DNA from: a virus
Taxonomy: Duplodnaviria > Caudoviricetes
Virus record (IMG/VR): IMGVR_UViG_3300025601_000007
DNA length: 64,000 nucleotides
Reading direction: 5' to 3' (one strand)
Positions 1 to 64,000 of the stretch are shown here, one piece after another. Both the position numbers and the translations under genes were made by a program. The notes beneath the pieces were generated by a model, which saw only the letters and a list, made by a program, of their open reading frames with translations, did no database searches and was not told the DNA's origin. Positions within the stretch are counted from its first letter, which is position 1, and each line of letters opens with the position of its first letter.

Positions 1-8710: not shown

Positions 8711-9412
8711 ATGGCTCAAATTAGAGGTGTAGACTGTGGCTTGAACAACTGGGATGTTGACTTTCCTTTCGGAAAAGAAAGAGAAGCAATGACAGTCAAA
8801 TTTCTACAGCAGAAATTTGGGATGGCTTTTATTGACTATGAAGACTCTAAAACACACGATTTAGAAATGGTTGAGCCTAAGTTCGGCAGCACGCTGTGGA
8901 TTGAAGTGAAAAGAGACCGTTACGAATCTGGCAATATGGTTGTCGAATACTCAGGAAAGTGGGGCCCGTCTGGAATAAGTACAACTCTTTCTCATTTTTG
9001 GGTTCAATTCTTCGAAGACACACAGGAATATTGGATAATAGAAACAAATAAATTAAGAAGGCTTCTCAACAGTCAGCGACAGAAAAAGAACGTTTTTTGG
9101 AGAGGAAGAGGTGGAGACCACGGAGCTACCTGGATGTATTTCCTAAAGAGAGCTTGTTTTCATGGTCAATTTAAGATATATAAGAAGATTGACAGTGAAT
9201 TTATGAGAGTTTATTGGTCAACCCCTACAGGAGCAAAAGCGCAGACTATTTATCACAAAGAGCTTTTTTGTGAAAAATTATACTCAGAACGAAACCCCGC
9301 GCAACCTTACGCAATCTACCCGCCATTCATTAGGAGCCCAGAACTCAAAGGGTGCCGTAAGGTATTCGGCCCCAGCTCGCCTACGCAAGACTTTGGGAGA
9401 AGTAGAGATTGA
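8711..9412 (+). CDS. PD-(D/E)XK endonuclease-like protein (paralog of upstream gene)
   Basis: THDLEM...IEVKRD...SGNMVVEY...PSGISTT.SHFWVQFF; 3' end overlaps the next gene by 143 nt. Confidence 0.68.
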   Translation: MAQIRGVDCGLNNWDVDFPFGKEREAMTVKFLQQKFGMAFIDYEDSKTHDLEMVEPKFGSTLWIEVKRDRYESGNMVVEYSGKWGPSGISTTLSHFWVQFFEDTQEYWIIETNKLRRLLNSQRQKKNVFWRGRGGDHGATWMYFLKRACFHGQFKIYKKIDSEFMRVYWSTPTGAKAQTIYHKELFCEKLYSERNPAQPYAIYPPFIRSPELKGCRKVFGPSSPTQDFGRSRD

Positions 9413-10661
9413 CCAAGTAGAGTTTGATTCTGATGTCATTAAAGCAACTTTGTCCCCAAGCATGTGGGAGAGCGGAAAGCTTAAACCAGAAGTAAGAAAA
9501 AAACTTCTCAAAGCAGCAAAAGCATATTACGACTACTTAGACATTGAGCCAGTAAAGCTTAAAGATATTACAATCACAGGCTCAATGGCAAACTACAATT
9601 ACCACGACCTATCAGACATCGATGTCCATTTAATTCTAGATTATGCTGATGTCGATGATAATGTAGAGTTTGTAGGTGAGTTTTTCGCTGCCAAGAAAGC
9701 TTTTTGGGAAATCAAGCACGACATTAAAATAAAAGGACACGACCTAGAGTTTTATGCCCAGGACTCTGACCAAGAGCATCATTCTACTGGTGTTTTTTCA
9801 CTGGTCAAAAACGAATGGAATCTCAAGCCTAATCGTCAGGACTCTTTAAAGGTGGATGCGGAACAAGTTCGAAAAAAAGCTGCAGACATGATGACCAAGA
9901 TAGACCACATTGTCGACATGTCTCCTTCTCAGGTTCAGATTGAAACAATCAGAGCTATGAAGGAGAAGTTGAAAACACTGCGCCAGGCGGGACTCAATTC
10001 ATCGGCGCAGGAGTTTTCTGTAGAGAACATTGTGTTTAAGATACTTAGAAACACTGGCTATCTTCAAAAGTTGTCTGATGCCAAATTGTACGCGACAGAC
10101 TCTGAACTGTCTTTAGATGAGAAACGCACAAACGAACACGGTTTACCTGGGGAATTAAATCCAAGAATTGCGGATGCCGCAACCACCAGCACCAGCACGC
10201 AGTTTGGTGAGATTCCAGTTTCAACACGAGAAGGAGCAGAAGGTGGAAAAGACATAAACACTCTGATGGTCCAAGATGGTATCGAAGATATGTCTGATGA
10301 TAAAATCAACATAATTAAGGACTTTATCTCTTTTACCAGAGACAAGCTAGGGCTTAAGGCACCAGTTAAGGTTGGACTTAGAAAAGGAAGAGACGAGTAC
10401 ATTAAGACTACGGCATCGTATTTACCGTTTGAGAACGAGAACTACGTTCGTTGCGAAGGTAGAGCCCTTGTTGATATCCTTAGAAGCATAGGGCACGAGC
10501 TTACGCACAATAGACAACGAGAGATAGGCATATTTGACCCAGGCGATAATGTGCAAAACATTGGAGGCCATATTGAGGACCAAGCAAATTCTATTGCTGG
10601 AATCTTGATTAAAGACTTTGTCGATAATCATGGATACGAACACATTCACGAAATGTACTAA
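9270..10661 (+). CDS. Pol-beta-type nucleotidyltransferase fused to a C-terminal HExxH peptidase-like domain
   Basis: ITITGSMANYNY..SDIDVH (GS/DxD); C-terminal ILRSIGHELTHNRQ...EDQANSIAG; GTG start 16 nt after CTATTTAT (9246-9253). Confidence 0.8.
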   Translation: MKNYTQNETPRNLTQSTRHSLGAQNSKGAVRYSAPARLRKTLGEVEIDQVEFDSDVIKATLSPSMWESGKLKPEVRKKLLKAAKAYYDYLDIEPVKLKDITITGSMANYNYHDLSDIDVHLILDYADVDDNVEFVGEFFAAKKAFWEIKHDIKIKGHDLEFYAQDSDQEHHSTGVFSLVKNEWNLKPNRQDSLKVDAEQVRKKAADMMTKIDHIVDMSPSQVQIETIRAMKEKLKTLRQAGLNSSAQEFSVENIVFKILRNTGYLQKLSDAKLYATDSELSLDEKRTNEHGLPGELNPRIADAATTSTSTQFGEIPVSTREGAEGGKDINTLMVQDGIEDMSDDKINIIKDFISFTRDKLGLKAPVKVGLRKGRDEYIKTTASYLPFENENYVRCEGRALVDILRSIGHELTHNRQREIGIFDPGDNVQNIGGHIEDQANSIAGILIKDFVDNHGYEHIHEMY

Positions 10662-10770
10662 GTTTTTTACTAAGTATTTAAAAAAACCACCATGGCAGAA
10701 AAAGTAGAGGGGTTTAAAGTTGAGACTATTAAGAAGCGATGTTATCGGCTATTTATAGAAAAGCATCACT

Positions 10771-11211
10771 ATGAAGTCATTTAAACGTTTATTGCTAGCA
10801 CTCTTATTTACAATTGGGATTTTACTCGATTCTCATGCACAGCAGCAAGTTATTTTGACACCTCAGTGGCAGCAAATCGGGGAGAAGTGCACTGATTGTG
10901 GCTCTGCTTTCTTTATGATTTACAGAAGCCTTATTCCAAGTGCTTCGGGGCAATATGAGGCTTACGTATATGCCTGGAGCAACAGTTTTGATGGTTATGG
11001 AAATTCAGTAACCACATACATTAGTAGACCAATAATTTATGGAGTTGATGCTTATGGGAGAAAAATATTAAACCCTATAATCACGATGGAGTATCATTTA
11101 GCAAGCCCTGAGACACCTTCTTTTAATGGTTGGAGCCTAATGTTTTATCTATATAGCCCAAATCCTAATCAAAACTACCTTTTAGAATTTGATTATCTTG
11201 ACAATTATTAG
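10771..11211 (+). CDS. Hypothetical secreted protein
   Basis: Signal-peptide-like N-terminus MKSFKRLLLALLFTIGILLDSHA; CTATTTAT at 10749-10756. Confidence 0.7.
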   Translation: MKSFKRLLLALLFTIGILLDSHAQQQVILTPQWQQIGEKCTDCGSAFFMIYRSLIPSASGQYEAYVYAWSNSFDGYGNSVTTYISRPIIYGVDAYGRKILNPIITMEYHLASPETPSFNGWSLMFYLYSPNPNQNYLLEFDYLDNY

Positions 11212-11272
11212 CACTTCAAAACCACAATGATTATAACTATATTTTTGAATACAAAACACTAGAACAACTATA

Positions 11273-11671
11273 ATGGCAGACAATGAAGGAGTGATAGGGA
11301 ATACAGCTCTAAGCGAAGACACAGTGGTAAAAACTAACGTGAAGACTTTGTTATGGGTTTCTATCGGGTTGTTTAGCTTGTTGATGTCAATGTTCACCGT
11401 TTTTTACTTTGACATGCGCTCCAGAGATGCTGCGACCAATGATAAAATGAAAGAGACTGCTGAGCTTCTAGAAGAAGAAGTTGAAGAAACTGTTTCTGAG
11501 AAGCTTGAAAAGTTTGAAGAAAGGCAACAAGCTATTAAAGACGATATTGGGACCATCAGGGGAGATATAAAAGTCATCCTGGATAGAACAAGAAGGTCAG
11601 GAAACAACGCTAGTACTTCTACTATAAATGATGCCACTCCCCCTCCTTCTAGCTCAGTTCCTCCTGGCTAA
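11273..11671 (+). CDS. Single-pass membrane protein with coiled coil
   Basis: TM segment LLWVSIGLFSLLMSMFTVFYF followed by a charged helix. Confidence 0.7.
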   Translation: MADNEGVIGNTALSEDTVVKTNVKTLLWVSIGLFSLLMSMFTVFYFDMRSRDAATNDKMKETAELLEEEVEETVSEKLEKFEERQQAIKDDIGTIRGDIKVILDRTRRSGNNASTSTINDATPPPSSSVPPG

Positions 11672-13028
11672 TCGGGTGCTTCTGTGAAAAAATCTGTGAA
11701 TCTCTTTTTTTAAGGAAATCCACCACCTCTTGAATACTTGATACTTTGTGAGACATCTCTTTCCCTTTAGACCCTAGATACCAATATCCTTCTGCGTGTC
11801 CTGTGATATGAAACCCCTCCATGCCTACATTCATCGCTGGCTCAATATCTCTTGTATAAGAATCTCCAACCATCACATAGTGGTGAGCTGGATATCTGTG
11901 CTTTAGGTTTCGGTAGATTGTTTCATCTTTGAAATCATAAATCTCGAAGTCGTAATCCGATAGCCCCAAAGACGCAATCTTCTTAACCTGCTCCAAGCGT
12001 TCTCCCATCGTGTAGATAACAACCTTGCCGTGTTTGCTGAGTTCCTCAAGTTCTTTGATTCTTCCTGGAATTTCTGCGTACTGATGGTCGTAGACTCCAT
12101 TGCCTAGTTCCACAACTTCCAGACACAGATTTTCGTATTCGTCATCTGACATTGGGGTCATAAACTGTCTGAAGTCCCCAAGCACCATAAGCAGGCTTTT
12201 TGCAAAGCTGTTAAGGCTAAAGTGTGTGGTAAAATGAGCCCCATTGTGTTTGTTTACAAAATCAGAGAACATCACTCCCAACACTTTGTCTGGAATTGGT
12301 TCCGACAACTGACTTTTGATAAGAGCCTTCACGCTATTTGCTTGGATGGTGTAATACTCATTACACTTACAAATGGTATTATCGAGGTCAGTAAATATAA
12401 CCCTGTTTTCTTTGTTTTTTGAAACGATATTTCTGACAATGTCACGGCACTCTATTACCGCTTTTATCTCATCTCCAAAATCATTGAATATGGTGTAGGC
12501 AAATATTCTTCCTGAGTCCAGTTCAGTTTCAGAAGAGTGACCAGCTAGTATTGCTCGTTTTTCAGCATCTCCTCCAGATTCTCTGTCAAGGGCTTGCTTG
12601 TTTCTTTTTGGAGAAATAACGTTGATGTTTGTCCCTCCAAGATTTTCAATAAAATCAAACTCATTCTTGAAACGCATATCTGTGATAATGATTCTTTTTA
12701 TGCCTCTAAAAGCATGCATAATCATCCACTCTTTGGCATTGTTAATCCAGACGTCTTTCCCAAACACATCTCTCCCTTCTTCTGTTCCTACGGTTTGGAG
12801 TGTCCTTCTTGTTTTTTCGTCTTTCTTAATCCAGCACTTATTTCTGTCAAGGCCTTTTTTGTAAATCCCATCTATTTTTATTTGGTCGGCGAAGCATAGG
12901 AATACCGTTGGTTTTGGTTCAAGCATCTTGCTGAACACTTTTTCTGCCAAATAATTTTTACCGCTACCTAACTTTCCTGCGAAGCCGTATATTTCAACAC
13001 CGTTTAAAATTGTTTCGTCTAATTGCAT
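11649..13028 (-). CDS. Deoxynucleoside monophosphate kinase fused to HAD-family phosphatase
   Basis: N-terminal GFAGKLGSGKN, FADQIK, LQTVGTE.GR, ITDMRFKNE, HSSE; C-terminal DLDNT and MVGDSYTRDI. Confidence 0.82.
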   Translation of the reverse strand: MQLDETILNGVEIYGFAGKLGSGKNYLAEKVFSKMLEPKPTVFLCFADQIKIDGIYKKGLDRNKCWIKKDEKTRRTLQTVGTEEGRDVFGKDVWINNAKEWMIMHAFRGIKRIIITDMRFKNEFDFIENLGGTNINVISPKRNKQALDRESGGDAEKRAILAGHSSETELDSGRIFAYTIFNDFGDEIKAVIECRDIVRNIVSKNKENRVIFTDLDNTICKCNEYYTIQANSVKALIKSQLSEPIPDKVLGVMFSDFVNKHNGAHFTTHFSLNSFAKSLLMVLGDFRQFMTPMSDDEYENLCLEVVELGNGVYDHQYAEIPGRIKELEELSKHGKVVIYTMGERLEQVKKIASLGLSDYDFEIYDFKDETIYRNLKHRYPAHHYVMVGDSYTRDIEPAMNVGMEGFHITGHAEGYWYLGSKGKEMSHKVSSIQEVVDFLKKRDSQIFSQKHPISQEELS

Positions 13029-13089
13029 TGTTTTTTATATTTTACCATGGGTGTCCTTCAGAGAGTGGTTAAAATAACTCATTTTTCTG

Positions 13090-13593
13090 CTAGGACCATG
13101 TTTGATGTGGCTCTGATACGCTTTCAAATCCATCATAATCATCAACAATGTATACTGTGATTGGAATTTCGAGCACTTTTAGTTTAGCACAACTCCCAGA
13201 TGCTTTATCGGACCCAAGAGTCTCAACCATCTCCACAAGCAACTCGTCGTGTCTTTTTATTATTCTGAAATCATGATGCACTTTTTTGTGCTGTTCATTG
13301 CGAGCAGCTTTTTCTTCGGTGTTTGCAGCGCCCCAATCAAAACTCATAAACTTGTTGTACTCTTTAGCTGTCTTGATGGTGGTGGCATTCCATATAAAGC
13401 TGTCTTTTACTTTGTTTGTGGTCACTTTTTTATACTTCCGCTTTGCGTCCCCATAAGGAAGATAGTTCCCATCTTCATCTTCTAAGTTTTCGACATAAAA
13501 ATGGCAAGGAACACCTCGTTTTTCAGCCATCCATTTGACAGCTTCTGGTGAGAGGCTGAATCCTCCGTAACATGCGTTTATTACTACTTTCAT
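13090..13593 (-). CDS. Conserved-type hypothetical phage protein
   Basis: VVINACYGGFSLS...RHDELLVEMVE...DDYDGFESV pattern. Confidence 0.75.
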   Translation of the reverse strand: MKVVINACYGGFSLSPEAVKWMAEKRGVPCHFYVENLEDEDGNYLPYGDAKRKYKKVTTNKVKDSFIWNATTIKTAKEYNKFMSFDWGAANTEEKAARNEQHKKVHHDFRIIKRHDELLVEMVETLGSDKASGSCAKLKVLEIPITVYIVDDYDGFESVSEPHQTWS

Positions 13594-13676
13594 TGAAATA
13601 TATAAATTTGACTTGGTCGCAGATAAGGTTCAGAGCCATTTTCTTCTACATGTATGCAGCTTTATAATTGTGCTTT

Positions 13677-14804
13677 TCACACTGCTATCGGCGCTTTAAT
13701 CGCTGGTAGCGGGTTGTAGTTTTTCACTTTGATGTCATCCAGAGTGAAGTCGTATATAGACTTGATGTTAGGATTCAATTCCAACGTTGGAAGCCTGGGT
13801 CCTTCGTATTTGCCAATCCTATTTTTTGCTGATTGGCGGTCTATAAAGTAGTCATCTCCAAGAATTGGCTCTTTGAAATCTTTCACCTCCATCATTTTAT
13901 CGACATCCTCTTGGTTCAAGTGGGTGCGATTCAAATATGAGTTCACTTGGTCTCTGTGGTTCACATAAAGATGTGCATCTCCAAAAGTGTGTGTGAACAC
14001 TCCTGGGAGCATTCCAGTGACCTGGGCAATCATGTGTGTGAACACAGCATATGACGCGATGTTAAAGGGCACTCCGAGGAATACGTCGGCACTTCTCTGA
14101 TAGAGTTGGCAATCAAGCCTCTTTGTTGGGAGGCTTTCTCGGTCGTAGCCTAGCTCGATTGCTTTTTCTATTTCTTCATAGCTCAAATCTACAACGTTAA
14201 ACTGGTACATACAGTGACACGGAGATAAAGCCATGTCTGGTAAATCATCTACATTCCAAGAGTTTACGATGTGCCGTCTTGAGTCTGGATTGTTCTTTAA
14301 GCCCTCAATAAGACTCTCAAGCTGATTGGAGGTGCCATTTTTAATTCCAACCCACTTTACCCACTGCTTACCATAGACAGGGCCTAACTCTCCCCATTTA
14401 AGCACCCAAGAGTCATTGTGTGGTCGGCGCTTAATCTCACTTATAAACTCAGCCTGTGTTAAAGGTCTTGTACAGTTGTTTTGAGGGTCTTCTGTATGGA
14501 ATTCATAGTCTGGCTCATCCAGGCTCTCTGCATGCGTTAGAAACGTCTTATATGCCCATTCATTCCAGATGTGAACTTTGTTGTCGACAAGATACTTTAT
14601 ATTGGTATCTCCTTTGATAAACCATAAGAGTTCAACAAATACTCCGCGAGTAAATGTTTTCTTGAGTCCCAGAAGTGGAAATCCGTCTAGAAGGTCGTAT
14701 TGGTTCTGGTATCCGAAGATAGAGTAGGTTCCAGTTCCAGTTCTGTCGCCTTTTAATCTTCCTTTCTCCAAGATGTGTGATACGAGGTCGTTAAACTGTT
14801 TCAT
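13677..14804 (-). CDS. thyA: Thymidylate synthase
   Basis: DRTGTGT, ELLWF, IWNEWA, GPVYGKQW, MALSPCH, YQRSADVFLGVPFNIASY, HTFGDAHLY. Confidence 0.96.
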   Translation of the reverse strand: MKQFNDLVSHILEKGRLKGDRTGTGTYSIFGYQNQYDLLDGFPLLGLKKTFTRGVFVELLWFIKGDTNIKYLVDNKVHIWNEWAYKTFLTHAESLDEPDYEFHTEDPQNNCTRPLTQAEFISEIKRRPHNDSWVLKWGELGPVYGKQWVKWVGIKNGTSNQLESLIEGLKNNPDSRRHIVNSWNVDDLPDMALSPCHCMYQFNVVDLSYEEIEKAIELGYDRESLPTKRLDCQLYQRSADVFLGVPFNIASYAVFTHMIAQVTGMLPGVFTHTFGDAHLYVNHRDQVNSYLNRTHLNQEDVDKMMEVKDFKEPILGDDYFIDRQSAKNRIGKYEGPRLPTLELNPNIKSIYDFTLDDIKVKNYNPLPAIKAPIAV

Positions 14805-15352
14805 TAGTCCTTCTTTTCTAAGATTATCCGCTCTGCGTCGGTATCTCTGTTTATAGCTTTCTCACTGGAGAACTTTTTACCATAACGCTTAGTGAGTTTC
14901 TCGATGTTTCTATCCCAAATGGATTTGATGCTCCATTTATGGTTTCTAAACAAGATGGCTAGGTACCAAAAGATGTCACCTACTTCTTCTTTGGCGTTGA
15001 CCAAGTCAAATTCTTTCTGCTTCCACTTGTGATTGTACATCGCCTCTAGAAGTTCTCCTGCTTCTGTGCACACTCCTATGACAGCGTGCATATCTGATTC
15101 TTCTGCATCCACTGATGGTGTGAAGGCTTCGTTTAAACCTGCTGTTTGAACAGGAGTTTTAAATCCTTCAGGAAGGTCTTTGCCGTAATATTTGTGTTTC
15201 TTCATTATATCCAAATCCTCTGTTGCTTTGAGGAATTGTTCGATTGCTCCTTTGAGCTGAAGCTCTCTTTGGTACAATGGGTCTTCTGTGTCGTGGCCGA
15301 ATGACCCGCTAACAAAGGCCTCGCTTTTCTTGAGGTATTTTTTGAATTTCAT
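14804..15352 (-). CDS. MazG-like nucleotide pyrophosphohydrolase
   Basis: HAVIGVCTEAGELLEA...KEEVGDIFWYLA...NIEKLTKRY; start taken at MKFKKY. Confidence 0.82.
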   Translation of the reverse strand: MKFKKYLKKSEAFVSGSFGHDTEDPLYQRELQLKGAIEQFLKATEDLDIMKKHKYYGKDLPEGFKTPVQTAGLNEAFTPSVDAEESDMHAVIGVCTEAGELLEAMYNHKWKQKEFDLVNAKEEVGDIFWYLAILFRNHKWSIKSIWDRNIEKLTKRYGKKFSSEKAINRDTDAERIILEKKD

Positions 15353-15490
15353 TCGAAAATGTTGTTGTGTTGCAAGCGCAAACATACAACAAGTTGTCTA
15401 TAATTCAAAATTAGATTATAAAATTGACCCCGAAAGAATGCAGGATAATACGCCGCCATCCCTTGAAAAATAAAACAAAACCAGCTCGCT

Positions 15491-15541
15491 GTATATAATT
15501 AATGGCTAAAAAGCCACTAACCATATACAATTGTTGTGTGT
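15491..15541 (-). repeat. attC-like site A (degenerate)
   Basis: On minus, ACACAAC-AATT-GTATATGGTTAGTGGC...GCCATTAATTATATAC hairpin just after the stop of 15545..15832; distal core site missing. Confidence 0.55.
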
Positions 15542-15544
15542 AAT

Positions 15545-15832
15545 TTAATCTAAGTCTTCGCCCATTCTACAAAGTATATCTTTTAAATCCCATAAAACTA
15601 AATTGCACTTGTTCCATTGGCTAAATGTTTTGTCGTAATCATTCATAAGGTTCTTGCTCTTATACAAGTCTAAGTTTTCGCTCAATTTAGCTTTAAGGGT
15701 TTCTTCCTTTTTAATAAGTTCGTGAATAAAACTACGCCCAACATTGTATAAATACAATACTCGCTCTAGTGCCTCTTCACTACCTATTTCTAATCTTTGG
15801 TGTTGGTCTTTTATATTATCTATTTCTGTCAT
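15545..15832 (-). CDS. Hypothetical protein (cassette cargo)
   Basis: ORF in the AT-rich block; a 14-nt tandem duplication (TCATTGTCGTACTG x2) spans its start region. Confidence 0.6.
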   Translation of the reverse strand: MTEIDNIKDQHQRLEIGSEEALERVLYLYNVGRSFIHELIKKEETLKAKLSENLDLYKSKNLMNDYDKTFSQWNKCNLVLWDLKDILCRMGEDLD

Positions 15833-15859
15833 TGTCGTACTGTCATTGTCGTACTGTTT

Positions 15860-15879
15860 TTATACTTACCGTTACCTAC
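15860..15879 (-). repeat. attC-like half site B
   Basis: On minus, GTAGGTAAC-GGTAA-GTATAA overlaps the TAG stop of 15876..16127. Confidence 0.6.
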
Positions 15880-16127
15880 AATGGCTGATACTTTAGTTTA
15901 ACCTTATGTTTCGCCAAGTAATCGCATCTACAAACAGCAAGTGTTATATCATCATAGGCACTATCACAATCAGCGTGCGTAACGCTTGGAACCCATACGT
16001 GATAGTTTGGTTTTTGTTTAGTTCCTTCATTACTTACATAATAGCCATTTACATTATGTAATATTCCAAGCTTTACTTCTTCTTCTTCAGTTCCATTTGG
16101 CTCGTATTTATTTTTTATTTCAGTCAT
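15876..16127 (-). CDS. Hypothetical protein (cassette cargo)
   Basis: Flanked by GTTACCTAC (15871-79) and GTAGGTAAC (16161-69). Confidence 0.65.
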   Translation of the reverse strand: MTEIKNKYEPNGTEEEEVKLGILHNVNGYYVSNEGTKQKPNYHVWVPSVTHADCDSAYDDITLAVCRCDYLAKHKVKLKYQPL

Positions 16128-16160
16128 TTATCAAAGTTTTTAGTTTATAAAATCGCCACA

Positions 16161-16227
16161 GTAGGTAACAATGTATAAAATTAACCTACGGTCGCTATCG
16201 CTTAATCTTATACTAAACGTTATGCTC
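16161..16227 (-). repeat. attC-like site C (complete)
   Basis: GTAGGTAAC-AAT-GTATAA-AATTAA...TTAA-TC-TTATAC-TAAAC-GTTATGCTC. Confidence 0.75.
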
Positions 16228-16310
16228 CATGCCTTAGTTCAGTTCTTCGATTTAACATTTGTAATGAAAAACAAAAAGAATTTCGCCAACGCAAAACAAA
16301 GATAATAAAA

Positions 16311-16799
16311 TTATTTCAAATTAATACTATATTTTTGAATATTTTTACTTATATAATCTTTTGCTGATTGGTATTCGTTAATATCATATTCAAAACTTTC
16401 TTCAGATGCAAACTCTTTACCTGCATAATTATCTATCAAATATTTAGAGTTTGTTATGTCCCAATCAATAACTGGATTTATATCATAAAAATCTTCATAT
16501 AAATCTTTAAGTTTTCTAACACCTCTTGCATCAATTATAATATTATGGTTATTTGGATGATAGCAAAAGGCATGAACAAAATTGAAATTATATTCAGCAT
16601 CTTCATCAACATCTTCAAATTCATCGTTAATTACCGCTATTTGATATTGTGGAAATATTTCATTCAACGCAACACAAAATGGAATACATTCACCACTCAT
16701 CCATTGTTCAATATCATTTTCATTTATTGTGTGATTTTCATTCACAAACTGCTTAAAGTTCTTAACTTTATCAATTATTTTACGCATATCTTCACTCAT
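16311..16799 (-). CDS. Cassette-borne protein with capsid-targeting-like N-terminus and a possible Cys-His-Asp (papain-like) domain
   Basis: MSEDMRKIIDKVKNFKQFVNE; GECIPFCVAL...HAFCY...IIDARG; ATATTTAT 13 nt upstream (16813-20). Confidence 0.7.
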   Translation of the reverse strand: MSEDMRKIIDKVKNFKQFVNENHTINENDIEQWMSGECIPFCVALNEIFPQYQIAVINDEFEDVDEDAEYNFNFVHAFCYHPNNHNIIIDARGVRKLKDLYEDFYDINPVIDWDITNSKYLIDNYAGKEFASEESFEYDINEYQSAKDYISKNIQKYSINLK

Positions 16800-16905
16800 A
16801 GTTTCTTTATATATAAATATTCGGTTTTTAAAACTCCACTCTAAAATTCTTTTTATTTTTCTTTCGTGTTTCAAATCAACATTATCAGTTAATAAATCGG
16901 CACGA

Positions 16906-17001
16906 GAGCATAACAAGGTGTATAAGAAAGTTTGCTATCAGCATTTGTGGTAATTTGATAGTTTATCTAAGCAAACCTTCTCATACACCCAGCCGTTATG
17001 T
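16906..17001 (-). repeat. attC-like site D (complete)
   Basis: GAGCATAAC-AAG-GTGTATAAGAAAGTTTGC...GCAAACCTTCTCATACAC-CCAGCC-GTTATGT; 16/18 arm complementarity. Confidence 0.8.
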
Positions 17002-17008
17002 GTAAGTG

Positions 17009-17449
17009 TTACATTAGTGATTCCAAATAACCTTTTTCTATAATATTTTCCAAACCATTAAATTCTAAATTAGTATCAATTTTAAAAACATTACCATTAG
17101 ATGGTTCAGAATAATAATCAGTATAACCTTCACCAACCACAATAACATCATTAATTAAAGTACTATTTAATAATGAATCAAAAACTCTATGATAACCATC
17201 AACTAAAAACAATAAATTATTATCAGTTCTCCAAACATTTAAAGGTTCTTTATTACTATGTGATTTTTTACCATCAATAAAATTATTAAAAACCCCCATT
17301 AAACTTCTTTTACTCAATATTAATTCATTTATGTTAATCTTTAATAAATCATAATATTCGTCACTTTCTTCATCATAATATTTATTCTCATTCAAGAACT
17401 TACCAAAGTTCTTAACCTTATTTATTTGTTCTCTCATTTCTTTACTCAT
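17009..17449 (-). CDS. Cassette-borne ParB/Srx-like protein with capsid-targeting-like N-terminus
   Basis: MSKEMREQINKVKNFGKFLNE; EPLNVW...FLVDGYHRV. Confidence 0.7.
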   Translation of the reverse strand: MSKEMREQINKVKNFGKFLNENKYYDEESDEYYDLLKININELILSKRSLMGVFNNFIDGKKSHSNKEPLNVWRTDNNLLFLVDGYHRVFDSLLNSTLINDVIVVGEGYTDYYSEPSNGNVFKIDTNLEFNGLENIIEKGYLESLM

Positions 17450-17462
17450 AACATTTCTTTAT

Positions 17463-17482
17463 ATATACATTCCGCTGTGTGT
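17463..17482 (-). repeat. attC-like half site (degenerate)
   Basis: On minus, ACACACAGC-GGAAT-GTATAT just after the stop of 17487..17711. Confidence 0.45.
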
Positions 17483-17486
17483 AATA

Positions 17487-17711
17487 CTAGCCCTCGTTTT
17501 CCCATTTATCTAATATTTCTTTGTAATACTTAGATTCTTTTAGGTTTTTGTGTGGGTTATTTTTCTTTAATCCATTCGGCAACGAACAACATAATCCATC
17601 ATGTCCTGTCATGCCATCACCTGTATGGCATCCACATTTACACTCCATTACAACTGCCCACTTATAAAACTCATAATTTACACAAAGAGTACACTTACAT
17701 GATTTTCCCAT
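17487..17711 (-). CDS. Small Cys-rich hypothetical protein
   Basis: CKCTLC, CKCGCH and CC motifs; 74 aa. Confidence 0.6.
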   Translation of the reverse strand: MGKSCKCTLCVNYEFYKWAVVMECKCGCHTGDGMTGHDGLCCSLPNGLKKNNPHKNLKESKYYKEILDKWENEG

Positions 17712-17769
17712 ATTTGTAATTTAAATCCGTACTAAGCCTAATACTACCTATAATCCATTGCGAAAAGCA

Positions 17770-17796
17770 ACGTATCATAGCCAAAACGCTAACTAC
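17770..17796 (-). repeat. attC-like half site E (degenerate)
   Basis: On minus, GTAGTTAGC-GTTTT-GGCTATGA; 8/9 complementary to the core of site F. Confidence 0.5.
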
Positions 17797-17880
17797 AAGC
17801 GGGTGTAGTGGCACGTATTTAATTTTCTGCGTAATCAGAAGAAAAAATAAAAGCCACCCGCTTTTGGTTTTACCAACCAA

Positions 17881-18384
17881 TTAGGTTCTCCACAATTGGA
17901 GTGTTTTTAGTTCATATGCTACAATTCTTCTAACAATTGCATCAAATGTTTTTTTACTGTATTTACCGTCAGGTAAATCACTACCTCTATTCCAGTCTTC
18001 ACCAACTCTGTTTTTTCTAGTTGATGCAATACAGCCTAGGTATCCACTACTTTTATCTGTTGGTTTATATCCAGAAATTGAGTAATAGTGGTCGTTTGTA
18101 TGTAATCTGCAAATAAACTTGTTTTTTCCTGCCTCTTTAGTGTCAAGGAAAATTAATGCTTGCGAGTCAACATTTCCATATCGCACAAGTTCTTTTAACC
18201 ATAAGGCAAACTCAGGAGCAATATCAATAAGTTCTTCGTACTTAATCAATGTTGAATTGTTTTTCTCACTCAACCTTCTTTTTAATTCTTGGTTGTATTC
18301 TTCATTTGTTTCTACTCTTTCCACTTGTGGATGAGCATCTGTTTTTTCGGGGGCATTTTTGCCCGACTTAACATCTTCTTTCAT
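17881..18384 (-). CDS. Hypothetical protein (cassette cargo)
   Basis: YLGCIASTRKNRVGEDWNRGSDLPDG motif; lies between sites E and F. Confidence 0.7.
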   Translation of the reverse strand: MKEDVKSGKNAPEKTDAHPQVERVETNEEYNQELKRRLSEKNNSTLIKYEELIDIAPEFALWLKELVRYGNVDSQALIFLDTKEAGKNKFICRLHTNDHYYSISGYKPTDKSSGYLGCIASTRKNRVGEDWNRGSDLPDGKYSKKTFDAIVRRIVAYELKTLQLWRT

Positions 18385-18480
18385 CTTATTATTAATTTAT
18401 TTTTACCCACCCTTCTTTTTATTTTTTAGTGCTTCGTGCTTCGTGCTTCGTACTAGCGTTGGTGGGTCATTAATCCGCCA

Positions 18481-18543
18481 GTAGTTAACACTGTGTAAAT
18501 TGCATAGCGAAAAGCTACGCACCTTATACAAACCGTTATATGC
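18481..18543 (-). repeat. attC-like site F (complete)
   Basis: GTAGTTAAC-ACT-GTGTAA..GCATAGC-GAAAA-GCTACGC..TTATAC-AAACC-GTTATATGC. Confidence 0.72.
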
Positions 18544-18599
18544 AATGCTACGTTTCTGCTTCGTATTAAGTTCTGTGTAAAAACCTTTTAAAAATTTCA

Positions 18600-18905
18600 C
18601 TACTCTTGATATAACACACCACTTTCAAAAGCAATTTCATTTTTTTCTAAATTAACAACACAATTAAATAATTTCCACACATTTGTTTCGTTACTTGGAA
18701 CAACAAAAATTGAATCATATTTTCCACTTACTAAATCATAACCATATTTAGATGTGAAATTAATTTTGAATGGATTCCATTTTTGATAACCAGTTAAAGA
18801 TTTTGAACCATCTTCATTTGTTTTTTCTTCTAAGTAAATTGAAGGGTTTTTTTCAAAACTTATTTGACATATTATGTCACCTAAAATAATCTTACCTGTT
18901 TTCAT
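18600..18905 (-). CDS. Hypothetical protein
   Basis: 101 aa ORF in the AT-rich block. Confidence 0.55.
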   Translation of the reverse strand: MKTGKIILGDIICQISFEKNPSIYLEEKTNEDGSKSLTGYQKWNPFKINFTSKYGYDLVSGKYDSIFVVPSNETNVWKLFNCVVNLEKNEIAFESGVLYQE

Positions 18906-18946
18906 TTTTCTTGTTTTATTTTTTCTTGTTTTATTTTACTCACACA

Positions 18947-19222
18947 CTATTTAGTTTCATAAAACATAGCACCTTTTTCCTTAGCGAAATTTTTTATGTA
19001 ATTTATCATTTGTGTTGAATAGTCATTCCCTCTAAATTCTCCATCAACACTAATCATCGCCAAATAAAACTCTTTTTCGAGATTTGGTAAATATTCTGAA
19101 AATTGACCACCGTCATAATAATATTCAATATACCCAATTTTATCATCACCATCTAACTTATATTGTGATTTTTCATTCAAATATTCACGTATAGTTGTTG
19201 CTATAAATTTTCGTATTTCCAT
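18947..19222 (-). pseudogene. GNAT acetyltransferase-like, probably C-terminally truncated
   Basis: MEIRKFIATTIREYLNE then ISVDGEFRGNDYSTQMI..IKNFAKEKG; ends abruptly next to a short tandem duplication. Confidence 0.5.
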
Positions 19223-19250
19223 ATTATGATATAATTGATTTTATCACCCT

Positions 19251-20342
19251 TTACTCAGAAACGCTTCCAATGGCCAAGTGAATGTCGTATTCCATCAGTG
19301 TAATTTCTGTCTTATTGCTTTGATTCATCCACATTATTCGGTCATTAATCGAGTTGATTGACTTTTTAAAATACGCAGCTTTCTCGTATGCTTCTGTGTC
19401 TGCAGCTTCTAACATCTTCTCACTTAAATCATTTACAAGGCTCTTTGATTTCTCTAAAAGAAAATTTATAGGTATAGTTTTGTCTTTTAAATCAATCATT
19501 TCTTGCTTTATTTCGTTGCTCAACCTAATTAATTGACTAAAATGTCGAGGAGACTCCAGATTAATCGTGATGTAGTTAGCAAGATTTATATCAGCTGATA
19601 TCTCCAAAATAGACACCACTTTTTTGATAGAATATTTATCGTGGTCCACCGCTTCTTTTGTTTCAAATTGAAAAGTTGCCGTGTATAAGCAGTCTATGTC
19701 ATTAATAAATTCTTTATAATTTGACACACTCTCAAAATACAGCTCTTTCGTGTTTCCTCTGTCGATTCTTCTAAATTTCGCTCCTATTGGTTTAATAAAT
19801 CTTTTTCCAGCGTCTCCTTTTTTTGTGTAAAAATCTCCGTTGAGGTTATAAATAACATCTCCATCTTTGAGGAGCGCTCCTTCTAAGAAAAGGTAAAAGT
19901 ATAATTCAATTGTTTCTCCTACTGGTGGAATTCTAAATTTGCTCCCCAATGGCAATGTGGAGTGAGAGACATCTAATAGAAAATCTTCTTGTGATGTTGA
20001 TTCTTGAGCCATCTCATCTTCTACTTCCTGAGATATGGTGCTTAGCTCTTTTCGAATGGCTTCTTCCAGGCTTTTATTATAACTCATACCAGTTTCGTCA
20101 AGAGTGCTTCTAATCATCTTGTTGCTGACCTTCACACTTTTAGCGTTTTCGAATGTAAGGGGCTCTGTTTGAACAAACCCCATCCTTTTCAACAGCTTGC
20201 ACGCCCTAGCAAAAGAGGGTTGGTCCATAATTTCTGTATTAAGTGTAGGAGAGTTTGGTGAAGTTATGAAAATCATAGTTTCCCTTTCTTCTGAGAAAGG
20301 GTTCTTTATTATACAGTATCCAAGTTTAATATTGCTATTCAT
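19251..20342 (-). CDS. Hypothetical protein with C-terminal UVR (UvrB/C) motif
   Basis: EKMLEAADTEAYEKAAYFKKSI. Confidence 0.72.
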   Translation of the reverse strand: MNSNIKLGYCIIKNPFSEERETMIFITSPNSPTLNTEIMDQPSFARACKLLKRMGFVQTEPLTFENAKSVKVSNKMIRSTLDETGMSYNKSLEEAIRKELSTISQEVEDEMAQESTSQEDFLLDVSHSTLPLGSKFRIPPVGETIELYFYLFLEGALLKDGDVIYNLNGDFYTKKGDAGKRFIKPIGAKFRRIDRGNTKELYFESVSNYKEFINDIDCLYTATFQFETKEAVDHDKYSIKKVVSILEISADINLANYITINLESPRHFSQLIRLSNEIKQEMIDLKDKTIPINFLLEKSKSLVNDLSEKMLEAADTEAYEKAAYFKKSINSINDRIMWMNQSNKTEITLMEYDIHLAIGSVSE

Positions 20343-20350
20343 AATCCTTT

Positions 20351-20367
20351 CTATTTATGATAAATAG
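20351..20367. promoter_or_regulatory. Palindromic double CTATTTAT site between divergent genes
   Basis: CTATTTAT-G-ATAAATAG between ATG 20342 (-) and ATG 20399 (+). Confidence 0.6.
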
Positions 20368-20398
20368 CATCAAATTGATAGGTAAACACTTTTAAATC

Positions 20399-21025
20399 AT
20401 GACAAAAACATTCACAGTGGCTAGTGGCAAGCACTATTTTAAAGGATTAAAATTCCAAGAATTATTTTACCCTATCCTTATGCTTGTGGTTACATTTGGA
20501 TTATCTATATCTTCTTTTGTTCAATCTACTTTCGTCTGGGGAGGATTAGGGGCTTCGTTGATATTATATGGATTTGCAAAATGGAAACTGTTAGACCTTG
20601 AGATATTGGCTAGATTCTCACCAGAGTGTCTTTACACTCTAGATACTAATTTTGACCAAATAAACAAGCTTTATGGCTTAGGGGAGGGTGTGCACCACAA
20701 AGATTCTGCAAGATTCGGCTGGAGATGTGTAGACGGTAAGAGTATCGAGATTATAGCTTACTGCTACGTTAGAGGCGAAAGACAAAGTAGAAAGCTTATG
20801 GATTGCTCCACTAATGAATGGTTAAAACTGGATTTGTACATTGAAAAAGGTAAGTATGTGTTTGTCGGCGAAAACGAAGACGGTGAGAAAGCCAGAGTTT
20901 CTATGCCAAGACGAACGGGTTTCTTCTTTGGTAGACTATTTACTTACAAACTGTTTCCTTACTTTGGAGGGTCTATTGGTGCTCCGCACCAGATGTCTAT
21001 AGAGGTGGTGGAAAAAGAAAAATAA
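20399..21025 (+). CDS. Hypothetical protein with two N-terminal TM segments
   Basis: Hydrophobic aa 22-60; NKLYGL..HHKDSARFGWR...LFPYFGG domain. Confidence 0.75.
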   Translation: MTKTFTVASGKHYFKGLKFQELFYPILMLVVTFGLSISSFVQSTFVWGGLGASLILYGFAKWKLLDLEILARFSPECLYTLDTNFDQINKLYGLGEGVHHKDSARFGWRCVDGKSIEIIAYCYVRGERQSRKLMDCSTNEWLKLDLYIEKGKYVFVGENEDGEKARVSMPRRTGFFFGRLFTYKLFPYFGGSIGAPHQMSIEVVEKEK

Positions 21026-21028
21026 GAG

Positions 21029-21301
21029 ATGGAAAACAAAAAATCAAACCTAAGCGAAACTGAAGAAGAAGCTCTGAGAAATTACATTCGTGAGCTCATG
21101 GTCAAAGACTTGGGTGAACATGATGCTTTATACACTAAGCCTAAGCATTGGAAAGACGAAGTAGCAGACCTGAGGACTGATATGACTCAACTATTACAAC
21201 ATATTGAGGATGACGAGTACCAAGATGGAGTTGAAAATATTGACCGAGTAACTTCTAAATTGAAATCTTGGAAAAACAAAATAAAAAAATACCTGAACTA
21301 A
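21029..21301 (+). CDS. Hypothetical protein with LRNYIRELM motif
   Basis: ORF carrying the recurrent motif. Confidence 0.65.
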   Translation: MENKKSNLSETEEEALRNYIRELMVKDLGEHDALYTKPKHWKDEVADLRTDMTQLLQHIEDDEYQDGVENIDRVTSKLKSWKNKIKKYLN

Positions 21302-22239
21302 TCACAGTGCTGGCTGTTGGAGGGAATGGCTGATATATGTGGAGGAAGCTCGAAATGAGGATGATGCTCCTGAATCTTGACTACGTTGTTTTCATCTAAT
21401 TGAGACAGGTCCACAAGGGCTTTGTAGTTTTTTAAATAATGTATTAACAGCAATTCTATTCCGTATGGAGTTAATTCCTTTATTCTCGCTCTCATTGCCA
21501 AATGTAGTTCTTCATAGTCAAAGTTTGCCATAAGCTTCACTAACTCGTACACGTCCGCATCTAAAAATATAACTGGGTCCATGTGTTCATACATCTGCGG
21601 TTGACTCTCTAATATAAACCTCCAGTCCGTTGTTTTAAGCGCTGATAAACTCACTAGGTGTATAAACACCTCTCCCGTTGCTGCAAGCAGCTCTCCTATT
21701 TGAAGATTGTTGAACTTCTGATACGGAACACTCATCACTACTTTTTTTTGAAACCCATATGCCTTTGCAATCTGAAACCCTTGGATGTAAGAGAAGTTGT
21801 ATTTGTGAATGTCTATTTTATCCAAAAAATACTTAAGTCCCATAAGCAGTAAGGAGTGGGCTTCTTCTTGATTGATGCTAGATATCTGAATCCCTAAAAA
21901 GCTTAGTAAATCTGGCCTTCGTTTTAAGATGTGCATAACATCGCCAACTCTAAGCCCTCTTTCTTTTAGCTTAATGTGGCTTTCAATAAACTCTGTTTCC
22001 TGATTGTCAATTAGCCTGACCACACAGCGAACTAATTTTCGTACAGGCATACTATTCCAGAGAACTTTGTCTCGAACATAAGAGCAATCACAAATAGTTT
22101 TATCACTCAACCTCTCAATATCTACTTTTGACATCAAGTGACTCATTTCGCCTTCTTCAAAGTATTCCCAACAGTTTTCTATGAAGTAGTATGTAAATGC
22201 CTCAGCTATGTGTCTGACTTTATCTTTTTTTGAAGACAT
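21298..22239 (-). CDS. Hypothetical protein
   Basis: 313 aa ORF. Confidence 0.7.
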   Translation of the reverse strand: MSSKKDKVRHIAEAFTYYFIENCWEYFEEGEMSHLMSKVDIERLSDKTICDCSYVRDKVLWNSMPVRKLVRCVVRLIDNQETEFIESHIKLKERGLRVGDVMHILKRRPDLLSFLGIQISSINQEEAHSLLLMGLKYFLDKIDIHKYNFSYIQGFQIAKAYGFQKKVVMSVPYQKFNNLQIGELLAATGEVFIHLVSLSALKTTDWRFILESQPQMYEHMDPVIFLDADVYELVKLMANFDYEELHLAMRARIKELTPYGIELLLIHYLKNYKALVDLSQLDENNVVKIQEHHPHFELPPHISAIPSNSQHCD

Positions 22240-22269
22240 TTGATTTTCTCATTTTATTAAATTATTATA

Positions 22270-22578
22270 GTGGCACAACAAGAAAATGTAAAGATGGCAA
22301 AACAAGAGATAAATATAGAAGAACTGGTTGGGAAAATATATTTCCAAATTGCAACATGGCACGGTGAGACTTCAGAATATCAAGAAGAAGAAAACAAAAT
22401 TCGCTTGCAAGCCGCAAGCTTTAAAATCATCAAGACTGTTTTTTCTGAAATAGGGATAAATCTTCACGAAGAGGAAAAGAAAAATGTTAAAGGTACAGAA
22501 CAAGACGATAAAATGGAGGGAGTTCAATCCAAGTTGTCAGGCATCGCTGCAAGGCTTAAATCCGAAGGATTTATTTAG
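22270..22578 (+). CDS. Hypothetical protein
   Basis: 102 aa ORF. Confidence 0.55.
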   Translation: MAQQENVKMAKQEINIEELVGKIYFQIATWHGETSEYQEEENKIRLQAASFKIIKTVFSEIGINLHEEEKKNVKGTEQDDKMEGVQSKLSGIAARLKSEGFI

Positions 22579-22638
22579 CAATATAAACGCTTATTGATAG
22601 GTGTTTTTCTCGCCTATTTATAGGAAACAACAACGGCT

Positions 22639-22998
22639 ATGAATAAGTCAACCAAACAACGCAACATGGAGCTGCTCGGACTTTCCGAGGGGGTCAATCT
22701 AAAGTCGCTTCAAAACGATTCATTTAAGCATTTGAGTGAATCCTATGAGGAACAAAAGAGTGACGAAGCTAATAAAGAAGGGATGACTGTTGAAGATTTT
22801 GAGCAAAAAAGTTTTAAATCACGCGAAGAAGACTCCGTGCTTTATGACCTTACAAATGAAACATTTGAAATCATGGTTGTAGACGAACTAATTAGCGAGG
22901 GGCACAGTGAGTTTAAATCAAGTGATGACTACGAAAATATTTCAACGAAGAAAGCTAAGGGTTTAATTAGAAAATTTATCTCCTCCTTAGATACTTAG
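22639..22998 (+). CDS. Acidic hypothetical protein
   Basis: CTATTTAT at 22614-21; hairpin plus U-tract at about 23026-23058. Confidence 0.65.
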   Translation: MNKSTKQRNMELLGLSEGVNLKSLQNDSFKHLSESYEEQKSDEANKEGMTVEDFEQKSFKSREEDSVLYDLTNETFEIMVVDELISEGHSEFKSSDDYENISTKKAKGLIRKFISSLDT

Positions 22999-23012
22999 TA
23001 GAGTAAAGAATT

Positions 23013-23192
23013 TTAATCAACTTTTAAGTCAGGCTCGCCAGAGTTCTGACTTTTTTTTGCTTCAGGAAGTGGCTGCGCCAGAAAGTCTATAGTGTTCGCG
23101 ATTTCTCTTGCTTCTCGAAGGGTGTAAGTCCCTCTGGATTGAGCCATCTCAAGGTAATTTACCAAGTTGATAATTGCGTCGTTTGCTGTCAT
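23013..23192 (-). CDS. Small protein (59 aa, below ORF-track cutoff)
   Basis: Manual translation MTANDAIINLVNYLEMAQSRGTYTLREAREIANTIDFLAQPLPEAKKSQNSGEPDLKVD*. Confidence 0.65.
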   Translation of the reverse strand: MTANDAIINLVNYLEMAQSRGTYTLREAREIANTIDFLAQPLPEAKKSQNSGEPDLKVD

Positions 23193-23222
23193 GATTGTGT
23201 TTTACTAAAAATGATAAGAGAA

Positions 23223-24017
23223 TTACAGATTGTCAAGCTTAGTTTTCTTCCATCCTGTATTTGTTTTGATGTAGAAGAAAACATCATCCCAAGCAAATGT
23301 TCCGATTGGAGACTTGTCTTTTGACGTTGGAGTTGTTGAGTCTCTTAGACAAAGAAGAGGGCCTTCTCCGCTTAATGTTAGCTTGGCGCCTAGCTTATGA
23401 AAGGCTCCTATGCCGACACTGCCATCGCCTTTTACAACCAAGTGTGTGGTTGAATCTTGAAAAGCATTCTTTTTTTCTCCTGCTTTTGATTGTATTACTA
23501 AACTGTGATATGCAGGCGTATCTTTTTTCGGAGCTATTCTAAGCCTTGTTTTCTGGTAAGGTCCAGTTGTGAACTCGTGTTCTACCCCTAAAGTAACAGC
23601 AGCGTGCTCTTTGTTGTAATTTAGAGTTCCATCGATGGAAAGCTCTTTCGAATCAGACTTAATCAAGCCCGCCTCTATTGAGGAAGTCTTTAATAGAAGT
23701 GAATCAATTTTTTTAAAACTAGCTTCATCTCCTTCTATGTTAGTTATATTAAGCTTGTGGTTCAGTTTTAAACCATAAGTAAGACTCTCTCCTTTTGGCT
23801 CAGAAACCACGAAGTTATCATCTTCACACTTTAGCTTAGAAGCATTAGAATCTAGCTCTTTTAGCAGAGATTTGAAAGCAAAAGTAAGTTGTGTGAAATT
23901 GCCATCAATATTAGCTTTAAGTTCGTGTGGAGGTAATCTCCAATCTATTTTTTTTAATTTGAGTTCCATATCTATAAATAGTGTTAGCTTGTTAAACCGC
24001 TCATTATAATGGTCCAA
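23223..24017 (-). CDS. Tail-fibre-like virion protein
   Basis: LVVKGDGSVGIG repeat-type motif and C-terminal G.FAWD..FFYIK...WKK. Confidence 0.6.
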   Translation of the reverse strand: MDHYNERFNKLTLFIDMELKLKKIDWRLPPHELKANIDGNFTQLTFAFKSLLKELDSNASKLKCEDDNFVVSEPKGESLTYGLKLNHKLNITNIEGDEASFKKIDSLLLKTSSIEAGLIKSDSKELSIDGTLNYNKEHAAVTLGVEHEFTTGPYQKTRLRIAPKKDTPAYHSLVIQSKAGEKKNAFQDSTTHLVVKGDGSVGIGAFHKLGAKLTLSGEGPLLCLRDSTTPTSKDKSPIGTFAWDDVFFYIKTNTGWKKTKLDNL

Positions 24018-25522
24018 GATTTTCCCGTTAAACTTTGATAATGACTAAACCCATTAATGCCACCACTAGATGTATCATACCCACTTGTTGTGCCTGACAT
24101 AGATAAAGAACCTCCAGTCCACCCGAAGTTATCAAGGTCGTGAAGTATGTGATTTGACACTGTTTCATCCCAATTCGAGTTGTCATCAAACTGGAGAGTA
24201 ATATCGTTGCTTGAACTTCCTGATATTGGCTTCATATCTAAATATCCATGCTCAGGGCAGTTATATAATTCGAGGTTTGTCACTGTGTTTGCTATGGTAG
24301 GAAGTGTTGTGGCAGTTAAGGAGGCGTTTGAATGAAGCCTGATAAACCCTCTTAACCCAGTAACGTTAGAAATGTCTAAGGTTGCTAAAAGAGGGTTTGA
24401 GAACACTTGAAATAAAGAAATACTGTTGCTCCAACCTCCTAATGTCATCCCAGATAAGACACTGTTGTTGTTAATCCTAAAATCAGTATTAACATTACTG
24501 AGCATAGAGAAATCTAAATCTTGTAAATTTGAGTTACTATTTAAAGACATTAAAACAATAGACCTAGAGGATGGTCCAAATAATACACTTCCGTTTGACT
24601 GGTTTCTAATGGTTATACTTCCTGCTATCCCACTCATAGGGCTTAGGTCGACTGTGTCAGTGGCATTATATCCGTTTGATTGCATAAACACTGTGCTTAC
24701 ACTATTTGAACAGCTCGGAAAAGTTACTGCGGTGAGTGACGTATTTCCAAATAAGTTGATAGAGCCGCCAAAATTGGGTCCCATTACGCTCATGTCTAAA
24801 TCGGTTAACTTTGTAGACTGAAATTGCCAAACCCCTGTAGCTGCGCTGATTATATTCGTTGGAAATGTTATTGCAGATAGTGTCGACAGCGGATATGCAT
24901 CAAGCGCTGTAAGAGCGGAAAAGGGGCTTAAATTTTCATTTGTTAACATTGTATCACGTATAGATAAAGAAACGCGGTAAATTGTGCTTGGCCATGTGAC
25001 AGCGGTTAAATTAAAATTTGTCCTAACTCTAACAAAGCTATTGTCTGAGTCTTCACCTATATTGTGAAAACCAGATATGTCTAAGTTTCTCAAATCGTTT
25101 GCAAAAACAGAAAAAGTTGTTATTGCACTATTTGATTTATCTACTGGATTTACATCACTAGGAAAAATTATCTTTGTAAGATTATGGTGTCCAGCAATTT
25201 GAACACTACCCCTTAGTTGTGATTGAGAAGATAAATCAAAAGTTCCGATTAAGCTATCTGTTGCTCCAGTTGTAGTCCAAAAAATATCTTGCATCATGTT
25301 GTCTCTGTCAAACACGATTGCTCCTGTGTATCCAGTTGTTGTGGGTCGGAGGTCTACATCGTCCCCAGCAACGGCATATCCCAGTGTTGAAAACTCTGTT
25401 CTACTTCTTCTGTTTGTAGAAAACAAATTGTTATTAACCCTGTAATATATTGCCTCACCTGAATAAGTGAAGCCAATACGTTTAGACGACTGTCCTTGTG
25501 AAAATGAAAAGCTATTGAACAT
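23984..25522 (-). CDS. Leucine-rich-repeat-like virion or adhesin protein
   Basis: Repeats of LxxLDxS..N..LTxxTxP type (LRNLDISG, LTDLDMSV, LQDLDFSM, LATLDISN). Confidence 0.65.
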   Translation of the reverse strand: MFNSFSFSQGQSSKRIGFTYSGEAIYYRVNNNLFSTNRRSRTEFSTLGYAVAGDDVDLRPTTTGYTGAIVFDRDNMMQDIFWTTTGATDSLIGTFDLSSQSQLRGSVQIAGHHNLTKIIFPSDVNPVDKSNSAITTFSVFANDLRNLDISGFHNIGEDSDNSFVRVRTNFNLTAVTWPSTIYRVSLSIRDTMLTNENLSPFSALTALDAYPLSTLSAITFPTNIISAATGVWQFQSTKLTDLDMSVMGPNFGGSINLFGNTSLTAVTFPSCSNSVSTVFMQSNGYNATDTVDLSPMSGIAGSITIRNQSNGSVLFGPSSRSIVLMSLNSNSNLQDLDFSMLSNVNTDFRINNNSVLSGMTLGGWSNSISLFQVFSNPLLATLDISNVTGLRGFIRLHSNASLTATTLPTIANTVTNLELYNCPEHGYLDMKPISGSSSNDITLQFDDNSNWDETVSNHILHDLDNFGWTGGSLSMSGTTSGYDTSSGGINGFSHYQSLTGKSWTIIMSGLTS

Positions 25523-25528
25523 GTGTTA

Positions 25529-26968
25529 TTAAGTATAATCTCCACCTATGGTCCAGTAGTATTTGGTTCCTGTGTAGTAGAATGTAACAATATCTTCACT
25601 ACCGCTATTTGAAGTGATGTTAAGCAACCCTCCTGCTCCATTAACAACAGCTGAGCTCCCTGGAGGAGCTAAGGCGTGTCCGCCTGAAGCATCTTGCTTC
25701 ACTAGAAGGGTGCCGTAGTCTCCTGCAGATACGTTACTTACATTTAAAGTGGTATCTGCAGTAAGGATTAAGAAAGCATTATGTCCGAACTCTAAATTCC
25801 AAATAGTGGTCGTGTTGAATGCAAGAGTCTGTGGTGCTCCACCTGTGTTTCCTGTTAATTGAGATACTAGCGCTATTGTCCCAGAAGCATCTGGAAGACT
25901 CCAGTTTCTATCAGCTGTGAGTAATGAACTAAAGTCGAGCCCAGCCATTCGTGTTCCATTGTAAGCTGATATAAAACCATTTCCGTTTGTTTGACTTCCT
26001 GATTTAAAGAATACGCCATCTTCTCTAAGGATGTCAAGTGTTTTCCCAACATATCTAAGAGCTCCATAAGTATCTCCTGTAATCATGAAGATGTCGTCTG
26101 AATCAGCGCGAACGCACCAATCACGGGCGCCAGAAGATGTTCTAAAAGTTAGGGATTCGCCAGAAATTGTTGGAGAGCCCTCAGTTACTATGTTGTTTTG
26201 AATAATGGTTTCTTGCCAGCTTTTATTTCCACCTCCTGATGTGAGCCCAGTCCATGCTCCATTTATATATTGAAAAAGGCCTGTGTTTGCAGAATACGCT
26301 ATGGCTCCGTCAGAAGTGTTTGTTGAGGGAAGCGTTGCTCCAGAAAATCCTCGCATTTGAATCATACCTTCCCAAGTGATTGCCGCAGCGTTGGCTCGTT
26401 CGCCCGCTCCTGTTCCTCCCCCAAGAATCATCCCGTAGTCAGTTGCTGTAAAAGAATTAGTCCCTTGTGGCTGCGCATATCGGCCAATAACCACTTGAGA
26501 GTTTCCAGAGGCTGTGTTTGAGAGTCCTCCAGCTGATGAGTATAAGGCTGAAGCAGTATTCCCACTACCTCCACCCACAAATGAATATGGGCTTGTTGCT
26601 GTATTATCTCCCTGGATTGTTAGCAACGATGTGGCTGTGGACCCAGATTTCCAATATGCAGACTCAACACTTGTAAAGTTTGTTTGCCCTGTGTAATCAT
26701 ATAGCGTTAACTGCGCCCAATCACTTGAAGTGTAGTCCCAGGGCGTCGAATTAAGTCTATAATACATTCGGACACCATTAGAAATGGTTCCAGCAATCAT
26801 ACCAGCTCTACGTCTTTGAACTGTAATTCCAGAGAGGACAGAACTGTCTCCTGAGAAATTTCTTAATCCATCAACGCCATAAATTGTGTCGGTTACTGGA
26901 TAAGTATCCTCACTGTCCGTAGGGGCTATAAACCCTGTTACTCTAACACTTCCTGGTATTGCTCCCAT
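25529..26968 (-). CDS. Tail-fibre/baseplate-like protein
   Basis: G.IAP.D..D.YP...RRRAGM N-terminus; NTASA/NTASG beta-roll repeats; Gly/Ser/Thr-rich. Confidence 0.65.
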   Translation of the reverse strand: MGAIPGSVRVTGFIAPTDSEDTYPVTDTIYGVDGLRNFSGDSSVLSGITVQRRRAGMIAGTISNGVRMYYRLNSTPWDYTSSDWAQLTLYDYTGQTNFTSVESAYWKSGSTATSLLTIQGDNTATSPYSFVGGGSGNTASALYSSAGGLSNTASGNSQVVIGRYAQPQGTNSFTATDYGMILGGGTGAGERANAAAITWEGMIQMRGFSGATLPSTNTSDGAIAYSANTGLFQYINGAWTGLTSGGGNKSWQETIIQNNIVTEGSPTISGESLTFRTSSGARDWCVRADSDDIFMITGDTYGALRYVGKTLDILREDGVFFKSGSQTNGNGFISAYNGTRMAGLDFSSLLTADRNWSLPDASGTIALVSQLTGNTGGAPQTLAFNTTTIWNLEFGHNAFLILTADTTLNVSNVSAGDYGTLLVKQDASGGHALAPPGSSAVVNGAGGLLNITSNSGSEDIVTFYYTGTKYYWTIGGDYT

Positions 26969-27867
26969 TATGTAATCGTTATATCAATTGCCGCGCCTAG
27001 AATATTCTTAGTCCTATATATCCTGTAATTTGTTGTTTGAGAGTTCCCGTTAGTCACGGATACGGTTTTATAGTGGAATCCATTTTCAGAACTTGCATAC
27101 CCCTCTGCTGTGCCTGCCATTACCAAGTTGAACCCTGTTTGGTCATCTTTGATTGTGTTTATTGCATCAAATGAGTCAGGTACACAGAAGTATTTATATC
27201 CACCAGCAGCAAGTGTCCATGTGCCAGCAATTGAAACAACTAAAGAATCCTCTGAAAGAGCTTCAATTTGCGTTTCGTTTAAAGCTGTGTTTGTTGAGGT
27301 TCCGTAATACATCTTCCATCTCCACTCCATTGTAAATGTTTTTGAAAAATCTACACTCTCTGAATCTGTTCCTTTTATTGTCCATTCGTGAGACCCAGGA
27401 GTTGTTTTCTGAATCGTTGCTCCTAGTGCCAAGTTTTCTGTGCTGTCATCAGCTAAAGATGAACCAAGTGTGGCTGTGTTGGTTGTGTCCACGATTAATA
27501 ACGTATTTCCTAGTACGTTAGCAGAGTTAGTTGTGGTCCAAGTGAATGTTTTTGTTCCTGATATAGACACTCCCGCCTCTACAACCACCGCTTGGCTATC
27601 TATTTCAAATGCTGAAAAAGCAGGATGTTGAAAGGGGTACAACAGAAGGTCGAACATTTGTTGAACATCGAAATTTCCCCCGAATGTTGTTCCTGCATCA
27701 ATACCACCTGCATCAATCGTTGTGGGGTCTGAGTTAGTGAAAAAACTACCTGAAAACCCAGTAACACTTCCTGTGGCCAGGCACATAAAATTGTCGTTAA
27801 TTTTATTCCTTCCTTCGTTAGGCGTGTCTTGTGGGTATATGTTGTATATGGTGCAGCCAGATGGCAT
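26968..27867 (-). CDS. Virion structural protein (Ig-like or beta-rich)
   Basis: GRNKINDNF motif, Thr-rich beta domains; CTATTTAT 16 nt upstream (27884-91). Confidence 0.65.
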   Translation of the reverse strand: MPSGCTIYNIYPQDTPNEGRNKINDNFMCLATGSVTGFSGSFFTNSDPTTIDAGGIDAGTTFGGNFDVQQMFDLLLYPFQHPAFSAFEIDSQAVVVEAGVSISGTKTFTWTTTNSANVLGNTLLIVDTTNTATLGSSLADDSTENLALGATIQKTTPGSHEWTIKGTDSESVDFSKTFTMEWRWKMYYGTSTNTALNETQIEALSEDSLVVSIAGTWTLAAGGYKYFCVPDSFDAINTIKDDQTGFNLVMAGTAEGYASSENGFHYKTVSVTNGNSQTTNYRIYRTKNILGAAIDITIT

Positions 27868-27955
27868 TTTTTAGAGCTTTATCATAAATAGCTCAAGAGA
27901 AGAAATTGCTAAACATTAATTCTATATTCTATCAAACAGGATTTTTGCTAGTTCA

Positions 27956-28753
27956 TCAGAAGTATTGTTTGTTCATGAAGCTCATTGTTTCATCGGAGTA
28001 AAAATCAGAAGCAAATAAAACGAACTCTTGTATCATCTCTAGATAGTGTGGACTAGGCATTCTTGAACCTTCATGCATTTTTCCTTGACACTGAGCCACC
28101 ATTCCACTAATGGAAACACCATTATTTTTTCTTAGTAAAATTTCAGTTGTAACGTGTGGCTTGTTGTTTTTATCTCGAAGAGACACAATGATTGAGTGGT
28201 CATTTTTTATTTTTTGCTGGTATCCCATAGCACCAACACAGTGTCCCATGTGGGTTCCTTCAAACTTCAGCTCTCTTGGGTCTAGTATGTAAAAAAAATG
28301 CTCTTGGTTTTTGCATCTATACACAATTCTTTCAGGGTCTAGGTCTGGGCTATCTATCTTCTCAATCTGCATCCGCATAGCAATTTCTTGATGCCATGCC
28401 TCTTGTGCAAGAAACGCCTGTTTAAAGTTATACTTAAATGCGTCAATTTTTTCGTCAATCATCCAGTCCATAATAGATTGAAATTCCAGTTCCTTATCTA
28501 AAATATCTAAGTTTAATGGCTGGTCTTGTTTAAAGAGCTGTTTAAGGTGGTCTTTTACTATTTTAGCTATCCACGTGTCATATTTATGTTCGCGTCGATT
28601 GTCGTCGCCTTGATTGCCTATAAAACCAATTCTGGACCCAAGCTCACTGATGCGTTCTATAATAACAACAGCTTCCTCTTCTTTGTAGTATTTTGGGAAG
28701 AAAAAAGACAGATTATACTTCTGCCTCTTTGTTAGGTTTTGACTCTTGGACAT
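27956..28753 (-). CDS. PcfJ-like domain protein
   Basis: ELKFEGTHMGHCVG...IVSLRDKNNKPHVTTEI...QCQGK. Confidence 0.72.
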   Translation of the reverse strand: MSKSQNLTKRQKYNLSFFFPKYYKEEEAVVIIERISELGSRIGFIGNQGDDNRREHKYDTWIAKIVKDHLKQLFKQDQPLNLDILDKELEFQSIMDWMIDEKIDAFKYNFKQAFLAQEAWHQEIAMRMQIEKIDSPDLDPERIVYRCKNQEHFFYILDPRELKFEGTHMGHCVGAMGYQQKIKNDHSIIVSLRDKNNKPHVTTEILLRKNNGVSISGMVAQCQGKMHEGSRMPSPHYLEMIQEFVLFASDFYSDETMSFMNKQYF

Positions 28754-29003
28754 AAACAGTTATTTTCATCTTATCGTTCTCTAAAACCTCTTCTTCCCAA
28801 ATTGCTTCCATTAAGACTTTGCTTTCCAGCTTTATACCACCTATTTTATATACTTTTTTAAACGTTCCGACATTGTTGACTTCGTCAAGTTCTATGTTTT
28901 TCACGTACCAGCATTTAGTGACTTTAGTAAAGAGGTCTTTGAAAAATCTCCACTTGCAGCTGATGTACTTAAGGCGATGGACTTCTTGAGAAAGAGAAAG
29001 CAT
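28713..29003 (-). CDS. Hypothetical protein
   Basis: 96 aa ORF coupled to its neighbours. Confidence 0.55.
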   Translation of the reverse strand: MLSLSQEVHRLKYISCKWRFFKDLFTKVTKCWYVKNIELDEVNNVGTFKKVYKIGGIKLESKVLMEAIWEEEVLENDKMKITVYVQESKPNKEAEV

Positions 29004-29524
29004 TATCTTTTTCTCTTAATTTTCAAAGCCTCAGCTTTCTTACTTACGCTTTTTTCTCCTCGATTAAGTTTTTCCGCCACATACTTAGCTCCATTTTTTG
29101 GATAATGTTTTTTGAGATAAGAAAGTTCTTCTTCGTCCCATTTTCCAGTCTTTAAATCGCTTTTGGTATACTCCTCTACTTTTTGTGATGCTTTACCAAG
29201 AATTGATGATATAGACGTTTCGTTAGGCTTGGGTTTTTCCTGAGCTTCTATAGCAACGTGGTCTTGTTTTAGTTTTTCGGTTTTATCTCCAATGGTATAC
29301 GGAGTCAGAAATGTCATCCCTATTTTTCCATCGTCTTGAGTAATTTTGATTAATGCTTTTCGTTGATAAACTCGAAGGGAAGACGTCATTGCGTTTGACT
29401 CGGTCCAAAACTCCTGGTTAGGGGCTAAGTTTATTGTTTCAACATCTTTAGACCCATACTTTATCATTACCTGAATAGGATATGTTGCGTCATTGTTATT
29501 TGTGTGTGTGATACAAAGTGCCAT
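29003..29524 (-). CDS. Protein with C-terminal Myb/SANT-like HTH
   Basis: WDEEELSYLKKHYP..GAKYVAEKLNRGEKSV..KA..LKI. Confidence 0.7.
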   Translation of the reverse strand: MALCITHTNNNDATYPIQVMIKYGSKDVETINLAPNQEFWTESNAMTSSLRVYQRKALIKITQDDGKIGMTFLTPYTIGDKTEKLKQDHVAIEAQEKPKPNETSISSILGKASQKVEEYTKSDLKTGKWDEEELSYLKKHYPKNGAKYVAEKLNRGEKSVSKKAEALKIKRKR

Positions 29525-29564
29525 TATAATTTATTTTGATAATAATAATCAGATTTATCCATAA

Positions 29565-29604
29565 AACAAAAAAAACGCCGCCTATTGGCAGCGTTTTTTT
29601 TGTT
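29565..29604. terminator. Intrinsic terminator (bidirectional type)
   Basis: AACAAAAAAAACGC-CGCC-TATT-GGCA-GCGTTTTTTTTGTT. Confidence 0.75.
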
Positions 29605-29618
29605 CTTAATTTCGTTTA

Positions 29619-31916
29619 TTAAATTTTGAACCCTGGGTTGTTTACAAGCATTCCAGTATTAAAATCCCAAAGGAAAGCTTTCCCTGTGTTCTCATAATCC
29701 TCTTTGAATACTTTGTAATAAACAGGTGCTAAGCACATTGGTTTTTCAATCTCAATTACTAGTTTTCCGTCAACTGATTCTCCTTCTTCGATTCCACCGT
29801 CTCTTGATAGAGAGTTTAGGCCTTCGACTGATTCAGTGATTCCTCTTTTTGGTAAAAAAATTTCTTTTGAATCAGGTATTACGCTTTCAGCTGCATGAAT
29901 AGTTTCTGCATCTTTCATTGTGGCAAGGCGCTTCCATCTTTCATTTAATTCAGTCTGAGTCGTAAGCCCAACTCTCGTGTATCGCTTAGAAACGGATTCA
30001 TTTACAGACTCTTGATGAATCTGATGAACACCTACTAGCATTGCATGATATCCTCCGTTTTCCATTAGCTCAAGAACTTGAGGAACCTCCATTACCTTAT
30101 ACCCGTTAGCCTCTACTTCTGGGCTTGCTGGGTTTGCGTTTTCATACACAATGAATGTTTTTGATTCGGCAATTTCATTTACCACAACTGGAGTTTGAGC
30201 GTTTTTCAAATAAGTCCAAGCTGTGTATTTTTGACGAGCTCTGTCTTCGCTTTCTTTCAAATCGTGCTTATGAGATTTTCCACCTGGGTACTTTTGAACT
30301 CCTCCAGAATTATACTCTTCTTCTTCGTCAGAATTTACTTCTATACCTTCGGCGCCTGGGGCACCCATAATGTGGTTTTTTTTGTAACCGTCTAACGTCT
30401 CTTGAGGGACAACTTGCCAGAATCCGTCAGTCCCTTCAGGGATGATGCGGGTATGGTTTGTTGGTCTGCGATTCTCACGAAGACTTCGTGCGTAAGGAGT
30501 GTTGTTGAAGCGCTTTTGTGATTCTGTCATTTGTTCTCCAGCACTGGTTTGGCTTTTAAGGAAATCGTCAATCTGCCTCATGCAGTCTTTAACTGTATCT
30601 CCTTCTCCAGCTCCATATTGCCCTGTGTCGGGAGCATAGTCATAGTAATCAGTGTGCATCCATTTGTATCCAGGTATTCTATCGAGAGGTTCGATTTTTG
30701 CACCTTTATACATAACCGTGTCGCTTTTTCCTTCGTTTACTGGCTGGTCGAAAGGTGCTGATGAAGCAATGTTTCTTTTTCTTGTAGCGTTGATGGGAGC
30801 ATCATAAGCAAATCCTCCTGCTCCGCCAGCACCTCCAGCAGATGTGATTTCTGAAACTTCTTCTTCACCATAAGCAGATGGAATTTCTTCACCAGACTCA
30901 GAGTACATAGGTTCACCTTCCCAGTGAGCTTCTCCTTTTACAATCCACTCCATCGTGTCTTCGTGGTCCCAATCTAAAGCTTCGCTTGGAGATAAAACAT
31001 TTCCATAATTGGTTACAAAAAACGTGCTTTGAGCGTATGGGGTGTTAAGCGTGTTTTTTACCTGTTCAGCTGAATACGGCTCGCCTTCGGATTCATTCAT
31101 TTTGTCACCCAAAATGAGGTCATCTTTTTCTTCTCTTTGTTCAGCTTGCGGGTACTCAGCAGGCTCTTGCTTCACTTTTACACGTGGTTTCCCGTTTGCT
31201 CTAGTGTTTCCTTCGGTATCTTGATGATACTCAGCAGGCTCTTGCTTCACAATTGGACGCGGTTTTGTCTCATCTATGTTAAAGCTTTCTGTAATCTTTT
31301 TTTCTGTTGATTCGAAATCATCAGAAAAGAGGCTTGACAGTGTAAATCCTTCAACCACAGATGCAGTTGACTTTTCAATGCCGTCTTCGTTTCCAAGTTT
31401 TGTCATGGTTATAAATCCTATTTCTTTTTCAGAAAACTCTTTGAGCTTCTTTGTCATTTCTTTTTTAAACTTATCCATATTGGCGCAATTCATAATTATT
31501 TTCTCGTTAATCATGTATCCGCCTTTTCCTTCTTGAAATCCACGAAACGCAGCGTCTTCTGTGTTTTTGTAATGCATTTCAACAGTCATAGTTGCAGGGT
31601 GGATGGTCATATGCATTTCAACGACAATTCTTTTTCCGCCAAGAGAAAGTCTTTTTTCGAGGTACGAGTCAGTTTTGGAACCAACTTTTACATTGTACGC
31701 ACCTTCATCTACGCCATATCCATAAGCGTTTCCGTCGCCGTAAAATCCAGCAGGTGCAGCTTTTTGATTATAGCCAAGAGTGTTGAAAGCAAACTCTGCA
31801 GTCTCTTCCATTGTGTTTTTTAGGAAATTATAGACTTCTCCTCGCATCTTCTGTGCCTCTCTAAAGTCTTTGTTTCTAGGGACGACTCCCTTTGGGTAAA
31901 TTATACCTTCAGCCAT
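29619..31916 (-). CDS. Large acidic virion-type protein
   Basis: 765 aa; duplicated VKQEPAEY; EITSAGGAGGAGGFAYDAP; many xNE/xTE motifs; CTATTTAT 16 nt upstream (31933-40). Confidence 0.75.
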   Translation of the reverse strand: MAEGIIYPKGVVPRNKDFREAQKMRGEVYNFLKNTMEETAEFAFNTLGYNQKAAPAGFYGDGNAYGYGVDEGAYNVKVGSKTDSYLEKRLSLGGKRIVVEMHMTIHPATMTVEMHYKNTEDAAFRGFQEGKGGYMINEKIIMNCANMDKFKKEMTKKLKEFSEKEIGFITMTKLGNEDGIEKSTASVVEGFTLSSLFSDDFESTEKKITESFNIDETKPRPIVKQEPAEYHQDTEGNTRANGKPRVKVKQEPAEYPQAEQREEKDDLILGDKMNESEGEPYSAEQVKNTLNTPYAQSTFFVTNYGNVLSPSEALDWDHEDTMEWIVKGEAHWEGEPMYSESGEEIPSAYGEEEVSEITSAGGAGGAGGFAYDAPINATRKRNIASSAPFDQPVNEGKSDTVMYKGAKIEPLDRIPGYKWMHTDYYDYAPDTGQYGAGEGDTVKDCMRQIDDFLKSQTSAGEQMTESQKRFNNTPYARSLRENRRPTNHTRIIPEGTDGFWQVVPQETLDGYKKNHIMGAPGAEGIEVNSDEEEEYNSGGVQKYPGGKSHKHDLKESEDRARQKYTAWTYLKNAQTPVVVNEIAESKTFIVYENANPASPEVEANGYKVMEVPQVLELMENGGYHAMLVGVHQIHQESVNESVSKRYTRVGLTTQTELNERWKRLATMKDAETIHAAESVIPDSKEIFLPKRGITESVEGLNSLSRDGGIEEGESVDGKLVIEIEKPMCLAPVYYKVFKEDYENTGKAFLWDFNTGMLVNNPGFKI

Positions 31917-31953
31917 TTATACTGGTTTTGTAATAAATAGCTACAAAAACAAC

Positions 31954-32229
31954 TTATTTCTTATTCCATCGCTCTGCGTAGGGGTGTTTTGCGTCATCCT
32001 CCTCGGACTGAACGTCAACATCTGCGAAATTAACTGTGTTGAATCTAACATTTGGAAAATCTTGAAGTATCACTGTGGAGCTTGAACTGTCAATCTCCGT
32101 TCGTTCTATTGCGTACTCTTTGTCTATCTCTAAATAGGATGCGACTCTTTTTTTGTCGCCACTCCAGCCTGAATGGCGGGTCTTTTCTGTGACTTTAACT
32201 CGAAAACCTTTTAGAGCCAGGATATTCAT
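31954..32229 (-). CDS. Hypothetical protein
   Basis: 91 aa ORF. Confidence 0.65.
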   Translation of the reverse strand: MNILALKGFRVKVTEKTRHSGWSGDKKRVASYLEIDKEYAIERTEIDSSSSTVILQDFPNVRFNTVNFADVDVQSEEDDAKHPYAERWNKK

Positions 32230-32242
32230 AACATCTTTTTTT

Positions 32243-32476
32243 TTACCCTTTTGTGAGCATGTGAATAATCACGCACAGTTCATCATCGATAAAAACGTCG
32301 TGGTCATACACGGAGATATTCATCGGATTCACTTCTTCTGGGCGCTCGTGCTTTTTATTATGGCACGTGAGAGGCTTGTGGCTATCAACTGTAATTTTAA
32401 TTACTTTTTCCACATCAATTATTTGATGTTCCTTAACGTTGTAGCGCGGAGTAAGTGTGAGTGTTGAATAAGGCAT
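32243..32476 (-). CDS. Hypothetical protein
   Basis: 77 aa ORF in a co-oriented run. Confidence 0.45.
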   Translation of the reverse strand: MPYSTLTLTPRYNVKEHQIIDVEKVIKITVDSHKPLTCHNKKHERPEEVNPMNISVYDHDVFIDDELCVIIHMLTKG

Positions 32477-32515
32477 AGGTCAATTTTGTTAATATACGTA
32501 TGCAAACCAAAAAAG

Positions 32516-32824
32516 TTACGCTTTAACCAGCCCTTTTTGAATCCAAGCGTCCCAAGTCTCTGCGTCTTGACCTTGAATCCCAGGGTTGTCTTGATAGATT
32601 TGGTTTTTATAAAAAAATCCAATAAACCTCCTTTGGGTTTTGGTTGTCCTTTTAACTTTAACTTTCATCACAGCGTCGCTGAGGGTCTGGTCTAAATCCA
32701 GACCCTCGTCGACTGTGTACTTATGCTCTCTGTAGATTGGCTTCGCGTGAAGCCAAAATTGATAGTTCCACCTGGTGTTACACCAGTAGAATCTTAGTTT
32801 TGAATGTTTCCACCATTTTACCAT
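32516..32824 (-). CDS. Hypothetical protein
   Basis: 102 aa ORF in a co-oriented run. Confidence 0.5.
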   Translation of the reverse strand: MVKWWKHSKLRFYWCNTRWNYQFWLHAKPIYREHKYTVDEGLDLDQTLSDAVMKVKVKRTTKTQRRFIGFFYKNQIYQDNPGIQGQDAETWDAWIQKGLVKA

Positions 32825-33060
32825 TGCAAAAATGTAAGTTCAATCTTGCTAGTGATTATAAGCAACAAAAACACAGACAGGGAAGACAGGGCGCTAAAAA
32901 TCATGAAGAACACCAAGTGAAACCTGATTCTCTCAAAAGGAGTGATTTCTCCGAAGCCATCTGTTTTTCTTATTCCATTCCAATCTTTAAAGATGTAATT
33001 GAAACAAAATCCACATGCAGCTAGGAAAAGTATTAAAATGATTTTCAGGACCCACGCCAT
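32818..33060 (-). CDS. Small membrane protein (2 TM)
   Basis: Two hydrophobic segments. Confidence 0.6.
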   Translation of the reverse strand: MAWVLKIILILFLAACGFCFNYIFKDWNGIRKTDGFGEITPFERIRFHLVFFMIFSALSSLSVFLLLIITSKIELTFLQW

Positions 33061-33377
33061 TATTTTCCGTCTTCTTCCTCCGTTCCGTCTGAATTATCTT
33101 CCAGTTCATCTTCTGAGCCGTCTTCATGGGAATGTTGTTCTTGTTCTTGTTTTTGTTGAGCTTTCGCTGTGTCTTCTTGAATTTGAGTCATAAACCTAAC
33201 AGCAACTTCTTGAGAGCGCTCCAGTCGAACAATTTGTTCAATAAAAGCTTTTACTTCTCTAATTGGGTCTCTAGTTAAATCGGAGTTATTCAGAGTTCTG
33301 CTAAGTCTGTCGTAGTGTAAGACTCTCTCAGCTTCACAGTCGTCATATACCTGACGTAGGATTCTGATATTATCCAT
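33060..33377 (-). CDS. Hypothetical protein with acidic tail
   Basis: 105 aa ORF overlapping its neighbours. Confidence 0.6.
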   Translation of the reverse strand: MDNIRILRQVYDDCEAERVLHYDRLSRTLNNSDLTRDPIREVKAFIEQIVRLERSQEVAVRFMTQIQEDTAKAQQKQEQEQHSHEDGSEDELEDNSDGTEEEDGK

Positions 33378-33927
33378 TCTTCTTGGCTTCTTTAATGGCT
33401 TCCATCGCCTGTACGGTTGCCAGGTCTACAATCTCTGAACTCTGCATCACCTCGTTTGCTCCGAAATAATTGACATTGTTTAAAAACTCACGAACATCTG
33501 TTTGATTCTTTTTAACTTTACGCTGCTGCTGTAAGTCAACTTCAACATTAACTCCACAAAGAAGCTTATCTAGTTGAATCACTTTATGCTTACTGTCAAG
33601 TCCTGCCCACACTGGTGCAAATACGCAAATCACATAGTCGTATCTGTCGTCTACAACTTGTTCGATTTCACTTCGAGCGATAATGTATCCCGCTACAAAC
33701 TTGCCCCCGTCTTTCTTTGGTTTGTTTGAGTAAAGAAACTTAATTCGGCTGATTTCAATGTCTTGGTTGTGGGCACATCTTCTTTTAATGAAAGCTGAAA
33801 TTGCATGCATTTCATCATCTGCATCCATGTAAGGAACTTCGTAAGGAATGTCTGGTGTAATTGCGGTGTTATCTAATTTAGAAAAAACCATGTCTGAAAA
33901 ACTCTGTGTTGACTCTGTTGTGTCCAT
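33370..33927 (-). CDS. Phage metallopeptidase-like fold lacking HExxH
   Basis: IKFLY..KPKK.GGK..AG...DYVICV...W..LD......LDKLLCGV; start at MDTTES. Confidence 0.65.
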   Translation of the reverse strand: MDTTESTQSFSDMVFSKLDNTAITPDIPYEVPYMDADDEMHAISAFIKRRCAHNQDIEISRIKFLYSNKPKKDGGKFVAGYIIARSEIEQVVDDRYDYVICVFAPVWAGLDSKHKVIQLDKLLCGVNVEVDLQQQRKVKKNQTDVREFLNNVNYFGANEVMQSSEIVDLATVQAMEAIKEAKKNG

Positions 33928-33930
33928 GTT

Positions 33931-33954
33931 GTTGTGTTGTGTTGTGTTGTGTTG
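33931..33954. repeat. (GTTGT)n pentanucleotide microsatellite
   Basis: 4.8 copies between a TATATTG motif and ATG 33927. Confidence 0.85.
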
Positions 33955-33989
33955 CACAATATAATCAAACATCAATTCATAACAAAGGA

Positions 33990-36203
33990 CTACCGTTTAT
34001 TAAAGGTTAAGCTTTTAGTTAAAGGACTTAGTGTGGTGTCTGACTTTAAATCGAAAACCAAAAGATTCCCTTCGCTGTCATAACCAGTGTTTTTGTAATG
34101 TGTATCAGTTAACCCAATCTCATCGCACTTATTTTTAAGTTCATAGAAATCTTTTTTATCTATTTTTCCCGTGTTTAATTTTTGAGTTATAACGACATAG
34201 AAATTGCCTATATCTATTGGGTAGTCTCTTAGGTATAAACCATTTCCCTGAGGGTTATTAATTTTGTAAACAGCCATTATTTTAGCCACAAATGGAAGAG
34301 GATTTTGGTGAAAGTAATTACTGGTTTCCGCTTCTATTTTGCTCATTGTGACTTTACACATAAAGCCTTGACCTTCGCTTATCCATCCATCGTTTGTACG
34401 GCGAGTTTTTTTTAGAGTTATGCCTAAACTTGCCTCAATTGATTCAATTAATTCTTCTATGCGAATATTTTCACCTCTATAGTTGCTTAGGCTTTTGCTT
34501 GAAACATTTTCGTCTATGCTTGACCAAAAAGCTTTTGCATCGTCGCTTCTACCTTCTTTTGAAATTTGAAACCCATTGTCAGATGAAATTTTTTGGACAA
34601 CCTTAATTAGCAGGGTATATATCCCTTGTCTTCGGTATTTTTGATTTACTTCAGCTCCTCCTATTCTTAATGTGTTTGATTTAGAGTCAATATTAAAACC
34701 AACTCTCCCAACGGGTGTTAAATTCTCAGTTGAGGCTTTGATAGTTAAAGAACGATGTAAACCTGGTGTCTTAAATATTGAGATTGCTATTGGAGTCCCT
34801 TTTATAGTTGTCGCAATATATCCTATACCATTATATTTATCAATGATATTGTTTTCTTCTTTATATCTTTTCTCAGGAGGAATGTATTTATAATTGTATT
34901 TAGTCTTCAACAAATCGATATACTTCTGATTTTTTTCAGCCTTTGGATTCAAGTCGACAACATCAGTGTACATCTGAATGGCTTCGTCAGACCCAGTTTG
35001 TTCCGACAAGCTCTCAGCCTCGATTATTTTAATCTGCTCAGATTCAAATACAACAATCTCATCACCTGCTATTATCGAATCGTGCCCTTCTTGTTTTATC
35101 GCGTTAGTCCAATCATCTGAATTTTGGCCCAAGTCGGTAAGGTAGTCCATTCTTACGTCTTCTTCGAAGTCGTAAATCAGTTTGGGCTCAATCCCAATCT
35201 CTCGAAGTTCTTCTACTGAGAAATCGTTTACTCCTCTTCCGTATCTGGTGCCCTGAGTTTCTTCGTACCAGTCAGACACAATGTTTAGGTCTAAGCCTGT
35301 TTCTCCTTCGTATGTGTCAGGGTGCTTAGTTTTAAACTCTTCCCACCCACGGCTATGGTCTTTGTTTTTAGTGATAGATGCAAGAAGATTAAAAGCGACA
35401 ATGTCTTTTGTCTTTAATTGCAGAAGCAAGTCTTTAAGGTCAATAGCTACAACTGTTTTTTTTGGGAGATTTAATTTATATTTTTCTCCAATACGCACAA
35501 GGCTGCTTTCGTTGACATAAAAAGGGTTTTTCATATCCAAGCGTACAGAAAGAACTTCACCAGTTCCTCCGAAGAATTCTGAAAAGCTTCTGGCTTTTGA
35601 TTCTGTATCTGTAAAATAAAATCCCTTACCAAAATGGCCATCATTCCCACTGGTGGAGCCTATTTGTGATTTATCAAAAGAAGCAAACTTTCCCTTAGGG
35701 CCTACGCCATGATAATAAATGTTTTGGGTAGTATTTTCTTGAAGATACGACTTAATGTTTCCACTTCTAAAGAAGTCTACATCGAATGGATTAAGGCCTC
35801 TCTCTGGCTCGTGCCAAGGTGCTTTTGTTTTATGAATTTCGTCTTTGGTATCCACACCAACTATTCCTACATACCTTCCAAAAGAGCTAGAGCCTGGGGT
35901 TGGGTCAAAATATTCTTTTTTATCGGCATCATAAACCCACCAGTGTTCAATGGGGAAATCGTTTTCAAAAGCGTATCCCTTTACGGGATACAGATTTTCA
36001 TTAGGCCTGTTGTGAATGTAATGAAAGACATTAGTTTCACACTTATTTGACTTTGATTTATCACACTTGATTGACGTAACCTCTCCAGAGCTAAGGCTAA
36101 TACCATTTTTACTTTTGGATATAGCAACAATGTCTGGATGATTATGATAATCCTCTAAGACTTCTCTGATAAGTTTTCGTATGGAGTTTATTTCTGAAGC
36201 CAT
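33990..36203 (-). CDS. Polyvalent protein: Cys-His-Asp domain, ADP-ribosyltransferase-like, GNAT and kinase-like domains
   Basis: IRKLIREVLE; CETN..EHWWVYD..YFDPT; YYHG..FGKGFYFT..DEIVVFE; EVNQKYRRQGIY..SDDAKAFW; DTHYKNTGYD..LLVFDL. Confidence 0.78.
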   Translation of the reverse strand: MASEINSIRKLIREVLEDYHNHPDIVAISKSKNGISLSSGEVTSIKCDKSKSNKCETNVFHYIHNRPNENLYPVKGYAFENDFPIEHWWVYDADKKEYFDPTPGSSSFGRYVGIVGVDTKDEIHKTKAPWHEPERGLNPFDVDFFRSGNIKSYLQENTTQNIYYHGVGPKGKFASFDKSQIGSTSGNDGHFGKGFYFTDTESKARSFSEFFGGTGEVLSVRLDMKNPFYVNESSLVRIGEKYKLNLPKKTVVAIDLKDLLLQLKTKDIVAFNLLASITKNKDHSRGWEEFKTKHPDTYEGETGLDLNIVSDWYEETQGTRYGRGVNDFSVEELREIGIEPKLIYDFEEDVRMDYLTDLGQNSDDWTNAIKQEGHDSIIAGDEIVVFESEQIKIIEAESLSEQTGSDEAIQMYTDVVDLNPKAEKNQKYIDLLKTKYNYKYIPPEKRYKEENNIIDKYNGIGYIATTIKGTPIAISIFKTPGLHRSLTIKASTENLTPVGRVGFNIDSKSNTLRIGGAEVNQKYRRQGIYTLLIKVVQKISSDNGFQISKEGRSDDAKAFWSSIDENVSSKSLSNYRGENIRIEELIESIEASLGITLKKTRRTNDGWISEGQGFMCKVTMSKIEAETSNYFHQNPLPFVAKIMAVYKINNPQGNGLYLRDYPIDIGNFYVVITQKLNTGKIDKKDFYELKNKCDEIGLTDTHYKNTGYDSEGNLLVFDLKSDTTLSPLTKSLTFNKR

Positions 36204-36775
36204 CTTTGATAGTCTTGCTTTGTTGCTTGAACAAGCGCTTTAATGTATTGGTCTTGGTTTAATTTTGCCTGAGTAACTCTATGATTACCATCATAGAGCA
36301 TAAACAAGTCTTGGTCAGAATCGTAATGGACCTCGATGGGTTTCGCATCAAATAAATCAACGCCCTTCTGGAATTCATATTCGTTTCCTTCGTCATCTGA
36401 CCAGCTTCCAGGAGTTGGGTCCAAGCCGTCTATTTTATCCACGGGTATCATCATTAAAAGCCCGTGCTCCAGATGATAATTTCCACCTAGCTTTACCATC
36501 TCAGCCTGAGTAAATACTTGTCGACTGAGAAGTTTGGAGTTGAGATTTGAGGGTGAACGTTTAGCAGGAGCTTGGTCCAAACCAAAGTGCGCCACCAATG
36601 CAGGAATATTAAATGCTAAAAACCGAATAAGGTCATTTTTGGAATCAGGCGAGTACAGACGTTTTTCACCTCTATAAAGATTTAGGTTGTCATCCAATGA
36701 AAAATCAGATAACTCAATCTCTAGAAGCGCTTTTCGTATAGCACGTCGAACCTCATTTACGGTGCCTTGAGCCAT
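36188..36775 (-). CDS. ParB/Srx-like domain protein with VRRAIRKALLE motif
   Basis: KPIEV...LYDGNHRV.QAK. Confidence 0.72.
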   Translation of the reverse strand: MAQGTVNEVRRAIRKALLEIELSDFSLDDNLNLYRGEKRLYSPDSKNDLIRFLAFNIPALVAHFGLDQAPAKRSPSNLNSKLLSRQVFTQAEMVKLGGNYHLEHGLLMMIPVDKIDGLDPTPGSWSDDEGNEYEFQKGVDLFDAKPIEVHYDSDQDLFMLYDGNHRVTQAKLNQDQYIKALVQATKQDYQRWLQK

Positions 36776-36785
36776 TAAGCCTTAG

Positions 36786-38561
36786 TTAAGAGTTTAAATT
36801 GTCTTTTTCACTTATTTTTTTATCGTACTGCTCTTCAGAGATGATGTTAGACAATAATTGTCGTCTCAGTTGTTTGTCTGGAAATCTTACGAAGTCAACT
36901 TTTTCTTCAACTTGAGCATCTTCAGAGAGGAGGTTTTCCATTCTCTCTTCAAACTGCTCCTCTGTAATTATCTTTGACAAGAGCTGCAATCTTAGCGTTT
37001 CTTGAATATTCTTCTTTTTGTTCATTATTTTTTTGTTTTGTGTTGCGTTCTTTGCCTTAGTCCAAACCGAGTGGTTTCTTGAGTTATTGGTTTTCATCAT
37101 GGTTGCTGACATTGAGCCCATACCATCGTTCATCCCATATCCACCACCACCAACTCTTCGCATATGCTCTTTAGTTCGCATGTTACTGTCGTGAGTTCCA
37201 GCCAAAGCTCTATCTACCCACATTTTAGCGGCATTACCGCCATGTAAATCCCACTCTGGACTTCCAGCTTGATTGTTGTCAAAGAATGCTTTTAGACGCT
37301 TCATTTGAGCATGCGTTTGAATTCCTCCGTCCGCAAGGTCTTGGGCTTTTCTTACTCCACTACCCTCGTTACCTCCATTAGCAGTTTGGCCGCCACTAGA
37401 GATAGCGCGACGAACAGTGCTTTTTACGTTTTCTGGCGGAGAAAAAGACTTATTATTATTGAAGCCAAAACGCTCCAGCAAAGCTTCTCTGATGAAATTA
37501 CGAATTTCACCAATACTTCTATCATGAAGGTCAAACGCCTTTAGTTTACCATTTTTATCGTAGCCCATATTTTCTGGACGCATATCAGAGGCTTCAATGC
37601 CTAATGCGCGAAATGCTCTATTGATATCATCTAGTTGGTCTGCGAATTCTTTCACATCGTCTGGGGCGTCTGTTTCGTCCCAGTCCATTGAGTGTGTATA
37701 CTGAATAGGCAACCCTTGCTCTTCCATGTAGCTGCTGACTTGATAGTAGTAATCCTCTATTTCAGAGTCAATTTCTAACTCCTCCATTAAAATCCACTTT
37801 TCTCCTTCAACAAGCTCGGCAGCATAAATATCTGCAAACACTTTAAATACAGGAGAGGTGTCTCCGATAAGCCGCTTAGCTATATCAAACTCGCTTACAG
37901 CCGTTGTTTTTTTTAAAACTCGGTCTCCATTGACATAATATGCCTCACCAAAATCTCCCTTACCCGCCCAACTGATTGAGTCGGGGTCGATGTTGTTTTT
38001 TGCATAAAAATCCTGTTGAGTCATACTGTACTCTGTTGTATTTTCGGTTAAAGACATAACTTGGTCATAGGTTTCTAATTTTACGAGCTTAGGTTTCGCT
38101 GAATGCTTTAATGCTATTTCATTTTCCCAAAACTGCGTGCTTCTCTCCCATAAAGAAACTGCCGTGTCAATGTCATCACTGCTAATCTTTGCAGTTAGCC
38201 GATAGAGAATATCTCCTCTTAATTTTACCTCCCTAGGGCTAATGTGTGTAAGCATGTCCCAAAATGCACGCTCTTCATGCTGTTTAGGATTTGAGTACCA
38301 GCTGATTCCTAAATTGGTTTCATTTAACTTCTCCCCTGGCTTCATTGCAATAAGGCGATAAATTAATGGATTTGAGGGGGTGTCACCAAACCCATGAGGC
38401 CAAAGGCTTTTTATAGACTGATGAAAATCTTCAACAGCACATTCTTTTGCCTCATCCAAAGAATTAGCCTCATCCCAACACCCGCTAGATTCGTAAACCC
38501 CAGTCAAACCCCACTCTGCTACTTCAAGTAGTTCATCATATGATAAGTTCTCGAATCTCAT
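36786..38561 (-). CDS. Polyvalent protein: unknown domain, kinase-like domain and head-associated-type domain
   Basis: AGKGDFGEAY..VLKKT..ILMEEL..DMRPENMGYD..KAFD; IRNFIREALLE; PPENV...QMKRLKAFF..WDLHGGNAAKMW; QLLS.II.EEQ x2. Confidence 0.75.
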   Translation of the reverse strand: MRFENLSYDELLEVAEWGLTGVYESSGCWDEANSLDEAKECAVEDFHQSIKSLWPHGFGDTPSNPLIYRLIAMKPGEKLNETNLGISWYSNPKQHEERAFWDMLTHISPREVKLRGDILYRLTAKISSDDIDTAVSLWERSTQFWENEIALKHSAKPKLVKLETYDQVMSLTENTTEYSMTQQDFYAKNNIDPDSISWAGKGDFGEAYYVNGDRVLKKTTAVSEFDIAKRLIGDTSPVFKVFADIYAAELVEGEKWILMEELEIDSEIEDYYYQVSSYMEEQGLPIQYTHSMDWDETDAPDDVKEFADQLDDINRAFRALGIEASDMRPENMGYDKNGKLKAFDLHDRSIGEIRNFIREALLERFGFNNNKSFSPPENVKSTVRRAISSGGQTANGGNEGSGVRKAQDLADGGIQTHAQMKRLKAFFDNNQAGSPEWDLHGGNAAKMWVDRALAGTHDSNMRTKEHMRRVGGGGYGMNDGMGSMSATMMKTNNSRNHSVWTKAKNATQNKKIMNKKKNIQETLRLQLLSKIITEEQFEERMENLLSEDAQVEEKVDFVRFPDKQLRRQLLSNIISEEQYDKKISEKDNLNS

Positions 38562-38565
38562 TTAA

Positions 38566-39264
38566 TTACTCAATGCCTTTTTTCAAAAGCTTGTTTAATG
38601 TTTCTTTAATTGCAATTGGAAGCTGTGCAGGGTTTCCAAGCGTTTTTAGATGCCAGTTTATTTCATCATAAAAACCCATGTTATTAATAGGGGCACCAGA
38701 TGCTAATGTCCTTTTAATCGCGAGGTCTAATGCTTCTGCTGGTTTAATTGAGGTAGCAACTGAATTAGAACCTCCGTGCTTCTGCTCGTAATCGTCCACA
38801 AGAGAATTCACACTACGTCCACGGTGCATGCCTACAGATGCAGGAGTCGAGTATTGTGATTCATCTATTTTAGCTCTATTCTCTGACCCAGGGTCATGAA
38901 CAGCACATTTCTTCATTTTTTCGTACTCCTCTCTAAGTCTTTGCTCTGCGAGAGTTTCTGTTCTTTCTTTTTTTTTCATATTGCTTTCGTTAAACCCATA
39001 ACTCAATCCTTCGCTTGATGGGACTTCCTCAAATACCCACTCTACCCAATCCTTGCTAGGGCGGTTCCAACTTTCATTGCTTGTAATAAGATTATTTACG
39101 TACTCTTCAAATTTCTTTCTATGCTCAGGAGTGAGTAAAATGTATTCTCCCTCTGGCCATAGTCCTGCGCCTGTTCTGACTCCTTTTGTAAAGTTATTTG
39201 TAAACTCTTTAACTAATGCAAACTGTTTGGTTAGTCTGTTATAGACGATGTCTTTGGTTACCAT
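38566..39264 (-). CDS. Hypothetical protein
   Basis: 232 aa ORF. Confidence 0.7.
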   Translation of the reverse strand: MVTKDIVYNRLTKQFALVKEFTNNFTKGVRTGAGLWPEGEYILLTPEHRKKFEEYVNNLITSNESWNRPSKDWVEWVFEEVPSSEGLSYGFNESNMKKKERTETLAEQRLREEYEKMKKCAVHDPGSENRAKIDESQYSTPASVGMHRGRSVNSLVDDYEQKHGGSNSVATSIKPAEALDLAIKRTLASGAPINNMGFYDEINWHLKTLGNPAQLPIAIKETLNKLLKKGIE

Positions 39265-39725
39265 GTCACCATCCCTATGCCCATGCTTCCTGAATAGTGT
39301 CTAATCGATTTAGGGATTGAGGACTGATACACCTTGTCAAGGTCCCAGGTGGATGTTCCTATCATTGAGTTTGTGGTGTTAGGCGGTTGGTCATCATCTC
39401 CCATTAGGTTCCCATCGTCATCAATAACCTCTTCTAATTCGCCTTCTTGTTCGGAAGATGTTTTCAAAAAATCTTTAATGAATTTTTTGTAAGGAGGTTT
39501 GCTTTCGCCTTCTAGAGAGCTAAACCACTCTTTAAACTTCGCAAACGAAGTAACTATAGAGGCTTTGGTTCCAAAGTTGGTTGAAAAATCAATACGGATG
39601 TAATCATCATCTTTGTCAAATGCTACATGTTCTACACCTCCAACAGTATCTTCAGATATGTGGTTGTAGCCATTGTCCCATTCAGACATAGATTCCAGCA
39701 AGAATTTTTTGATAGATTTTCCCAT
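39258..39725 (-). CDS. Acidic hypothetical protein (SIKKFLLE motif)
   Basis: CTATTTAC 17 nt upstream (39743-50). Confidence 0.7.
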   Translation of the reverse strand: MGKSIKKFLLESMSEWDNGYNHISEDTVGGVEHVAFDKDDDYIRIDFSTNFGTKASIVTSFAKFKEWFSSLEGESKPPYKKFIKDFLKTSSEQEGELEEVIDDDGNLMGDDDQPPNTTNSMIGTSTWDLDKVYQSSIPKSIRHYSGSMGIGMVTW

Positions 39726-39787
39726 GTATAAAGCGCTTTATAGTAAATAGGGCGAATTAGATGAAACCAAACAGCTGTACTGGCGTA

Positions 39788-39919
39788 ACAAATCTCGCAC
39801 TTGTAATCCGCATGCTTGTATGACTTTCTTCTTATCTTGTCCCACTTAGCTTTCGACACTTCGCTCCTAACGTTGGTAAACCAAGCAGTGGATGGAACGA
39901 GTTCAATCGTCAGTTTCAT
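39788..39919 (-). pseudogene. Truncated HNH-type endonuclease N-terminal fragment
   Basis: MKLTIELVPSTAWFTNVRSEVSKAKWDKIRRKSYKHADYKCEIC, then runs into promoter DNA; no second CxxC or HNH. Confidence 0.6.
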
Positions 39920-40142
39920 CTTTGAGGTCTCCAAACTGTTTTCTGAGGATGATGAGTTGCTGCTTGAGGGTGAATCCTTCTTCAACACCTTTGTCAAGGC
40001 TTTTCTCAAGCTCATCATATGTTATACCACTTTTAGTGAATATTGTTCTTCGAAATTGCTCCCAATCTTTTTTATCCATCGAACCCTCTCGGAAGAGGTC
40101 GGATAAGAGTGCTTCTATTTGGGCTTCGTATTTTCGAGTCAT
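39903..40142 (-). CDS. Hypothetical protein
   Basis: 79 aa ORF. Confidence 0.55.
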   Translation of the reverse strand: MTRKYEAQIEALLSDLFREGSMDKKDWEQFRRTIFTKSGITYDELEKSLDKGVEEGFTLKQQLIILRKQFGDLKDETDD

Positions 40143-40163
40143 TCTAATCAGAGACTTAAATGT

Positions 40164-40526
40164 TCATGTGTTTATCCATTTTTTAATCAACTCAGGCTTT
40201 ATTGAGTATCCAGTGTAATTCCCATCACTTTTCTCCATTCGCTTCAAAGGCGGCAGGTAATCTCCCTCTGGAGTTCTAACCACCACTCTACTTGCTCCAT
40301 CAAAAAACTGATGGAGCAAAACTCCTCCATCAGGAAAAATGGTTACGGATTTTAACTCGCGGTAAATCTCACCATCGTCTTCATGATTGCGATAGACTTT
40401 TTTCAGAGTGTTGTCTGTGAAATGGTAAGCGTACTTTATTTCCCCACACTTGTATTCAATGTATTCATAGAGATTTCCTTGTCTATCATACTTGAACACA
40501 CAGTCTTTTTCAGATATTCCCTGCAT
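40164..40526 (-). CDS. Hypothetical protein
   Basis: 120 aa ORF. Confidence 0.6.
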   Translation of the reverse strand: MQGISEKDCVFKYDRQGNLYEYIEYKCGEIKYAYHFTDNTLKKVYRNHEDDGEIYRELKSVTIFPDGGVLLHQFFDGASRVVVRTPEGDYLPPLKRMEKSDGNYTGYSIKPELIKKWINT

Positions 40527-40562
40527 GCTTCTCTGATTTAAACCAAAAAAAACTTGAATTAA

Positions 40563-42614
40563 TCATAGCTCAATATTTGATAAGTCGAGAGTGTCATCTC
40601 CTCGATACTTAATGTCTGTGATTCGTCTGATTGCTATTCCTTTCATCTCTAACCAGTCTCGCACTTCTTTAATGACTCTGTCGGATGCGTGAGTATTGTT
40701 TTTCCCTTTTAAGGCGTCAAATACAATTCCATCATAGTAATCTATTGTCAAGCCCAAAGTGAACCTTAGTTGCTCCCCTTGTTTAATTGGTTTTCCAGAT
40801 ACAAGCAACTTGCAAACCAGCATTTCGTCATCCAGGGTTTTTTGTGCATATCGCCCAGCTGAATGGTCCATTTCCTGTCCTTCTTGAACAAAATCATGAA
40901 ACGTGTCGAGGATTTTGATTCTAACTTTTCCTTCATACTCTGGCGGTAGCTCCTCTAAGATTCTATACTTATCGACAATCTCTGTGAGTGCGCCGTTGTT
41001 TCCTTCCTCTGATTTAGAGAAATAGTTTTGTTGAGTCATAATTCCGTCGTGGAATTTAACGAGCGCATCATATTTTTTTATTTTATTGAAGAATTTGCTT
41101 CTTACAAAATTCTTCTTATGTTCTTCGTCTACAATTCGGTATAGATACTCGATAGCCATAATGGCATCGTCGTAAAACGCAAAATCAAAGTCCTCTACTA
41201 CTCTGTAGTCCAAGCTTTCTTGGATGACTCCTTTTTCGTCAACGAACGCATGCTTCTTAGATTCTTCCTGTACAAACGAAATGACGATATTAAATATTTG
41301 AGTCATCTCTTTTTCATCACATTCTCTTCTGTGATAAATTCTGTCAATAATCGCCACTAAGAATTCTTTCGGATGCTTTTGCATCAACGAGATTAGTTTC
41401 TTCTTGTCTATGAACTTGAAAAATCTAATAAGCTTTTCGTATTCTTTAAATGAGTCTATTCGTTTAAAGATAAACTTAGAGATTGCACCATCCTCAATCG
41501 CCTCTTTTACGTTCATATCACCTTTTTTCTGTCCACGCTGTGCACGGGCAAGTTGAAGAGCTTTTTCATAAGCCCTCTGATTTCGAACTTTTATAGTCAT
41601 CTCCTTCTCGTCACCGTGGGAAACAATTAGTTCTGAGCTATCGTCGGACTGGTCCTCAAGCTTCATTTCTACGTCTGTCTTGTAGATAAAGTCTCTAACG
41701 TTTCTATCTTCCCCAGATATGTCGTCATTGACTTGGTCGATATAGTTTTTTATGAGGAAGTTAAATATTGCCAATGGTGATGTGACTTCTGCTGCTTGAA
41801 TCTCTTCCAACGATGGAAGATGGCATTTCACCATTACATCATACAGGAACTCGGCTCCTTTAGTGATGGCCACAGTGGACAGGTTACTATAGAGTCTAAC
41901 TGCCATGAATATCGACAAGACTTTCTGAAGCTCTCCGAACCCTGTGTCTTTACTTCCTCTGATTTTAGAGATAATCTCTTGCATGACGTGAATTGAATCA
42001 GCATCAGGAACAAAGTTCGCTAGAGAGTTTATGAAGTGGTGAAGATTATGAAGACCAATAACGTATTCGGAATCTCTCGACAAGAAGTCTTGACACACTG
42101 AGGTAATATCACTGAGGTCTATTTTGAACTCTTCGTCTGAGTCTATGCTTTTATAAGTGGCCGAACTATCGATTTTGCTAAATGAGAGTTTTTTATATTT
42201 GACAGCTGTGTCATACCCTTCGTCATCTCTTACAAATCGCACGTGATAATAGTAAATGAAGAGGTTGTCTGCGTCGGTGTCCGTGTGGAACCCTGATGCA
42301 AACGTTTGACCCTCGCTCACTAAGTATTTTTTATCTAATGGGTGGACATAATTTGTTTTACACTTAGGGCACGTTGTTCCCTGGTGTATAGCCATTTTAA
42401 TGTCGTTGAACATCTCTGAAAACTCTTCTAAGTATTCTTTCTGGTCGTCCTGCACTAAATCAGTAACGTTATCTAAGGAGTTAAATTCATCAATATCCGA
42501 TGAGAAGTGATTTCCACACCTGCAATGAAAGTGGTCTTCTTCTTCTTTTTCATATGTGAAAGCGAACTTATTTTTGAGATTTATAATCTCTGGAAGCTGG
42601 CTGATTTGCGTCAT
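40563..42614 (-). CDS. Large PcfJ-like protein with N-terminal Zn finger
   Basis: HCRCG/CPKC at N-terminus; C-terminal FVQEGQEMDHSAGRY...FTLGL...LKGKNN. Confidence 0.7.
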   Translation of the reverse strand: MTQISQLPEIINLKNKFAFTYEKEEEDHFHCRCGNHFSSDIDEFNSLDNVTDLVQDDQKEYLEEFSEMFNDIKMAIHQGTTCPKCKTNYVHPLDKKYLVSEGQTFASGFHTDTDADNLFIYYYHVRFVRDDEGYDTAVKYKKLSFSKIDSSATYKSIDSDEEFKIDLSDITSVCQDFLSRDSEYVIGLHNLHHFINSLANFVPDADSIHVMQEIISKIRGSKDTGFGELQKVLSIFMAVRLYSNLSTVAITKGAEFLYDVMVKCHLPSLEEIQAAEVTSPLAIFNFLIKNYIDQVNDDISGEDRNVRDFIYKTDVEMKLEDQSDDSSELIVSHGDEKEMTIKVRNQRAYEKALQLARAQRGQKKGDMNVKEAIEDGAISKFIFKRIDSFKEYEKLIRFFKFIDKKKLISLMQKHPKEFLVAIIDRIYHRRECDEKEMTQIFNIVISFVQEESKKHAFVDEKGVIQESLDYRVVEDFDFAFYDDAIMAIEYLYRIVDEEHKKNFVRSKFFNKIKKYDALVKFHDGIMTQQNYFSKSEEGNNGALTEIVDKYRILEELPPEYEGKVRIKILDTFHDFVQEGQEMDHSAGRYAQKTLDDEMLVCKLLVSGKPIKQGEQLRFTLGLTIDYYDGIVFDALKGKNNTHASDRVIKEVRDWLEMKGIAIRRITDIKYRGDDTLDLSNIEL

Positions 42615-42630
42615 TGTAACTTAATTTTAT

Positions 42631-42920
42631 ATGATTTAGCGTAAAACTCACTCATCGCTTTTTAGCGTGGGTGAGATGTAAGCGTTTTTTTTATATATTT
42701 ACAAATAAGTTCTTTTTCGTTGTTTGCATAAAATCATAAGCGAAACAAAATATTAAGCTGTGGGTTGGGGACCAACTTCGCAGGATAAACAAAAAGGCGG
42801 TGAGGCGTTGCCATTGGGCAAGTCTACGAAACGCTGTAAATTCTGAATATGTATCTGCTCTTTGCATTTATATTTTTTTTAGAAGCCCTTCCATCAGCTT
42901 GCTGTGGATGGGTAGTTCAC
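42631..42920 (+). mobile_element. Non-autonomous IS200/IS605-family element (divergent copy, 290 bp)
   Basis: Follows TTTAT; left-end hairpin GCGTAAAACTCACTCATC..GTGGGTGAGATG; tnpB-tail remnant GAGGCGTTGCC..AGTCTACGA; right end GGTAGTTCAC. Confidence 0.78.
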
Positions 42921-42943
42921 AGAATATAATCAGTTACTTCAAT

Positions 42944-42983
42944 AAAACAAAAAAGAGACTTAAATTAGTCTCTTTTTTGTTTT
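42944..42983. terminator. Intrinsic terminator
   Basis: AAAACAAAAAAGAGACT-TAAATT-AGTCTCTTTTTTGTTTT. Confidence 0.8.
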
Positions 42984-42998
42984 ATATTTTATTGGTGT

Positions 42999-43255
42999 TT
43001 AGAAGCCTGGCTGTTCAAAGTTGATTCCAGCAATCTCATCAGGCGCTGCTCCTGCGTTTGGTGCTAAATCTGTGAGATTTGACTCTAAAGCAGCATTAAC
43101 GCCACGTGTGAATCCTTTTCCAATGTCTATCAGAACAGATGGATTTGAACGCTCTTCCCACTCAAGCGTGTCAAGGTATTCTTTAAAAGCGCTCTCGCCT
43201 TCTTGGCTGGCATGTAAAGCCTGTTCACCTGCTCCAAGTGTGCCTTCACTTAATC
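42999..43255 (-). other. Start-less coding frame continuing 43250..43939 after a -1 shift at A9
   Basis: RLSEGTLGAGEQALHASQEGESAFKEYLDTLEWEERSNPSVLIDIGKGFTRGVNAALESNLTDLAPNAGAAPDEIAGINFEQPGF*; its stop sits just before the terminator. Confidence 0.6.
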
Positions 43256-43939
43256 TTTTTTTTTAGACTCCATTAGAGTCGCAACTTTCTCAGCCTGGAT
43301 TTTAGTCCATTCTAGCAATTCATTTCTATTCTTGAAGGTAAACCCTTCTTTCGGCATCTCAATTGCTTTAGCTATAGCTTCTGGAACTGCTTCATTTTGT
43401 GCATCTTCGTGAACATCTGCTCCGTTCATCCCGACATTTGTTGCCTGGTCTGAGCTTAGATTTCCTTTTGCACCGACAAAAGTTTTTGTCCCTTCGTCAA
43501 CTTCCTTGTCCATAGAGTTCATTTTTGCTTCGCCATCTTTATCAAATGGTTCACCTTTCTCTTTGGTAGGGTTTGATTTTTTTGAATCAAAGTTTGCAGT
43601 TTTTTGACCAGCTGTGGCCGATTGGTCACTTGAAAGGTCTCCACCTGCGTTAACTTTAACCGCAGTAGACGCCGCTCCGTCACAGCCAGCCTCTTTGTCC
43701 ATTGTATTCATGGCAACGTTCATAGGGTCTTTGGCAGCAACTTTCGCTGATTTAGTTTCCTCGTTTCCACCAATGTTCTTAACTTTGGCTTCTGGATTTG
43801 CGCTTGCTCCACCAACCATCTTGTTCATAACAACATCAGTTGGATTGCCTGCTGCTTTTATCTCGTCAGCCTCGATTAGCCTTTGAGCTTGTCCGTGGAT
43901 GTATCTTACGAGGTCTTCTTTTCTGATTTGCTTAGACAT
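43250..43939 (-). CDS. Low-complexity virion-type protein with internal repeats
   Basis: MNKM/MNTMDKE/MNSMDKE and G.LSSDQ repeats; CTATTTAT at 43971-78. Confidence 0.72.
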   Translation of the reverse strand: MSKQIRKEDLVRYIHGQAQRLIEADEIKAAGNPTDVVMNKMVGGASANPEAKVKNIGGNEETKSAKVAAKDPMNVAMNTMDKEAGCDGAASTAVKVNAGGDLSSDQSATAGQKTANFDSKKSNPTKEKGEPFDKDGEAKMNSMDKEVDEGTKTFVGAKGNLSSDQATNVGMNGADVHEDAQNEAVPEAIAKAIEMPKEGFTFKNRNELLEWTKIQAEKVATLMESKKKD

Positions 43940-44044
43940 GTGTATTCGTTTTGTTTGCTAGAATTCCCTCATAAATAGCAAGGAAAACAACAAATTCAAT
44001 TTTTACGAAACTTTTATAGACAACCTCCGTATATTAGAAGTAAA

Positions 44045-44121
44045 TAGCGTGATGTGGAAGTAAGACTCTCATTAAGTCTTTGGGGGATACCCCTGCTGCT
44101 GTTCGATTCAGCACACGCTAC
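44045..44121 (+). tRNA. Atypical tRNA-like RNA: anticodon CAT, no D stem, long variable arm, no encoded CCA
   Basis: Acceptor TAGCGTG/CACGCTA; anticodon stem AAGACT/AGTCTT with loop CTCATTA; variable stem GGGG(G)/CCCC; T stem TGCTG/CAGCA with loop TTCGATT. Confidence 0.65.
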
Positions 44122-44147
44122 TAAAAAAAATATAACTCAAAAAGCAT

Positions 44148-45869
44148 ATGAATATAGTTAAGACTATTCTACTTGGAGGTATTGTTTACTTCTGTGTTTA
44201 TTTTGGACTTCCAACTTGGAAAATGGACAACCCCAACATGTGGCTTACATTTTTGTTTTGGGGAATTTGTGTCACAGTATTAGGGATAAATTGGTCTAAA
44301 AGCAAAGCCACACCTTTCACTTGGGTAGGGGTAATAATTAGTGTTTTAACAATAACTGTGCTTCTTTTACAGTCGATAGGGGGGAATCGATGGTTAAATG
44401 ACGAAAAATATCGAGATTTAATTGGGGTAGTGGAATATAAAGTATATTCAGATGAGGTGGCTCCAATTGACCAGTCAAAGATATTTGTTATACCGCCATC
44501 AACTGCTTTATTACTCGGCCAGAAGTCTCTTGTAGACCCAGAAGATACCACTGAAAACGTAGTTGGGTCTCAAGTTGAGATTGGTGAGTACGTTCTCCAG
44601 GAGGTTAATCAAGGGATTTACTATGTCGCTCCAACGCTTCACACAAGCTATTGGAAATGGCGTAGCAACAAACAAGGCACACCAGGATATGTAATGGTGA
44701 ATGCTGTTGATGAGAAAGATATTCAATACATAGACACGTACAACATTGTGTATCAACCAAAGGCTTGTTTTGACCAGAACTTGGAAAGGCACCTGTGGTT
44801 GAGCGGGTATTCGACAACTTATTTGACAGATTATCAGTTTGAAATTGACGACATGGGAAAGCCATATTGGGTTGTGACTATGTATGACAGAACTATTGGT
44901 ATGTCAGGGAAAGAGGTTTCTGGATGTTTAGTTGTAGACGCTGAAACTGGGGAAATAGAACAGTACACCACTAAAGAGGCTCCTGATTGGGTGGACAGGG
45001 TCCAGCCATCTCATATAATCCATGAACAACTGGTCGACTGGGGTTCTTTAGCAATGGGTTACATTAATTGGGATGATAAAAACAGAAAGAAAATCACAAA
45101 TGACATGAGTGTTGTTTACGGAAACGATGGAGATTGCTACTATTATACAGGTGTAACTTCTGTTGGGAAAGACGATGCTACTATTGGATTTATTGAAGTT
45201 AACACAAAAACTAAGAAAACCATTTTTTACAAAAAAGCAGGAGCCACCGAAGACGCTGCAATGAAGAGTGCTAATGATATGTATGCTGACCTTGGCTATA
45301 AAGCCACTTTTCCTAAAACATATAATGTTAATGGGGAGCCAACATACATAATGGGCATGCAAGCTTCCTCAGGCATGATTAAGGCCGTCTGTATGGTTAA
45401 CGTTGAAAACTATAATACTGTCGGAAATGGGGAGACTATAGGTTCAGCACTGCGCGATTACCGAGGCAAGTTAACTAGAAATATGCATGATGCTATATTA
45501 TCTGAGGACATTGAAAAAGATTTAGCTTTGCATGTCATACAAAGAATTAGGCAGGATGCTGAAAGTGGGATGTTCTATTTACTTTTTGAAGGTCAGGATA
45601 AAATCACCACTGTTGATGGAGTAAGTTTCCAAGAGGTTTTTTTAAGCGAAAGACAGGATTCAGTAGTTGTAGGAGTTATGCCTTCTGAATCGGAAACAGA
45701 ATCGGCTGTCTATTTTGACAACATTAACTTAGACATTCAAGTGTCCGACAAACAAGAAGAGTTAGAGTTTAATTTAAAAAATCCAGTAATTTACGATAAT
45801 GGTAATGAGACGGCCTTGCCTACGGGAAATAAAAAAGATTCTCGAAAAAAAGGTATACTTCCGAATTAA
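44148..45869 (+). CDS. Membrane-anchored protein with large soluble domain
   Basis: Three N-terminal TM segments followed by a ~480 aa beta-rich domain. Confidence 0.8.
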   Translation: MNIVKTILLGGIVYFCVYFGLPTWKMDNPNMWLTFLFWGICVTVLGINWSKSKATPFTWVGVIISVLTITVLLLQSIGGNRWLNDEKYRDLIGVVEYKVYSDEVAPIDQSKIFVIPPSTALLLGQKSLVDPEDTTENVVGSQVEIGEYVLQEVNQGIYYVAPTLHTSYWKWRSNKQGTPGYVMVNAVDEKDIQYIDTYNIVYQPKACFDQNLERHLWLSGYSTTYLTDYQFEIDDMGKPYWVVTMYDRTIGMSGKEVSGCLVVDAETGEIEQYTTKEAPDWVDRVQPSHIIHEQLVDWGSLAMGYINWDDKNRKKITNDMSVVYGNDGDCYYYTGVTSVGKDDATIGFIEVNTKTKKTIFYKKAGATEDAAMKSANDMYADLGYKATFPKTYNVNGEPTYIMGMQASSGMIKAVCMVNVENYNTVGNGETIGSALRDYRGKLTRNMHDAILSEDIEKDLALHVIQRIRQDAESGMFYLLFEGQDKITTVDGVSFQEVFLSERQDSVVVGVMPSESETESAVYFDNINLDIQVSDKQEELEFNLKNPVIYDNGNETALPTGNKKDSRKKGILPN

Positions 45870-45902
45870 CAGCCATATTTATAACAAATTCAATACACCA
45901 AT

Positions 45903-46469
45903 ATGCGACGAGGCAAAAAAGCCCAACCTAAGAGACAGGATAAATTCACACACAGAGTCAACCATCAGATTAAAGTACTAGAGGTACGGTTAACAGGTGA
46001 TAGTGACAAGTTTGTATCAGGAGAAGTGTATAAGACCGAAGAAGCTAAAAACATAGCGGCAAGTCTTGAGCTTGATTTAATAGAGATTTCCCCAAACGCA
46101 AAGCCTCCTGTATGTAGAATTATAGAGCTTGGTAAATTTAAATATGAAATCAAAAAGAAGGCGCGAGAGCAAGAAGCTAAGCAGCGAATAGCAAAAGTTG
46201 AAACAAAAGAGATTCGTTTAGGGCCAACAACTGGTCCAGGTGACTTAGACTTTAAACGCGCTCATGCAATCAGCTTCCTGGAGGATGGAAACATTGTCCG
46301 TCTAAGCATGTTTTTCCGTGGCAGAATGATTGCAAATAAAGAAATTGGCCAAAAGCTAATGCTAGAGTTTGCGTCCTCCCTTGAAAGCTATGGGATACCG
46401 TTAGCGTTACCTAAGTTCGAAGGAAAAAGACTAAAAGTGGATATTAAGCCCAAGCCTAAACAAAAATAA
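45903..46469 (+). CDS. infC: Translation initiation factor IF-3
   Basis: VNHQI..EVRL, LDLIEISPNAKPPVCRI.ELGKFKYE, KEIRL..GDLDFK..AISFLEDG..V.....FRGR. Confidence 0.92.
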   Translation: MRRGKKAQPKRQDKFTHRVNHQIKVLEVRLTGDSDKFVSGEVYKTEEAKNIAASLELDLIEISPNAKPPVCRIIELGKFKYEIKKKAREQEAKQRIAKVETKEIRLGPTTGPGDLDFKRAHAISFLEDGNIVRLSMFFRGRMIANKEIGQKLMLEFASSLESYGIPLALPKFEGKRLKVDIKPKPKQK

Positions 46470-46479
46470 GAAACTGCCG

Positions 46480-46671
46480 ATGAACGAGATGAAACTGAGA
46501 CTTGACGAACTCTTGATGGAGATGTACATCCCAAATGAGCGCAAAGACCTTAATTTCATCTCTAATATTCGCTGGCTTCTTGGAAATCTAGGAATATATA
46601 ACTCTGATTCTGAGGGTTATGATGAAGCTTTAGACCTTCTTAGAACGCTTACTAGAAAAATGCGTAGTTAA
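46480..46671 (+). CDS. Small hypothetical protein
   Basis: 63 aa ORF after infC. Confidence 0.55.
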   Translation: MNEMKLRLDELLMEMYIPNERKDLNFISNIRWLLGNLGIYNSDSEGYDEALDLLRTLTRKMRS

Positions 46672-47606
46672 TATTTTCGTTTTTTAGGACTAACTTTACG
46701 TTCTTTTAGAGCTGTAAAATTTCCTTTGGCTGTCTCAATTGTTGTGAGTTCGAAATATTTGTCGTCTTTCTTTAGCAGCTCAACAAGTGTTCCATCTTTT
46801 TTCTTGAATGTTACTCTTTCAAACACATATTTACTGCGTTCAGTCTTGATGTGCTCAGCAAGTACTGATTTTACAGTTTTTGATGCAATTTCTTCAGCAA
46901 TCTCACGAATAATAGCTTCATTCATGTGATACATATAATTCTGGTGCGCTTTATAGTCCTTACGCACCTCTGGAGTAGATTCTGCAACTGGAGAAACTTC
47001 TGAAGCAAACCCTTGTTTATCGCTAGCGAAATCTCTATATGAGAGAGCATTTGATTTAGCTGGTTGTTGTTGAACAGGCGACTGAGTAAGCGGCTGCTCC
47101 ATCTCAGTTTGTTTTTGTTGCAATCTGTTCTGTAATTGATTGGAAACATTCATTGCGTTCCAATTTGGGCCATAATTGTCAAGATTAGCTCCAATTTCTC
47201 CTCTTGGGCTCATTGAAAGCCTTGCACCACCACCGCTACCGTAGTCTGGGTCAAACATTTTATCGATAGCGCTCAACTCTGAGTCATTACTTCTATCCAC
47301 TCCTGATGAAAAATCAGCAACCGAAACTTTTTTGTCTTCGTCTACTGGGGCTCCGTTGTGGGGTTTTACTGGAATAGGATTGAATCCAGATGGTCCTGTT
47401 TTAGACTTTTTTGAAAACATTTCCTGGTACTTTTGACGAAACTGTCCACTAAGGACATCGCCATATTGTCTTCTAACGGCTGGTGAATGTGCGTTCCCAT
47501 TTACATCCCCCTCAGTAAGACCTCCTCCCACAGGTCCTTTGTACCCCAATGTCTGGAGTCTGTTATATCTTTCGTCTTGTAAGGTTTGATGATTCTGCTG
47601 ATTCAT
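46668..47606 (-). CDS. Hypothetical protein
   Basis: 312 aa; Q/G-rich; IIREIAEEIA..VLAE motif. Confidence 0.7.
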   Translation of the reverse strand: MNQQNHQTLQDERYNRLQTLGYKGPVGGGLTEGDVNGNAHSPAVRRQYGDVLSGQFRQKYQEMFSKKSKTGPSGFNPIPVKPHNGAPVDEDKKVSVADFSSGVDRSNDSELSAIDKMFDPDYGSGGGARLSMSPRGEIGANLDNYGPNWNAMNVSNQLQNRLQQKQTEMEQPLTQSPVQQQPAKSNALSYRDFASDKQGFASEVSPVAESTPEVRKDYKAHQNYMYHMNEAIIREIAEEIASKTVKSVLAEHIKTERSKYVFERVTFKKKDGTLVELLKKDDKYFELTTIETAKGNFTALKERKVSPKKRKY

Positions 47607-47995
47607 TATCTAGGTAGTTCTGGGTTGTTTTCGTCATGGAGGCGAATGTTGCAAATTTTGAAATCATGTAGAAAGAAAAAACGGTGATATACTATTTTAT
47701 CTTCCGTAGATTCTTCTTCGTCAATACTCTCTCCCTTGTAAATAGCTTCAAATAGTGAATATTGGACGTCGCTCATTGTTAGACGACAAGTGAGAGAGCT
47801 GGGTCGAGATATTTCTCTAGATTTCCTGAATTTCACTTTTCCAACAAAATCGTTCATCATTATTTTGAACTCAATGTAACTTTCTTGTTCTACTTGTTGG
47901 TAAGTAACGGAGTCTCCATAGAACTCCTCAAACTTATTAGTGCTTCCATCGAACTCAAGGTCGACTAATGCTTCTATTGGTTGTTTTTTTGCCAT
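47606..47995 (-). CDS. Hypothetical protein
   Basis: 129 aa ORF. Confidence 0.6.
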   Translation of the reverse strand: MAKKQPIEALVDLEFDGSTNKFEEFYGDSVTYQQVEQESYIEFKIMMNDFVGKVKFRKSREISRPSSLTCRLTMSDVQYSLFEAIYKGESIDEEESTEDKIVYHRFFFLHDFKICNIRLHDENNPELPR

Positions 47996-48281
47996 AAGTG
48001 TAAATGATTACTGTGTCTAGTGTTTCACTCCACCAAGCGTAGTATGATTTGCTTCTTTTTGAGCCGCCTCTAAATAGCAAAGAGTCTATAAGAGAATTAA
48101 CGCTGAGGTTTTTAAATTTCTTCTTCAAAGATTTTATTGATTTAGCAATTTCTTTGTCGTTATCCACTTTTATCTCAGAAAGTTCTTTTTTCTGCTCTTT
48201 AAAATCTCTTTTAAGCCACGTGACAATTTCAGTTTTAAACTTGTCTTGGTTTATAAGGATTTGCTTAATGGTATGATTCAC
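47955..48281 (-). CDS. Hypothetical protein
   Basis: 108 aa ORF. Confidence 0.55.
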   Translation of the reverse strand: MNHTIKQILINQDKFKTEIVTWLKRDFKEQKKELSEIKVDNDKEIAKSIKSLKKKFKNLSVNSLIDSLLFRGGSKRSKSYYAWWSETLDTVIIYTYGKKTTNRSISRP

Positions 48282-48317
48282 ACTTAATGATAGTTTTTCA
48301 AGGAACTATTTTAAAGC

Positions 48318-49007
48318 TTAAACAGCTGCTGCTCCACCAGCTCCTCCACCTGCAACCGCTCCAGGCGCTTCTCCAGGAGCAGAGCTTAATCCAGGAACCA
48401 TTCCTGGCTGTTCTTGGCCAGGAAGCATATCATCGGCAAAGTCTTCTGGGGCTTCCTCGTTTCCAGTAAGTTTTTGTCTCCATTCTTTTTGCCATTCGTT
48501 GTAGAAATTGTAAATCTCAGGGAACAATTCTTTGTTTTCCTGGGTCAGCTCAACCCCTTCTGTTTCAATCCTTAGCCCATTGGGAATGGAAAACATCCAT
48601 CGCATATTTCCTTCATTTCCAATTTGAATATATCCAGATGCAGTTACAGCAATCCCTTTTGGGTTTTGCGTGAATGACATGCTTTTTCTGTTCTTGCCCT
48701 GCTCATCGAATGTGACAGTTGTGTTTGGATATTTTGAAAGCGTCTCGGCAAACTTTCTTTCAAATTCATTTATTTCACCAGCATCTATCTGTGGAATTGC
48801 TCCCTCAGCTAGGCCATATATTTTGTTGAACCCCGTGTCTTCATAGCCGCCATTAAACAAGATATTTTCAAATTCTCTGTCGTCCATCTTTGGAGGCAAA
48901 TCAGCTTGAGGCTTATTGGCTGCTGCTGCTTTTTCTTGCTTTAGCTTGGATGCTGCTGCTGACCACACCTCTTTTCTGATTAAATCTTTCAAATCTTCTT
49001 TGTTCAT
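48318..49007 (-). CDS. Hypothetical virion-type protein
   Basis: EDLKDLIRKE N-terminus; G/A/P-rich tail. Confidence 0.72.
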   Translation of the reverse strand: MNKEDLKDLIRKEVWSAAASKLKQEKAAAANKPQADLPPKMDDREFENILFNGGYEDTGFNKIYGLAEGAIPQIDAGEINEFERKFAETLSKYPNTTVTFDEQGKNRKSMSFTQNPKGIAVTASGYIQIGNEGNMRWMFSIPNGLRIETEGVELTQENKELFPEIYNFYNEWQKEWRQKLTGNEEAPEDFADDMLPGQEQPGMVPGLSSAPGEAPGAVAGGGAGGAAAV

Positions 49008-49008
49008 A

Positions 49009-49917
49009 TTAAATCTGGTTTATGAAGAACGCGCTCTTCTCCCATAAATACTTATACTGTAGCACAATCGTCTTGCGAATCATGTCCTTAACTTCTTTCT
49101 TGGACATGTATTCACCTTTTTTTGTTTGTGTTTCAAATTCTTTTTTGACAAACTTTCTAAGCTTGGCCTCTGTCCACGCATCAACTGATTCGTTTAAGCC
49201 GACAGTGCTGTAAGAGCCTTTTTCAAATGGTTGTGGGTCAACGTATCCAACTTCTTTGTTTGACTTGTTTTTTTGAGATTTTCCTGTTGAATTAAAAATA
49301 GATTTTGCTGGCTCAAAGGAAAGAACAAGCTCTTTTAAAAAGTCTTCAATTTCTTTTATGTCAGAAGGCATTAAAGGTCCGTTATATTGTTTTGGAACCT
49401 GTTCTATAAGAATATCCAGAGCCATCTTCAAAGCTGGCTCAAATTGATTCGTTCCTTTATCTGGGTACTCTTCAATCCAAGCAAGATGAACTCTGGTAAT
49501 TACACCTTCTTCGTAAAGCTTGTTTGAAAAGTCTTCCTTTTGTTCAGAGTCCCAATCCTCTGTTTCATTCATACTAAACGCATCAAGAGTTTGCGCGTCG
49601 CCCTGATTGTTAATGGCATACATCTTCTTCCCTGGAGTAGACTTTGCTGCGTCAAACTTTTTCTTACTAGCAGTAATAACGCTAATAAAGGTGGAGATTA
49701 AGCTCTGCATCTCTTCCCTCCTGAGGCCAGATGAAAATTTTAGCTTTAAATCAGGGCCTGACTGAGTAAATAATTCTACAGTAGCTTTATACGTTCGTAC
49801 AAACCACGACTTATCAACACTTAAGTCAACACCAACTTCCTTAGCTATATCCGCAGCAGTTTCATCCCTTGTCAGATATTTAAAAAGTATCTCTACTGGA
49901 TATGTTTTATTTTCCAT
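49009..49917 (-). CDS. Hypothetical virion-type protein
   Basis: 302 aa; LNE..AKLRKFVKKEFE motif. Confidence 0.72.
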   Translation of the reverse strand: MENKTYPVEILFKYLTRDETAADIAKEVGVDLSVDKSWFVRTYKATVELFTQSGPDLKLKFSSGLRREEMQSLISTFISVITASKKKFDAAKSTPGKKMYAINNQGDAQTLDAFSMNETEDWDSEQKEDFSNKLYEEGVITRVHLAWIEEYPDKGTNQFEPALKMALDILIEQVPKQYNGPLMPSDIKEIEDFLKELVLSFEPAKSIFNSTGKSQKNKSNKEVGYVDPQPFEKGSYSTVGLNESVDAWTEAKLRKFVKKEFETQTKKGEYMSKKEVKDMIRKTIVLQYKYLWEKSAFFINQI

Positions 49918-50818
49918 ACTTTGTTGCTAATCGATTAAGCATCTCTAGAATTCTGTGGTCTGGATACAAGTCAAGTTTATCTTTTCTAACTGTGGAGTGT
50001 GACCAAATTCCAGGAAGAGTTTGTCGAATAACTTCGCTATCATAGTCAAACCAAGAATAGTCAAACTCGTATTGGATTTCGATATTATATTTCTCAATTA
50101 AATGCTCACAAAGTTTTTCTGTGGCATTGATTTGCCCATCAGTAAATGATTGGTAATATTGAAAACCTCTAAACCCTCTAGGTAGGCTGTAAACTTCATC
50201 TTTAGGTATTACTTTTGTAGAGTAATCTTTTGGCCAAGCGTAGTATTTTCCATCTTTTAACTTTAAGGGCCCATAATTGCAGATTTCAATTCCAAATGAT
50301 GATTTATCTAACCTGCCCTTAGTGCCTTTTATGCCTAAGTGATAGCTCCAGTAGTCTGGATTGAAGCATTCAAACACATCACCGTCGCCATCTATGACAA
50401 ATGGCGTTGCAACTCTAGGCTCATTAGAATCCCAATAATCTATTACGTTTTTCGCACTTGGCCCTCCAGCTGTAAAATGAAGAAAGATTTGAGTTTTTGA
50501 CGTAGTTTGCTTGATGTATTGCCCCGTAGACAGTCTGTGACTTTTATCTACTGGCATTGGATATTCTTGTTTTGAAGCTTCATTAGTCACTGATGGCTTC
50601 CATGTTCTTTTTCTTGATGCATGTGCTTTTAAAGCGTCTGCAGTTGACTGACCAACTACACCGTCATTCATCAATCCAATTTTCTTTTGAAAAGCTTTTA
50701 CTGAACGTTGCGTTTTTGCACCATAATCGCCATCTATAACCAAGTCGTAACCTAGAACCGACAGCATTTTTTGCACTTCTATTACTTTCTGACCTCTATC
50801 TCCTACCTTTAAAATCAT
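49907..50818 (-). CDS. Endolysin: peptidoglycan-binding domain plus N-acetylmuramoyl-L-alanine amidase (Amidase_2)
   Basis: LKVGDRGQKV.EVQ.ML..LGY...DGDYG..T..SVKAFQ..GL..DGVVG; IFLHFTAG, GIEIC, IWSHSTVRKDKLD. Confidence 0.9.
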   Translation of the reverse strand: MILKVGDRGQKVIEVQKMLSVLGYDLVIDGDYGAKTQRSVKAFQKKIGLMNDGVVGQSTADALKAHASRKRTWKPSVTNEASKQEYPMPVDKSHRLSTGQYIKQTTSKTQIFLHFTAGGPSAKNVIDYWDSNEPRVATPFVIDGDGDVFECFNPDYWSYHLGIKGTKGRLDKSSFGIEICNYGPLKLKDGKYYAWPKDYSTKVIPKDEVYSLPRGFRGFQYYQSFTDGQINATEKLCEHLIEKYNIEIQYEFDYSWFDYDSEVIRQTLPGIWSHSTVRKDKLDLYPDHRILEMLNRLATKYGK

Positions 50819-50904
50819 GCCATTAGTGTTGTTGGTTTATAAATAGCTGGGATATTTATGAATGCGTAGATGTAACATTTCTTTATTTCCTGCGTATATT
50901 GTAA

Positions 50905-51357
50905 GTGATGGTAAGGAAAATAGTCATAACACCCAATCGTGATAATGAAGTCCAAATGGATTTCACAAAAACCTTTAAAGCTAAGTCAGGGATTGAGCTT
51001 TACGAGCACATTATAGTCAGAGAGGAAAATGGGGCTCAATGTGTGTACACTATCATGAATGAGTCGTGCTTTGAAATACTTAAAAAAACTTTATTGGAAT
51101 TCCAAGTAAATGTTCAGCAGGATGTTGACTTCACCGAGAACTTTAAAGAGCTATATAGAAGCGGAAGATTATGTGAATTTGTTTATAGCAATGACACACT
51201 GAGTCCCAGTGATTTCATTTCAGACTTTTATTCCAAGCACATTAAATGCGACGAGGTTCTTGAAAAAATTTACATTGGTGGAATTAACTCTCTTGATAAA
51301 TTTGACCGACAAATACTTACAAACTTCAACACTTCTGAAGCAAAAAAGTCAGCTTGA
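50905..51357 (+). CDS. Hypothetical protein
   Basis: 150 aa ORF followed by a terminator. Confidence 0.65.
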   Translation: MMVRKIVITPNRDNEVQMDFTKTFKAKSGIELYEHIIVREENGAQCVYTIMNESCFEILKKTLLEFQVNVQQDVDFTENFKELYRSGRLCEFVYSNDTLSPSDFISDFYSKHIKCDEVLEKIYIGGINSLDKFDRQILTNFNTSEAKKSA

Positions 51358-51369
51358 AGCTGACTTTTT
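51343..51369 (+). terminator. Intrinsic terminator
   Basis: AAAAAGTCAGC-TTGAA-GCTGACTTTTT. Confidence 0.75.
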
Positions 51370-51386
51370 GTTAAATTTGTTTTTAT

Positions 51387-51742
51387 AAGACGGAGCGTAA
51401 AACCCATTCATCGCGCAGCGTGGATGGGATGAAAGCGACCTTATTCAGCAAATATAACAATTGTTTTTGATAAAGACTTGATGTTTTTGGTTTAAACGCA
51501 TATATTTGTTATAACAAACTTCGATAACCAAGAGTTTGTTGTTCTTTGACGTGGTATAAGGTTGCTCTGCAAAATCTTGCAGTTTGCATAAAACCAAAAA
51601 GTAAAACTGAATTAAAAACATTCACGTCTGGTTGTGGGATGCAGTCGGACGATAATCAAAAACGGGATGAGGCGTTGCTATTAGGTGAGTCTACGACCCC
51701 CGAAGCCCAACCCATCGGCTCTGCCGTGGGTGGGTAGTTCAC
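51387..51742 (+). mobile_element. Non-autonomous IS200/IS605-family element (356 bp, copy 1)
   Basis: Follows TTTAT; left-end hairpin; TnpB C-terminal remnant ESTTPEAQPIGSAVGG*; right end GGTAGTTCAC; identical by eye to 59611..59966. Confidence 0.88.
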
Positions 51743-52302
51743 TATACTCCGAAATCGCCTCCCTGGCCACTTCTCGCTCCAGATACAAAATCTTTAAAGC
51801 TAGCCCCACCTTTGGCGGCTTGCCTATTAAATGTGTTAAAGTCCATTGGTTGAGCTAATTGTTGCAGGTCTTTGTAAAAAATTGCAACATCAGTAATGCC
51901 ATGTCTTTTAGCGATTTCAGCAGAATCTTGACGAAGCGTTTGTAGCAAGCCTTTCGAAATCTCAACATAATCTGCTGTGCGAGCCTTATAGGCTTGAGTT
52001 AATTGAGCGAGTTCTTGAGATTTTATTTGCTTGTATTCTTTTTTTGCTTTTTCATACTTGCCCATTCCGAAAATTTCTTCGATATCTTGCTCTTGAGTTA
52101 TACCAAGCGTGGCAGCAGTGTGTTCGTCAAGGTTTTGTCCTTTATAAACATCTCGCATTTCCTGCTCTACCTTTGCAAGCTTGTTTTCAAGAAGCTTTAC
52201 TTTGCTGTCAGCAGCACTTTCTTGAATCTTATTAAATTTAAGCTTCATCGCTTCCTCTTTAATAAGAGCATTGAGTTTTTCTTTAGAAATTTTAAGTTTC
52301 AT
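51742..52302 (-). CDS. Hypothetical virion-type protein
   Basis: MKLKISKEKLNALIKEE; LDE/IEE motifs; CTATTTAT at 52337-44. Confidence 0.72.
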   Translation of the reverse strand: MKLKISKEKLNALIKEEAMKLKFNKIQESAADSKVKLLENKLAKVEQEMRDVYKGQNLDEHTAATLGITQEQDIEEIFGMGKYEKAKKEYKQIKSQELAQLTQAYKARTADYVEISKGLLQTLRQDSAEIAKRHGITDVAIFYKDLQQLAQPMDFNTFNRQAAKGGASFKDFVSGARSGQGGDFGV

Positions 52303-52358
52303 CGTTGTGTTCCGTTTGGTTGTGTAAGCTGTGCAAATAAATAGAAGTAAAAACCCAA

Positions 52359-55300
52359 TTAATCCGCCATTCTATTCATTAGTCTTGAAATTATGCTCTC
52401 ATCTCCTCGTGAGACATCTCGCTTAAAATCTTTGTTGTCCAAAACTTTACTCACAACCTGGTTTTTCTCTTTAAGTAACTCATAGATGTCGATGTCAATT
52501 GAGTCTTCACAAAGAAAAGTCATAATCTGGACGTTATCGTGTGTCGTCGTTGCTCTGTGAATCCTGTCTTCGGCCTGACCCATGTCTGCAGGTGTCCATG
52601 CTTGCCCAATAAAAATTAGTTTATTAGCGGATGTCAACGTGATACCAACACCTGCAGAGCCAAACGTCCCGCCGAACACATTTATGTTTTTCTTTTCTTG
52701 AAAACTGGTGACAGACTCATGCTTTTGGATAGCATTCATTTGCCCTGTGTGCAAAACACATCTATCACCCCACAGTTCTTTTATAGCATTTCCCGTGTCG
52801 ATGTAATCAAAGAATATTACAACTTTGTCTCCAGACTCAATGATGTCGTCAATAAAATCCCTCGCCTTTTCAAGTTTGAATGTCTCCGTGCATTTTTTTA
52901 GTAAGTGAACTTTCGCAAGGAAGCTCATTTCTTTTTCATCTTCTTTTCCTTCCTCGTTAATGAATTTGATTACCTCTTTCTCGGCTTTGTTGTATTCTCG
53001 CTTGGTTTTTATGTCCATTTCCAACACAACTTCGCTATATGTTTTAGGTGGCAGTTGGGACAAAACATCTTTTTTGAGTCGCCTTAGATAAAACGGAGAT
53101 ATTCTTTGGTATAGCTCTTCTAAATATGATGCCCCATCGTACTTCCACCCAAAACTATCTTCGAACCCAGCTCCATAACGCACGCCGAAGTCATGGAAAG
53201 AGTTCCACATGTCCTTATCGAGCAAATTGAGAGGCATAAACAGTTCTATCGGCCTAGATTTGATGGCGGTACCAGAAAGGAGCACTTTCTTGCTTACAGA
53301 CTCTCTAAATGCCATGTTTATTATTTTTGTCCAATCTGTAGTTCTTTCTTTTATCCTATGAAACTCATCAATGATAATCAAATCATAATCGTCAGGGTCC
53401 AGAACTTCCCCATCTTTATCAATGATGTATTGGAGACCTTTTATTCTGCTTTTGAAAGAGTTAGTGTTTGCACACTGAGGGCAGTCGTCTGTAATCTTTT
53501 TCTTGAGGCTGGTGATTTTGCAGTCGCAGTTTCTATTTCCTCCGCTTGAGAAAAGAGTTCCTGTGCACCTGTGGTTGTATTCCAGTTTGATAAACGTTTG
53601 GATTGATTCAAAGTTTATTATATGGAATAGAGACTCCTCTTTAGTGTTGTTTGTCTTCCCGCTTCTTTTGGTTGGGTTGTATTTATATACAAACGATTTC
53701 TCGTGAGAGAACTTCTCAATCTCCGACTTCCAGTTGAGCTTTAGCGATGCAGGGCATATAACAAGAGTTTTTAAGTTATGCTTGATTGCGTATGCGAATG
53801 CTGGAGCTGTATTGTGAGTTACTATGTAATCGTTCACAACAAATGTGCTATCATCAGAATCAACACTTATACATTGTTGAGGGAGCACTCCAATATACTC
53901 AATACTCTCTATATATCTAGACGTGTGATTGGTTGCTACTATTTTGTGTTCTTTTATTTTATCGTCAAGATGAAATGGTGCCCAGTTGAGTTTCACATTT
54001 ACTCGGTACTCAACCCCTTTTTGTTCATGTGTCCTGTCATAAGAAAACACTTTTGCTATGCCTCCCAATGACTGTGTTAATTCTTTTACATCTTCCGCCA
54101 GTTGTTTTGATACTGTGTGATAGTGAGTTCTACTGTTAGAACAACTCCCATCAGTGTCCATAAGCCCTTTTAATAGCTCTGTTCGCTGCTCAGTGGAGCC
54201 GTTTCTGTACTCTTGTGGAATAAATTTGTAATGGGATTTCACATTTAATTTCAAGCGTCTTATCTCGTCGGTGTATCTGTTTTTTTGTCCTAAAGTATCT
54301 GATATTGAGTATCTACTGCAAGAGTGTTGAGTGGACTCAGATTTTTTTATTTTAGCCATCTTCATCCCAGGTAATAAATTCGACTCAATTAAACTGGCTG
54401 TTGATTCTTGGAAATCAGGTATAGACATCGTAGGGGTGGGCGATGAAATAGCTCCATCTCCGATTAAAGAGCCTAAAATAAAAGGATGAATCACATATTT
54501 CTTCTCAGGGAAATTCGCTGGCTGGATAGTCGGGATTTCCCATTTCAAAACAGGCTTTCTACCGCTGTCAATTCTTTTTTTATTTGTCTTATACGATAGT
54601 CCAGATTTTATTAACTCAGCAATAGACTTAACTGTCCACCCTATGCCTTTTTGTCTTCTGTTAGCATCTCTTACTGTCCATAAATGCTCTTCGCAACATT
54701 TTACTTTTGAGCCGTCGTTAAAGGTGACTTCGTATGCATCAAGAAGCCCTTGAGGATATACTCCAGTGACTTTGTGAAATTCGCCATCAGAACCTAACAC
54801 ACTTGAGTCGAGTGATATATCACCCATTCGTATCCATCCTTTATCGGTGCAAATAGGGGTTTCTAAAAACAAACTCTTACCAACACCAGGTTCATCGCCA
54901 AGCATAATTACGCCTTCGTTGATTTCCATGAATTTAACTGCCTGCTTTTGGTAGTCATACGGCTCTATCTTCATAAAACTGTAATCTTCATCGTCAACTT
55001 GTATGCTGTCTGCCTTTGCTTTTAAGGCTTCTCGGATTCTGTTTTGGCGTTCCAAATAAAGCTGTCGAAGTTGCCCCATTTCTGCTTTAGTGAAATTGTC
55101 TAAAGCAAATGGATAACTATTGTCCAGGAGGAATGAGATGACATTTCCCATCTGGACCTCTCTAACTTGAGTGACCCACTGAGCTTTTACGGTTCCATCT
55201 AATTGCAGCACTTCCTCTTTGAACAGCTTCTTGTGCTCGCGAGGGAATGATTTGATATAAGATTGAAGTCGTTTGTCGAATTCGAAAGTCAGGTTGTAAT

Positions 55301-55376
55301 TAGTCCTGAGCTTTTTTATATTCACCGTCGGCCTGTAGCTGGCTTTCTTTTTTGGCTTTCCTTTTTCTTTGCTCAT
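52359..55376 (-). CDS. SNF2/HARP-like helicase with intein
   Basis: PYDYQ, GDEPGVGK|T, IINFE, IIDEFH, LSGTA, RRLK.DVL, AGVGITLT, QAEDRIHR. Confidence 0.92.
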   Translation of the reverse strand: MSKEKGKPKKKASYRPTVNIKKLRTNYNLTFEFDKRLQSYIKSFPREHKKLFKEEVLQLDGTVKAQWVTQVREVQMGNVISFLLDNSYPFALDNFTKAEMGQLRQLYLERQNRIREALKAKADSIQVDDEDYSFMKIEPYDYQKQAVKFMEINEGVIMLGDEPGVGKSLFLETPICTDKGWIRMGDISLDSSVLGSDGEFHKVTGVYPQGLLDAYEVTFNDGSKVKCCEEHLWTVRDANRRQKGIGWTVKSIAELIKSGLSYKTNKKRIDSGRKPVLKWEIPTIQPANFPEKKYVIHPFILGSLIGDGAISSPTPTMSIPDFQESTASLIESNLLPGMKMAKIKKSESTQHSCSRYSISDTLGQKNRYTDEIRRLKLNVKSHYKFIPQEYRNGSTEQRTELLKGLMDTDGSCSNSRTHYHTVSKQLAEDVKELTQSLGGIAKVFSYDRTHEQKGVEYRVNVKLNWAPFHLDDKIKEHKIVATNHTSRYIESIEYIGVLPQQCISVDSDDSTFVVNDYIVTHNTAPAFAYAIKHNLKTLVICPASLKLNWKSEIEKFSHEKSFVYKYNPTKRSGKTNNTKEESLFHIINFESIQTFIKLEYNHRCTGTLFSSGGNRNCDCKITSLKKKITDDCPQCANTNSFKSRIKGLQYIIDKDGEVLDPDDYDLIIIDEFHRIKERTTDWTKIINMAFRESVSKKVLLSGTAIKSRPIELFMPLNLLDKDMWNSFHDFGVRYGAGFEDSFGWKYDGASYLEELYQRISPFYLRRLKKDVLSQLPPKTYSEVVLEMDIKTKREYNKAEKEVIKFINEEGKEDEKEMSFLAKVHLLKKCTETFKLEKARDFIDDIIESGDKVVIFFDYIDTGNAIKELWGDRCVLHTGQMNAIQKHESVTSFQEKKNINVFGGTFGSAGVGITLTSANKLIFIGQAWTPADMGQAEDRIHRATTTHDNVQIMTFLCEDSIDIDIYELLKEKNQVVSKVLDNKDFKRDVSRGDESIISRLMNRMAD
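53811..54875 (-). mobile_element. Intein (355 aa) with LAGLIDADG homing endonuclease, inserted in Walker A
   Basis: GK|SLFLETPI...TFVVNDYIVTHN|T; LGSLIGDG and LKGLMDTDG motifs. Confidence 0.92.
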
Positions 55377-55773
55377 TTAACTCCTTTTGCTTTATCATGG
55401 CGTCTTTCAATCTGCCTACTCTCTCAGTAGGGTTAGAATTAGCTTTTTTTAAATTGTCGATTCTAGCTTTATATCGCTTATCGGCATTGTCCATTCGTTC
55501 TTTTTCTTTCTCTAACTTTTTTTCCAAACAGCTTGGGACAGACTCTTTACCTCTAAGTTCTAAACTCATTTTTTGACGCATAAAGTCAGCCAGAAACTTT
55601 AATTCCATTGACTGCTTACGCAAGTGCTTCTTAGAAGCCTTTTTTCCTAAAAGGCCTTTTTCCGCATGAGCTTCCATAGACATGAGGGTTTCAAGGAGTT
55701 CATAAAAGATGTCTAGCTCACTGAACTCCTTCATCCTCTCCAGCTCCGCTAGAGTCCAGGTCGGTTCTTTCAT
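55300..55773 (-). CDS. Hypothetical coiled-coil protein
   Basis: 157 aa ORF. Confidence 0.6.
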   Translation of the reverse strand: MKEPTWTLAELERMKEFSELDIFYELLETLMSMEAHAEKGLLGKKASKKHLRKQSMELKFLADFMRQKMSLELRGKESVPSCLEKKLEKEKERMDNADKRYKARIDNLKKANSNPTERVGRLKDAMIKQKELNEQRKRKAKKESQLQADGEYKKAQD

Positions 55774-56149
55774 ACAGTTTTGATATTGATTGTAAGTCGT
55801 CGCCAGTTAATTCTCTAATAGCTGCTTGTTGTTCGTGATGACGCTCACGGATTACATCAGACACAGTCTTCCCGTCTTTGGAGGCCTGGAAAAGGTCTAC
55901 TGCGAAACGGTCGTCTGTATATAGGTCTTTGTCGATTCGATAGAACACTTTAGCTGTCATGGTCGGCAGCTTGGCCCCTTCTTTCTCCTCTAGTTTAGTA
56001 TAGCAAAAGCCAACCAAGTCCTCCTCGTTCTTGAGTTGGGTTAAGGGCTGGCTTATTGGTGTTAGTACACGAGCGGTTGAATCTCCGTCTATCGCTTGCA
56101 GCTCTTTACGGATGTATTTCTCTATGTCTTTTGAATTATAATATGGCAT
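55718..56149 (-). CDS. Hypothetical protein
   Basis: 143 aa ORF. Confidence 0.65.
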   Translation of the reverse strand: MPYYNSKDIEKYIRKELQAIDGDSTARVLTPISQPLTQLKNEEDLVGFCYTKLEEKEGAKLPTMTAKVFYRIDKDLYTDDRFAVDLFQASKDGKTVSDVIRERHHEQQAAIRELTGDDLQSISKLYERTDLDSSGAGEDEGVQ

Positions 56150-56184
56150 AGAGAATAATGAACAATTATTCTCGAAAAATCAAA

Positions 56185-56781
56185 TTACTTCTTAGAGCGA
56201 AATACTATTTTTGGGATATAAAGGGTAGCTCTTTTTTTAAAACTTTTCTTTTTTAACTTATCCATGTCGATTTTGAATGCCTTGTTAGCATTTTTCAGCA
56301 CCTCTCGCTCCTTAGCTAAATCTTTGAACATGTTTTCCAACGATGTAATTTGAGAAGGAGTTTCGAATTCTTTATTTGGTCTTGGCTTCTGGATACAAGC
56401 AAAATCCTGTGTACTTTTTTTGTCTCTGAGTTTGTGGAAAATGTAGTTCTTCCCAGCTCTCTCTGCTTTCCAAATAGCAAACTTATTCTTCAGGTTTCTC
56501 ACCCATTTGTATTTGTTTTTACAAGGGTATATAGTAACAAACGCACCTGTGCCTTCTCCGTAGATACGGATGTAGTCGTTTTCTTTGATGCGTTTGGATG
56601 TTCCCCCGTGGTATTGATTACGAATATCCTGAGTGGATTTCATCCTCTCGTTGTAATTCGGCAGTTCCGATTTAACTCTAGCAGCCAAGCTGTTTAGTTC
56701 ATCTTGCTCTTGCTCTAAGTTAATTCCAACTTCGCTGAATAACTTATGGATATTTTTTAATTCTGATTCTTTTTCTTTCAA
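56185..56781 (-). CDS. Hypothetical basic protein
   Basis: TTG start 16 nt after CTATTTAT (56798-805). Confidence 0.65.
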   Translation of the reverse strand: MKEKESELKNIHKLFSEVGINLEQEQDELNSLAARVKSELPNYNERMKSTQDIRNQYHGGTSKRIKENDYIRIYGEGTGAFVTIYPCKNKYKWVRNLKNKFAIWKAERAGKNYIFHKLRDKKSTQDFACIQKPRPNKEFETPSQITSLENMFKDLAKEREVLKNANKAFKIDMDKLKKKSFKKRATLYIPKIVFRSKK

Positions 56782-56827
56782 AATGCTTATTTTTGGTATA
56801 AATAGACAGTGATTCCTTGAATGGGAA

Positions 56828-57793
56828 TTATTTTAACTTCCCGTGTTCTTTCAAAAGTGTCTTGTCTTGGCCTGGGAATCCGCTACATAACGGGTGTTTA
56901 CCGCCTTTGTAGGAACAAAAACGACAAGAGTTTTTGTCATCTATCAAATAGTTCCCGCCAAGGTCAACCGTTGGGTTTCCAGCGAAATCTAAAACGAATT
57001 TAGCTTTTTGAAAGTCTTGTTTGATGTGGATTTTGTTGAGTGACTCCGACATTGCCTCTATTGCCTGGCGAATTTCTCCTAGCGATGAAGTCATTGGAAC
57101 ATCAACAATTTCTCCGAAGCCCATGTCTGGCTTCTTCTTGTTTTTCAGTCTGTTCAAAACAACATACTTGGTATCTATCTGAGTCAAATCCACGTTGTTC
57201 TTTCTGGCCCAGAAATACTTATACAATTTCATTTGCATAAGGAAGGTTTTGTTTTTGTTCTTCCAGTACATATTCCACGGCTCAGAGGACGTCTTCCAAT
57301 CGATTATCACAATTCGACCAGTCTTTCTGTTTTTGACCACAAAATCAATAAACCCTTTGAAGTAAAAAATTCCATAAATGTGTTCGTAAAGAGGCTCCTC
57401 CACCGAGACTATCTCGTAATCTCGCATAAATGCTTCCACATCAATGGTCCGAAGCATGTTCTCGCCTTGGTCGGTGAACGCATCAAGGTCAGCGAACTCA
57501 GGGGTGTCTTTCATGTTCTCAATCATGTCCTTCCTGAAAGTGAGCTTGAAATGCTCTACTCGCTTGTCGGTGCTATACTCGTTCTCAAACGTGCGTTCAA
57601 TCGATTCGTGAATGGCGTTTCCGAAGTACAAGTGAATTGATGGAGGCTGTTGGTCCAGACCTAAGTGTTTCTCAATCAAGTGCTTGTGTCCGCATTCTCG
57701 GAATAATGAGAATTCTGAAAAAGAAATGTGCTTGTATCCCTTTTGTTTACCCTCGGCCATTACGCGAAACATATCTTCTTTGCCTTTGCTCAT
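56828..57793 (-). CDS. RecB/Cas4-like PD-(D/E)XK exonuclease
   Basis: SFSEF...ECGHK, FGNAIHE, KGFIDFV, IIDWKT, QMKLY, CRFCSY....C. Confidence 0.85.
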   Translation of the reverse strand: MSKGKEDMFRVMAEGKQKGYKHISFSEFSLFRECGHKHLIEKHLGLDQQPPSIHLYFGNAIHESIERTFENEYSTDKRVEHFKLTFRKDMIENMKDTPEFADLDAFTDQGENMLRTIDVEAFMRDYEIVSVEEPLYEHIYGIFYFKGFIDFVVKNRKTGRIVIIDWKTSSEPWNMYWKNKNKTFLMQMKLYKYFWARKNNVDLTQIDTKYVVLNRLKNKKKPDMGFGEIVDVPMTSSLGEIRQAIEAMSESLNKIHIKQDFQKAKFVLDFAGNPTVDLGGNYLIDDKNSCRFCSYKGGKHPLCSGFPGQDKTLLKEHGKLK

Positions 57794-57862
57794 AATACTG
57801 CTGTGTTGTGTCCTTAGCGAATATAATCAATTTTTAGATTATAATCTAGGCTATTTAGGTAT

Positions 57863-58477
57863 ATGGGACACGTATCCTCAATTTATCTTCATAAACTAAA
57901 CAGACTTGCTGGAATTGTTTCAGAGGCACTTAACACTGCCACTGCACCTGACCCTTTTGCGAGGTCCAACGAGCGTGTTCCTTTTAATGTCGACCTGATG
58001 CAGCAAGCAATCGAACAAGGTCTTGTGGTTGGTCTTCTGTTTCAATCCAACAACACCAAGTACAAGATGCCTGTAGCCAAGTACCGCAACATCATGCCTG
58101 TGGCTATGGGGTATGATAAAGACGGTAGATTAGTTTTTCGTGGGGTCCACGTTAAAGGTCAGAGTGAAAAGAAGGCTCGACAGACTGGCGTTAGAAGCGC
58201 AGAGGCATCGAACGAATGGAGGCTGTTTTTGGCATCAAATGTAAAAAGCATGTTCTTTACTGGGGGTTTCTTTTCCCAGGTGCCAATTGGAGGGTTTAAA
58301 TCAAATGACAGTGACATTACGCGTCAGATAGTATCGTTTGATGCGGGGCGAGCAAAAGCTTACCAAGACGAATATAACAAGATGTCGCAACCGCAGTCCG
58401 ACTACAGTCCTGAGTTGAACGAGAAGTCTAGAGTTATAAAGAGTTTGTTTAAGAAAGATTATCGAAGGAAGTGGTAA
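57863..58477 (+). CDS. WYL-like domain protein
   Basis: AIEQG..V...YRNIMPVAMG...GRLVFRG...WRLFLASNV. Confidence 0.6.
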   Translation: MGHVSSIYLHKLNRLAGIVSEALNTATAPDPFARSNERVPFNVDLMQQAIEQGLVVGLLFQSNNTKYKMPVAKYRNIMPVAMGYDKDGRLVFRGVHVKGQSEKKARQTGVRSAEASNEWRLFLASNVKSMFFTGGFFSQVPIGGFKSNDSDITRQIVSFDAGRAKAYQDEYNKMSQPQSDYSPELNEKSRVIKSLFKKDYRRKW

Positions 58478-58580
58478 TTAAAGAGCATTATTAGCGTTTG
58501 GTCTGTATCGAGTAAAATGGTATCGGTTTTGCTATGTACCACTTCAAACCTTGTGTTTGTGTGATGATGATATCATTTGG

Positions 58581-58829
58581 TTACTTCTGAATTTCGTCTT
58601 TCAGTTGTTCAAGTCTTTCAGTTGTCACTATTATTTTTCTTGGCGAGTTGTTAATTGCTCTTTCAAGTGATTGAAATAGTTCTTTTTTGCTTTTAAACAA
58701 GTGTTCTATTGCTTCATAAGGTGTTAATCCCCTAATCATAGACTCAAAGATACTTCTAAATTCTGCATCAAATTGAAACTCTTCAAAGAACTCTTCTGTA
58801 AACTGTGATTTTAATTCAAATTGGTTCAT
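58581..58829 (-). CDS. Hypothetical protein (second AT-rich block)
   Basis: 82 aa ORF. Confidence 0.55.
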   Translation of the reverse strand: MNQFELKSQFTEEFFEEFQFDAEFRSIFESMIRGLTPYEAIEHLFKSKKELFQSLERAINNSPRKIIVTTERLEQLKDEIQK

Positions 58830-58889
58830 AATAAACGCTTTATGGTACAGGTTGAAAATAAAGACCTACTAGGTCTTATTGGTTATTAA

Positions 58890-59135
58890 TTAAGAAGCAT
58901 CTATCTTTTTTATAATAGTAAGTAATTCGTCTTTGTAATGCTGCTCATTCTCATAGATTTCTTCGTGATTAATAGTTCCTTGTGCCCACATTTCTTTGCA
59001 CAATTTTAACCCAAGTAAAACACCTTCTATTCTTGATATTTCAATTATTTCTTCAACTGATTTAGGATAAACAACATCTAATCCCCAAGTGTCTTGATGC
59101 TTTGCTTTTTCGTAGTACTCTTTTGCTTTTGACAT
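58890..59135 (-). CDS. Hypothetical protein (second AT-rich block)
   Basis: 81 aa ORF. Confidence 0.55.
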   Translation of the reverse strand: MSKAKEYYEKAKHQDTWGLDVVYPKSVEEIIEISRIEGVLLGLKLCKEMWAQGTINHEEIYENEQHYKDELLTIIKKIDAS

Positions 59136-59180
59136 AATAAATTTACATAGTGAAGTATATACATAGCTAACCCAGCCTGT

Positions 59181-59537
59181 TTATTCTTCGGTGATGGATA
59201 TATCACCTTTCTCGCTTATTGTGTACCCATATTCAGTAGTTGTATCATCAAATAACTTGTCAACATCTATCTCTGGGTCATGATGAACCATTTCCTCTTC
59301 ATTGTCAGTTATGAACTTTGTCTGAAACACAACAACAAGTTTATTCATTACTTCCGAAATACTATTTTCACCGTAACGAGTTAATCCGTGTATGATACCA
59401 TTTTTTACTTTGGTTAGAATTACATTTTCACCTTTCTTCAACCAAAACTCTCCGTCTCTTTCCTCTACCTTAATATCTGTTTTCTTTTCAACGTCTTCTA
59501 ATGGAAAGCCTTTTTGAAACATAATGTCTAAACTCAT
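59181..59537 (-). CDS. Hypothetical protein (second AT-rich block)
   Basis: 118 aa ORF. Confidence 0.6.
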   Translation of the reverse strand: MSLDIMFQKGFPLEDVEKKTDIKVEERDGEFWLKKGENVILTKVKNGIIHGLTRYGENSISEVMNKLVVVFQTKFITDNEEEMVHHDPEIDVDKLFDDTTTEYGYTISEKGDISITEE

Positions 59538-59610
59538 AATTCTGTATTTTTAACAGCACCAAAGCATTTGAAACCAACTGATTCTATCTACCTCGCAATG
59601 CATTTTTTAT

Positions 59611-59966
59611 AAGACGGAGCGTAAAACCCATTCATCGCGCAGCGTGGATGGGATGAAAGCGACCTTATTCAGCAAATATAACAATTGTTTTTGATAAAGA
59701 CTTGATGTTTTTGGTTTAAACGCATATATTTGTTATAACAAACTTCGATAACCAAGAGTTTGTTGTTCTTTGACGTGGTATAAGGTTGCTCTGCAAAATC
59801 TTGCAGTTTGCATAAAACCAAAAAGTAAAACTGAATTAAAAACATTCACGTCTGGTTGTGGGATGCAGTCGGACGATAATCAAAAACGGGATGAGGCGTT
59901 GCTATTAGGTGAGTCTACGACCCCCGAAGCCCAACCCATCGGCTCTGCCGTGGGTGGGTAGTTCAC
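59611..59966 (+). mobile_element. Non-autonomous IS200/IS605-family element (356 bp, copy 2)
   Basis: Identical by eye to 51387..51742; follows TTTAT; ends GGTAGTTCAC. Confidence 0.88.
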
Positions 59967-60048
59967 ACTATAATATTTTCCAAAAATTCAATTCAGTATT
60001 ATCCAAGATTTGCCCGTGCCGCAAAAAAAACAGCGCATAGCATCATAG

Positions 60049-60471
60049 TCATTTCTTCGGTTTCAGATGTGGGATATAGTGCTCTAGGCATATTTTATCC
60101 GCCTTATTCTTTATGCGATTCAACTGCGTGCTGGTGCTGAATGATAGCTTGTTTCTTTCTTTAATTTTTTCATCTAATATCTTGAGAGTGTAAATCAAAG
60201 TCCCTCGCTTTATTTCGAACAAAGGCTTTTGATTATGAAACCCTACAAGAACATTTCCAATCAAGTCCTCTATCCTCCAAGACAGTGAGGACGTTCCTTT
60301 CTCCATTTTATCGATAGCATCCTGCATTGCTTTAATTTTATCTGTAGCTCTCTCTTCTCTATCAACTTTATGAGCAAGAGATTCTAGTATTTGTGCCTCG
60401 TCGTCTTTTCCGTCGTTTCTTAGGCTTTGAGCTTGAGATTTTAAGTTTCTAGACTGTTTTCTTTTACTCAT
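60049..60471 (-). CDS. Hypothetical protein
   Basis: 140 aa ORF overlapping the stop of the SbcCD fusion. Confidence 0.65.
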   Translation of the reverse strand: MSKRKQSRNLKSQAQSLRNDGKDDEAQILESLAHKVDREERATDKIKAMQDAIDKMEKGTSSLSWRIEDLIGNVLVGFHNQKPLFEIKRGTLIYTLKILDEKIKERNKLSFSTSTQLNRIKNKADKICLEHYIPHLKPKK

Positions 60472-63400
60472 GATATTGTGTGTTGATTTGTGGAGGATAT
60501 TGCCGTTGACGTGGTAAAACTGAAATTGCTTACTCCTGCGTTTTCTGGGAGAGCAGAAAACTCCTTATTAATAAATCCTCTGTCTTTTGTTACCTCAACT
60601 ATGTTATCTACACAGTCTTTTACTTCATTTCTATGTGTAATAATTAGAACATTCTTATACTTCGTCCCTAAGTACAAGAGCATGCTCTGAACCTCTGAGA
60701 TTAAGTCATCATCAAGGCTTCCAAATCCTTCATCAATCATTATAATTGATGGCTGAGAAACGGCATGATTTGAAATCTCGTGCAAAGCGTTTTTTATAGC
60801 CAGAGACACAATGAATTTTTGAGATGATGACGCCATAGCTCCAAGAGGTAGTGCATCAAATTTATCTTCCATAAAATAGAAGACTTCTGTCACGTCTCCT
60901 TTGTCATCAATCTCTAAATCAACTTTAAACTCAACAATCCCTGATAGGATGTTCTGTATTTTCTCATTGATAGTAGGAAGCTTTGTCTTAATAACCATCG
61001 CTGGTATTCCTTGCCTGTGCACAGCTTGAAGGTACAGACTGTGACGACGATATAAAGTGTCAAATTCGCGTATCTCCTTCAACCTTTCCTCTTTGCCTTC
61101 CACGTCTCGACTTAAAACCGCAAGTTCACCCGCTAATATTCGTAATTTCAAAACGATAGATGTGATGCTTTGCTTGTATCCCTCAAGCAATTCTTGATTA
61201 TCATCTATCGTTTTTTGAGTTTCTGTGTTAGATTCAATGTTACGCTCATTTTTGTCAAAGTTATCGCACATCACTTTTAGCTCCACAAGCTCTTTGCGCG
61301 TCTTCTCAATAGCATCAGAGAGCTTTGATAGCTCATTTGAGCGGGAATTAATTAACTCGTTCATCGCAACGATGTCTTTGGCTCCTAATAGTTTTTCTCG
61401 GTCTTTAGAGATGTTCTCTAAGAGCATTTCCTTTGCGGCAAGTTTAACTTTTGTTATTTCTAACTCAGAGTTTCTAGTTTCAAAATTCTGGTTATGATTC
61501 TTGCAAACCTCTACTTCTTTAAGTACATTCTTTTTCTCTGTGAGTTCCCGCTCAAGCCTAGTTTTTCGGATATTCTGTTCTGTTTCACCAAAAGGGTTCG
61601 GTTTTTCAGATACATTTCCGCAAGTCGGACACTTCTTGCCTTGGAAAGAGATGATTTTGTTTTGACACTCGATAATATCAGACTGAATCTTTCTAATCGA
61701 TTCCTCTGTAGTCGTGGTGTCTTCGATGAATTTTTTTGAGTTCTGTAATATCCAAGTTTCAGACTGCTGCTTAATGGATTCAATATTAGTCTTTTGGGCT
61801 CTTTCTTGCTGCAGTTGATGCTCGACATCTGATAGGTTTTTCTCACCTTCGAATGGGACATCTTTTCGAAGATTGCTGTCCAGCCAAGATTTAAGTTCGG
61901 ACTGGCGCTCAATATCTTTATTAAGTAGGTCCTCTGATAGTTCGATTTCATTCTCTAATACGTCTTTGGAGTCAAACTCCATTATCTCCACTCTATGAAG
62001 CTTGCGGGTGTGCTCTAAAATTTTGCTGTTTATGTCAGTTTGTTTTGTTTCGCTTAGAAATTGCTCTTCCTCAAGGCTCTTGATTTGAATATTAAAATCT
62101 TGCTTTTGAATATTTTTCTGAGCTATTTCTTCTTTAATCTCAGGAACTTGCCCAGCATCTTTAAAGTCTCGATTGAGATTGTTTTGTTTTTTATTAACAA
62201 AGTCGTATCTCATCTTAAAGTTAGACAAGTCAAGGTATCTAGCAATTAGAGCATTTTTAGGTTGCTGGCTCAAAGCCAGGTAGTCACTGTCATTGTTTGA
62301 AGCGTGAAGAGCGATTATTGAAAAATCTTCATAATCTCCAATTGCTTTTTTTATCTGTCCTTTAATGTTTGTGTTCTCAGCAACTCCTTCATCTGTTTCT
62401 TCGTCTGTCCACATCCAATCTTGCTCTCCAGTTGGAATTTGGACTTCTTTCCAAATCTCGAACCGAGTTGGGTAAGAATTCCCGCCGTTCCGCTTTTGAA
62501 CGACCTCGCGAGTAATTCTAAACTTCACCCCTTCAATTGAAACGACTACACTCACATATCCTTTGTTGGATTTTGTGTAAATATTTACGAGCTTGGACTT
62601 ATTTTTGGTCCCAATAATAACTTCAAACAGACCGAAAACTAAAGCACGAAGAGTGTTTGATTTTCCGCAGTAGTTCTCGCCGAAAATCCCAGTCAACCCT
62701 GGCATGCTTTCTATTGGAAAATAAACAGCTCTATCGGGAAACGAAAATAAGTTTCGAACTTCCATCGATAGAATATCGAATTTTTTTGATTTGATTTTTT
62801 CTTTGTCAAGTCCAAGTTCTTTTTCAATTGAGTATGCAAATGTAAACAACTCTTGTAGCTCATCGTCTTCCATGTCATGCTCAGTGCGTTTCATGAATTT
62901 TTTAAATCTGCCTTCAAAACTATCTCCACCTTCTAATACTTCACTATCATCGCCCAGGTCTTCTTTTTGCAAAGTCTTCCATTCCACGCGAATACTCTCA
63001 CACTTATATCGGTCCTTTATAAGCTTGGTTATTTGATTGGTACGTTCTTGTGATTTGTTTTCCTCAAAATCTTCGACAGTTACAATTACTTTTGTTTTTC
63101 TCTTGTTATTGGAAAAACTCATGTTCTCTATTCGGTCCTCAACTGACTCTCCACGGGTTACTGTGATTTTTGCAAATCCCCAGTCATTTAAAACTATCTT
63201 TCTTTCGTGGGTTTTAGTTTTAGTATCCCAAATCAGATATCCTTTGTCTATTGATTCTCCATAGCCCTGTTGGATGCAACTTCCACTATAAGCCATTCTG
63301 CCATCAAAGAAATCTTGGTACTCGTGAAAGTCACCCATCATGGTGATGTCAAAATCTTTGAATATCGATTTTTTCCAGCTGGCCTGGTTTGAATTTTCAT

Positions 63401-63944
63401 GACCATTATCCATGCGAGCACCATAAAGAGCTCCGTGCCACATAGCGATATATGTTTTATCAGCTTCTTTCTGGTCTAACTCCAGCACTTTTTCGTCTCG
63501 ACAAGAGAAAATGCCATATGTATGATTTTCGTCGATACTGAAAAATCCAGATAAAGGATAGTAGTAAACGCTGTTTTCCCAAAGATTTATTGAGGATGCA
63601 TTTTCTTTTGTGACTTGGTAAGTGGATTTTCCTCCCAAAATCTCTGAAAGCTCGAAAATTGGGCTAATAACATCGCCTTGGCTCTCTTGTTTCATGTTCA
63701 TATCATGATTTCCAGCTATAATATCTACTGGTGCAATCTCAGAAAGTTTTAAGAAAAACTCTGACATCAATATGAACGACTTAGGAGACATGGAGACCTT
63801 ATTGTGTAATACGTCCCCAGTTATAGCAATACGGTCTACTTTGTTTGATTTTAGGTCCTCATATAATCTTTCAAAAACCTGACGATATTCAGCGTGTCGA
63901 GTTGAAAATCGAATGTGAATATCTGATAAGTGTGCGATTCGCAT
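60468..63944 (-). CDS. Mre11/SbcD-Rad50/SbcC fusion nuclease-ATPase
   Basis: N-terminal SDIH, GDVLH, GNHD, GDFH, YSGS; GENYCGKS Walker A; CPTCG hook; ASSSQ signature; IDEGFGSLD; ITH. Confidence 0.92.
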   Translation of the reverse strand: MRIAHLSDIHIRFSTRHAEYRQVFERLYEDLKSNKVDRIAITGDVLHNKVSMSPKSFILMSEFFLKLSEIAPVDIIAGNHDMNMKQESQGDVISPIFELSEILGGKSTYQVTKENASSINLWENSVYYYPLSGFFSIDENHTYGIFSCRDEKVLELDQKEADKTYIAMWHGALYGARMDNGHENSNQASWKKSIFKDFDITMMGDFHEYQDFFDGRMAYSGSCIQQGYGESIDKGYLIWDTKTKTHERKIVLNDWGFAKITVTRGESVEDRIENMSFSNNKRKTKVIVTVEDFEENKSQERTNQITKLIKDRYKCESIRVEWKTLQKEDLGDDSEVLEGGDSFEGRFKKFMKRTEHDMEDDELQELFTFAYSIEKELGLDKEKIKSKKFDILSMEVRNLFSFPDRAVYFPIESMPGLTGIFGENYCGKSNTLRALVFGLFEVIIGTKNKSKLVNIYTKSNKGYVSVVVSIEGVKFRITREVVQKRNGGNSYPTRFEIWKEVQIPTGEQDWMWTDEETDEGVAENTNIKGQIKKAIGDYEDFSIIALHASNNDSDYLALSQQPKNALIARYLDLSNFKMRYDFVNKKQNNLNRDFKDAGQVPEIKEEIAQKNIQKQDFNIQIKSLEEEQFLSETKQTDINSKILEHTRKLHRVEIMEFDSKDVLENEIELSEDLLNKDIERQSELKSWLDSNLRKDVPFEGEKNLSDVEHQLQQERAQKTNIESIKQQSETWILQNSKKFIEDTTTTEESIRKIQSDIIECQNKIISFQGKKCPTCGNVSEKPNPFGETEQNIRKTRLERELTEKKNVLKEVEVCKNHNQNFETRNSELEITKVKLAAKEMLLENISKDREKLLGAKDIVAMNELINSRSNELSKLSDAIEKTRKELVELKVMCDNFDKNERNIESNTETQKTIDDNQELLEGYKQSITSIVLKLRILAGELAVLSRDVEGKEERLKEIREFDTLYRRHSLYLQAVHRQGIPAMVIKTKLPTINEKIQNILSGIVEFKVDLEIDDKGDVTEVFYFMEDKFDALPLGAMASSSQKFIVSLAIKNALHEISNHAVSQPSIIMIDEGFGSLDDDLISEVQSMLLYLGTKYKNVLIITHRNEVKDCVDNIVEVTKDRGFINKEFSALPENAGVSNFSFTTSTAISSTNQHTIS

Positions 63945-64000
63945 GTTTGATGCTATTGTGTTTAATAGCGAATATAGCGATTATAATTAATAAGTCAGAT

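Follow-up and report, generated by a model that had tools for sequence, protein, structure and literature searches.

Here we argue that the block at 15.49-18.54 kb of the window (the whole stretch of 64,000 nucleotides that was analysed, taken from the 109,119-bp virus record IMGVR_UViG_3300025601_000007) is, with a probability of roughly 0.8, a CALIN-type integron cassette array of a marine or saline Bacteroidota phage, with sites of a Bacteroidota-integron attC family and with cassettes swapped by an IntI/Xer-type tyrosine recombinase. Each unit would comprise one or two genes and one folded attC-type recombination site, and the recombinase would gain, lose and swap such cassettes by acting on the folded single strand. 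Crossover within the R' box (G|TT) would make the two ends of a cassette match, its start being complementary to the R'' box with which it closes. The phage CALIN is already known as a kind; what appears to be new is the opposite orientation of the genes in viral and bacterial arrays.

Architecture of the array

The block contains three complete short attC-type sites (S2, S3 and S5), a 136-nt site of a long class (S1), a site without R'' (S0) and a decayed site (S4), which together delimit units of one gene or, in the cassette 4 region, two. Scores refer to the covariance model R1, which was built from 65 bacterial integron-array sites only. From left to right, the features are:

15490-15541, plus strand: S0, partial attC-type site; 18-bp hairpin at 15490-15529, R' GTTGTGTGT at 15533-15541, no R''
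15545-15832, minus strand: cassette 1 gene, 95 aa, PHROG 31081, no assigned function
15734-15879, plus strand: S1, long-class attC-type site from the site finder, 136 nt core to core; R'' ACGCCCAAC, L''/L' arms 15746-15760 / 15851-15865, R' GTTACCTAC
15876-16127, minus strand: cassette 2 gene, 83 aa, PHROG 20712; cassette limits 15872-16219
16161-16227, plus strand: S2, complete attC-type site; R'' GTAGGTAAC, R' GTTATGCTC; R1 44.8 bits, E 2e-8
16311-16799, minus strand: cassette 3 gene, 162 aa with the ATG at 16799 as start; cassette limits 16220-16995
16906-17003, plus strand: S3, complete attC-type site, L stem of 20 bp; R'' GAGCATAAC, R' GTTATGTGT
17009-17711, minus strand: cassette 4 region, two genes, no fitting R'' after them
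17009-17449, minus strand: first gene of cassette 4, 146 aa, N-terminal paralogue of the cassette 3 gene
17487-17711, minus strand: second gene of cassette 4, 74 aa, Cys-rich
17736-17796, plus strand: S4, decayed site read from the sequence; TAATAC for TAAC, GCTA for GTTA
17881-18384, minus strand: cassette 5 gene, 167 aa, orphan
18481-18543, plus strand: S5, complete attC-type site, right end of the array; R'' GTAGTTAAC, R' GTTATATGC
18600-19222, minus strand: two further AT-rich small genes, 101 aa and 91 aa (the latter with a GNAT match), no bounding site

The sites follow the layout R''-5 nt-L''-variable loop-L'-5 nt-R', with L stems of 6-20 bp and with spacers that are not complementary and stay unpaired (AATGT/TAAAC, AAGGT/CAGCC, ACTGT/AAACC). 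Their lengths are 53, 57, 88 and 136 nt, and their loops are unrelated to each other. R'' (ending in AAC) and R' (beginning with GTT) are inverted at both ends in S1, S2, S3 and S5, whereas S0 lacks R'' and the cores of S4 are mutated. The 5 nt outside the GTTA/TAAC cores pair across each gene and not inside a single site (5/5 and 5/5 in the window). The cassette boundaries lie inside R' and show up as complementary pairs: R' of S1 (GTTACCTAC, 15871-15879) matches R'' of S2 (GTAGGTAAC, 16161-16169) in 9 of 9 positions; R' of S2 (GTTATGCTC, 16219-16227) and R'' of S3 (GAGCATAAC, 16906-16914), which delimit cassette 3, likewise match 9/9; and R' of S4 (GCTAACTAC, 17788-17796) has kept 8/9 with R'' of S5 (GTAGTTAAC, 18481-18489). 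Of the six sites, S0 is incomplete and S4 decayed, and matching cores are missing for cassettes 1 and 4.

The region at 16-19 kb has 27.8-30.9% GC, as compared to about 37-43% elsewhere. The exact motif TAAC-N5-GTATAA occurs four times in the entire record, and all four copies lie within 15860-18538, in intergenic positions or at the edges of called ORFs. With one mismatch permitted, the window holds nine copies against 4.5 expected, which is not unusual; hence, the signal resides in the exact, clustered copies and in the paired architecture. A generic R/L-box finder returned 17 matches in the genome against about 26 in shuffled sequence and is therefore non-specific, so that the true sites are distinguished only by their GTATAA-type L box. 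Rfam contains no family that matches the sites, be it in the window or in bacterial arrays. A preliminary description of this block had correctly noted its AT-richness and the coordinates of all three core pairs. Its count of at least seven sites was generous, given the three complete short, one long, one partial and one decayed site listed above; S1, taken there for a half-site, is a long-class site; and the motif, placed just 3' of genes, in fact stands on the 5' side of the gene that travels with it.

At the left end, S0 adjoins a MazG-like gene; folding of the S0 minus strand gives -9.7 kcal/mol (z -5.4). Metagenome contigs contain this hairpin core between full R''...TAAC and GTTA... boxes (L147:912-975). 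Lacking R'', S0 is the sole array end that could be an attI site, and we treat it as a candidate. The first ~33 codons of the cassette 1 gene, which has 72% DNA identity to gp60 of Polaribacter phage P12002L, lie inside S1. In length, S1 fits the 120-137-nt class known from hosts and from other phages, and the short-class model R1 gives no match there. S3 scores 15.5-25.8 bits with R1 and folds better on the minus strand (-19.5 kcal/mol, z -6.0) than on the plus strand (-13.9 kcal/mol). S4 is not matched by R1; it has GCGAAAAGC(A/T)ACG in common with S5, which scores 35.9 bits (E 3e-6). No complement of the S5 R' box is present downstream of S5, and the two genes at 18600-19222 may be decayed cassettes or phage backbone. 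Searches of the cargo genes against Pfam, PHROGs and Atlas yielded only the GNAT match and a language-model look-up that gives a phage YunG-like protein as a lead, but only a lead, for the cassette 3 product.

Kinship with bacterial integron sites

Over the 109-kb record, R1 matches S2, S3 and S5 and no other place. As judged from sequence, these three sites belong to the attC family of the chromosomal integrons of Flavobacteriaceae and Saprospiraceae. The attC nature proposed in the preliminary description is thus borne out by the attC layout, by the complementarity of each R' to the next R'' and by the scores with a model trained on bacteria alone. In Polaribacter sp. HL-MS24, sites of this family form same-strand arrays beside IntI/XerA-like recombinases; the array of Aquimarina sp. 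W85 counts at least 34 sites over 48 kb and begins about 700 nt past the IntI/Xer-like gene. Matches were found in 42 of the 121 sampled species of Flavobacteriaceae.

The chromosomal integrons of these two strains have the same attC family in sequence and in structure, and Bacteroidota chromosomal integrons share with the phage sites the two size classes (45-65 and 120-137 nt), the bias towards bottom-strand folding and the complementarity across cassettes. The 5-nt extensions are fully complementary in 35 of the 63 pairs from bacteria and in 24 of the 48 from viruses, but in ~1% of random pairs. The differences are that the chromosomal integrons have an adjacent IntI/XerA-like gene, whereas the phage record has no integrase, and that the cargo of the window array is of phage type. 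Like the classical attC sites known from Vibrio and class 1 integrons, the window sites have R''/R' boxes with AAC/GTT, a central spacer that stays unpaired, an L''/L' stem, a terminal structure that varies, and cassette limits in R'. Unlike the classical sites, they have AT-rich boxes (GTATAA), lose the RYYY/RRRY pattern beyond TAAC/GTTA and show no evident extrahelical bases. In classical attC sites, extrahelical bases in the L stem determine strand choice; none appear in the predicted folds here, where S2, S3 and P1 have uninterrupted stems or stems with G:T pairs only, although fold prediction by itself is insufficient to exclude such bases.

Cassette content in related contigs

With one strict pattern, at least 93 viral contigs were found, the window included. 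As assembled, related contigs differ in cassette content and break at the R' (GTTA) core, and Logan contigs from the source lake break precisely at the sites. Contig L147 is 100% identical to window positions 16104-16223, departs after GTTAT, carries four other cassettes in place of the window's two (cassette 3 is missing) and realigns at 17405-17556. Cassette 2 recurs at 84% identity in L151 and L154 with different neighbours on either side, the homology ending at 15868/15871 and 16222/16224, that is, at both R' cores. Contigs L149 and L153 have one cassette and its site in common and differ beyond GTTAG, while a contig from run X23 contains S5 and diverges right after the GTT at 18537. S2 is 85-87% identical to a site of Winogradskyella phage Peternella_1 that adjoins unrelated genes. 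Cassette order in related phages had been named beforehand as the test that could refute an array, and its outcome favours the array. Homologous recombination between near-identical site cores could yield identical comparative breakpoints.

The comparison covers assembled Logan contigs, in which circles or rare excision products are invisible; a lone excision joint (16217 to 16994) is weak, with a depth of 3, a 23-nt side and 85% likeness. No inverted cassette variants were seen among the contigs compared. In IMG/VR, the exact S2 core strings occur in Peternella_1 alone. A two-sided pattern (TAAC-N5-GTATAA...TTATAC-N5-GTTA) gave five matches there (L004-L008), which were discarded as four copies of one unrelated coding-looking sequence and one low-complexity palindrome. 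A search for relatives via a 363-aa flanking protein gave one weak match and none that was syntenic.

The recombinase and alternative explanations

In the 109-kb record, there is no match to PF00589, TIGR02249 or PF00239, hence no tyrosine or serine recombinase and no intI beside the array that would make it a complete integron. Four full sites lie within 2.8 kb with no integrase nearby; since the sequenced record has none, the array is a CALIN, as the preliminary description had anticipated. By the same token, nothing in the record ties the sites to an enzyme. CheckV puts the completeness of the record at about 31%, and we infer that the recombinase would be supplied either by the host during infection or by the two thirds of the phage that lie outside the record, and that the array probably still recombines.

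If the phage encoded its own IntI/Xer-like recombinase in the unsequenced part, the array would be a complete phage integron and not a CALIN. The low completeness of the record leaves room for this, and there is a precedent in Polaribacter phage Freya_9, which has sites of the family (L013:5004-5139) along with a 271-aa Xer/IntI-like recombinase, 35% identical to the integron-adjacent enzyme of Polaribacter. We nevertheless consider it unlikely: Peternella_1 (listed as complete) and P12002L (complete) have arrays and no annotated tyrosine recombinase, and no such gene stands beside the array in the window. In phage phi19:3, gp036, beside the array of that phage, proved to be a phage integrase of the ordinary kind (418 aa), with no relation to the integron-adjacent enzyme. 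Still less probable, in our view, is that the sites are relics or regulatory hairpins and that phage homologous recombination between near-identical cores shuffles the genes with no integrase acting. Such exchange would find enough homology in the same core at 85-100% identity in many contexts and would agree with the lack of an integrase in the record; a regulatory role would suit the position of the site upstream of the gene along with a conserved leader and the best folding on the transcribed strand. Yet homologous exchange leaves unexplained the 5-nt complementarity across cassettes in 50-56% of pairs against about 1%, which requires the cassette to pass through a circle or the crossover to fall within the core; the unrelated loops of the neighbouring S2, S3 and S5 make a poor substrate for it; and relics or hairpins do not account for the same site family adjoining integrases in bacteria.

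Shuffling by homology is the model reportedly proposed for the PeSL mobile regulatory cassettes that Arbiol and colleagues are said to have described in T4-type phages in 2010, which consist of promoter plus stem-loop repeats. They resemble the array in that a stem-loop module precedes each small orphan gene of a hyperplastic phage region, with shuffling bounded by the modules. PeSLs are not known to have AAC/GTT cores, cross-gene complementarity or a bacterial integron counterpart. The consensus of Bacteroidota promoters is -33 TTTG / -7 TAnnTTTG, and it has no convincing match on the coding strand. The inverted repeats of 9-10 nt on both sides of each gene might also suggest invertons, segments flipped by an invertase. 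This is hardly credible, given that the 5-nt spacers by the cores are non-complementary, that the repeat extensions vary by gene and so provide no common recognition arm, and that 41 of the 43 viral cassette ORFs share a single orientation, with no inverted variants among the contigs. IS200/IS605, REP/RAYT, MITE and pdif-module readings were rejected: the halves are inverted, not direct, no target duplications flank the sites, and no HUH/transposase gene is seen near the array.

Published phage CALINs

The preliminary description regarded the array as an undescribed system. In this, it had been preceded by the report of phage CALINs, that is, attC clusters in phage genomes without an integrase, as in the window (Qi, Rajabal, Ghaly, Tetu and Gillings 2023, Front Microbiol 14:1091391, PMC9892861), which includes P12002L, a phage with the same attC family. 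The study gives two P12002L sites and 'divergent directions'; attC2 was recombined by IntI1, and attC1, the one most like the window sites, was the only one of six sites without a verified IntI1 junction (PMC9892861), a point against the array reading. We find that attC1 (30003-30061) has the layout and polarity of the window sites and scores 24.5 bits with R1, and that three more sites of the family lie at 38030-38095, 38874-38941 and 39117-39250. Altogether, P12002L carries at least five sites of the window family plus attC2, as compared to the two reported by Qi et al.; most such sites seem to escape attC finders that were tuned on Proteobacteria. The accessible text of Qi et al. (PMC9892861) contains no link of the P12002L sites to the Bacteroidota integron family, no antisense rule and no comparative evidence for cassette turnover.

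Mirror-image orientation and its implications

Among 120 bacterial loci, the gene to the left of a site is sense in 96 cases and antisense in 5, whereas in 79 viral loci it is antisense in 58 and sense in 1. The window array obeys the viral orientation, every ORF being antisense to the attC top strand; thus, the site stands upstream of its gene, and the better-folding bottom strand is the coding strand. It may be, although we put this forward tentatively and at somewhat less than even odds, that Bacteroidota phages hold a large mirror-image cassette pool shuffled by IntI/Xer-like enzymes of host or phage, so that the hyperplastic regions of phages and the integrons of bacteria are the two halves of one exchange system.

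The array links the variable orphan-gene regions of a marine phage group to a site-specific recombination that is common to their hosts, and offers a concrete mechanism by which phages gain and lose accessory genes. If the mirror-image scenario is true, the inversion would make the recombinogenic bottom strand the non-template strand and, probably, the lagging-strand template as well, resulting in arrays with fast turnover, and a cassette moving between phage and host arrays would land in silent orientation. The near-absolute contrast in orientation between the arrays of viruses and those of bacteria gives a simple rule that can be tested and that bears on the control of attC folding by replication and transcription, on the mixing of phage and host cassette pools, and on the origin of the cassettes.

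Anatomy of the array

The block at window positions 15.49-18.54 kb is a real array of the CALIN type (a cluster of attC sites lacking an integrase), belongs to the attC family of Bacteroidota, and resides in a phage. It lies in a region, 11.6-20.3 kb, where the minus strand carries every gene. Between 16 and 19 kb the GC content is 27.8-30.9% versus ~37-43% elsewhere, which bears out the AT-rich block of the preliminary description, and every motif and coordinate quoted there is present in the sequence. Exact TAAC-N5-GTATAA occurs four times in the entire 109,119-bp record, always within window 15860-18538 and at ORF edges or between called ORFs. With one mismatch allowed, the nine copies in the window versus 4.5 expected are unremarkable; the signal of the array is the cluster of exact copies together with the paired layout of the motif. 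The window and the whole-genome sequence differ at two bases (39407 and 39416).

On the plus strand, a complete site begins at its left end with the R'' box (five variable bases and TAAC), continues through a 5-nt spacer, a GTATAA-type L'' box and a variable loop, and ends with a TTATAC-type L' box, a 5-nt spacer and the R' box (GTTA and five variable bases). The L-box stems measure 6-20 bp, and the two spacers of a site do not pair with each other. The predicted folds show no extrahelical bases.

Sites of the array (window coordinates)
S0, 15490-15541: hairpin and R' box, without R''
S1, 15734-15879: 136-nt site with inverted repeat I12; left arm inside the 5' end of ORF 15545-15832
S2, 16161-16227: complete site
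S3, 16906-17003: complete site
S4, 17736-17796: decayed site
S5, 18481-18543: complete site

The S1 loop holds an exact tandem 14-nt repeat (CTGTCATTGTCGTA, twice, 15826-15853) that overlaps the start codon of ORF 15545-15832, and S5 is flanked on both sides by TGCTTCG(T) repeats (18426-18455 and 18557-18568; TGCTTCGTACTA / TGCTTCGTATTA, 113 nt apart). A mini-palindrome at 53754-53783, GCATATAACAA-N10-GTTATGCTT, has a left arm perfectly complementary to the R' box of S5 and a right arm 8/9 identical to the R' box of S2; chance alone gives a 9-mer match at such a distance about half the time.

Decisive in the window array is that the five variable bases past the cores pair across the gene, not inside one site (GTTACCTAC / GTAGGTAAC and GTTATGCTC / GAGCATAAC, both 9/9; GCTAACTAC / GTAGTTAAC, 8/9), which is the pattern left by crossover inside the R' box in an integron array. 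Such cross-gene complementarity, from 8/9 to 10/10, is found in each of the phages Peternella_1, P12002L, phi19:3 and Freya_9. Extensions are fully complementary in 35 of 63 adjacent site pairs of bacterial arrays, against 0.9% of random pairs, and in 24 of 48 adjacent pairs of viral arrays.

Relatives in bacteria and phages

One scan of ~186,000 species genomes with the pattern TAACAATGTATA-N20-50-TATAC-N5-6-GTTA yielded at least 120 loci, nearly all from Bacteroidota among the matches listed; the bacterial sites stand in same-strand arrays. In the complete genome of Polaribacter sp. HL-MS24, an array abuts a 402-aa recombinase that reaches 237.5 bits, against a cut-off of 220, with NF040815 ("site-specific tyrosine recombinase/integron integrase") and 213.9 bits with TIGR02249, under the cut-off of 265. 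In the complete genome of Aquimarina sp. W85, a similar recombinase gene precedes, by ~700 nt, a 48-kb run of at least 34 sites on one strand. Both loci (948.8-998.2 kb, L250-L252, in Aquimarina; L146/L049 in HL-MS24) are large chromosomal integrons with the recombinase gene in the same direction as the cassettes and with sites that fall sharply into two size classes (45-65 nt and 120-130 nt).

A covariance model trained on 65 bacterial sites only recognizes S2 (44.8 bits, E 2e-8), S5 (35.9 bits, E 3e-6) and S3 (15.5-25.8 bits), in support of their earlier designation as attC-type; the 109-kb record holds no other significant match, and the 136-nt S1 does not match. The model also finds sites in P12002L (38874-38941, 43.2 bits; 38030-38095, 31.6 bits), in Peternella_1 (11892-11960, 40.4 bits) and in 42 of 121 sampled Flavobacteriaceae species. 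The bottom strand is the better fold in 147/171 bacterial and 11/13 phage sites.

DNA searches trace these sites to several marine Flavobacteriia phages: in Winogradskyella phage Peternella_1 a site with 85-87% identity to S2 lies amid unrelated flanking genes, and the same layout recurs in Polaribacter phages P12002L and Freya_9 and Cellulophaga phage phi19:3. Phage sites come in two size classes, ~53-69 nt and 134-137 nt. Qi et al. 2023 (PMC9892861) described CALINs in 17 phages, including P12002L with two predicted sites, and five of the six phage sites tested were recombined by IntI1; P12002L attC1 was the single tested site without a verified IntI1 junction. This attC1 (30003-30061; 24.5 bits with our model) has exactly the layout of the window sites. 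Since phage CALINs are thus published, and Bacteroidota integrons are already on record (PMC8618304), the kind of element is known, and the earlier suggestion of an undescribed system does not hold. P12002L itself contains two copies of the attC2 sequence that Qi et al. described (L015:37201 and 29175), which differ in their R' extension (GTTAGGCAC and GTTACCCAC), and at least three more sites at 38030-39250 that are absent from the published CALIN.

Cassette turnover and the recombinase

Eight contigs came from a metagenome search with a 23-nt piece of the S2 core. One of them, L147, matches window 16104-16223 at 100% identity, diverges directly past GTTAT and has four cassettes in place of the two in the window; matching cores bound two of the four (GTTATAAAAC/GTTTTATAAC and GTTATGCTC/GAGCATAAC). 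It rejoins the window at 17405-17556 with 91% identity. Contigs L151 and L154 carry a copy of cassette 2, 84% identical, with homology from 15868/15871 to 16222/16224, that is, between the two R' cores, and with different neighbours on both sides; L149 and L153 have one cassette and its site in common and differ past GTTAG. The stretch is present in at least 24 runs from salt lakes; their Logan contigs terminate exactly at sites, and in the loose ends the cores of S0 and S5 stand in different surroundings and carry different R''/R' extensions. A short contig in which 16217 is followed directly by 16994 would represent clean removal of cassette 3, a weak case at depth 3 with a 23-nt side. Gene order in related contigs is accordingly neither fixed nor without boundaries at the cores, the outcome that would have counted against the array as first described; homologous exchange between site cores may contribute to this turnover.

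Between the genes of cassettes 3 and 4, similarity is confined to the first 22 residues (MSEDMRKIIDKVKNFKQFVNEN / MSKEMREQINKVKNFGKFLNEN) and the leader upstream (16734-16820, 17400-17470), and metagenome contigs combine the same gene ends with other bodies (16293-16733 replaced; L147:803-875 and 1704-1786), a pattern that points to modular exchange at a second level or to an N-terminal tag common to both.

In keeping with the integrase-less array proposed earlier, no tyrosine or serine recombinase was found in the 109-kb record, which is 31% complete by CheckV. Like the record, P12002L has no annotated tyrosine recombinase, nor has the Mu-like Peternella_1, listed as a complete genome; the phi19:3 integrase is unrelated to the integron-adjacent recombinase of Polaribacter. 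Hence the window sites are most likely acted on in trans by a host enzyme. Freya_9 encodes, in a region of small genes, a 271-aa Xer/IntI-like recombinase (L013:1381-2193) 35% identical to the Polaribacter enzyme; it also carries sites of the same family (L013:5004-5139) and is a candidate complete phage integron.

Orientation of the cassettes

The asymmetric spacers (TAAC-A ... C-GTTA) define the top strand of attC. By this measure, the ORF left of the site is sense at 96 and antisense at 5 of 120 bacterial loci, among the matches listed, whereas at 79 viral loci, drawn from at least 93 IMG/VR matches to the same pattern, it is sense at 1 and antisense at 58. Within viral arrays 41/43 cassette ORFs are antisense, as are 7/7 in the window, Peternella_1, P12002L and phi19:3 combined. 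A phage site thus stands upstream of its gene, with the better-folding bottom strand as the coding strand. Excision rises when the attC bottom strand is on the lagging-strand template (Loot et al. 2017, PMC5371416); the GC skew of the window is consistent with that placement and could merely reflect gene direction. That the inversion of phage cassettes is adaptive is speculation. What looks new is the antisense orientation rule of phage cassettes: the array represents a known type of element in mirrored form, and in these phages the mirrored form seems to be the norm.

Follow-up and report, generated by a model that had tools for sequence, protein, structure and literature searches.

Leader-tagged cassette genes on a low-GC phage island and their likeness to the internal proteins of T4

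In bacteriophage T4, the internal proteins IPI, IPII and IPIII and the protein Alt carry a short N-terminal propeptide that ends in hydrophobic-x-Glu, although the proteins behind it are unrelated and fast-evolving, and the T4 prohead protease cuts after the Glu of L/I-x-E sites. Alt is packaged and processed by gp21, and the positions mapped for targeting and processing in T4 are residues 4, 7, 8 and 10 (PMC9026906). In the giant phages phiKZ and SPN3US (PMC5694885), a related prohead protease also cleaves head and ejection proteins packaged in the head after Glu, but it does so at A/S/G-x-E sites, and the propeptides often exceed 100 residues and are not portable modules. Two other systems are relevant for the exchange of small phage genes. 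The PeSLs of T4-type phages (PMC2839356, PMC4122927) are conserved modules of promoter and terminator stem-loop that stand between variable small genes of plastic regions and mark exchange points; their promoters are early, they include no encoded protein part, and the exchange occurs by homologous recombination. Integron cassettes are bounded by attC sites, imperfect hairpins with AAC/GTT boxes in which the sequence varies and the structure is kept, and clusters of attC sites without an integrase occur in lytic phages (PMC9892861).

The window studied here is a stretch of 64,000 nucleotides from a giant salt-lake phage of the Caudoviricetes, within a contig of 109 kb that represents about 31% of its genome. 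A first-pass annotation had described three genes between 16311 and 19222 as cassette cargo exchanged among phages, with a late-type promoter of its own and packaging-like N-terminal tags. The system to which these genes belong is probably a variant of the T4 internal-protein system, itself new. The leaders most likely serve to address cargo to the phage head, and we find it fairly probable that all three genes belong to a cassette system of uncultured T4-type giant phages and encode its cargo, with a leader that acts like the T4 capsid targeting sequence. In contrast with those of T4, the leaders of the island have 17-21 residues and belong to other sequence families; they also span distantly related giant phages, with about a dozen in the complete carrier genome G002, and travel in hairpin-bounded cassettes.

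The island and its tagged genes

All items of the island are read on the minus strand (Table 1). The three tagged genes and their spacers have a GC content of 0.22-0.29 against 0.38-0.42 in the surrounding genome (0.39 genome-wide), which is compatible with import from low-GC phages.

Table 1. Features of the island and its surroundings (positions in the window)
Feature	Position	Strand	Description
Cassette A exchange unit	16219..16999	-	Hairpin, promoter-like module, leader, body and conserved 3' module; from ATAAC box to ATAAC box
Gene A body	16311..16736	-	Small domain with invariant Cys-His-Asp triad
Type-1 leader of gene A	16737..16799	-	21 codons, end V-N-E
ATATTTATATATAAA, late-type promoter-like motif	16806..16820	-	8-mer at 16813-16820
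Imperfect attC-like hairpin	16910..16999	-	90 nt, ATAAC and GTTAT ends; from folding
Gene B	17009..17449	-	Type-1a leader 17387-17449, end L-N-E; body of putative ParB/sulfiredoxin fold
Truncated 5' module of gene B	17450..17472	-	TGTATAT replaces TATTTAT
Three leaderless island genes	within 17487..18905	-	17487-17711 (Cys-rich), 17881-18384 and 18600-18905; hairpin-bearing spacers between
GNAT remnant	18947..19222	-	Type-2 leader 19172-19222, end L-N-E; own promoter motif absent
Resident-type motif TATTTAT (within gcTATTTAT)	20360..20366	-	17 nt 5' of resident gene 19251-20342

Gene A starts with the ATG at 16799, and ATATTTAT is found at 16820-16813, 13 nt upstream of it, as had been reported. 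In the model of the protein the leader is a detached helix (residues 3-16, pLDDT 54-58) followed by a linker. The residues C38, H76 and D90 are invariant among the 33 homologues of the family. The fold matches are weak and are all to papain-like Cys-His-Asp enzymes, with SseI as the best (Z 5.4), ahead of NAT, PMT and protein-glutaminase (Z 3.5-4.3); none of these scores, that of SseI included, reaches the safe level of the tool, and a Foldseek search of the PDB returned nothing with an E value of 0.001 or lower. According to these models, the body is probably of papain-like fold.

For gene B, the DGYHR motif is invariant in the family, a Pfam search gave no match, and Foldseek returned only ParB/sulfiredoxin-type proteins (probability 0.9-1.0, E 4e-3 or weaker). 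The bodies of A and B are indeed unrelated, one having the Cys-His-Asp triad with weak papain-like matches and the other ParB/sulfiredoxin-type matches with DGYHR. Their N-termini have the sequences first given for them, but to call these near-identical was too strong, given that 13 of 21 residues are identical. At the level of the DNA, the repeat covers 89 nt (16734-16822 versus 17384-17472) with 72% identity and takes in about 23 nt upstream of each ATG. In gene B, the 5' module breaks off about 21 nt upstream of the ATG, the copy of the motif is degraded (AATGTATATATAAAG) and the hairpin is lost.

The third gene has the tag at its start and matches the GNAT profile PF00583 with 23.2 bits (cut-off 20.7), as described, but the match covers only profile positions 40-93. 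Two in-frame deletions have removed about 9 and about 49 residues, leaving 91 aa against 147-154 aa in the relatives, so that the body is an internal-deletion remnant and not the complete GNAT fold of about 150 residues. The gene starts 28 nt past a resident gene. The gene after the remnant was considered as the place of the missing half, for which the sequence gives no support.

These signs of decay bear on the possibility that the island is an inert passenger of this phage, recently imported, with tags and promoter that no longer serve the resident virion. The low GC content, the degraded motif and lost hairpin of gene B and a GNAT that is short by about 60 residues would all agree with this, and the enriched upstream motif of the resident genome, CTATTTAT, is one base off ATATTTAT. 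Nonetheless, we consider an inert passenger improbable, given that all three tagged reading frames are open, that close variants (94-99% identity) keep the frames, that at least 19 salt-lake metagenome runs contain the island nearly whole, and that leaders of a comparable style are found on some resident proteins (e.g., those with starts at 39725 and 6648).

None of the runs listed with the island is an RNA run, and in four salt-lake runs the same island was recovered as contig pieces. Other contigs diverge within the conserved modules, at 16734, 16911 and similar points; these are not counted as cassette loss because the joints have short sides and unknown inserts. Of the leaderless genes, 18600-18905 has a relative that adjoins leader cassettes in the carrier record G003. 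GenBank phages gave no match by megablast of 13000-22000 or by blastn of the 272-nt spacer and leader. PHROGs returned nothing beyond weak acetyltransferase matches for the island genes; nine large resident genes located outside the window had no match there. A search of 185,579 species genomes gave a single match, on a 3.7-kb contig of a MAG.

Leaders as portable modules

In uncultured giant phages of low GC content, both leader types recur on dozens of unrelated bodies with an identity of 80-95%. Each of the type-1 leaders of the island (A and B) is 80-95% identical to a widespread subtype. Type 1 precedes unrelated bodies in 23 viral loci and also in metagenome proteins, and its subtype 1a is found on more than ten unrelated bodies. 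Conversely, the families of the A, B and GNAT bodies carry several leader types each. With one leader on unrelated bodies and one body with different leaders, it is clear that these N-termini are portable tags.

Among 22 copies of the type-1 leader, synonymous sites are near saturation (pS 0.71) and pN is 0.09, which gives a pN/pS of 0.13. This comparison of sequences indicates that the peptide, beyond its DNA, is under selection. It also bears on the proposal that the 5' module is purely regulatory or recombinational, similar to a PeSL, and that the encoded peptide has no role of its own. Such a module could be recognized in the conserved unit, which comprises the hairpin, the promoter-like motif and the first codons (about 270 nt, 75-89% identity); PeSLs are known to mediate shuffling of this kind (PMC2839356, PMC4122927), and T4 ipII and ipIII also have upstream sequence in common. 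The fact that the peptide is kept in spite of strongly diverged synonymous sites, and that unrelated leader types agree in length, in amphipathic pattern and in the final hydrophobic-x-Glu, makes a purely regulatory module very improbable.

The leaders of A, B and GNAT end in VNE, LNE and LNE, and across homologues the leaders have 8-22 residues. In the gene A family, the terminal Glu is at least 90% conserved and the rest of the leader is variable. The hydrophobic-x-Glu end is of the kind cut by T4-type prohead proteases (PMC5694885), and the leader ends match such sites at the sequence level. The residue past the Glu is mostly N, Q or K, versus A at the sites of T4 IPII, IPIII and gp23. In the leaders of the window itself, no similarity to the T4 targeting sequence is evident. 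The homologue P0008, which starts with MKTYIQFISE versus MKTYQEFIAE in T4 IPII/IPIII, agrees with T4 at residues 4, 7, 8 and 10. In G002, windows that are leader-like at 8 bits or more account for 3.2% at N-terminal positions versus 0.1% at internal ones.

The first-pass annotation had stated that homologues without attC-like flanks that are syntenic core genes would speak against exchange as cassettes. Body homologues without these flanks are found in L036, LR756508, RsoM2USA and phage G, but none of them is a syntenic core gene. Those of L036 and RsoM2USA also have an N-terminus that ends in hydrophobic-x-Glu, within about ten residues.

Promoter-like motif and head machinery of the carriers

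In the 109-kb contig, ATATTTAT has 15 copies, about the number expected by chance as estimated from base composition, and is not enriched. Given that the copy number alone is not above chance, the meaning of this motif rests on its position and on the comparison with other phages. Elsewhere, 17 of 23 leader genes have TATTTAT within the preceding 45 nt. In G002, ATATTTAT shows a 10-fold enrichment in front of genes. Among those that follow it directly are the genes of the protease, TerL and gp25 (baseplate); it also lies upstream of the tail sheath gene, and it stands before 9 of the 12 leader genes versus 39 of 332 others (Fisher p 1.6e-6). The carriers' host-type motif TAnnTTTG is absent from the module, which in this respect is not of the early-promoter kind of PeSLs; instead of an early promoter it has a late-type motif, it includes the leader and it ends at one 5-nt box. 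The late-type motif attributed to this cargo is kept by gene A, but not by gene B, with its degraded copy, nor by the GNAT gene. If it is a late promoter, the transcript would start a few bases past ATATTTATATATA, alongside head-gene transcripts. The resident-type motif located 5' of the island could drive read-through into it, and a scan of the island's minus strand gave no terminator-like site.

A PF03420 (gp21-type) protease and a PF07068 (gp23-type) capsid protein, as in T4, are present in four of the five large carrier records (G001, G002, G004 and G005), and these proteases keep an N-terminal LIE motif. The capsid proteins of G001 and G002 have LTE near residue 60, and the alignment of the T4 and G002 capsid proteins gives two candidate cleavage sites, LTE at about residue 60 and SFE 13 residues later. 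A complex predicted for the G002 protease and the N-terminal 45 residues of one of the leader proteins of G002 has a score of 0.01 and gives no verdict. The 109-kb contig holds no head genes (prohead protease, capsid) that could be found, and the resident phage has no close relative in IMG/VR (best 31% identity); for this reason, its head machinery is deduced from distant kin (25-40% identity). The hosts of the carrier giant phages are probably Bacteroidota.

The leader could also be an address or docking helix for a target other than the head core, such as the tail or ejection apparatus, a chaperone or the membrane, or an inhibitory propeptide cut by another protease. The models of A and B, in which a low-confidence helix and a flexible linker precede a confident body, would suit a free amphipathic helix of this type, and the residue past the Glu is unlike that of the T4 sites. 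We consider such a destination unlikely, given that the short variant agrees with T4 at each of the four positions mapped in its capsid targeting sequence, that the terminal Glu is conserved, that leader genes share the motif of the head-protease gene, and that the carriers have T4-type proteases. The packaging-like character first ascribed to the tags is supported by portable leaders, by hydrophobic-x-Glu ends and by T4-type proteases in the carriers, from which we infer packaging and cleavage.

The leader cargo of G002 includes ART-PolyVal and Arr-type ADP-ribosyltransferase domains, and T4 Alt is likewise an ADP-ribosyltransferase. The Pfam family ART-PolyVal also leads to the polyvalent proteins of phages and conjugative elements, reportedly described by Iyer and co-workers in 2017, the repertoire of which also includes ParB-like and papain-like peptidase domains. 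The role proposed for both is delivery with the incoming DNA, but here there is one small tagged protein per domain and no giant fusion.

Cassette units and proposed route of the cargo

Cassette A is homologous to 10-12 unrelated contigs from (A/C)TAAC (16999-16995) as far as ATAAC (16223-16219), and the flanks past these end points are unrelated among the contigs. As in integron cassettes, the unit ends sharply at one box. The hairpin has a folding energy of -32.7 kcal/mol for the gene strand, against -22.5 for the other strand, and its boxes, ACATAAC/GTTATGC, have one mismatch each versus the attC consensus RYYYAAC/GTTRRRY. After the same box at other loci, the hairpins differ in sequence and a long stem is found in 12 of 14; this test, anchored after the conserved box, is the informative one, the genome-wide scans being too strict or too loose. 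The sharp ends of the units, together with a composition of the island that fits low-GC import, support the exchange among phages as cassettes that had been suggested.

A Xer/IntI-like recombinase (268 aa in G002) adjoins the arrays in G002 and G003, another likeness to integrons, but it is short and scores 152-153 bits on TIGR02249 in these two carriers, under the cut-off of 265. On the 109-kb contig, PF00589 (recombinase) gave no match. The cassettes also differ from those of integrons in that the genes point away from the hairpin and have their own promoter-like motif between. Tentatively, Bacteroidota phages of the T4-type giant group may run an integron-like platform, with a short Xer/IntI-like recombinase, attC-like hairpins and crossover at ATAAC, in which the cassettes bring a late promoter and a head tag; the island would then be one such exchange, between phages about ten points apart in GC content.

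In the proposed route, a full cassette would consist of a hairpin recombination site, a late-type promoter-like motif, an amphipathic leader of 17-21 residues and a variable enzyme or binding domain. The leader, made late, would take the protein into the assembling head core, where the prohead protease would then cut after the leader Glu, and the mature cargo, here a Cys-His-Asp enzyme and a ParB/sulfiredoxin-fold protein, would be injected with the DNA. The island would be an import from low-GC phages that has partly decayed, with the whole module kept by gene A only.

If the tags load heads, the proteins that reach the host together with the DNA form a large exchangeable kit in these phages, and they arrive at the stage that decides defence and counter-defence; the combination of the tag with hairpin-bounded cassettes would explain how this kit is renewed. 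If the integron-like platform is also true, injected effectors would be tradable between distantly related phages. Given head loading, such proteins, many of which lack a known family, could be recognized in metagenomes by the tag as a simple sequence marker, and the short leaders are possible tools for loading foreign proteins into phage capsids other than that of T4.

Modular leaders on unrelated proteins

Every gene of the tagged stretch lies on the minus strand, and the tagged genes have a GC content of 0.22-0.29 versus 0.38-0.42 in their surroundings. Genes A and B share an 89-nt repeat (72% identity) that takes in the first 22 codons together with roughly 23 nt of upstream sequence, and their leaders, as we term these N-terminal tags, are identical in 13 of 21 residues. 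The first-pass annotation had described the two N-termini as near-identical, which is right as to the sharing and generous as to its degree. The leader of the GNAT gene is distinct from the A/B type, yet it also ends in L-N-E.

The search with gene A gave approximately 42 homologues of its body (the protein without the leader), with 54-94% identity. Their N-termini vary, comprising type 1, type 2, MKTYIQFISE with its 10 residues, and many more that are 8-22 residues long; almost all of them close with hydrophobic-x-Glu. Alignment A1, of 33 homologues, shows the terminal Glu to be conserved at 90% or more, and the rest of the leader is variable. The type-1 leader recurs with hardly any change on unrelated proteins 95-280 aa long and is also carried by unrelated bodies in 23 viral loci, while type 1a heads more than 10 unrelated bodies and the gene B body is found with types 1a, 1, 2 and others. 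Among 22 type-1 copies there are 0.71 differences per synonymous site and 0.09 per non-synonymous site, and this ratio of 0.13 indicates that selection acts on the leader peptide. A leader-derived profile gives matches at N-termini and almost none in protein interiors: in G002, a complete leader-bearing virus record of 288 kb, 3.2% of N-terminal windows reach at least 8 bits, versus 0.1% of internal windows. In the window genome, genes A and B and the GNAT remnant are conspicuous at 14-25 bits. The proposal that the tags sit on unrelated domains is upheld, and a modular N-terminal tag that is under selection and carried by cassettes is well shown.

Some resident proteins have weaker leader-like N-termini ending in hydrophobic-x-Glu, and these may be the "resident tags" of the annotation. 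Hybrid leaders, in which the first four type-1 codons (M-x-x-D) precede a complete type-2 leader, occur in the proteins P0004 and P0080 and in one gene of G002; their junction at the type-2 leader's own Met points to recombination within the leader region.

Coordinates of the features discussed
Feature	Position	Strand	Remarks
Gene A	16311-16799	-	ATATTTAT at 16820-16813, 13 nt before ATG
Gene B	17009-17449	-	
GNAT gene	18947-19222	-	
A/B repeat	16734-16822; 17384-17472		
Start of homology	16999-16995		(A/C)TAAC
End of homology	16223-16219		ATAAC
Cys-rich protein	17487-17711	-	74 aa
14-nt tandem repeats	15826-15853; 18426-18453		
Resident motif, examples	20360-20366; before 29619-31916; before 26968-27867		
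Resident leader-like N-termini	39258-39725	-	6.5-6.6 bits
	6648-6929	+	6.5-6.6 bits
	33990-36203	-	
G002 hybrid leader	L020 5218-5754		
G002 recombinase, sigma-70-family gene	L020 8145-8951, 9032-9907		G002 about 54.3-55.8 kb
G003 recombinase	L018 8031-8840		~2 kb from leader cassettes
G001 recombinase remnant	L013 7136-7486		116-aa N-terminal part only
G001 Cys-rich protein	L013 5558-5788		
G002 ORF	72703-73884	-	393 aa
RsoM2USA gp256	L002 1450-1872		

Cassette boundaries and the neighboring recombinase

The segment from the hairpin through the leader (270 nt) is conserved in many contigs around unrelated bodies (75-98% identity), and so are, with the same identity and again in many contigs, the ~80-100 nt after gene A. 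The homology starts exactly at one box and stops exactly at the other; beyond the ATAAC box the sequences differ between loci, and 12 of 14 still fold as long imperfect hairpins (z -2.4 to -8), most of them closed by GTTAT or GTTAG. G002 has a row of five leader genes of both types with hairpin-type spacers, directly beside which lies its sole tyrosine recombinase (268 aa), followed by a sigma-70-family gene. This recombinase is Xer/IntI-like, scoring below the IntI cut-offs; these surroundings, recombinase included, recur in the leader-bearing record G003, and a remnant survives in G001. Integrase-less attC clusters have been published from lytic phages (PMC9892861) and PeSL modules for T4-type phages (PMC4122927); no leader-bearing cassettes were found in the literature.

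The island also encodes a small Cys-rich protein without a leader, and in G001 the leader cassette is immediately preceded by another, different one. Two spacers contain 14-nt tandem repeats just ahead of gene starts; one is a doubled CTGTCATTGTCGTA, the other is of the TTCGTGC type. By eye, the N-terminus of one G002 ORF is TnpB/IS605 OrfB-like.

The 109-kb IMG/VR record containing the window, estimated to be ~31% complete, has ThyA-like, MazG-like, SbcCD-like and CCA-enzyme genes; neither a prohead protease nor a capsid gene nor a tyrosine recombinase was found within this ~31% of the genome. No close relative of the window phage was found, and it shares synteny with G002 over a block of large genes whose identity is 25-40%.

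Promoter-like motifs

Two upstream motifs dominate in G002 (L039-L053). TAnnTTTG, the housekeeping promoter type of Bacteroidota, stands upstream of 92 of 344 genes and is often followed by TATTGTCTAATTAA. ATATTTAT precedes 53 of the 344 (10-fold excess), including those for the prohead protease, the T4-type large terminase and gp25, and is also found upstream of the sheath gene; it stands before 9/12 leader genes versus 39/332 others (p 1.6e-6). On other contigs, 17 of 23 leader genes have TATTTAT at most 45 nt upstream. The resident genome favors CTATTTAT, which many genes have 13-20 nt before the ATG (a 25-fold excess, in 13 of 131 upstream regions), with a fuller form (g)cTATTTAT(a) upstream of about 16-22 genes in the window; ATATTTAT itself is not enriched in this genome.

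The ATATTTAT motif reported before gene A was borne out. Since this motif precedes head/tail and leader genes in G002, "late-type" is a fair label for it by analogy with these kin. The broader claim that the cargo brings its own late-type promoter fits gene A by its motif and is not supported for the other two: the copy upstream of gene B is degraded, and the GNAT gene, which starts 28 nt after a resident gene, is without the motif. Gene A alone is fully equipped in the window, gene B is partly so, and the GNAT gene is a remnant, with two in-frame losses of ~9 and ~49 residues relative to full-length GNATs of ~150 aa that carry type-2 leader variants.

Cargo and proposed head targeting

Gene A is modelled with confidence (pLDDT 86.7); its N-terminal helix is loose. 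Three residues, C38, H76 and D90, do not vary in its family, and its weak fold matches are mostly papain-like deamidases, glutaminases and acyltransferases. In gene B the DGYHR motif is invariant and the fold matches are solely ParB/sulfiredoxin-type proteins; relatives of its body occur in phage G, Ralstonia phage RsoM2USA and an uncultured 484-kb phage. Among the leader cargo of G002 are ART-PolyVal and Arr-type ADP-ribosyltransferase domains.

Of five large records with leaders, four encode the PF03420 protease and the PF07068 capsid protein; two of these records are complete (362 kb and 288 kb). The capsid proteins of G001 and G002 have LTE near residue 60, and the closest cultured capsid relative is a T4-like Flavobacterium phage; together with the TAnnTTTG promoter type, this relationship places the host of G002 probably in Bacteroidota. 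The prohead proteases of G002, G004, G001 and G005 (L027-L030) all keep L-I-E at residues 17-19, and T4 gp21 likewise has LIE close to its N-terminus (PMC9026906); the motif may serve for self-cleavage or targeting.

T4 IPII and IPIII begin with MKTYQEFIAE (T4 record), in which positions 4 and 7 were mapped as targeting residues and positions 8 and 10 as processing residues (PMC9026906); the leader of the homologous protein P0008 carries Y, F, I and E, respectively, at all four. Cleavage after Glu is shared by all prohead proteases of T4-type and giant phages, and the propeptides of T4 have 10-20 residues (PMC5694885). Outside the targeting sequence, the internal proteins of T-even phages are diverse (PMC3012670). 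For the leaders, the best reading is targeting to the head with cleavage, a reasonably probable one that draws on analogy and association. RsoM2USA gp256, a relative of the gene B body, starts with the 9-residue MKFSDYILE, which resembles the T4 targeting sequence in style. This 344-kb phage is cultured and could be tested.

Follow-up and report, generated by a model that had tools for sequence, protein, structure and literature searches.

Polyvalent proteins, as described by Iyer, Burroughs, Anand, de Souza and Aravind in 2017, include ADP-ribosyltransferase (ART), GNAT and truncated-kinase modules (PMC5512222), and the C-lobe-less kinases among them occur mainly in (pro)phages of Bacteroidetes and Verrucomicrobia (PMC5512222). 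A second group of precedents is provided by proteins carried in the phage head. In coliphage T4, capsid-targeting propeptides of 10-20 residues bring even foreign proteins into the head (PMC9026906, PMC5694885), the protease gp21 prefers I/LxE sites (PMC12991175), and gp21 also processes Alt, a packaged ART that is then injected (PMC9026906, PMC5512222). The giant phages phiKZ, 201phi2-1 and SPN3US possess many head-internal proteins that gp21-like proteases cut after the Glu of a three-residue motif and that are then ejected (PMC5694885, PMC7411985). Finally, the T7 gp0.7 kinase and the GNAT Rac, in the passages that cite them (PMC5512222 and PMC7824862, respectively), modify the host transcription/translation machinery early.

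The protein considered here, P0001, is encoded in the window, by which we mean the whole 64,000-nt stretch of the IMG/VR record IMGVR_UViG_3300025601_000007 (Table 1). Polyvalent proteins, which phages or conjugative elements encode, have at least two unrelated effector-type catalytic domains and P0001 has four within 737 aa; the original prediction of a phage polyvalent protein fits the published class (PMC5512222). We somewhat favour the view that P0001 serves an uncultured T4-type jumbo phage as a polyvalent effector polyprotein. The identical protein was found on contigs of 43 index blocks, some of these contigs exceeding 200 kb, and the phage is present in salt-lake samples. Nucleotide and tblastn searches of 50,697 GenBank phage records with the ORF gave no match, and an IMG/VR scan for relatives of the protein returned a single weak one, related in the GNAT domain only.

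Table 1. Features of the P0001 locus and the prohead protease gene of the same phage. Positions refer to the window unless a contig (L071) is named.
Feature	Position	Strand	Details
P0001, whole ORF, 737 aa + stop, putative polyvalent effector polyprotein	33990..36203	minus	ATG start
Leader, residues 1-17 (MASEINSIRKLIREVLE), candidate capsid-targeting propeptide	36153..36203	minus	amphipathic helix; ends I-R-E14, V-L-E17
Domain 1, residues 18-156, small Cys-His-Asp/Glu domain	35736..36152	minus	C55, H87, D100; D92 also invariant; ends YLQE156
Domain 2, residues 157-401, ART-PolyVal ADP-ribosyltransferase	35001..35735	minus	H165, Y196, D375; ends IIE395 + SLSE401
Domain 3, residues 402-565, GNAT acyltransferase	34509..35000	minus	acyl-CoA loop R524-R-Q-G527-I-Y; ends SIDE565
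Domain 4, residues 566-737, protein-kinase-like, without C-lobe	33993..34508	minus	K617, E624, D700-x4-N705, D718
Upstream gene, 195 aa	36188..36775	minus	leader VRRAIRKALLE, then ParB/sulfiredoxin-like LYDGNHR motif; 16-nt overlap with P0001 ORF
Second polyvalent gene, 591 aa	36786..38561	minus	N-domain, SLTE junction, mini-kinase ~175-347, internal leader IRNFIREALLE, Gly-rich C-terminal part
Downstream gene, 201 aa, PhageMetallopep homologue	33370..33975	minus	PF18894 E 2.1e-8
gp21-like prohead protease	L071:6614-8431	minus	PF03420 80.9 bits; interrupted by intein

Domain composition of P0001

All four motifs named in the original prediction occur in the 737-aa minus-strand ORF, namely IREVLE at residues 12-17, YLQE at 153-156, SLSE at 398-401 and SIDE at 562-565. 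The four domains that it had placed in series are likewise all present, as judged from profiles, homologue alignments and AF2/Foldseek, and each retains the residues expected to be catalytic (C55/H87/D100, H165/Y196/D375, R524-x-x-G527 and K617/E624/D700/N705/D718, respectively). AF2 was run on domains 1 and 4 each alone, since a composite whole-protein alignment misaligned their relatives; domains 2 and 3 were assigned from profiles.

Domain 2 matched PF18760 (ART-PolyVal) with an E-value of 2.5e-11 and 44.9 bits, against a Pfam cut-off of 31.2, which together with the His-Tyr-Asp triad bears out the predicted ART. It contains a helical insert of about 120 residues and shares 51-59% identity with the first ART in each of P0002 and P0003; across seven ART copies the YHG and GxD motifs are invariant. 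Domain 3 proved to be a GNAT, as had been proposed. Taken alone, P0001 scored 20.4 bits against PF00583, just under the cut-off of 20.7; the model was matched by 20 of the 23 GNAT family members (best 8.6e-8), and the family profile matched solved GNAT structures (3dsb at 1.4e-5). RRQGIY, the acyl-CoA loop, occupies residues 524-529. An exhaustive search yielded 24 relatives of this domain, 22 of them with E <= 1e-10. A separate ORF at 16311-16799, which carries a FKQFVNE leader, was considered as a stand-alone GNAT paralogue and rejected at an hhalign probability of 0.1%.

The 172 aa of domain 4 end 19 residues past the DFG-like D718. With a pLDDT of 54 its AF2 model has low confidence; the Foldseek list obtained from it, weak in score, consists nearly entirely of kinases, and its ESM-Atlas model matches were to Pkinase, APH and T7-kinase clusters, also weakly (TM 0.55-0.66). 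The proposed kinase-like nature is upheld by the intact residues and by fold matches which, weak as they are, point only to kinases. In keeping the kinase N-lobe and catalytic loop, in losing the entire C-terminal subdomain and by these residues, the domain fits the C-lobe-less Ser/Thr/Tyr-type kinase clade (PMC5512222), a placement made by architecture. The next-but-one gene encodes a paralogue, and four sequences share a conserved catalytic segment. A further word-index search for relatives returned only a truncated copy of P0001 itself.

Domain 1 had been predicted to be a C-H-D hydrolase/transglutaminase, and here the residues stood while the enzyme name fared less well. C55 and H87 are conserved in the family, as is an acidic residue at position 100; the family alignment shows NKCETNVF and P.EHWWVYD to be invariant, and in the AF2 model (pLDDT 73) the Cys lies at a helix N-terminus with the His on the next hairpin. 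The similarity to transglutaminases is weak and at the level of the fold: the domain reached TM 0.40-0.46 with Transglut_core clusters (ESM-Atlas structures), and VIA-align, with Z no higher than 4.1, gave a list with many transglutaminase-like folds, its top rows including PeiW, Ntaq1, NAT, LapG and factor XIII. Foldseek searches with the model found nothing below E 0.09 in the PDB and uncharacterised proteins only among the AFDB clusters. Neither PF01841 (Transglut_core) nor PF24591 (YunG-like) matched even at E <= 10 in a search of the one genome, Pfam gave no match for six family members except to the unrelated DUF5661, and the profiles of domains 1 and 4 found nothing meaningful among PDB sequences. 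We take domain 1 to be a small, new Cys-His-Asp family, possibly of a transglutaminase/papain-like fold. Its sequence shares 78% identity with that of the P0004 C-terminus.

Among the neighbours, PHROGs and Pfam identified almost nothing in 20 ORFs. An NCBIfam search gave no match. As the upstream 195-aa gene had no Pfam or NCBIfam match, its product is called ParB-like by eye.

Leader and domain junctions

The end-points of homologues, determined without regard to the motifs, put the domain boundaries on the P0001 motifs. Relatives that consist of domain 1 by itself stop at the residue aligned to Q155/E156. For domain 3, relatives both stand-alone and fused run from about 405-409 to about 560-566, and the alignment of the sole domain 4 relative begins at 575. 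The apparent cleavage code of the original prediction agrees with the I/LxE preference of T4 gp21 (PMC12991175), and the same genome encodes a gp21-type protease that retains both His and Ser.

At its N-terminus (MASEINSIRKLIREVLE, with E14 and E17), P0001 has, as a feature of sequence only, what is expected of a 10-20-residue propeptide with a terminal I/LxE. AF2 predicted, at low confidence, that residues 2-19 form a helix. Similar leaders are also found at the start of unrelated ORFs of the phage and of domain 1 and domain 3 relatives. The longer amphipathic pattern shows a bias towards N-termini, with six of its 12 matches falling within the first 25 residues. We know of no sequence similarity between this IRKLIREVLE-type leader of about 14-17 residues and the T4 capsid-targeting sequences.

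The [LI]xE motif, short and common, occurs 10 times in P0001 where about 8.6 copies are expected, so that there is no overall excess, and five copies lie inside domains (E240, E335, E584, E587 and E610). The chance of an [LI]xE Glu in a 15-residue window is p=0.18, which gives, post hoc, about 0.001 for all four junction/leader windows. YLQE was placed by AF2 in a low-confidence helix and not in an obvious loop. Bare [LI]xE at residues 8-22 was not enriched across the genome (27 of the 125 ORFs of the record, against 18% in the control, p=0.17). The lack of excess, the copies inside domains and the genome-wide count favour a reading in which P0001 is packaged or injected as one uncut polypeptide, its [LI]xE motifs being no protease sites but commonplace in acidic flexible linkers and at helix ends, and its enzymes acting tethered; the N4 virion RNA polymerase and the plasmid ArdC/TraC1 polyvalent proteins do travel uncut (PMC5512222). 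We regard this as unlikely, given how the junctions behave in relatives. The motif recurs at homologous junctions of proteins less than 50% identical, despite varying spacing. Of 21 relatives, 17 carry it within the 16 residues ahead of the GNAT module, where the background is 0.187; most of those without it have a GG linker, and every GNAT relative with a further domain downstream shows, right after the module, either [LI]xE (in one case just past the 16-residue window) or the GG linker. In this second group of relatives the place of the motif is taken not by random sequence but by a recurrent linker, which in the distant relatives reads Y-x-K-G-G-E. Junctions of the ART-rich relatives read NIYE, SIYE and NLSE, each followed by S. 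Homology of P0004 to P0001 begins at residue 18, and P0004 has DLNE followed by NEYHNHP ahead of its domain 1 copy, in addition to kinase-like, ParB-like and GNAT-like segments. Whole leaders are also kept between domains, as in the 591-aa neighbour, P0004 and P0029. Modules have been shuffled between proteins and the leaders kept, and the phage has a protease of the matching specificity class.

Head genes of the same phage and proposed delivery of P0001

Judged by its genes, the carrier is a T4-type phage. The 109-kb record of this genome lacks Peptidase_S77, Gp23 and the T4 portal; the head module was reached by walking overlapping metagenome contigs via exact proteins, with overlaps of 9.97-12.7 kb at 99.9-100% identity, the one with the record measuring 11.1 kb. 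It lies about 98 kb from the P0001 gene and contains a gp21-like protease (Peptidase_S77, E 1.1e-22), a scaffold and the capsid protein Gp23 (E 5.7e-75) in T4 gene order. The GELDHP and SSRGVGS segments of the protease align with the stretches of T4 gp21 that hold H85 and S140 (residue numbers assigned in this analysis), the pair mutated in catalytically dead gp21 (PMC12991175). The Gp23-like capsid protein has four of its five [LI]xE motifs within the first 60 residues. Its L58-N59-E60 aligns with L63-T64-E65 of T4 gp23, which we take to be the maturation site. Since the capsid protein keeps the code at this site, the same genome provides an internal control. Five IMG/VR jumbo phages with the same intein-bearing protease contain no P0001 relative, and a metagenome pattern scan did not have the phage's own contigs among its returns.

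From the [LI]xE at the GNAT junctions, the T4-type head module and the capsid L-N-E at the T4 site, we infer that it is plausible, and a little more probable than otherwise, that P0001 is packaged in the head, cleaved there by the prohead protease and injected. The amphipathic leader of 14-17 residues, comparable to a T4 capsid-targeting sequence, would bring P0001 into the prohead core, and the gp21-type prohead protease would cut after the Glu of [LI]xE in the leader (E14/E17) and at the junctions (E156, E395/E401 and E565). This would free four enzymes of about 16-28 kDa, presumably a Cys-His-Asp hydrolase or deamidase-like protein, an H-Y-D ART, a GNAT acyltransferase and a C-lobe-less kinase, which would be ejected with the DNA and may act on host proteins, modifying them as infection begins.

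It is quite improbable that P0001 is instead synthesized only once infection is under way, as a multi-enzyme protein of the cytoplasm that serves host takeover or anti-defence in the manner of T4 ModA/ModB, with N-terminal helices for oligomerisation, localisation or translation. In favour of this reading, its gene has no direct link to the head genes, about 98 kb distant, and the T4 late-promoter box TATAAATA, which is enriched in the window, does not occur directly upstream of the P0001 operon on the coding strand. However, the ART-PolyVal family was defined from polyvalent proteins that are virion-delivered or co-transferred with DNA (PMC5512222, PMC9503650), in its length, position and terminal [LI]xE the leader is similar to a capsid-targeting sequence, and the P0001 gene belongs to a same-strand block that has, as seen by eye, tail-fibre-like late genes a few kb downstream. 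We give still less credence to processing of P0001, before packaging or after injection, by its own domain 1, acting as a papain-like peptidase, or by the neighbouring metallopeptidase homologue: it would accord with the papain/transglutaminase-like catalytic layout modelled for domain 1, with the PhageMetallopep gene directly downstream and with the published polyvalent model of release by embedded peptidases (PMC5512222), but P0002 and P0003 share the junction code without domain 1 or a recognisable peptidase, single-domain proteins bear the same leader and [LI]xE, HExxH occurs nowhere in the sequence of the 201-aa homologue, and cutting after the Glu of [LI]xE is a known habit of gp21-type enzymes. 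The code kept in relatives that have neither domain 1 nor a peptidase, and the lack of HExxH in the metallopeptidase homologue beside P0001, each favour cleavage by a protease in trans.

Comparison with known systems

New here are the conservation of [LI]xE at the junctions, the T4-type head module in the same phage and the capsid L-N-E at the T4 site. Polyvalent proteins are regarded as arsenals that phages inject; to our knowledge, the route by which their domains are released is known for almost none of them. P0001 suggests an alternative to embedded peptidases, namely that the head maturation protease, working in trans, frees the domains by cutting at a conserved three-residue code. As a tentative generalization, and one that we hold more doubtful than the delivery of P0001 itself, the injected effectors of T4-type jumbo phages might consist of transferable units, each with a leader, [LI]xE and an enzyme domain, which could be fused in any order into genuine polyproteins because the prohead protease would part them again, in trans, inside the head; other lineages would use the Y-x-K-G-G-E code and a different protease, and the junction grammar would predict both cargo and cuts. 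If release in trans holds, junction motifs and leaders could serve to recognize, in uncultured T4-like giant phages, the effectors that virions deliver, the free shuffling of modules would be explained, and the Cys-His-Asp domain would be a fourth enzyme type among phage host modifications at entry.

As with the polyvalent proteins (PMC5512222), P0001 has an ART-PolyVal domain (Tox-ART-HYD2-like, H-Y-D), a GNAT beside the ART and a C-lobe-less kinase, with ParB-like modules nearby and heavy domain shuffling. The particular combination emphasized in the original prediction is less unusual than it appeared, as ART and GNAT neighbours and C-lobe-less kinases had already been described in polyvalent proteins of Bacteroidetes phages. 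Unlike these proteins, P0001 is without zincin MPTase, assemblin-like, DD and LonC peptidases and has a Cys-His-Asp domain, perhaps transglutaminase/papain-like, as well as junctions with conserved [LI]xE and portable leaders (the words "transglutaminase" and "linker" are both absent from PMC5512222), and its carrier is a T4-type jumbo phage.

T7 gp0.7 and Rac are single proteins made after entry and not packaged, in contrast to P0001 read as packaged cargo, and the only lead from P0001 to gp0.7 is at the level of the fold, to Phage_T7_kinase clusters. In phiKZ, 201phi2-1 and SPN3US the motif is S/A/G-x-E or A-x-E and the propeptides exceed 100 residues, unlike those of P0001, and the processed proteins are not known as strings of independent enzymes. 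[quoted passage not shown] P0001 also shares with Alt the inclusion of an ADP-ribosyltransferase, although Alt is an R-S-E ART unrelated to the ART-PolyVal domain. The T4 cargo proteins are of single function, whereas P0001 would give four enzymes by internal cuts.

Domain architecture of the polyprotein

The IMG/VR record that holds the window is 109 kb long and, since CheckV puts it at 31% complete, represents a fragment of a jumbo phage. The polyprotein under study (P0001) is found in identical form on many metagenome contigs, some exceeding 200 kb. All of the strings named in the original prediction were located in it, namely IREVLE (residues 12–17), YLQE (153–156), SLSE (398–401) and SIDE (562–565). 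As had also been proposed, it belongs to the published class of polyvalent proteins, which it matches with its ART, GNAT and kinase modules.

Features of the polyprotein, its neighbours and the head module
Feature	Position	Strand	Remarks
Polyprotein P0001, 737 codons	33990–36203	-	one ORF
Domain 1, Cys-His-Asp	residues 18–156	-	homologue ends and alignment
Domain 2, ART-PolyVal	residues 157–401	-	Pfam match above cut-off
Domain 3, GNAT	residues 402–565	-	family matches to GNAT profile and solved GNATs
Domain 4, kinase-like	residues 566–737	-	residues and model-based structure matches
Gene overlapping P0001 start			leader and ParB-like DGNHR motif
Second polyvalent gene	36786–38561	-	unassigned N-terminal domain, mini-kinase, internal leader, Gly-rich part
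PhageMetallopep (PF18894) homologue, downstream of P0001	33370–33975	-	
gp21-type prohead protease (Peptidase_S77), 605 aa	L071:6614–8431	-	E 1.1e-22; ~70.7 kb past window's end
Acidic scaffold-like protein, 461 aa			with Peptidase_S77 and Gp23, T4 gene order
Gp23 major capsid protein	head module		E 5.7e-75

Domain 1 shows 78% identity to the C-terminal end of the multi-domain relative P0004, and its stand-alone relatives are 156–166 amino acids long. In the family alignment NKCETNVF and P-x-EHWWVYD are invariant and an acidic residue lies ahead of (P/V/I)-T-P, which points to C55, H87 and D100. In the AF2 model (pLDDT 73) the Cys sits where a helix begins, and the His and Asp lie on the hairpins that follow. 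Structural matches were weak using Foldseek against the PDB (E ≥ 0.09), VIA-align (Z ≤ 4.1) and comparison of the ESM-Atlas model with Transglut_core clusters (TM 0.40–0.46). The top VIA-align rows were pseudomurein isopeptidases, Ntaq1, arylamine N-acetyltransferases, LapG, factor XIII, protein glutaminase, vasohibin and several effector deamidases or proteases; a Pfam profile search gave no matches. From the alignment, the model, these structural matches and the Pfam result, domain 1 is therefore regarded as a new small family with a probable transglutaminase/papain-like Cys-His-Asp site. The predicted C-H-D hydrolase/transglutaminase thus stands as regards its conserved residues, while the transglutaminase fold is matched weakly and by no Pfam family.

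The predicted assignments of the other three domains were borne out. Domain 2 retains H165, Y196 and D375, the H-Y-D configuration being a trait of the ART-PolyVal clade (PMC5512222). An exhaustive search revealed 24 relatives of domain 3, which are stand-alone genes or lie at any position within proteins of up to 1211 amino acids; 20 of 23 family members match the GNAT profile, and the family profile matches solved GNATs. Domain 4 has a single, distant relative; a paralogue is encoded two genes upstream, and P0004 contains a remoter one. It possesses the beta3 Lys (K617), alphaC Glu (E624), a catalytic loop (D700-x4-N705) and a DFG-like D718, 19 residues before the C-terminus. Its ESM-Atlas model (TM 0.55–0.66) and a low-confidence AF2 model both matched almost exclusively protein kinases and aminoglycoside kinases, in agreement with the kinase lacking a C-lobe in polyvalent proteins of Bacteroidetes phages (Iyer et al., PMC5512222).

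Junction motifs, leaders and neighbouring genes

The bare junction motif [LI]xE occurs 10 times in P0001 versus about 8.6 expected, half of the copies being within domains; its position, not its number, is what matters. The motifs coincide with domain boundaries that were set solely by the starts and stops of homologues. [LI]xE lies at most 16 residues upstream of the module in 17 of 21 GNAT-module relatives, each standing for a cluster at 50% identity (background 0.187); because the spacing varies, the motif does not belong to the fold itself. Where a further domain follows the module, the junction holds [LI]xE or a recurrent linker, (Y/F)-x-(K/D/N/E)-G-G. This linker, with an optional terminal E, replaces [LI]xE in the distant polyvalent GNAT relatives P0019 (nine copies, e.g. 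YAKGGE), P0011, P0018, P0010, P0006 and P0008, and could serve another protease as an alternative junction code. Junctions in ART-rich relatives read NIYE, SIYE and NLSE, each followed by S.

Stand-alone modules begin with amphipathic leaders ending in [LI]xE (e.g. MHIVEIIREE, MDIIKIINEE, MKQLIKLLVRQNLLE, MKRLIENRIKLLFE), and fused proteins retain entire leaders between domains. Across the ORFs of this phage the longer leader pattern favours the N-terminus, 6 of 12 matches falling within the first 25 residues; bare [LI]xE showed no N-terminal enrichment there (p=0.17).

The gene neighbours fit the polyvalent-protein picture. In the second polyvalent gene product a whole leader-like helix, IRNFIREALLE, lies mid-protein between the mini-kinase and Gly-rich domains, and the C-terminus carries two LLS(K/N)II(T/S)EEQ(F/Y) repeats. 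HExxH is absent throughout the PhageMetallopep homologue, which is possibly an inactive derivative or one that is not a zincin. A few kb downstream of the polyvalent cluster on the same strand, ORFs of 479 and 299 amino acids (25529–27867, minus) have tail-fibre-type N-termini (e.g. KINDNF, by eye). A 188-amino acid translation initiation factor IF3 is encoded at 45903–46469 (plus; IF3_N and IF3_C, precomputed Pfam on identical contigs).

Head module and prohead protease

Peptidase_S77, Gp23 and the T4 portal were not found in the 109-kb record. The head module was reached by a contig walk using exact protein look-ups in metagenomes, the first locus overlapping the record by 11.1 kb (100% identity) and successive loci each other by 9.97–12.7 kb (99.9–100%). 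Protease, scaffold-like and capsid genes lie in T4 gene order about 98 kb from the polyprotein. The protease, on metagenome locus L071, is interrupted by a LAGLIDADG intein right after GELDHPD. This layout is common to five IMG/VR jumbo-phage records, one of them a complete genome of 299 kb that has terminal repeats, and a LAGLIDADG insert is also present in the nearby PhoH gene.

The protease exteins align with T4 gp21 at GELDHP/GELNHP and SSRGVGS/SSRGLGS. In T4 these stretches hold H85 and S140, as numbered in this analysis. H85 and S140 are the pair mutated in a catalytically dead gp21 (PMC12991175). The preference of T4 gp21 is for I/LxE (PMC12991175). Four of the five [LI]xE motifs in the capsid protein fall in its first 60 residues. 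In the alignment its L58-N59-E60 falls exactly on T4 gp23 L63-T64-E65, which we take to be the maturation cut. The T4 gp23 propeptide comprises 65 residues (PMC9026906), and capsid-targeting propeptides of 10–20 residues are enough for T4 heads to take up even foreign proteins (PMC9026906, PMC5694885).

Another link to T4-type phages is a 91-amino acid ORF (31954–32229, minus) with a precomputed match to PF27001 (Phage_T4_Y07B). Over the whole window, 14 copies of the T4 late-promoter-like octamer TATAAATA were counted versus 3.7 expected, a number reached in 0 of 100 shuffles.

Proposed processing and packaging, and known systems

Proteins of this class have been described before, as have three of the four domain types; ART, GNAT and kinase modules and the ART-GNAT neighbourhood are on record for polyvalent proteins (PMC5512222). 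In the searched polyvalent-protein literature we found neither portable leaders, nor the Cys-His-Asp domain, nor a conserved code at the junctions that corresponds to a T4-type prohead protease acting in trans.

On balance we lean, if modestly, towards the following steps taken together. The leader would bring the precursor to the prohead core, where the gp21-like protease would take off the leader and cut the three junctions; the four predicted enzymes would then leave the head along with the DNA and modify proteins of the host, as T4 Alt does. That P0001 instead acts as an uncut, tethered multi-enzyme seems rather unlikely, and a cytoplasmic protein that is not packaged is improbable. Processing by domain 1 or by the neighbouring peptidase homologue is about as improbable, since relatives without any peptidase still carry the [LI]xE code and the neighbour lacks HExxH.

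Follow-up and report, generated by a model that had tools for sequence, protein, structure and literature searches.

What are three short, repeated segments without a gene of their own doing in the genome of a T4-like jumbo phage of Bacteroidota? The best explanation of the whole, and in our judgement a very probable one, is that the three repeats in the window (the entire 64-kb stretch of DNA that was analysed, part of a 109-kb record) are protein-free, non-autonomous, PATE-like derivatives of tnpB-only IS200/IS605 transposons, mobilised or used in trans.

The copy at 51387-51742 matches that at 59611-59966 at every position (356/356 bp, 100%; both on the + strand), and the identity extends to 51380-51742 = 59604-59966 because the TTTTTAT flank is common to both. 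The divergent 290-bp copy (42631-42920) can be aligned with this 356-bp unit over about 54 nt of the left end, at 79% identity, and its last ~155 nt are homologous; it carries an extra 46 nt at about 42836-42881, between stem P2 and the right-end hairpin. These alignments confirm the two identical copies and the divergent one at the positions given in the preliminary description of this DNA. As was also claimed there, all three copies, each on the + strand, start immediately after TTTAT and terminate in GGGTAGTTCAC, and no direct repeat or target-site duplication was found in the flanks of any of them. Likewise, no protein-coding gene was found inside the elements, the sole open reading frame being a 63-codon TTG frame that corresponds to the residual tail of TnpB. 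A covariance model of the omegaRNA region (R1, see below) finds these three copies and no others, both in the window and in the 109-kb record. The 356-bp unit also contains 150 nt of filler, for which tnpB and related elements were considered as a source and rejected, as no similarity was detected. The features are collected in Table 1.

Table 1. Coordinates of the three mini-elements and of their predicted parts in the window.
Feature	Position	Strand	Remarks
TTTAT insertion motif (TAM), divergent copy	42626..42630	+	
Divergent mini-element	42631-42920	+	290 bp
Left-end hairpin, one bulged T	42647..42675	+	folded as DNA; z -3.98
Predicted omegaRNA scaffold and right end, divergent copy	42734..42920	+	114.2 bits; model positions 1-140 of 140
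Would-be guide, right flank	42921..42940	+	
Predicted hairpin terminator after the 42921 guide	~42944-42984		17-bp perfect hairpin
TTTAT insertion motif (TAM), first 356-bp copy	51382..51386	+	
356-bp mini-element	51387..51742	+	left end 54 nt, unrelated filler 150 nt, then tnpB 3' end/omegaRNA/right end 152 nt
Left-end hairpin, one bulged T	51403..51428	+	
Bacteroidota-type promoter motif (cTTG, 20-nt spacer, TATATTTG)	51477..51508	+	motif match only
Predicted omegaRNA scaffold (stems P1, P2, P3) and right end	51602..51742	+	141.5 bits; full length
Right-end hairpin of the 51387 copy	51705-51735	+	
Would-be guide, right flank	51743..51762	+	antisense to 3' end of gene 51742-52302 (-)
TTTAT insertion motif (TAM), second 356-bp copy	59606..59610	+	
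Second identical 356-bp mini-element	59611..59966	+	flanked by two minus-strand genes
Predicted omegaRNA scaffold and right end	59826..59966	+	141.5 bits
Would-be guide, right flank	59967..59986	+	

In each copy, the left and the right end are as a Y1 TnpA transposase requires them: bulged hairpins, insertion at TTTAT and a TTCAC right end. The subterminal hairpins carry a single bulged T at both ends, and there are no terminal inverted repeats. The arms of the left hairpin read CTCAC/GTGAG in the 42631 copy and CCCAT/ATGGG in the 356-bp unit; both sides have changed and the pairing is kept. The same left-end layout (TTTAT, A..GGAGCGTAAAAC, hairpin, GATGTAAGCGAC) recurs in about 20 independent viral and bacterial elements, and TTTAT (or TTCAT) precedes about 20 related left ends, so that the proposed insertion motif proves to be family-wide. 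The ends are homologous to those of elements carrying tnpA (Y1) and/or tnpB, namely L034-L037, with tnpA beside tnpB, and L233 and L234; near-identical ends are found on full-length relatives in phage-like contigs and in Chitinophagaceae MAGs. Together, the hairpins and this homology bear out the assignment of the repeats to TnpB-derived IS200/IS605 mini-elements with both ends intact. The closest comparison is with L233 and L234, which are IS1341-type, tnpB-only elements: L233 shares 91% identity with the left end of the window element, L234 has an identical right-end hairpin, and the TTTAT target and the omegaRNA family (133 bits to model R1) are common to them and the window copies. However, L233 and L234 possess an intact tnpB of 400-426 aa. 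In the window copies, an internal deletion has taken all of tnpB except its last ~150 nt. The full-length relatives encode TnpBs of 395-426 aa (PF12323, PF01385, PF07282) that end 16 nt before the right end, and in the Chitinophagaceae MAG loci the zinc-ribbon/RuvC-III C-terminus of TnpB runs directly into the conserved core.

What the deletion left behind is the whole predicted omegaRNA scaffold of ~140 nt, which in full-length relatives spans the 3' end of tnpB. The last ~140 nt of all three copies match model R1 across all 140 positions, and in about 45 viral loci of IMG/VR, as in L233 and L234, it is the 3' end of tnpB that R1 recognises; no Rfam family matches at the gathering score, and at E up to 10 only chance-level matches appear. 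RNAalifold on 17 sequences predicts 32 pairs, and compensatory changes are seen in 9 of these. On the R1 matches, in an alignment (A5) that was itself fitted to model R1, 96% of cells are paired, versus 33-45% when the partners are slid, and 25 of the 32 pairs show double-sided changes, a count reached by 0 of 500 shuffles. As the scaffold is also coding in the full-length relatives, part of the conservation, though not of the covariation, could be protein-derived. Within the set of protein-less elements taken by itself, double changes leave the pairing of P2 (CGGG/CCCG versus CAAG/CUUG) and of P3 intact. The claim that the omegaRNA region has been kept is thus upheld by the full-length R1 match in every copy, with the reservation that in the divergent copy the scaffold is interrupted; this 46-nt insertion may impair that copy.

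The claim that a promoter has been kept holds in part. The 356-bp unit has the motif cTTG-N20-TATATTTG, whose TATATTTG box lies at 51501-51508, 234-241 nt before the right end and hence where the preliminary description had put it (about 240 nt); the motif occurs five times on the + strand of the 64-kb window, and two of these occurrences are in the 356-bp copies. The divergent 42631 copy has only a degenerate motif, TATATTTA, and none that is canonical. In a related 215-bp class of elements, a canonical TTTG-N19/20-TATATTT(G/T) motif ends a few nucleotides before stem P1, and the bacterial copy L006 has a canonical Bacteroidota promoter motif directly before P1. A suggested link between the TAM and the tail of the CTATTTAT promoter finds no support, since neither this motif nor the T4-type TATAAATA is enriched or present at any of the three insertion sites. 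The guides that had been quoted are the true right flanks of the copies. No second TAM-flanked target with up to 4 mismatches was found in the 109 kb for any of the three; the 59967 guide has a 15/16 match at window position 17037, which is without a TAM.

The search for partner proteins and the distribution of the elements bear on the question of their activity. It had been proposed to look for tnpA and tnpB elsewhere in the genome; neither these genes nor TnpA or TnpB domains were detected in the 109-kb record, which represents 31% of the genome (CheckV), and the cognate TnpBs are found only in other contigs, that is, phage-like contigs and Chitinophagaceae MAGs. The elements have moved between phage-like contigs. 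At least four further sites with other flanks bear the identical 356-bp unit, which makes at least six sites in total, and the 42631 type occurs at two, the second (L080) being 96% identical with another flank. Three of the other sites of the 356-bp unit (L044, L052, L120) are accompanied by DGR, GlnRS, HNH and SprT genes, which are phage-like and not decisive. Contig depth over the element is 3-28x that of its flanks, with many different loose ends. The 356-bp unit had no BLAST match among INPHARED phages, a strict core pattern had none in IMG/VR, and single-protein IMG/VR scans with three neighbouring proteins revealed no relatives. As to empty-site alleles, also proposed as a check, 26 nt of uninterrupted sequence stand at the site of the 51387 copy in related phages, whose neighbouring gene shows 68% aa identity; there, TTTCT instead of TTTAT precedes the junction. 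For the 42631 copy no empty site was found, the insertion being present in 24 of the 24 contigs with an identical neighbouring protein; for the 59611 copy none was found either, as conservation in relatives is limited to the coding part of a 140-aa gene and does not reach into the intergenic region. A 207,840-bp contig, Ga0208646_1000005, contains this region of the phage as well. Every assembly examined that includes the neighbouring genes has all three insertions, and the contigs of four DNA runs, compared across 42300-52400, show no precise excision joint. There is thus no sign of current mobility at these three sites.

The fixed insertions, the lack of excision polymorphism and the record devoid of tnpA and tnpB would also be expected of inert relics, that is, recent deletion derivatives in which the omegaRNA part persists, as yet undecayed, only because it lies beside the right end that TnpA requires, and in which no RNA is made or used. 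The interrupted, canonical-promoter-free divergent copy fits this explanation, as do the existence of solo-hairpin forms of 51-53 bp, which indicates that the family can drop the scaffold entirely, and an element (L267) that lacks 7 nt of P2. We nevertheless consider it unlikely. Five or more independent deletion derivatives (356, 290, ~215, 297 and 327 bp) keep the complete scaffold, all 140 positions of it, some 80 nt more than the right-end hairpin; pair-preserving double changes separate protein-less elements with the same interior; the canonical promoter motif stands right before P1 in the 215-bp class and in bacterial L006; and standalone RNAs of this type have been shown to work in trans (PMC10691335). 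Co-option by the phage for regulation or conflict, in the form of an antisense RNA against the 51742-52302 gene, of promoter or terminator modules, or of decoys for a host TnpB-like nuclease, is highly improbable: read-through from the 51387 copy would indeed be antisense to the 3' end of that gene, as had been noted (the last base of the element even supplies the G of its TAG stop codon), the start codon of a PcfJ-like gene follows 16 nt downstream of the 42631 copy, the insertions are fixed across many assemblies, and the PATE 3' end is the most highly expressed region of the archaeal virus HRTV-DL1 (PMC10544981), but the surroundings of the three insertions have nothing in common (convergent gene ends, an intergenic spacer, a position ahead of a start codon), the 356-bp unit also sits at unrelated sites in other contigs, as a selfish element would, and within the 109 kb none of the guides matches a further sequence beside a TAM.

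If the repeats are, as we favour, mini-transposons used in trans, a plausible scheme would begin with TnpA from the host or from another element in the cell, which would move them as single-stranded DNA with no target duplication. The 356-bp unit's own promoter-like motif would drive transcription of the scaffold, and the RNA would extend into the right flank, of which 16-20 nt would serve as the guide. A compatible TnpB made elsewhere could then load this RNA and cut TTTAT-flanked copies of the site that are without the element; recombination with an occupied copy would restore or spread the insertion. About nine distinct further promoter-equipped, protein-free omegaRNA mini-transposons were found in a single IMG/VR scan. 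It is conceivable, if rather doubtful, that such elements are a widespread accessory of large phages and may be nuclease-free homing cassettes, which would borrow the TnpB of the host or of another phage in mixed infection, cut co-infecting relatives without the insertion, and drive themselves and linked phage alleles through the phage population.

The concept as such is already published, in the form of trans-acting standalone omegaRNAs, omegaRNA-bearing PATEs and an expressed viral PATE (PMC10691335, PMC10055086, PMC10544981), and the present elements are a well-supported further example of it, not a new type of system. PATEs often encode omegaRNAs on which TnpB acts in trans (PMC10055086). 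The PATE-like elements of Geobacillus stearothermophilus (Meers et al. 2023, PMC10055086) are alike in being protein-free, in keeping the left and right ends of their family, in having a TAM equal to the insertion motif and in the absence of target duplication; their omegaRNA serves a TnpB made elsewhere and TnpA mobilises them in trans, as would probably hold for the phage copies. In contrast to those elements, which reside in a bacterial chromosome, the present ones are found in a lytic-type jumbo phage of Bacteroidota, the 356-bp unit has a 150-nt foreign filler with a Bacteroidota-type promoter motif, and no TnpB or TnpA is encoded in the 109-kb record that carries them. Standalone omegaRNAs, without effector or transposase, work in trans with compatible effectors (Altae-Tran et al. 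2021, summarised in PMC10691335). Like the phage copies, these OMEGA loci are mobilised and lack both proteins; however, trans function has been demonstrated for the published ones and is proposed for the phage copies, whose effector would come from the host or from the rest of the phage. The 489-bp PATE of HRTV-DL1, an Antarctic archaeal virus, also occurs in the viral host, and infection brings very strong transcription of the 3' end of the PATE (PMC10544981). Like the phage copies, it lies inside a virus genome from an Antarctic salt lake, whereas its host is archaeal, its sequence is unrelated and no link to omegaRNA or TnpB was worked out; here, there are three copies in a bacterial (Bacteroidota) setting.

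Since the concept is established, the value of these elements is that of an example and of test material, comprising model R1, the L233 and L234 TnpBs, and a defined TAM with its guides. They add a clean, documented case of TnpB guide-RNA-only transposons in a giant salt-lake jumbo phage, and, to judge from the wider IMG/VR scan, phage contigs commonly contain such cassettes, some with a promoter exactly at the start of the scaffold. Should a TnpB of the host or of a phage use their RNAs, each would constitute a gene-drive-like module of about 200-350 bp without any protein. This, if true, would have a bearing on phage-phage competition and on the separation of guide-RNA modules from their nucleases en route to CRISPR arrays.

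The three protein-free mini-elements of this phage, which we read as PATE-like, non-autonomous IS200/IS605 elements derived from tnpB-only elements, have been characterized with respect to anatomy, homology, RNA structure and past transposition; their identity is close to certain. The window spans bases 21947-85946 of an IMG/VR virus record that is 109,119 bp long and has an estimated completeness of 31%, and the neighbouring genes are phage-like (endolysin, fused SbcD-SbcC nuclease, SNF2 helicase). The LAGLIDADG/Hom_end segment of the SNF2-family helicase most likely represents an intein; the protein of related phages is intein-free and 622-650 aa long, and in contig L122 the gene is called as two pieces (372 + 219 aa). 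The SbcD-SbcC fusion is also present in two relatives (L229, L230).

Features of the window discussed in the text, with the parts of the 356-bp unit
Feature	Position	Strand	Length	Remark
Partial match to the would-be guide of the 59611 copy	17037-17052			15/16 match to TCTATAATATTTTCCA; in cassette region, without TTTAT
Divergent mini-element	42631-42920	+	290 bp	
Insertion in the divergent mini-element	42836-42881		46 nt	
356-bp unit, first copy	51387-51742	+	356 bp	
356-bp unit, second copy	59611-59966	+	356 bp	
356-bp unit, part 1			54 nt	left end
356-bp unit, part 2			150 nt	without detectable relation to tnpB
356-bp unit, part 3			152 nt	final stretch of a tnpB element
Direct repeat, repeat search	51380-51679 and 59604-59903			100% identical
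Direct repeat, prolonged on reading the sequence	51380-51742 and 59604-59966			identical
TATATTTG in the 356-bp unit	51501-51508			
Region folded as a single sequence	51602-51742			
Gene adjoining the first copy	51742-52302	-		stop codon TAG at 51742-51744
SNF2-family helicase	52359-55376	-	1005 aa	LAGLIDADG/Hom_end segment at residues ~386-459
SbcD-SbcC fusion	60468-63944	-	1158 aa	one protein; SbcD-like (Metallophos) and SbcC-like (Walker B) parts

The two identical copies form the single long direct repeat found by the repeat search within 40000-64000. The coordinates of the mini-elements, the TATATTTG motif and the three right-flank would-be guides quoted in the preliminary description all proved correct on re-reading the sequence. 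All three copies lie on the + strand directly after TTTAT and share the terminus GGGTAGTTCAC, and no target duplication was found in their flanks. The divergent copy resembles the 356-bp unit at its left end (~47 nt, 79%) and over its last ~155 nt (70-83%), the alignment being broken by the 46-nt insertion. A 12-nt stretch of this insertion (AATTCTGAATAT) is exactly complementary to part of the right flank that the same element type has in metagenomic locus L080, and the minus strand of the insertion is similar to that flank (ATATAAAT...ATTCAGAATT); a piece of phage promoter or leader may have been captured here.

Folded as single-stranded DNA, each end gives a hairpin that is imperfect and has a single bulged T, the left one starting 16 nt inside the element and the right one stopping 7 nt short of the terminus. 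When the divergent copy is compared with the 356-bp unit, both sides of the arms have changed with retention of pairing (left end, CTCAC/GTGAG vs CCCAT/ATGGG; right end, CAGC/GCTG vs CGGC/GCCG). The left-end layout (TTTAT, A..GGAGCGTAAAAC, hairpin, GATGTAAGCGAC) recurs in about 20 independent elements from bacteria and viruses, a few of which have TTCAT in place of TTTAT. IS200/IS605 ends are defined by just such features, namely subterminal hairpins, an insertion point 3' of a fixed pentanucleotide, and neither inverted repeats nor target duplication (PMC10055086).

A search with the conserved-core pattern matched six loci in two uncultured Chitinophagaceae MAGs. In bacterial locus L008, a TnpB C-terminus (zinc ribbon, then the RuvC-III motif ...RDVNAAKNIL...) continues directly into this core, and in metagenome contigs TnpB frames of 395-416 aa stop 16 nt before the right end, with a Y1 tnpA divergently upstream of tnpB in four loci (L034, L035, L037, L058). 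The 73-aa tail used as a query returned 670 longer proteins, and nearly all of the matches listed are TnpBs of 390-430 aa with PF12323, PF01385 and PF07282. Two loci fetched from these matches are tnpB-only elements in phage-like contigs: L233 and the 356-bp unit have left ends of 91% identity, and the right-end hairpin of L234 is identical to its counterpart in the unit. The 356-bp unit was thus built of a left end, an unrelated 150 nt and the tail of a tnpB element. No TnpA or TnpB domains were found within the 109-kb record, itself only part of a phage of at least 208 kb.

The RNA region was defined from 17 aligned right-end regions (four mini-elements, 12 tnpB-linked sequences and L010, a locus with no upstream tnpB frame), for which RNAalifold gave a consensus of 32 pairs, 9 with compensatory changes. 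The covariance model derived from this alignment (R1; stems P1, P2 and P3 plus the right-end hairpin) has no matches in the window or elsewhere in the 109-kb record beyond the three copies, which score 141.5, 141.5 and 114.2 bits over 140/140 positions each. Of 80 IMG/VR loci fetched by TnpB homology, about 45 have an R1 match where the tnpB match reaches its 3' end. In the resulting 64-sequence alignment, itself fitted to R1, standard pairs occupy 96% of cells vs 33-45% with partners slid by 1-3 columns, both-side changes occur in 25/32 pairs, and 0/500 shuffles attain any of these measures. Stems P1 and P2/P3 and the right-end hairpin were also recovered by the single-sequence fold (z = -2.55); no Rfam family matched the region. 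We conclude that this TnpB lineage has the conserved RNA as its omegaRNA scaffold, which is complete in the mini-elements.

A left-end motif scan of IMG/VR gave 75 loci, in which left ends were paired with R1 matches or right-end motifs. Three groups emerged: full-length elements of 0.85-1.9 kb (about 20), distinct protein-free elements of 208-327 bp, each with the full scaffold (about nine), and seven tiny forms (51-87 bp) in which one hairpin links the left-end leader to the right-end tail; no partial-scaffold elements between 87 and 208 bp occur in this small sample. The 208-216-bp class comprises six viral loci (L236, L242, L246, L261, L267, L287) and one Chitinophagaceae MAG locus (L006), with at least three copies in one 93-kb viral contig. 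Its 215-bp members and the 216-bp copy L006 have one interior in common: TTTG separated by 19-20 nt from TATATTT(G/T) or TAAGTTTG. This corresponds to the Bacteroidota -33/-7 promoter consensus and stops a few nucleotides upstream of stem P1. Members of the 215-bp class differ in P2 (CGGG/CCCG vs CAAG/CUUG) and P3 by pair-preserving double changes. The tiny forms (L239, L248, L253, L279, L307 and L257, 51-53 bp; L245, 87 bp) run from TTTAT through the leader and single hairpin to the tail GGGTAGTTCAC. The joint of 42662 to 51725 in sequencing runs X17 and X20 is of this type, and a 51-nt form also occurs in salt-lake contigs at a depth above that of the phage; such forms probably arise when the left-end and right-end hairpins, which are similar, recombine.

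In the 356-bp unit, cTTG-N20-TATATTTG precedes the scaffold by about 100 nt; the + strand of the window has just five such motifs in all, two of them in the 356-bp copies. The divergent copy has only the degenerate TATATTTA. At the level of motifs, scaffold retention, pair-preserving changes and these promoter-like sequences favour a self-contained omegaRNA transcription unit. The proposed link of the TAM to a "CTATTTAT promoter" was not borne out. The 109-kb record contains 27 instances of TATAAAAA on the minus strand and six on the plus strand. At each of the three insertion sites the minus-strand sequence is T|ATAAAA, and the insertion motif may therefore coincide in part with a promoter-like box of that strand.

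Past mobility is evident from four more metagenome contigs (L044, L052, L066, L120) carrying the 356-bp unit at 99-100% identity between unrelated flanks. In L044 (2352-5570), the unit adjoins a diversity-generating retroelement-like set (reverse transcriptase, bAvd, Lcl_C-type target protein). The divergent type recurs at 96% identity in L080, which outside the element has only a few short stretches (35-144 nt) in common with another part of this phage. In Logan contigs from four salt-lake runs, summed depth over the element exceeds that over its flanks by a factor of 3 to 28, and many different loose ends begin exactly at its borders. In related phages, with a neighbouring 186-aa protein 67-68% identical, gene order at the 51387 site is kept and two convergent genes lie 26 nt apart; the sequence is continuous over the insertion point (...TTTATTTCT then TATACTCCGAAATC...), which identifies the 51387 copy as an insertion. 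The G of the TAG stop codon of the adjoining gene is supplied by the element's last base, and related phages without the insertion have TAA; the element thus hit inside the stop codon, and a stop was retained. All contigs encoding identical neighbouring proteins carry the insertion (23, 22 and 24 read for the three sites), and no precise excision joint was found in these or in the Logan contigs of the four runs; the three copies are thus fixed in this phage population.

By analogy with the published family mechanism (PMC10055086, PMC10691335), TnpA supplied in trans would excise the element and insert it as single-stranded DNA after TTTAT. The scaffold transcript would run into the flank, and a compatible TnpB would use this RNA to cut TTTAT-flanked empty sites, recombination afterwards restoring or spreading the insertion; in the phage, the setting would be replication or mixed infection. 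No second TAM-flanked target of the three would-be guides was found within the 109-kb record, as expected if the empty site is the only target. The match at 17037-17052 probably reflects a recurrent phage intergenic motif, not a target. Identity and mechanism taken together, we regard this reading as probable, the chances of a present-day RNA function being about even.

Mobilised standalone omegaRNAs function in trans with compatible effectors (PMC10691335), Meers et al. described omegaRNAs as often encoded by PATEs and acted on in trans by TnpB (PMC10055086), and a strongly expressed PATE is known from the Antarctic archaeal virus HRTV-DL1 (PMC10544981); the mini-elements thus belong to a known kind. 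What is added here is a single jumbo phage with two types of element in three copies, together with a defined model, a TAM and cognate TnpBs, and a hint that phage contigs commonly carry mini-elements combining promoter and scaffold.
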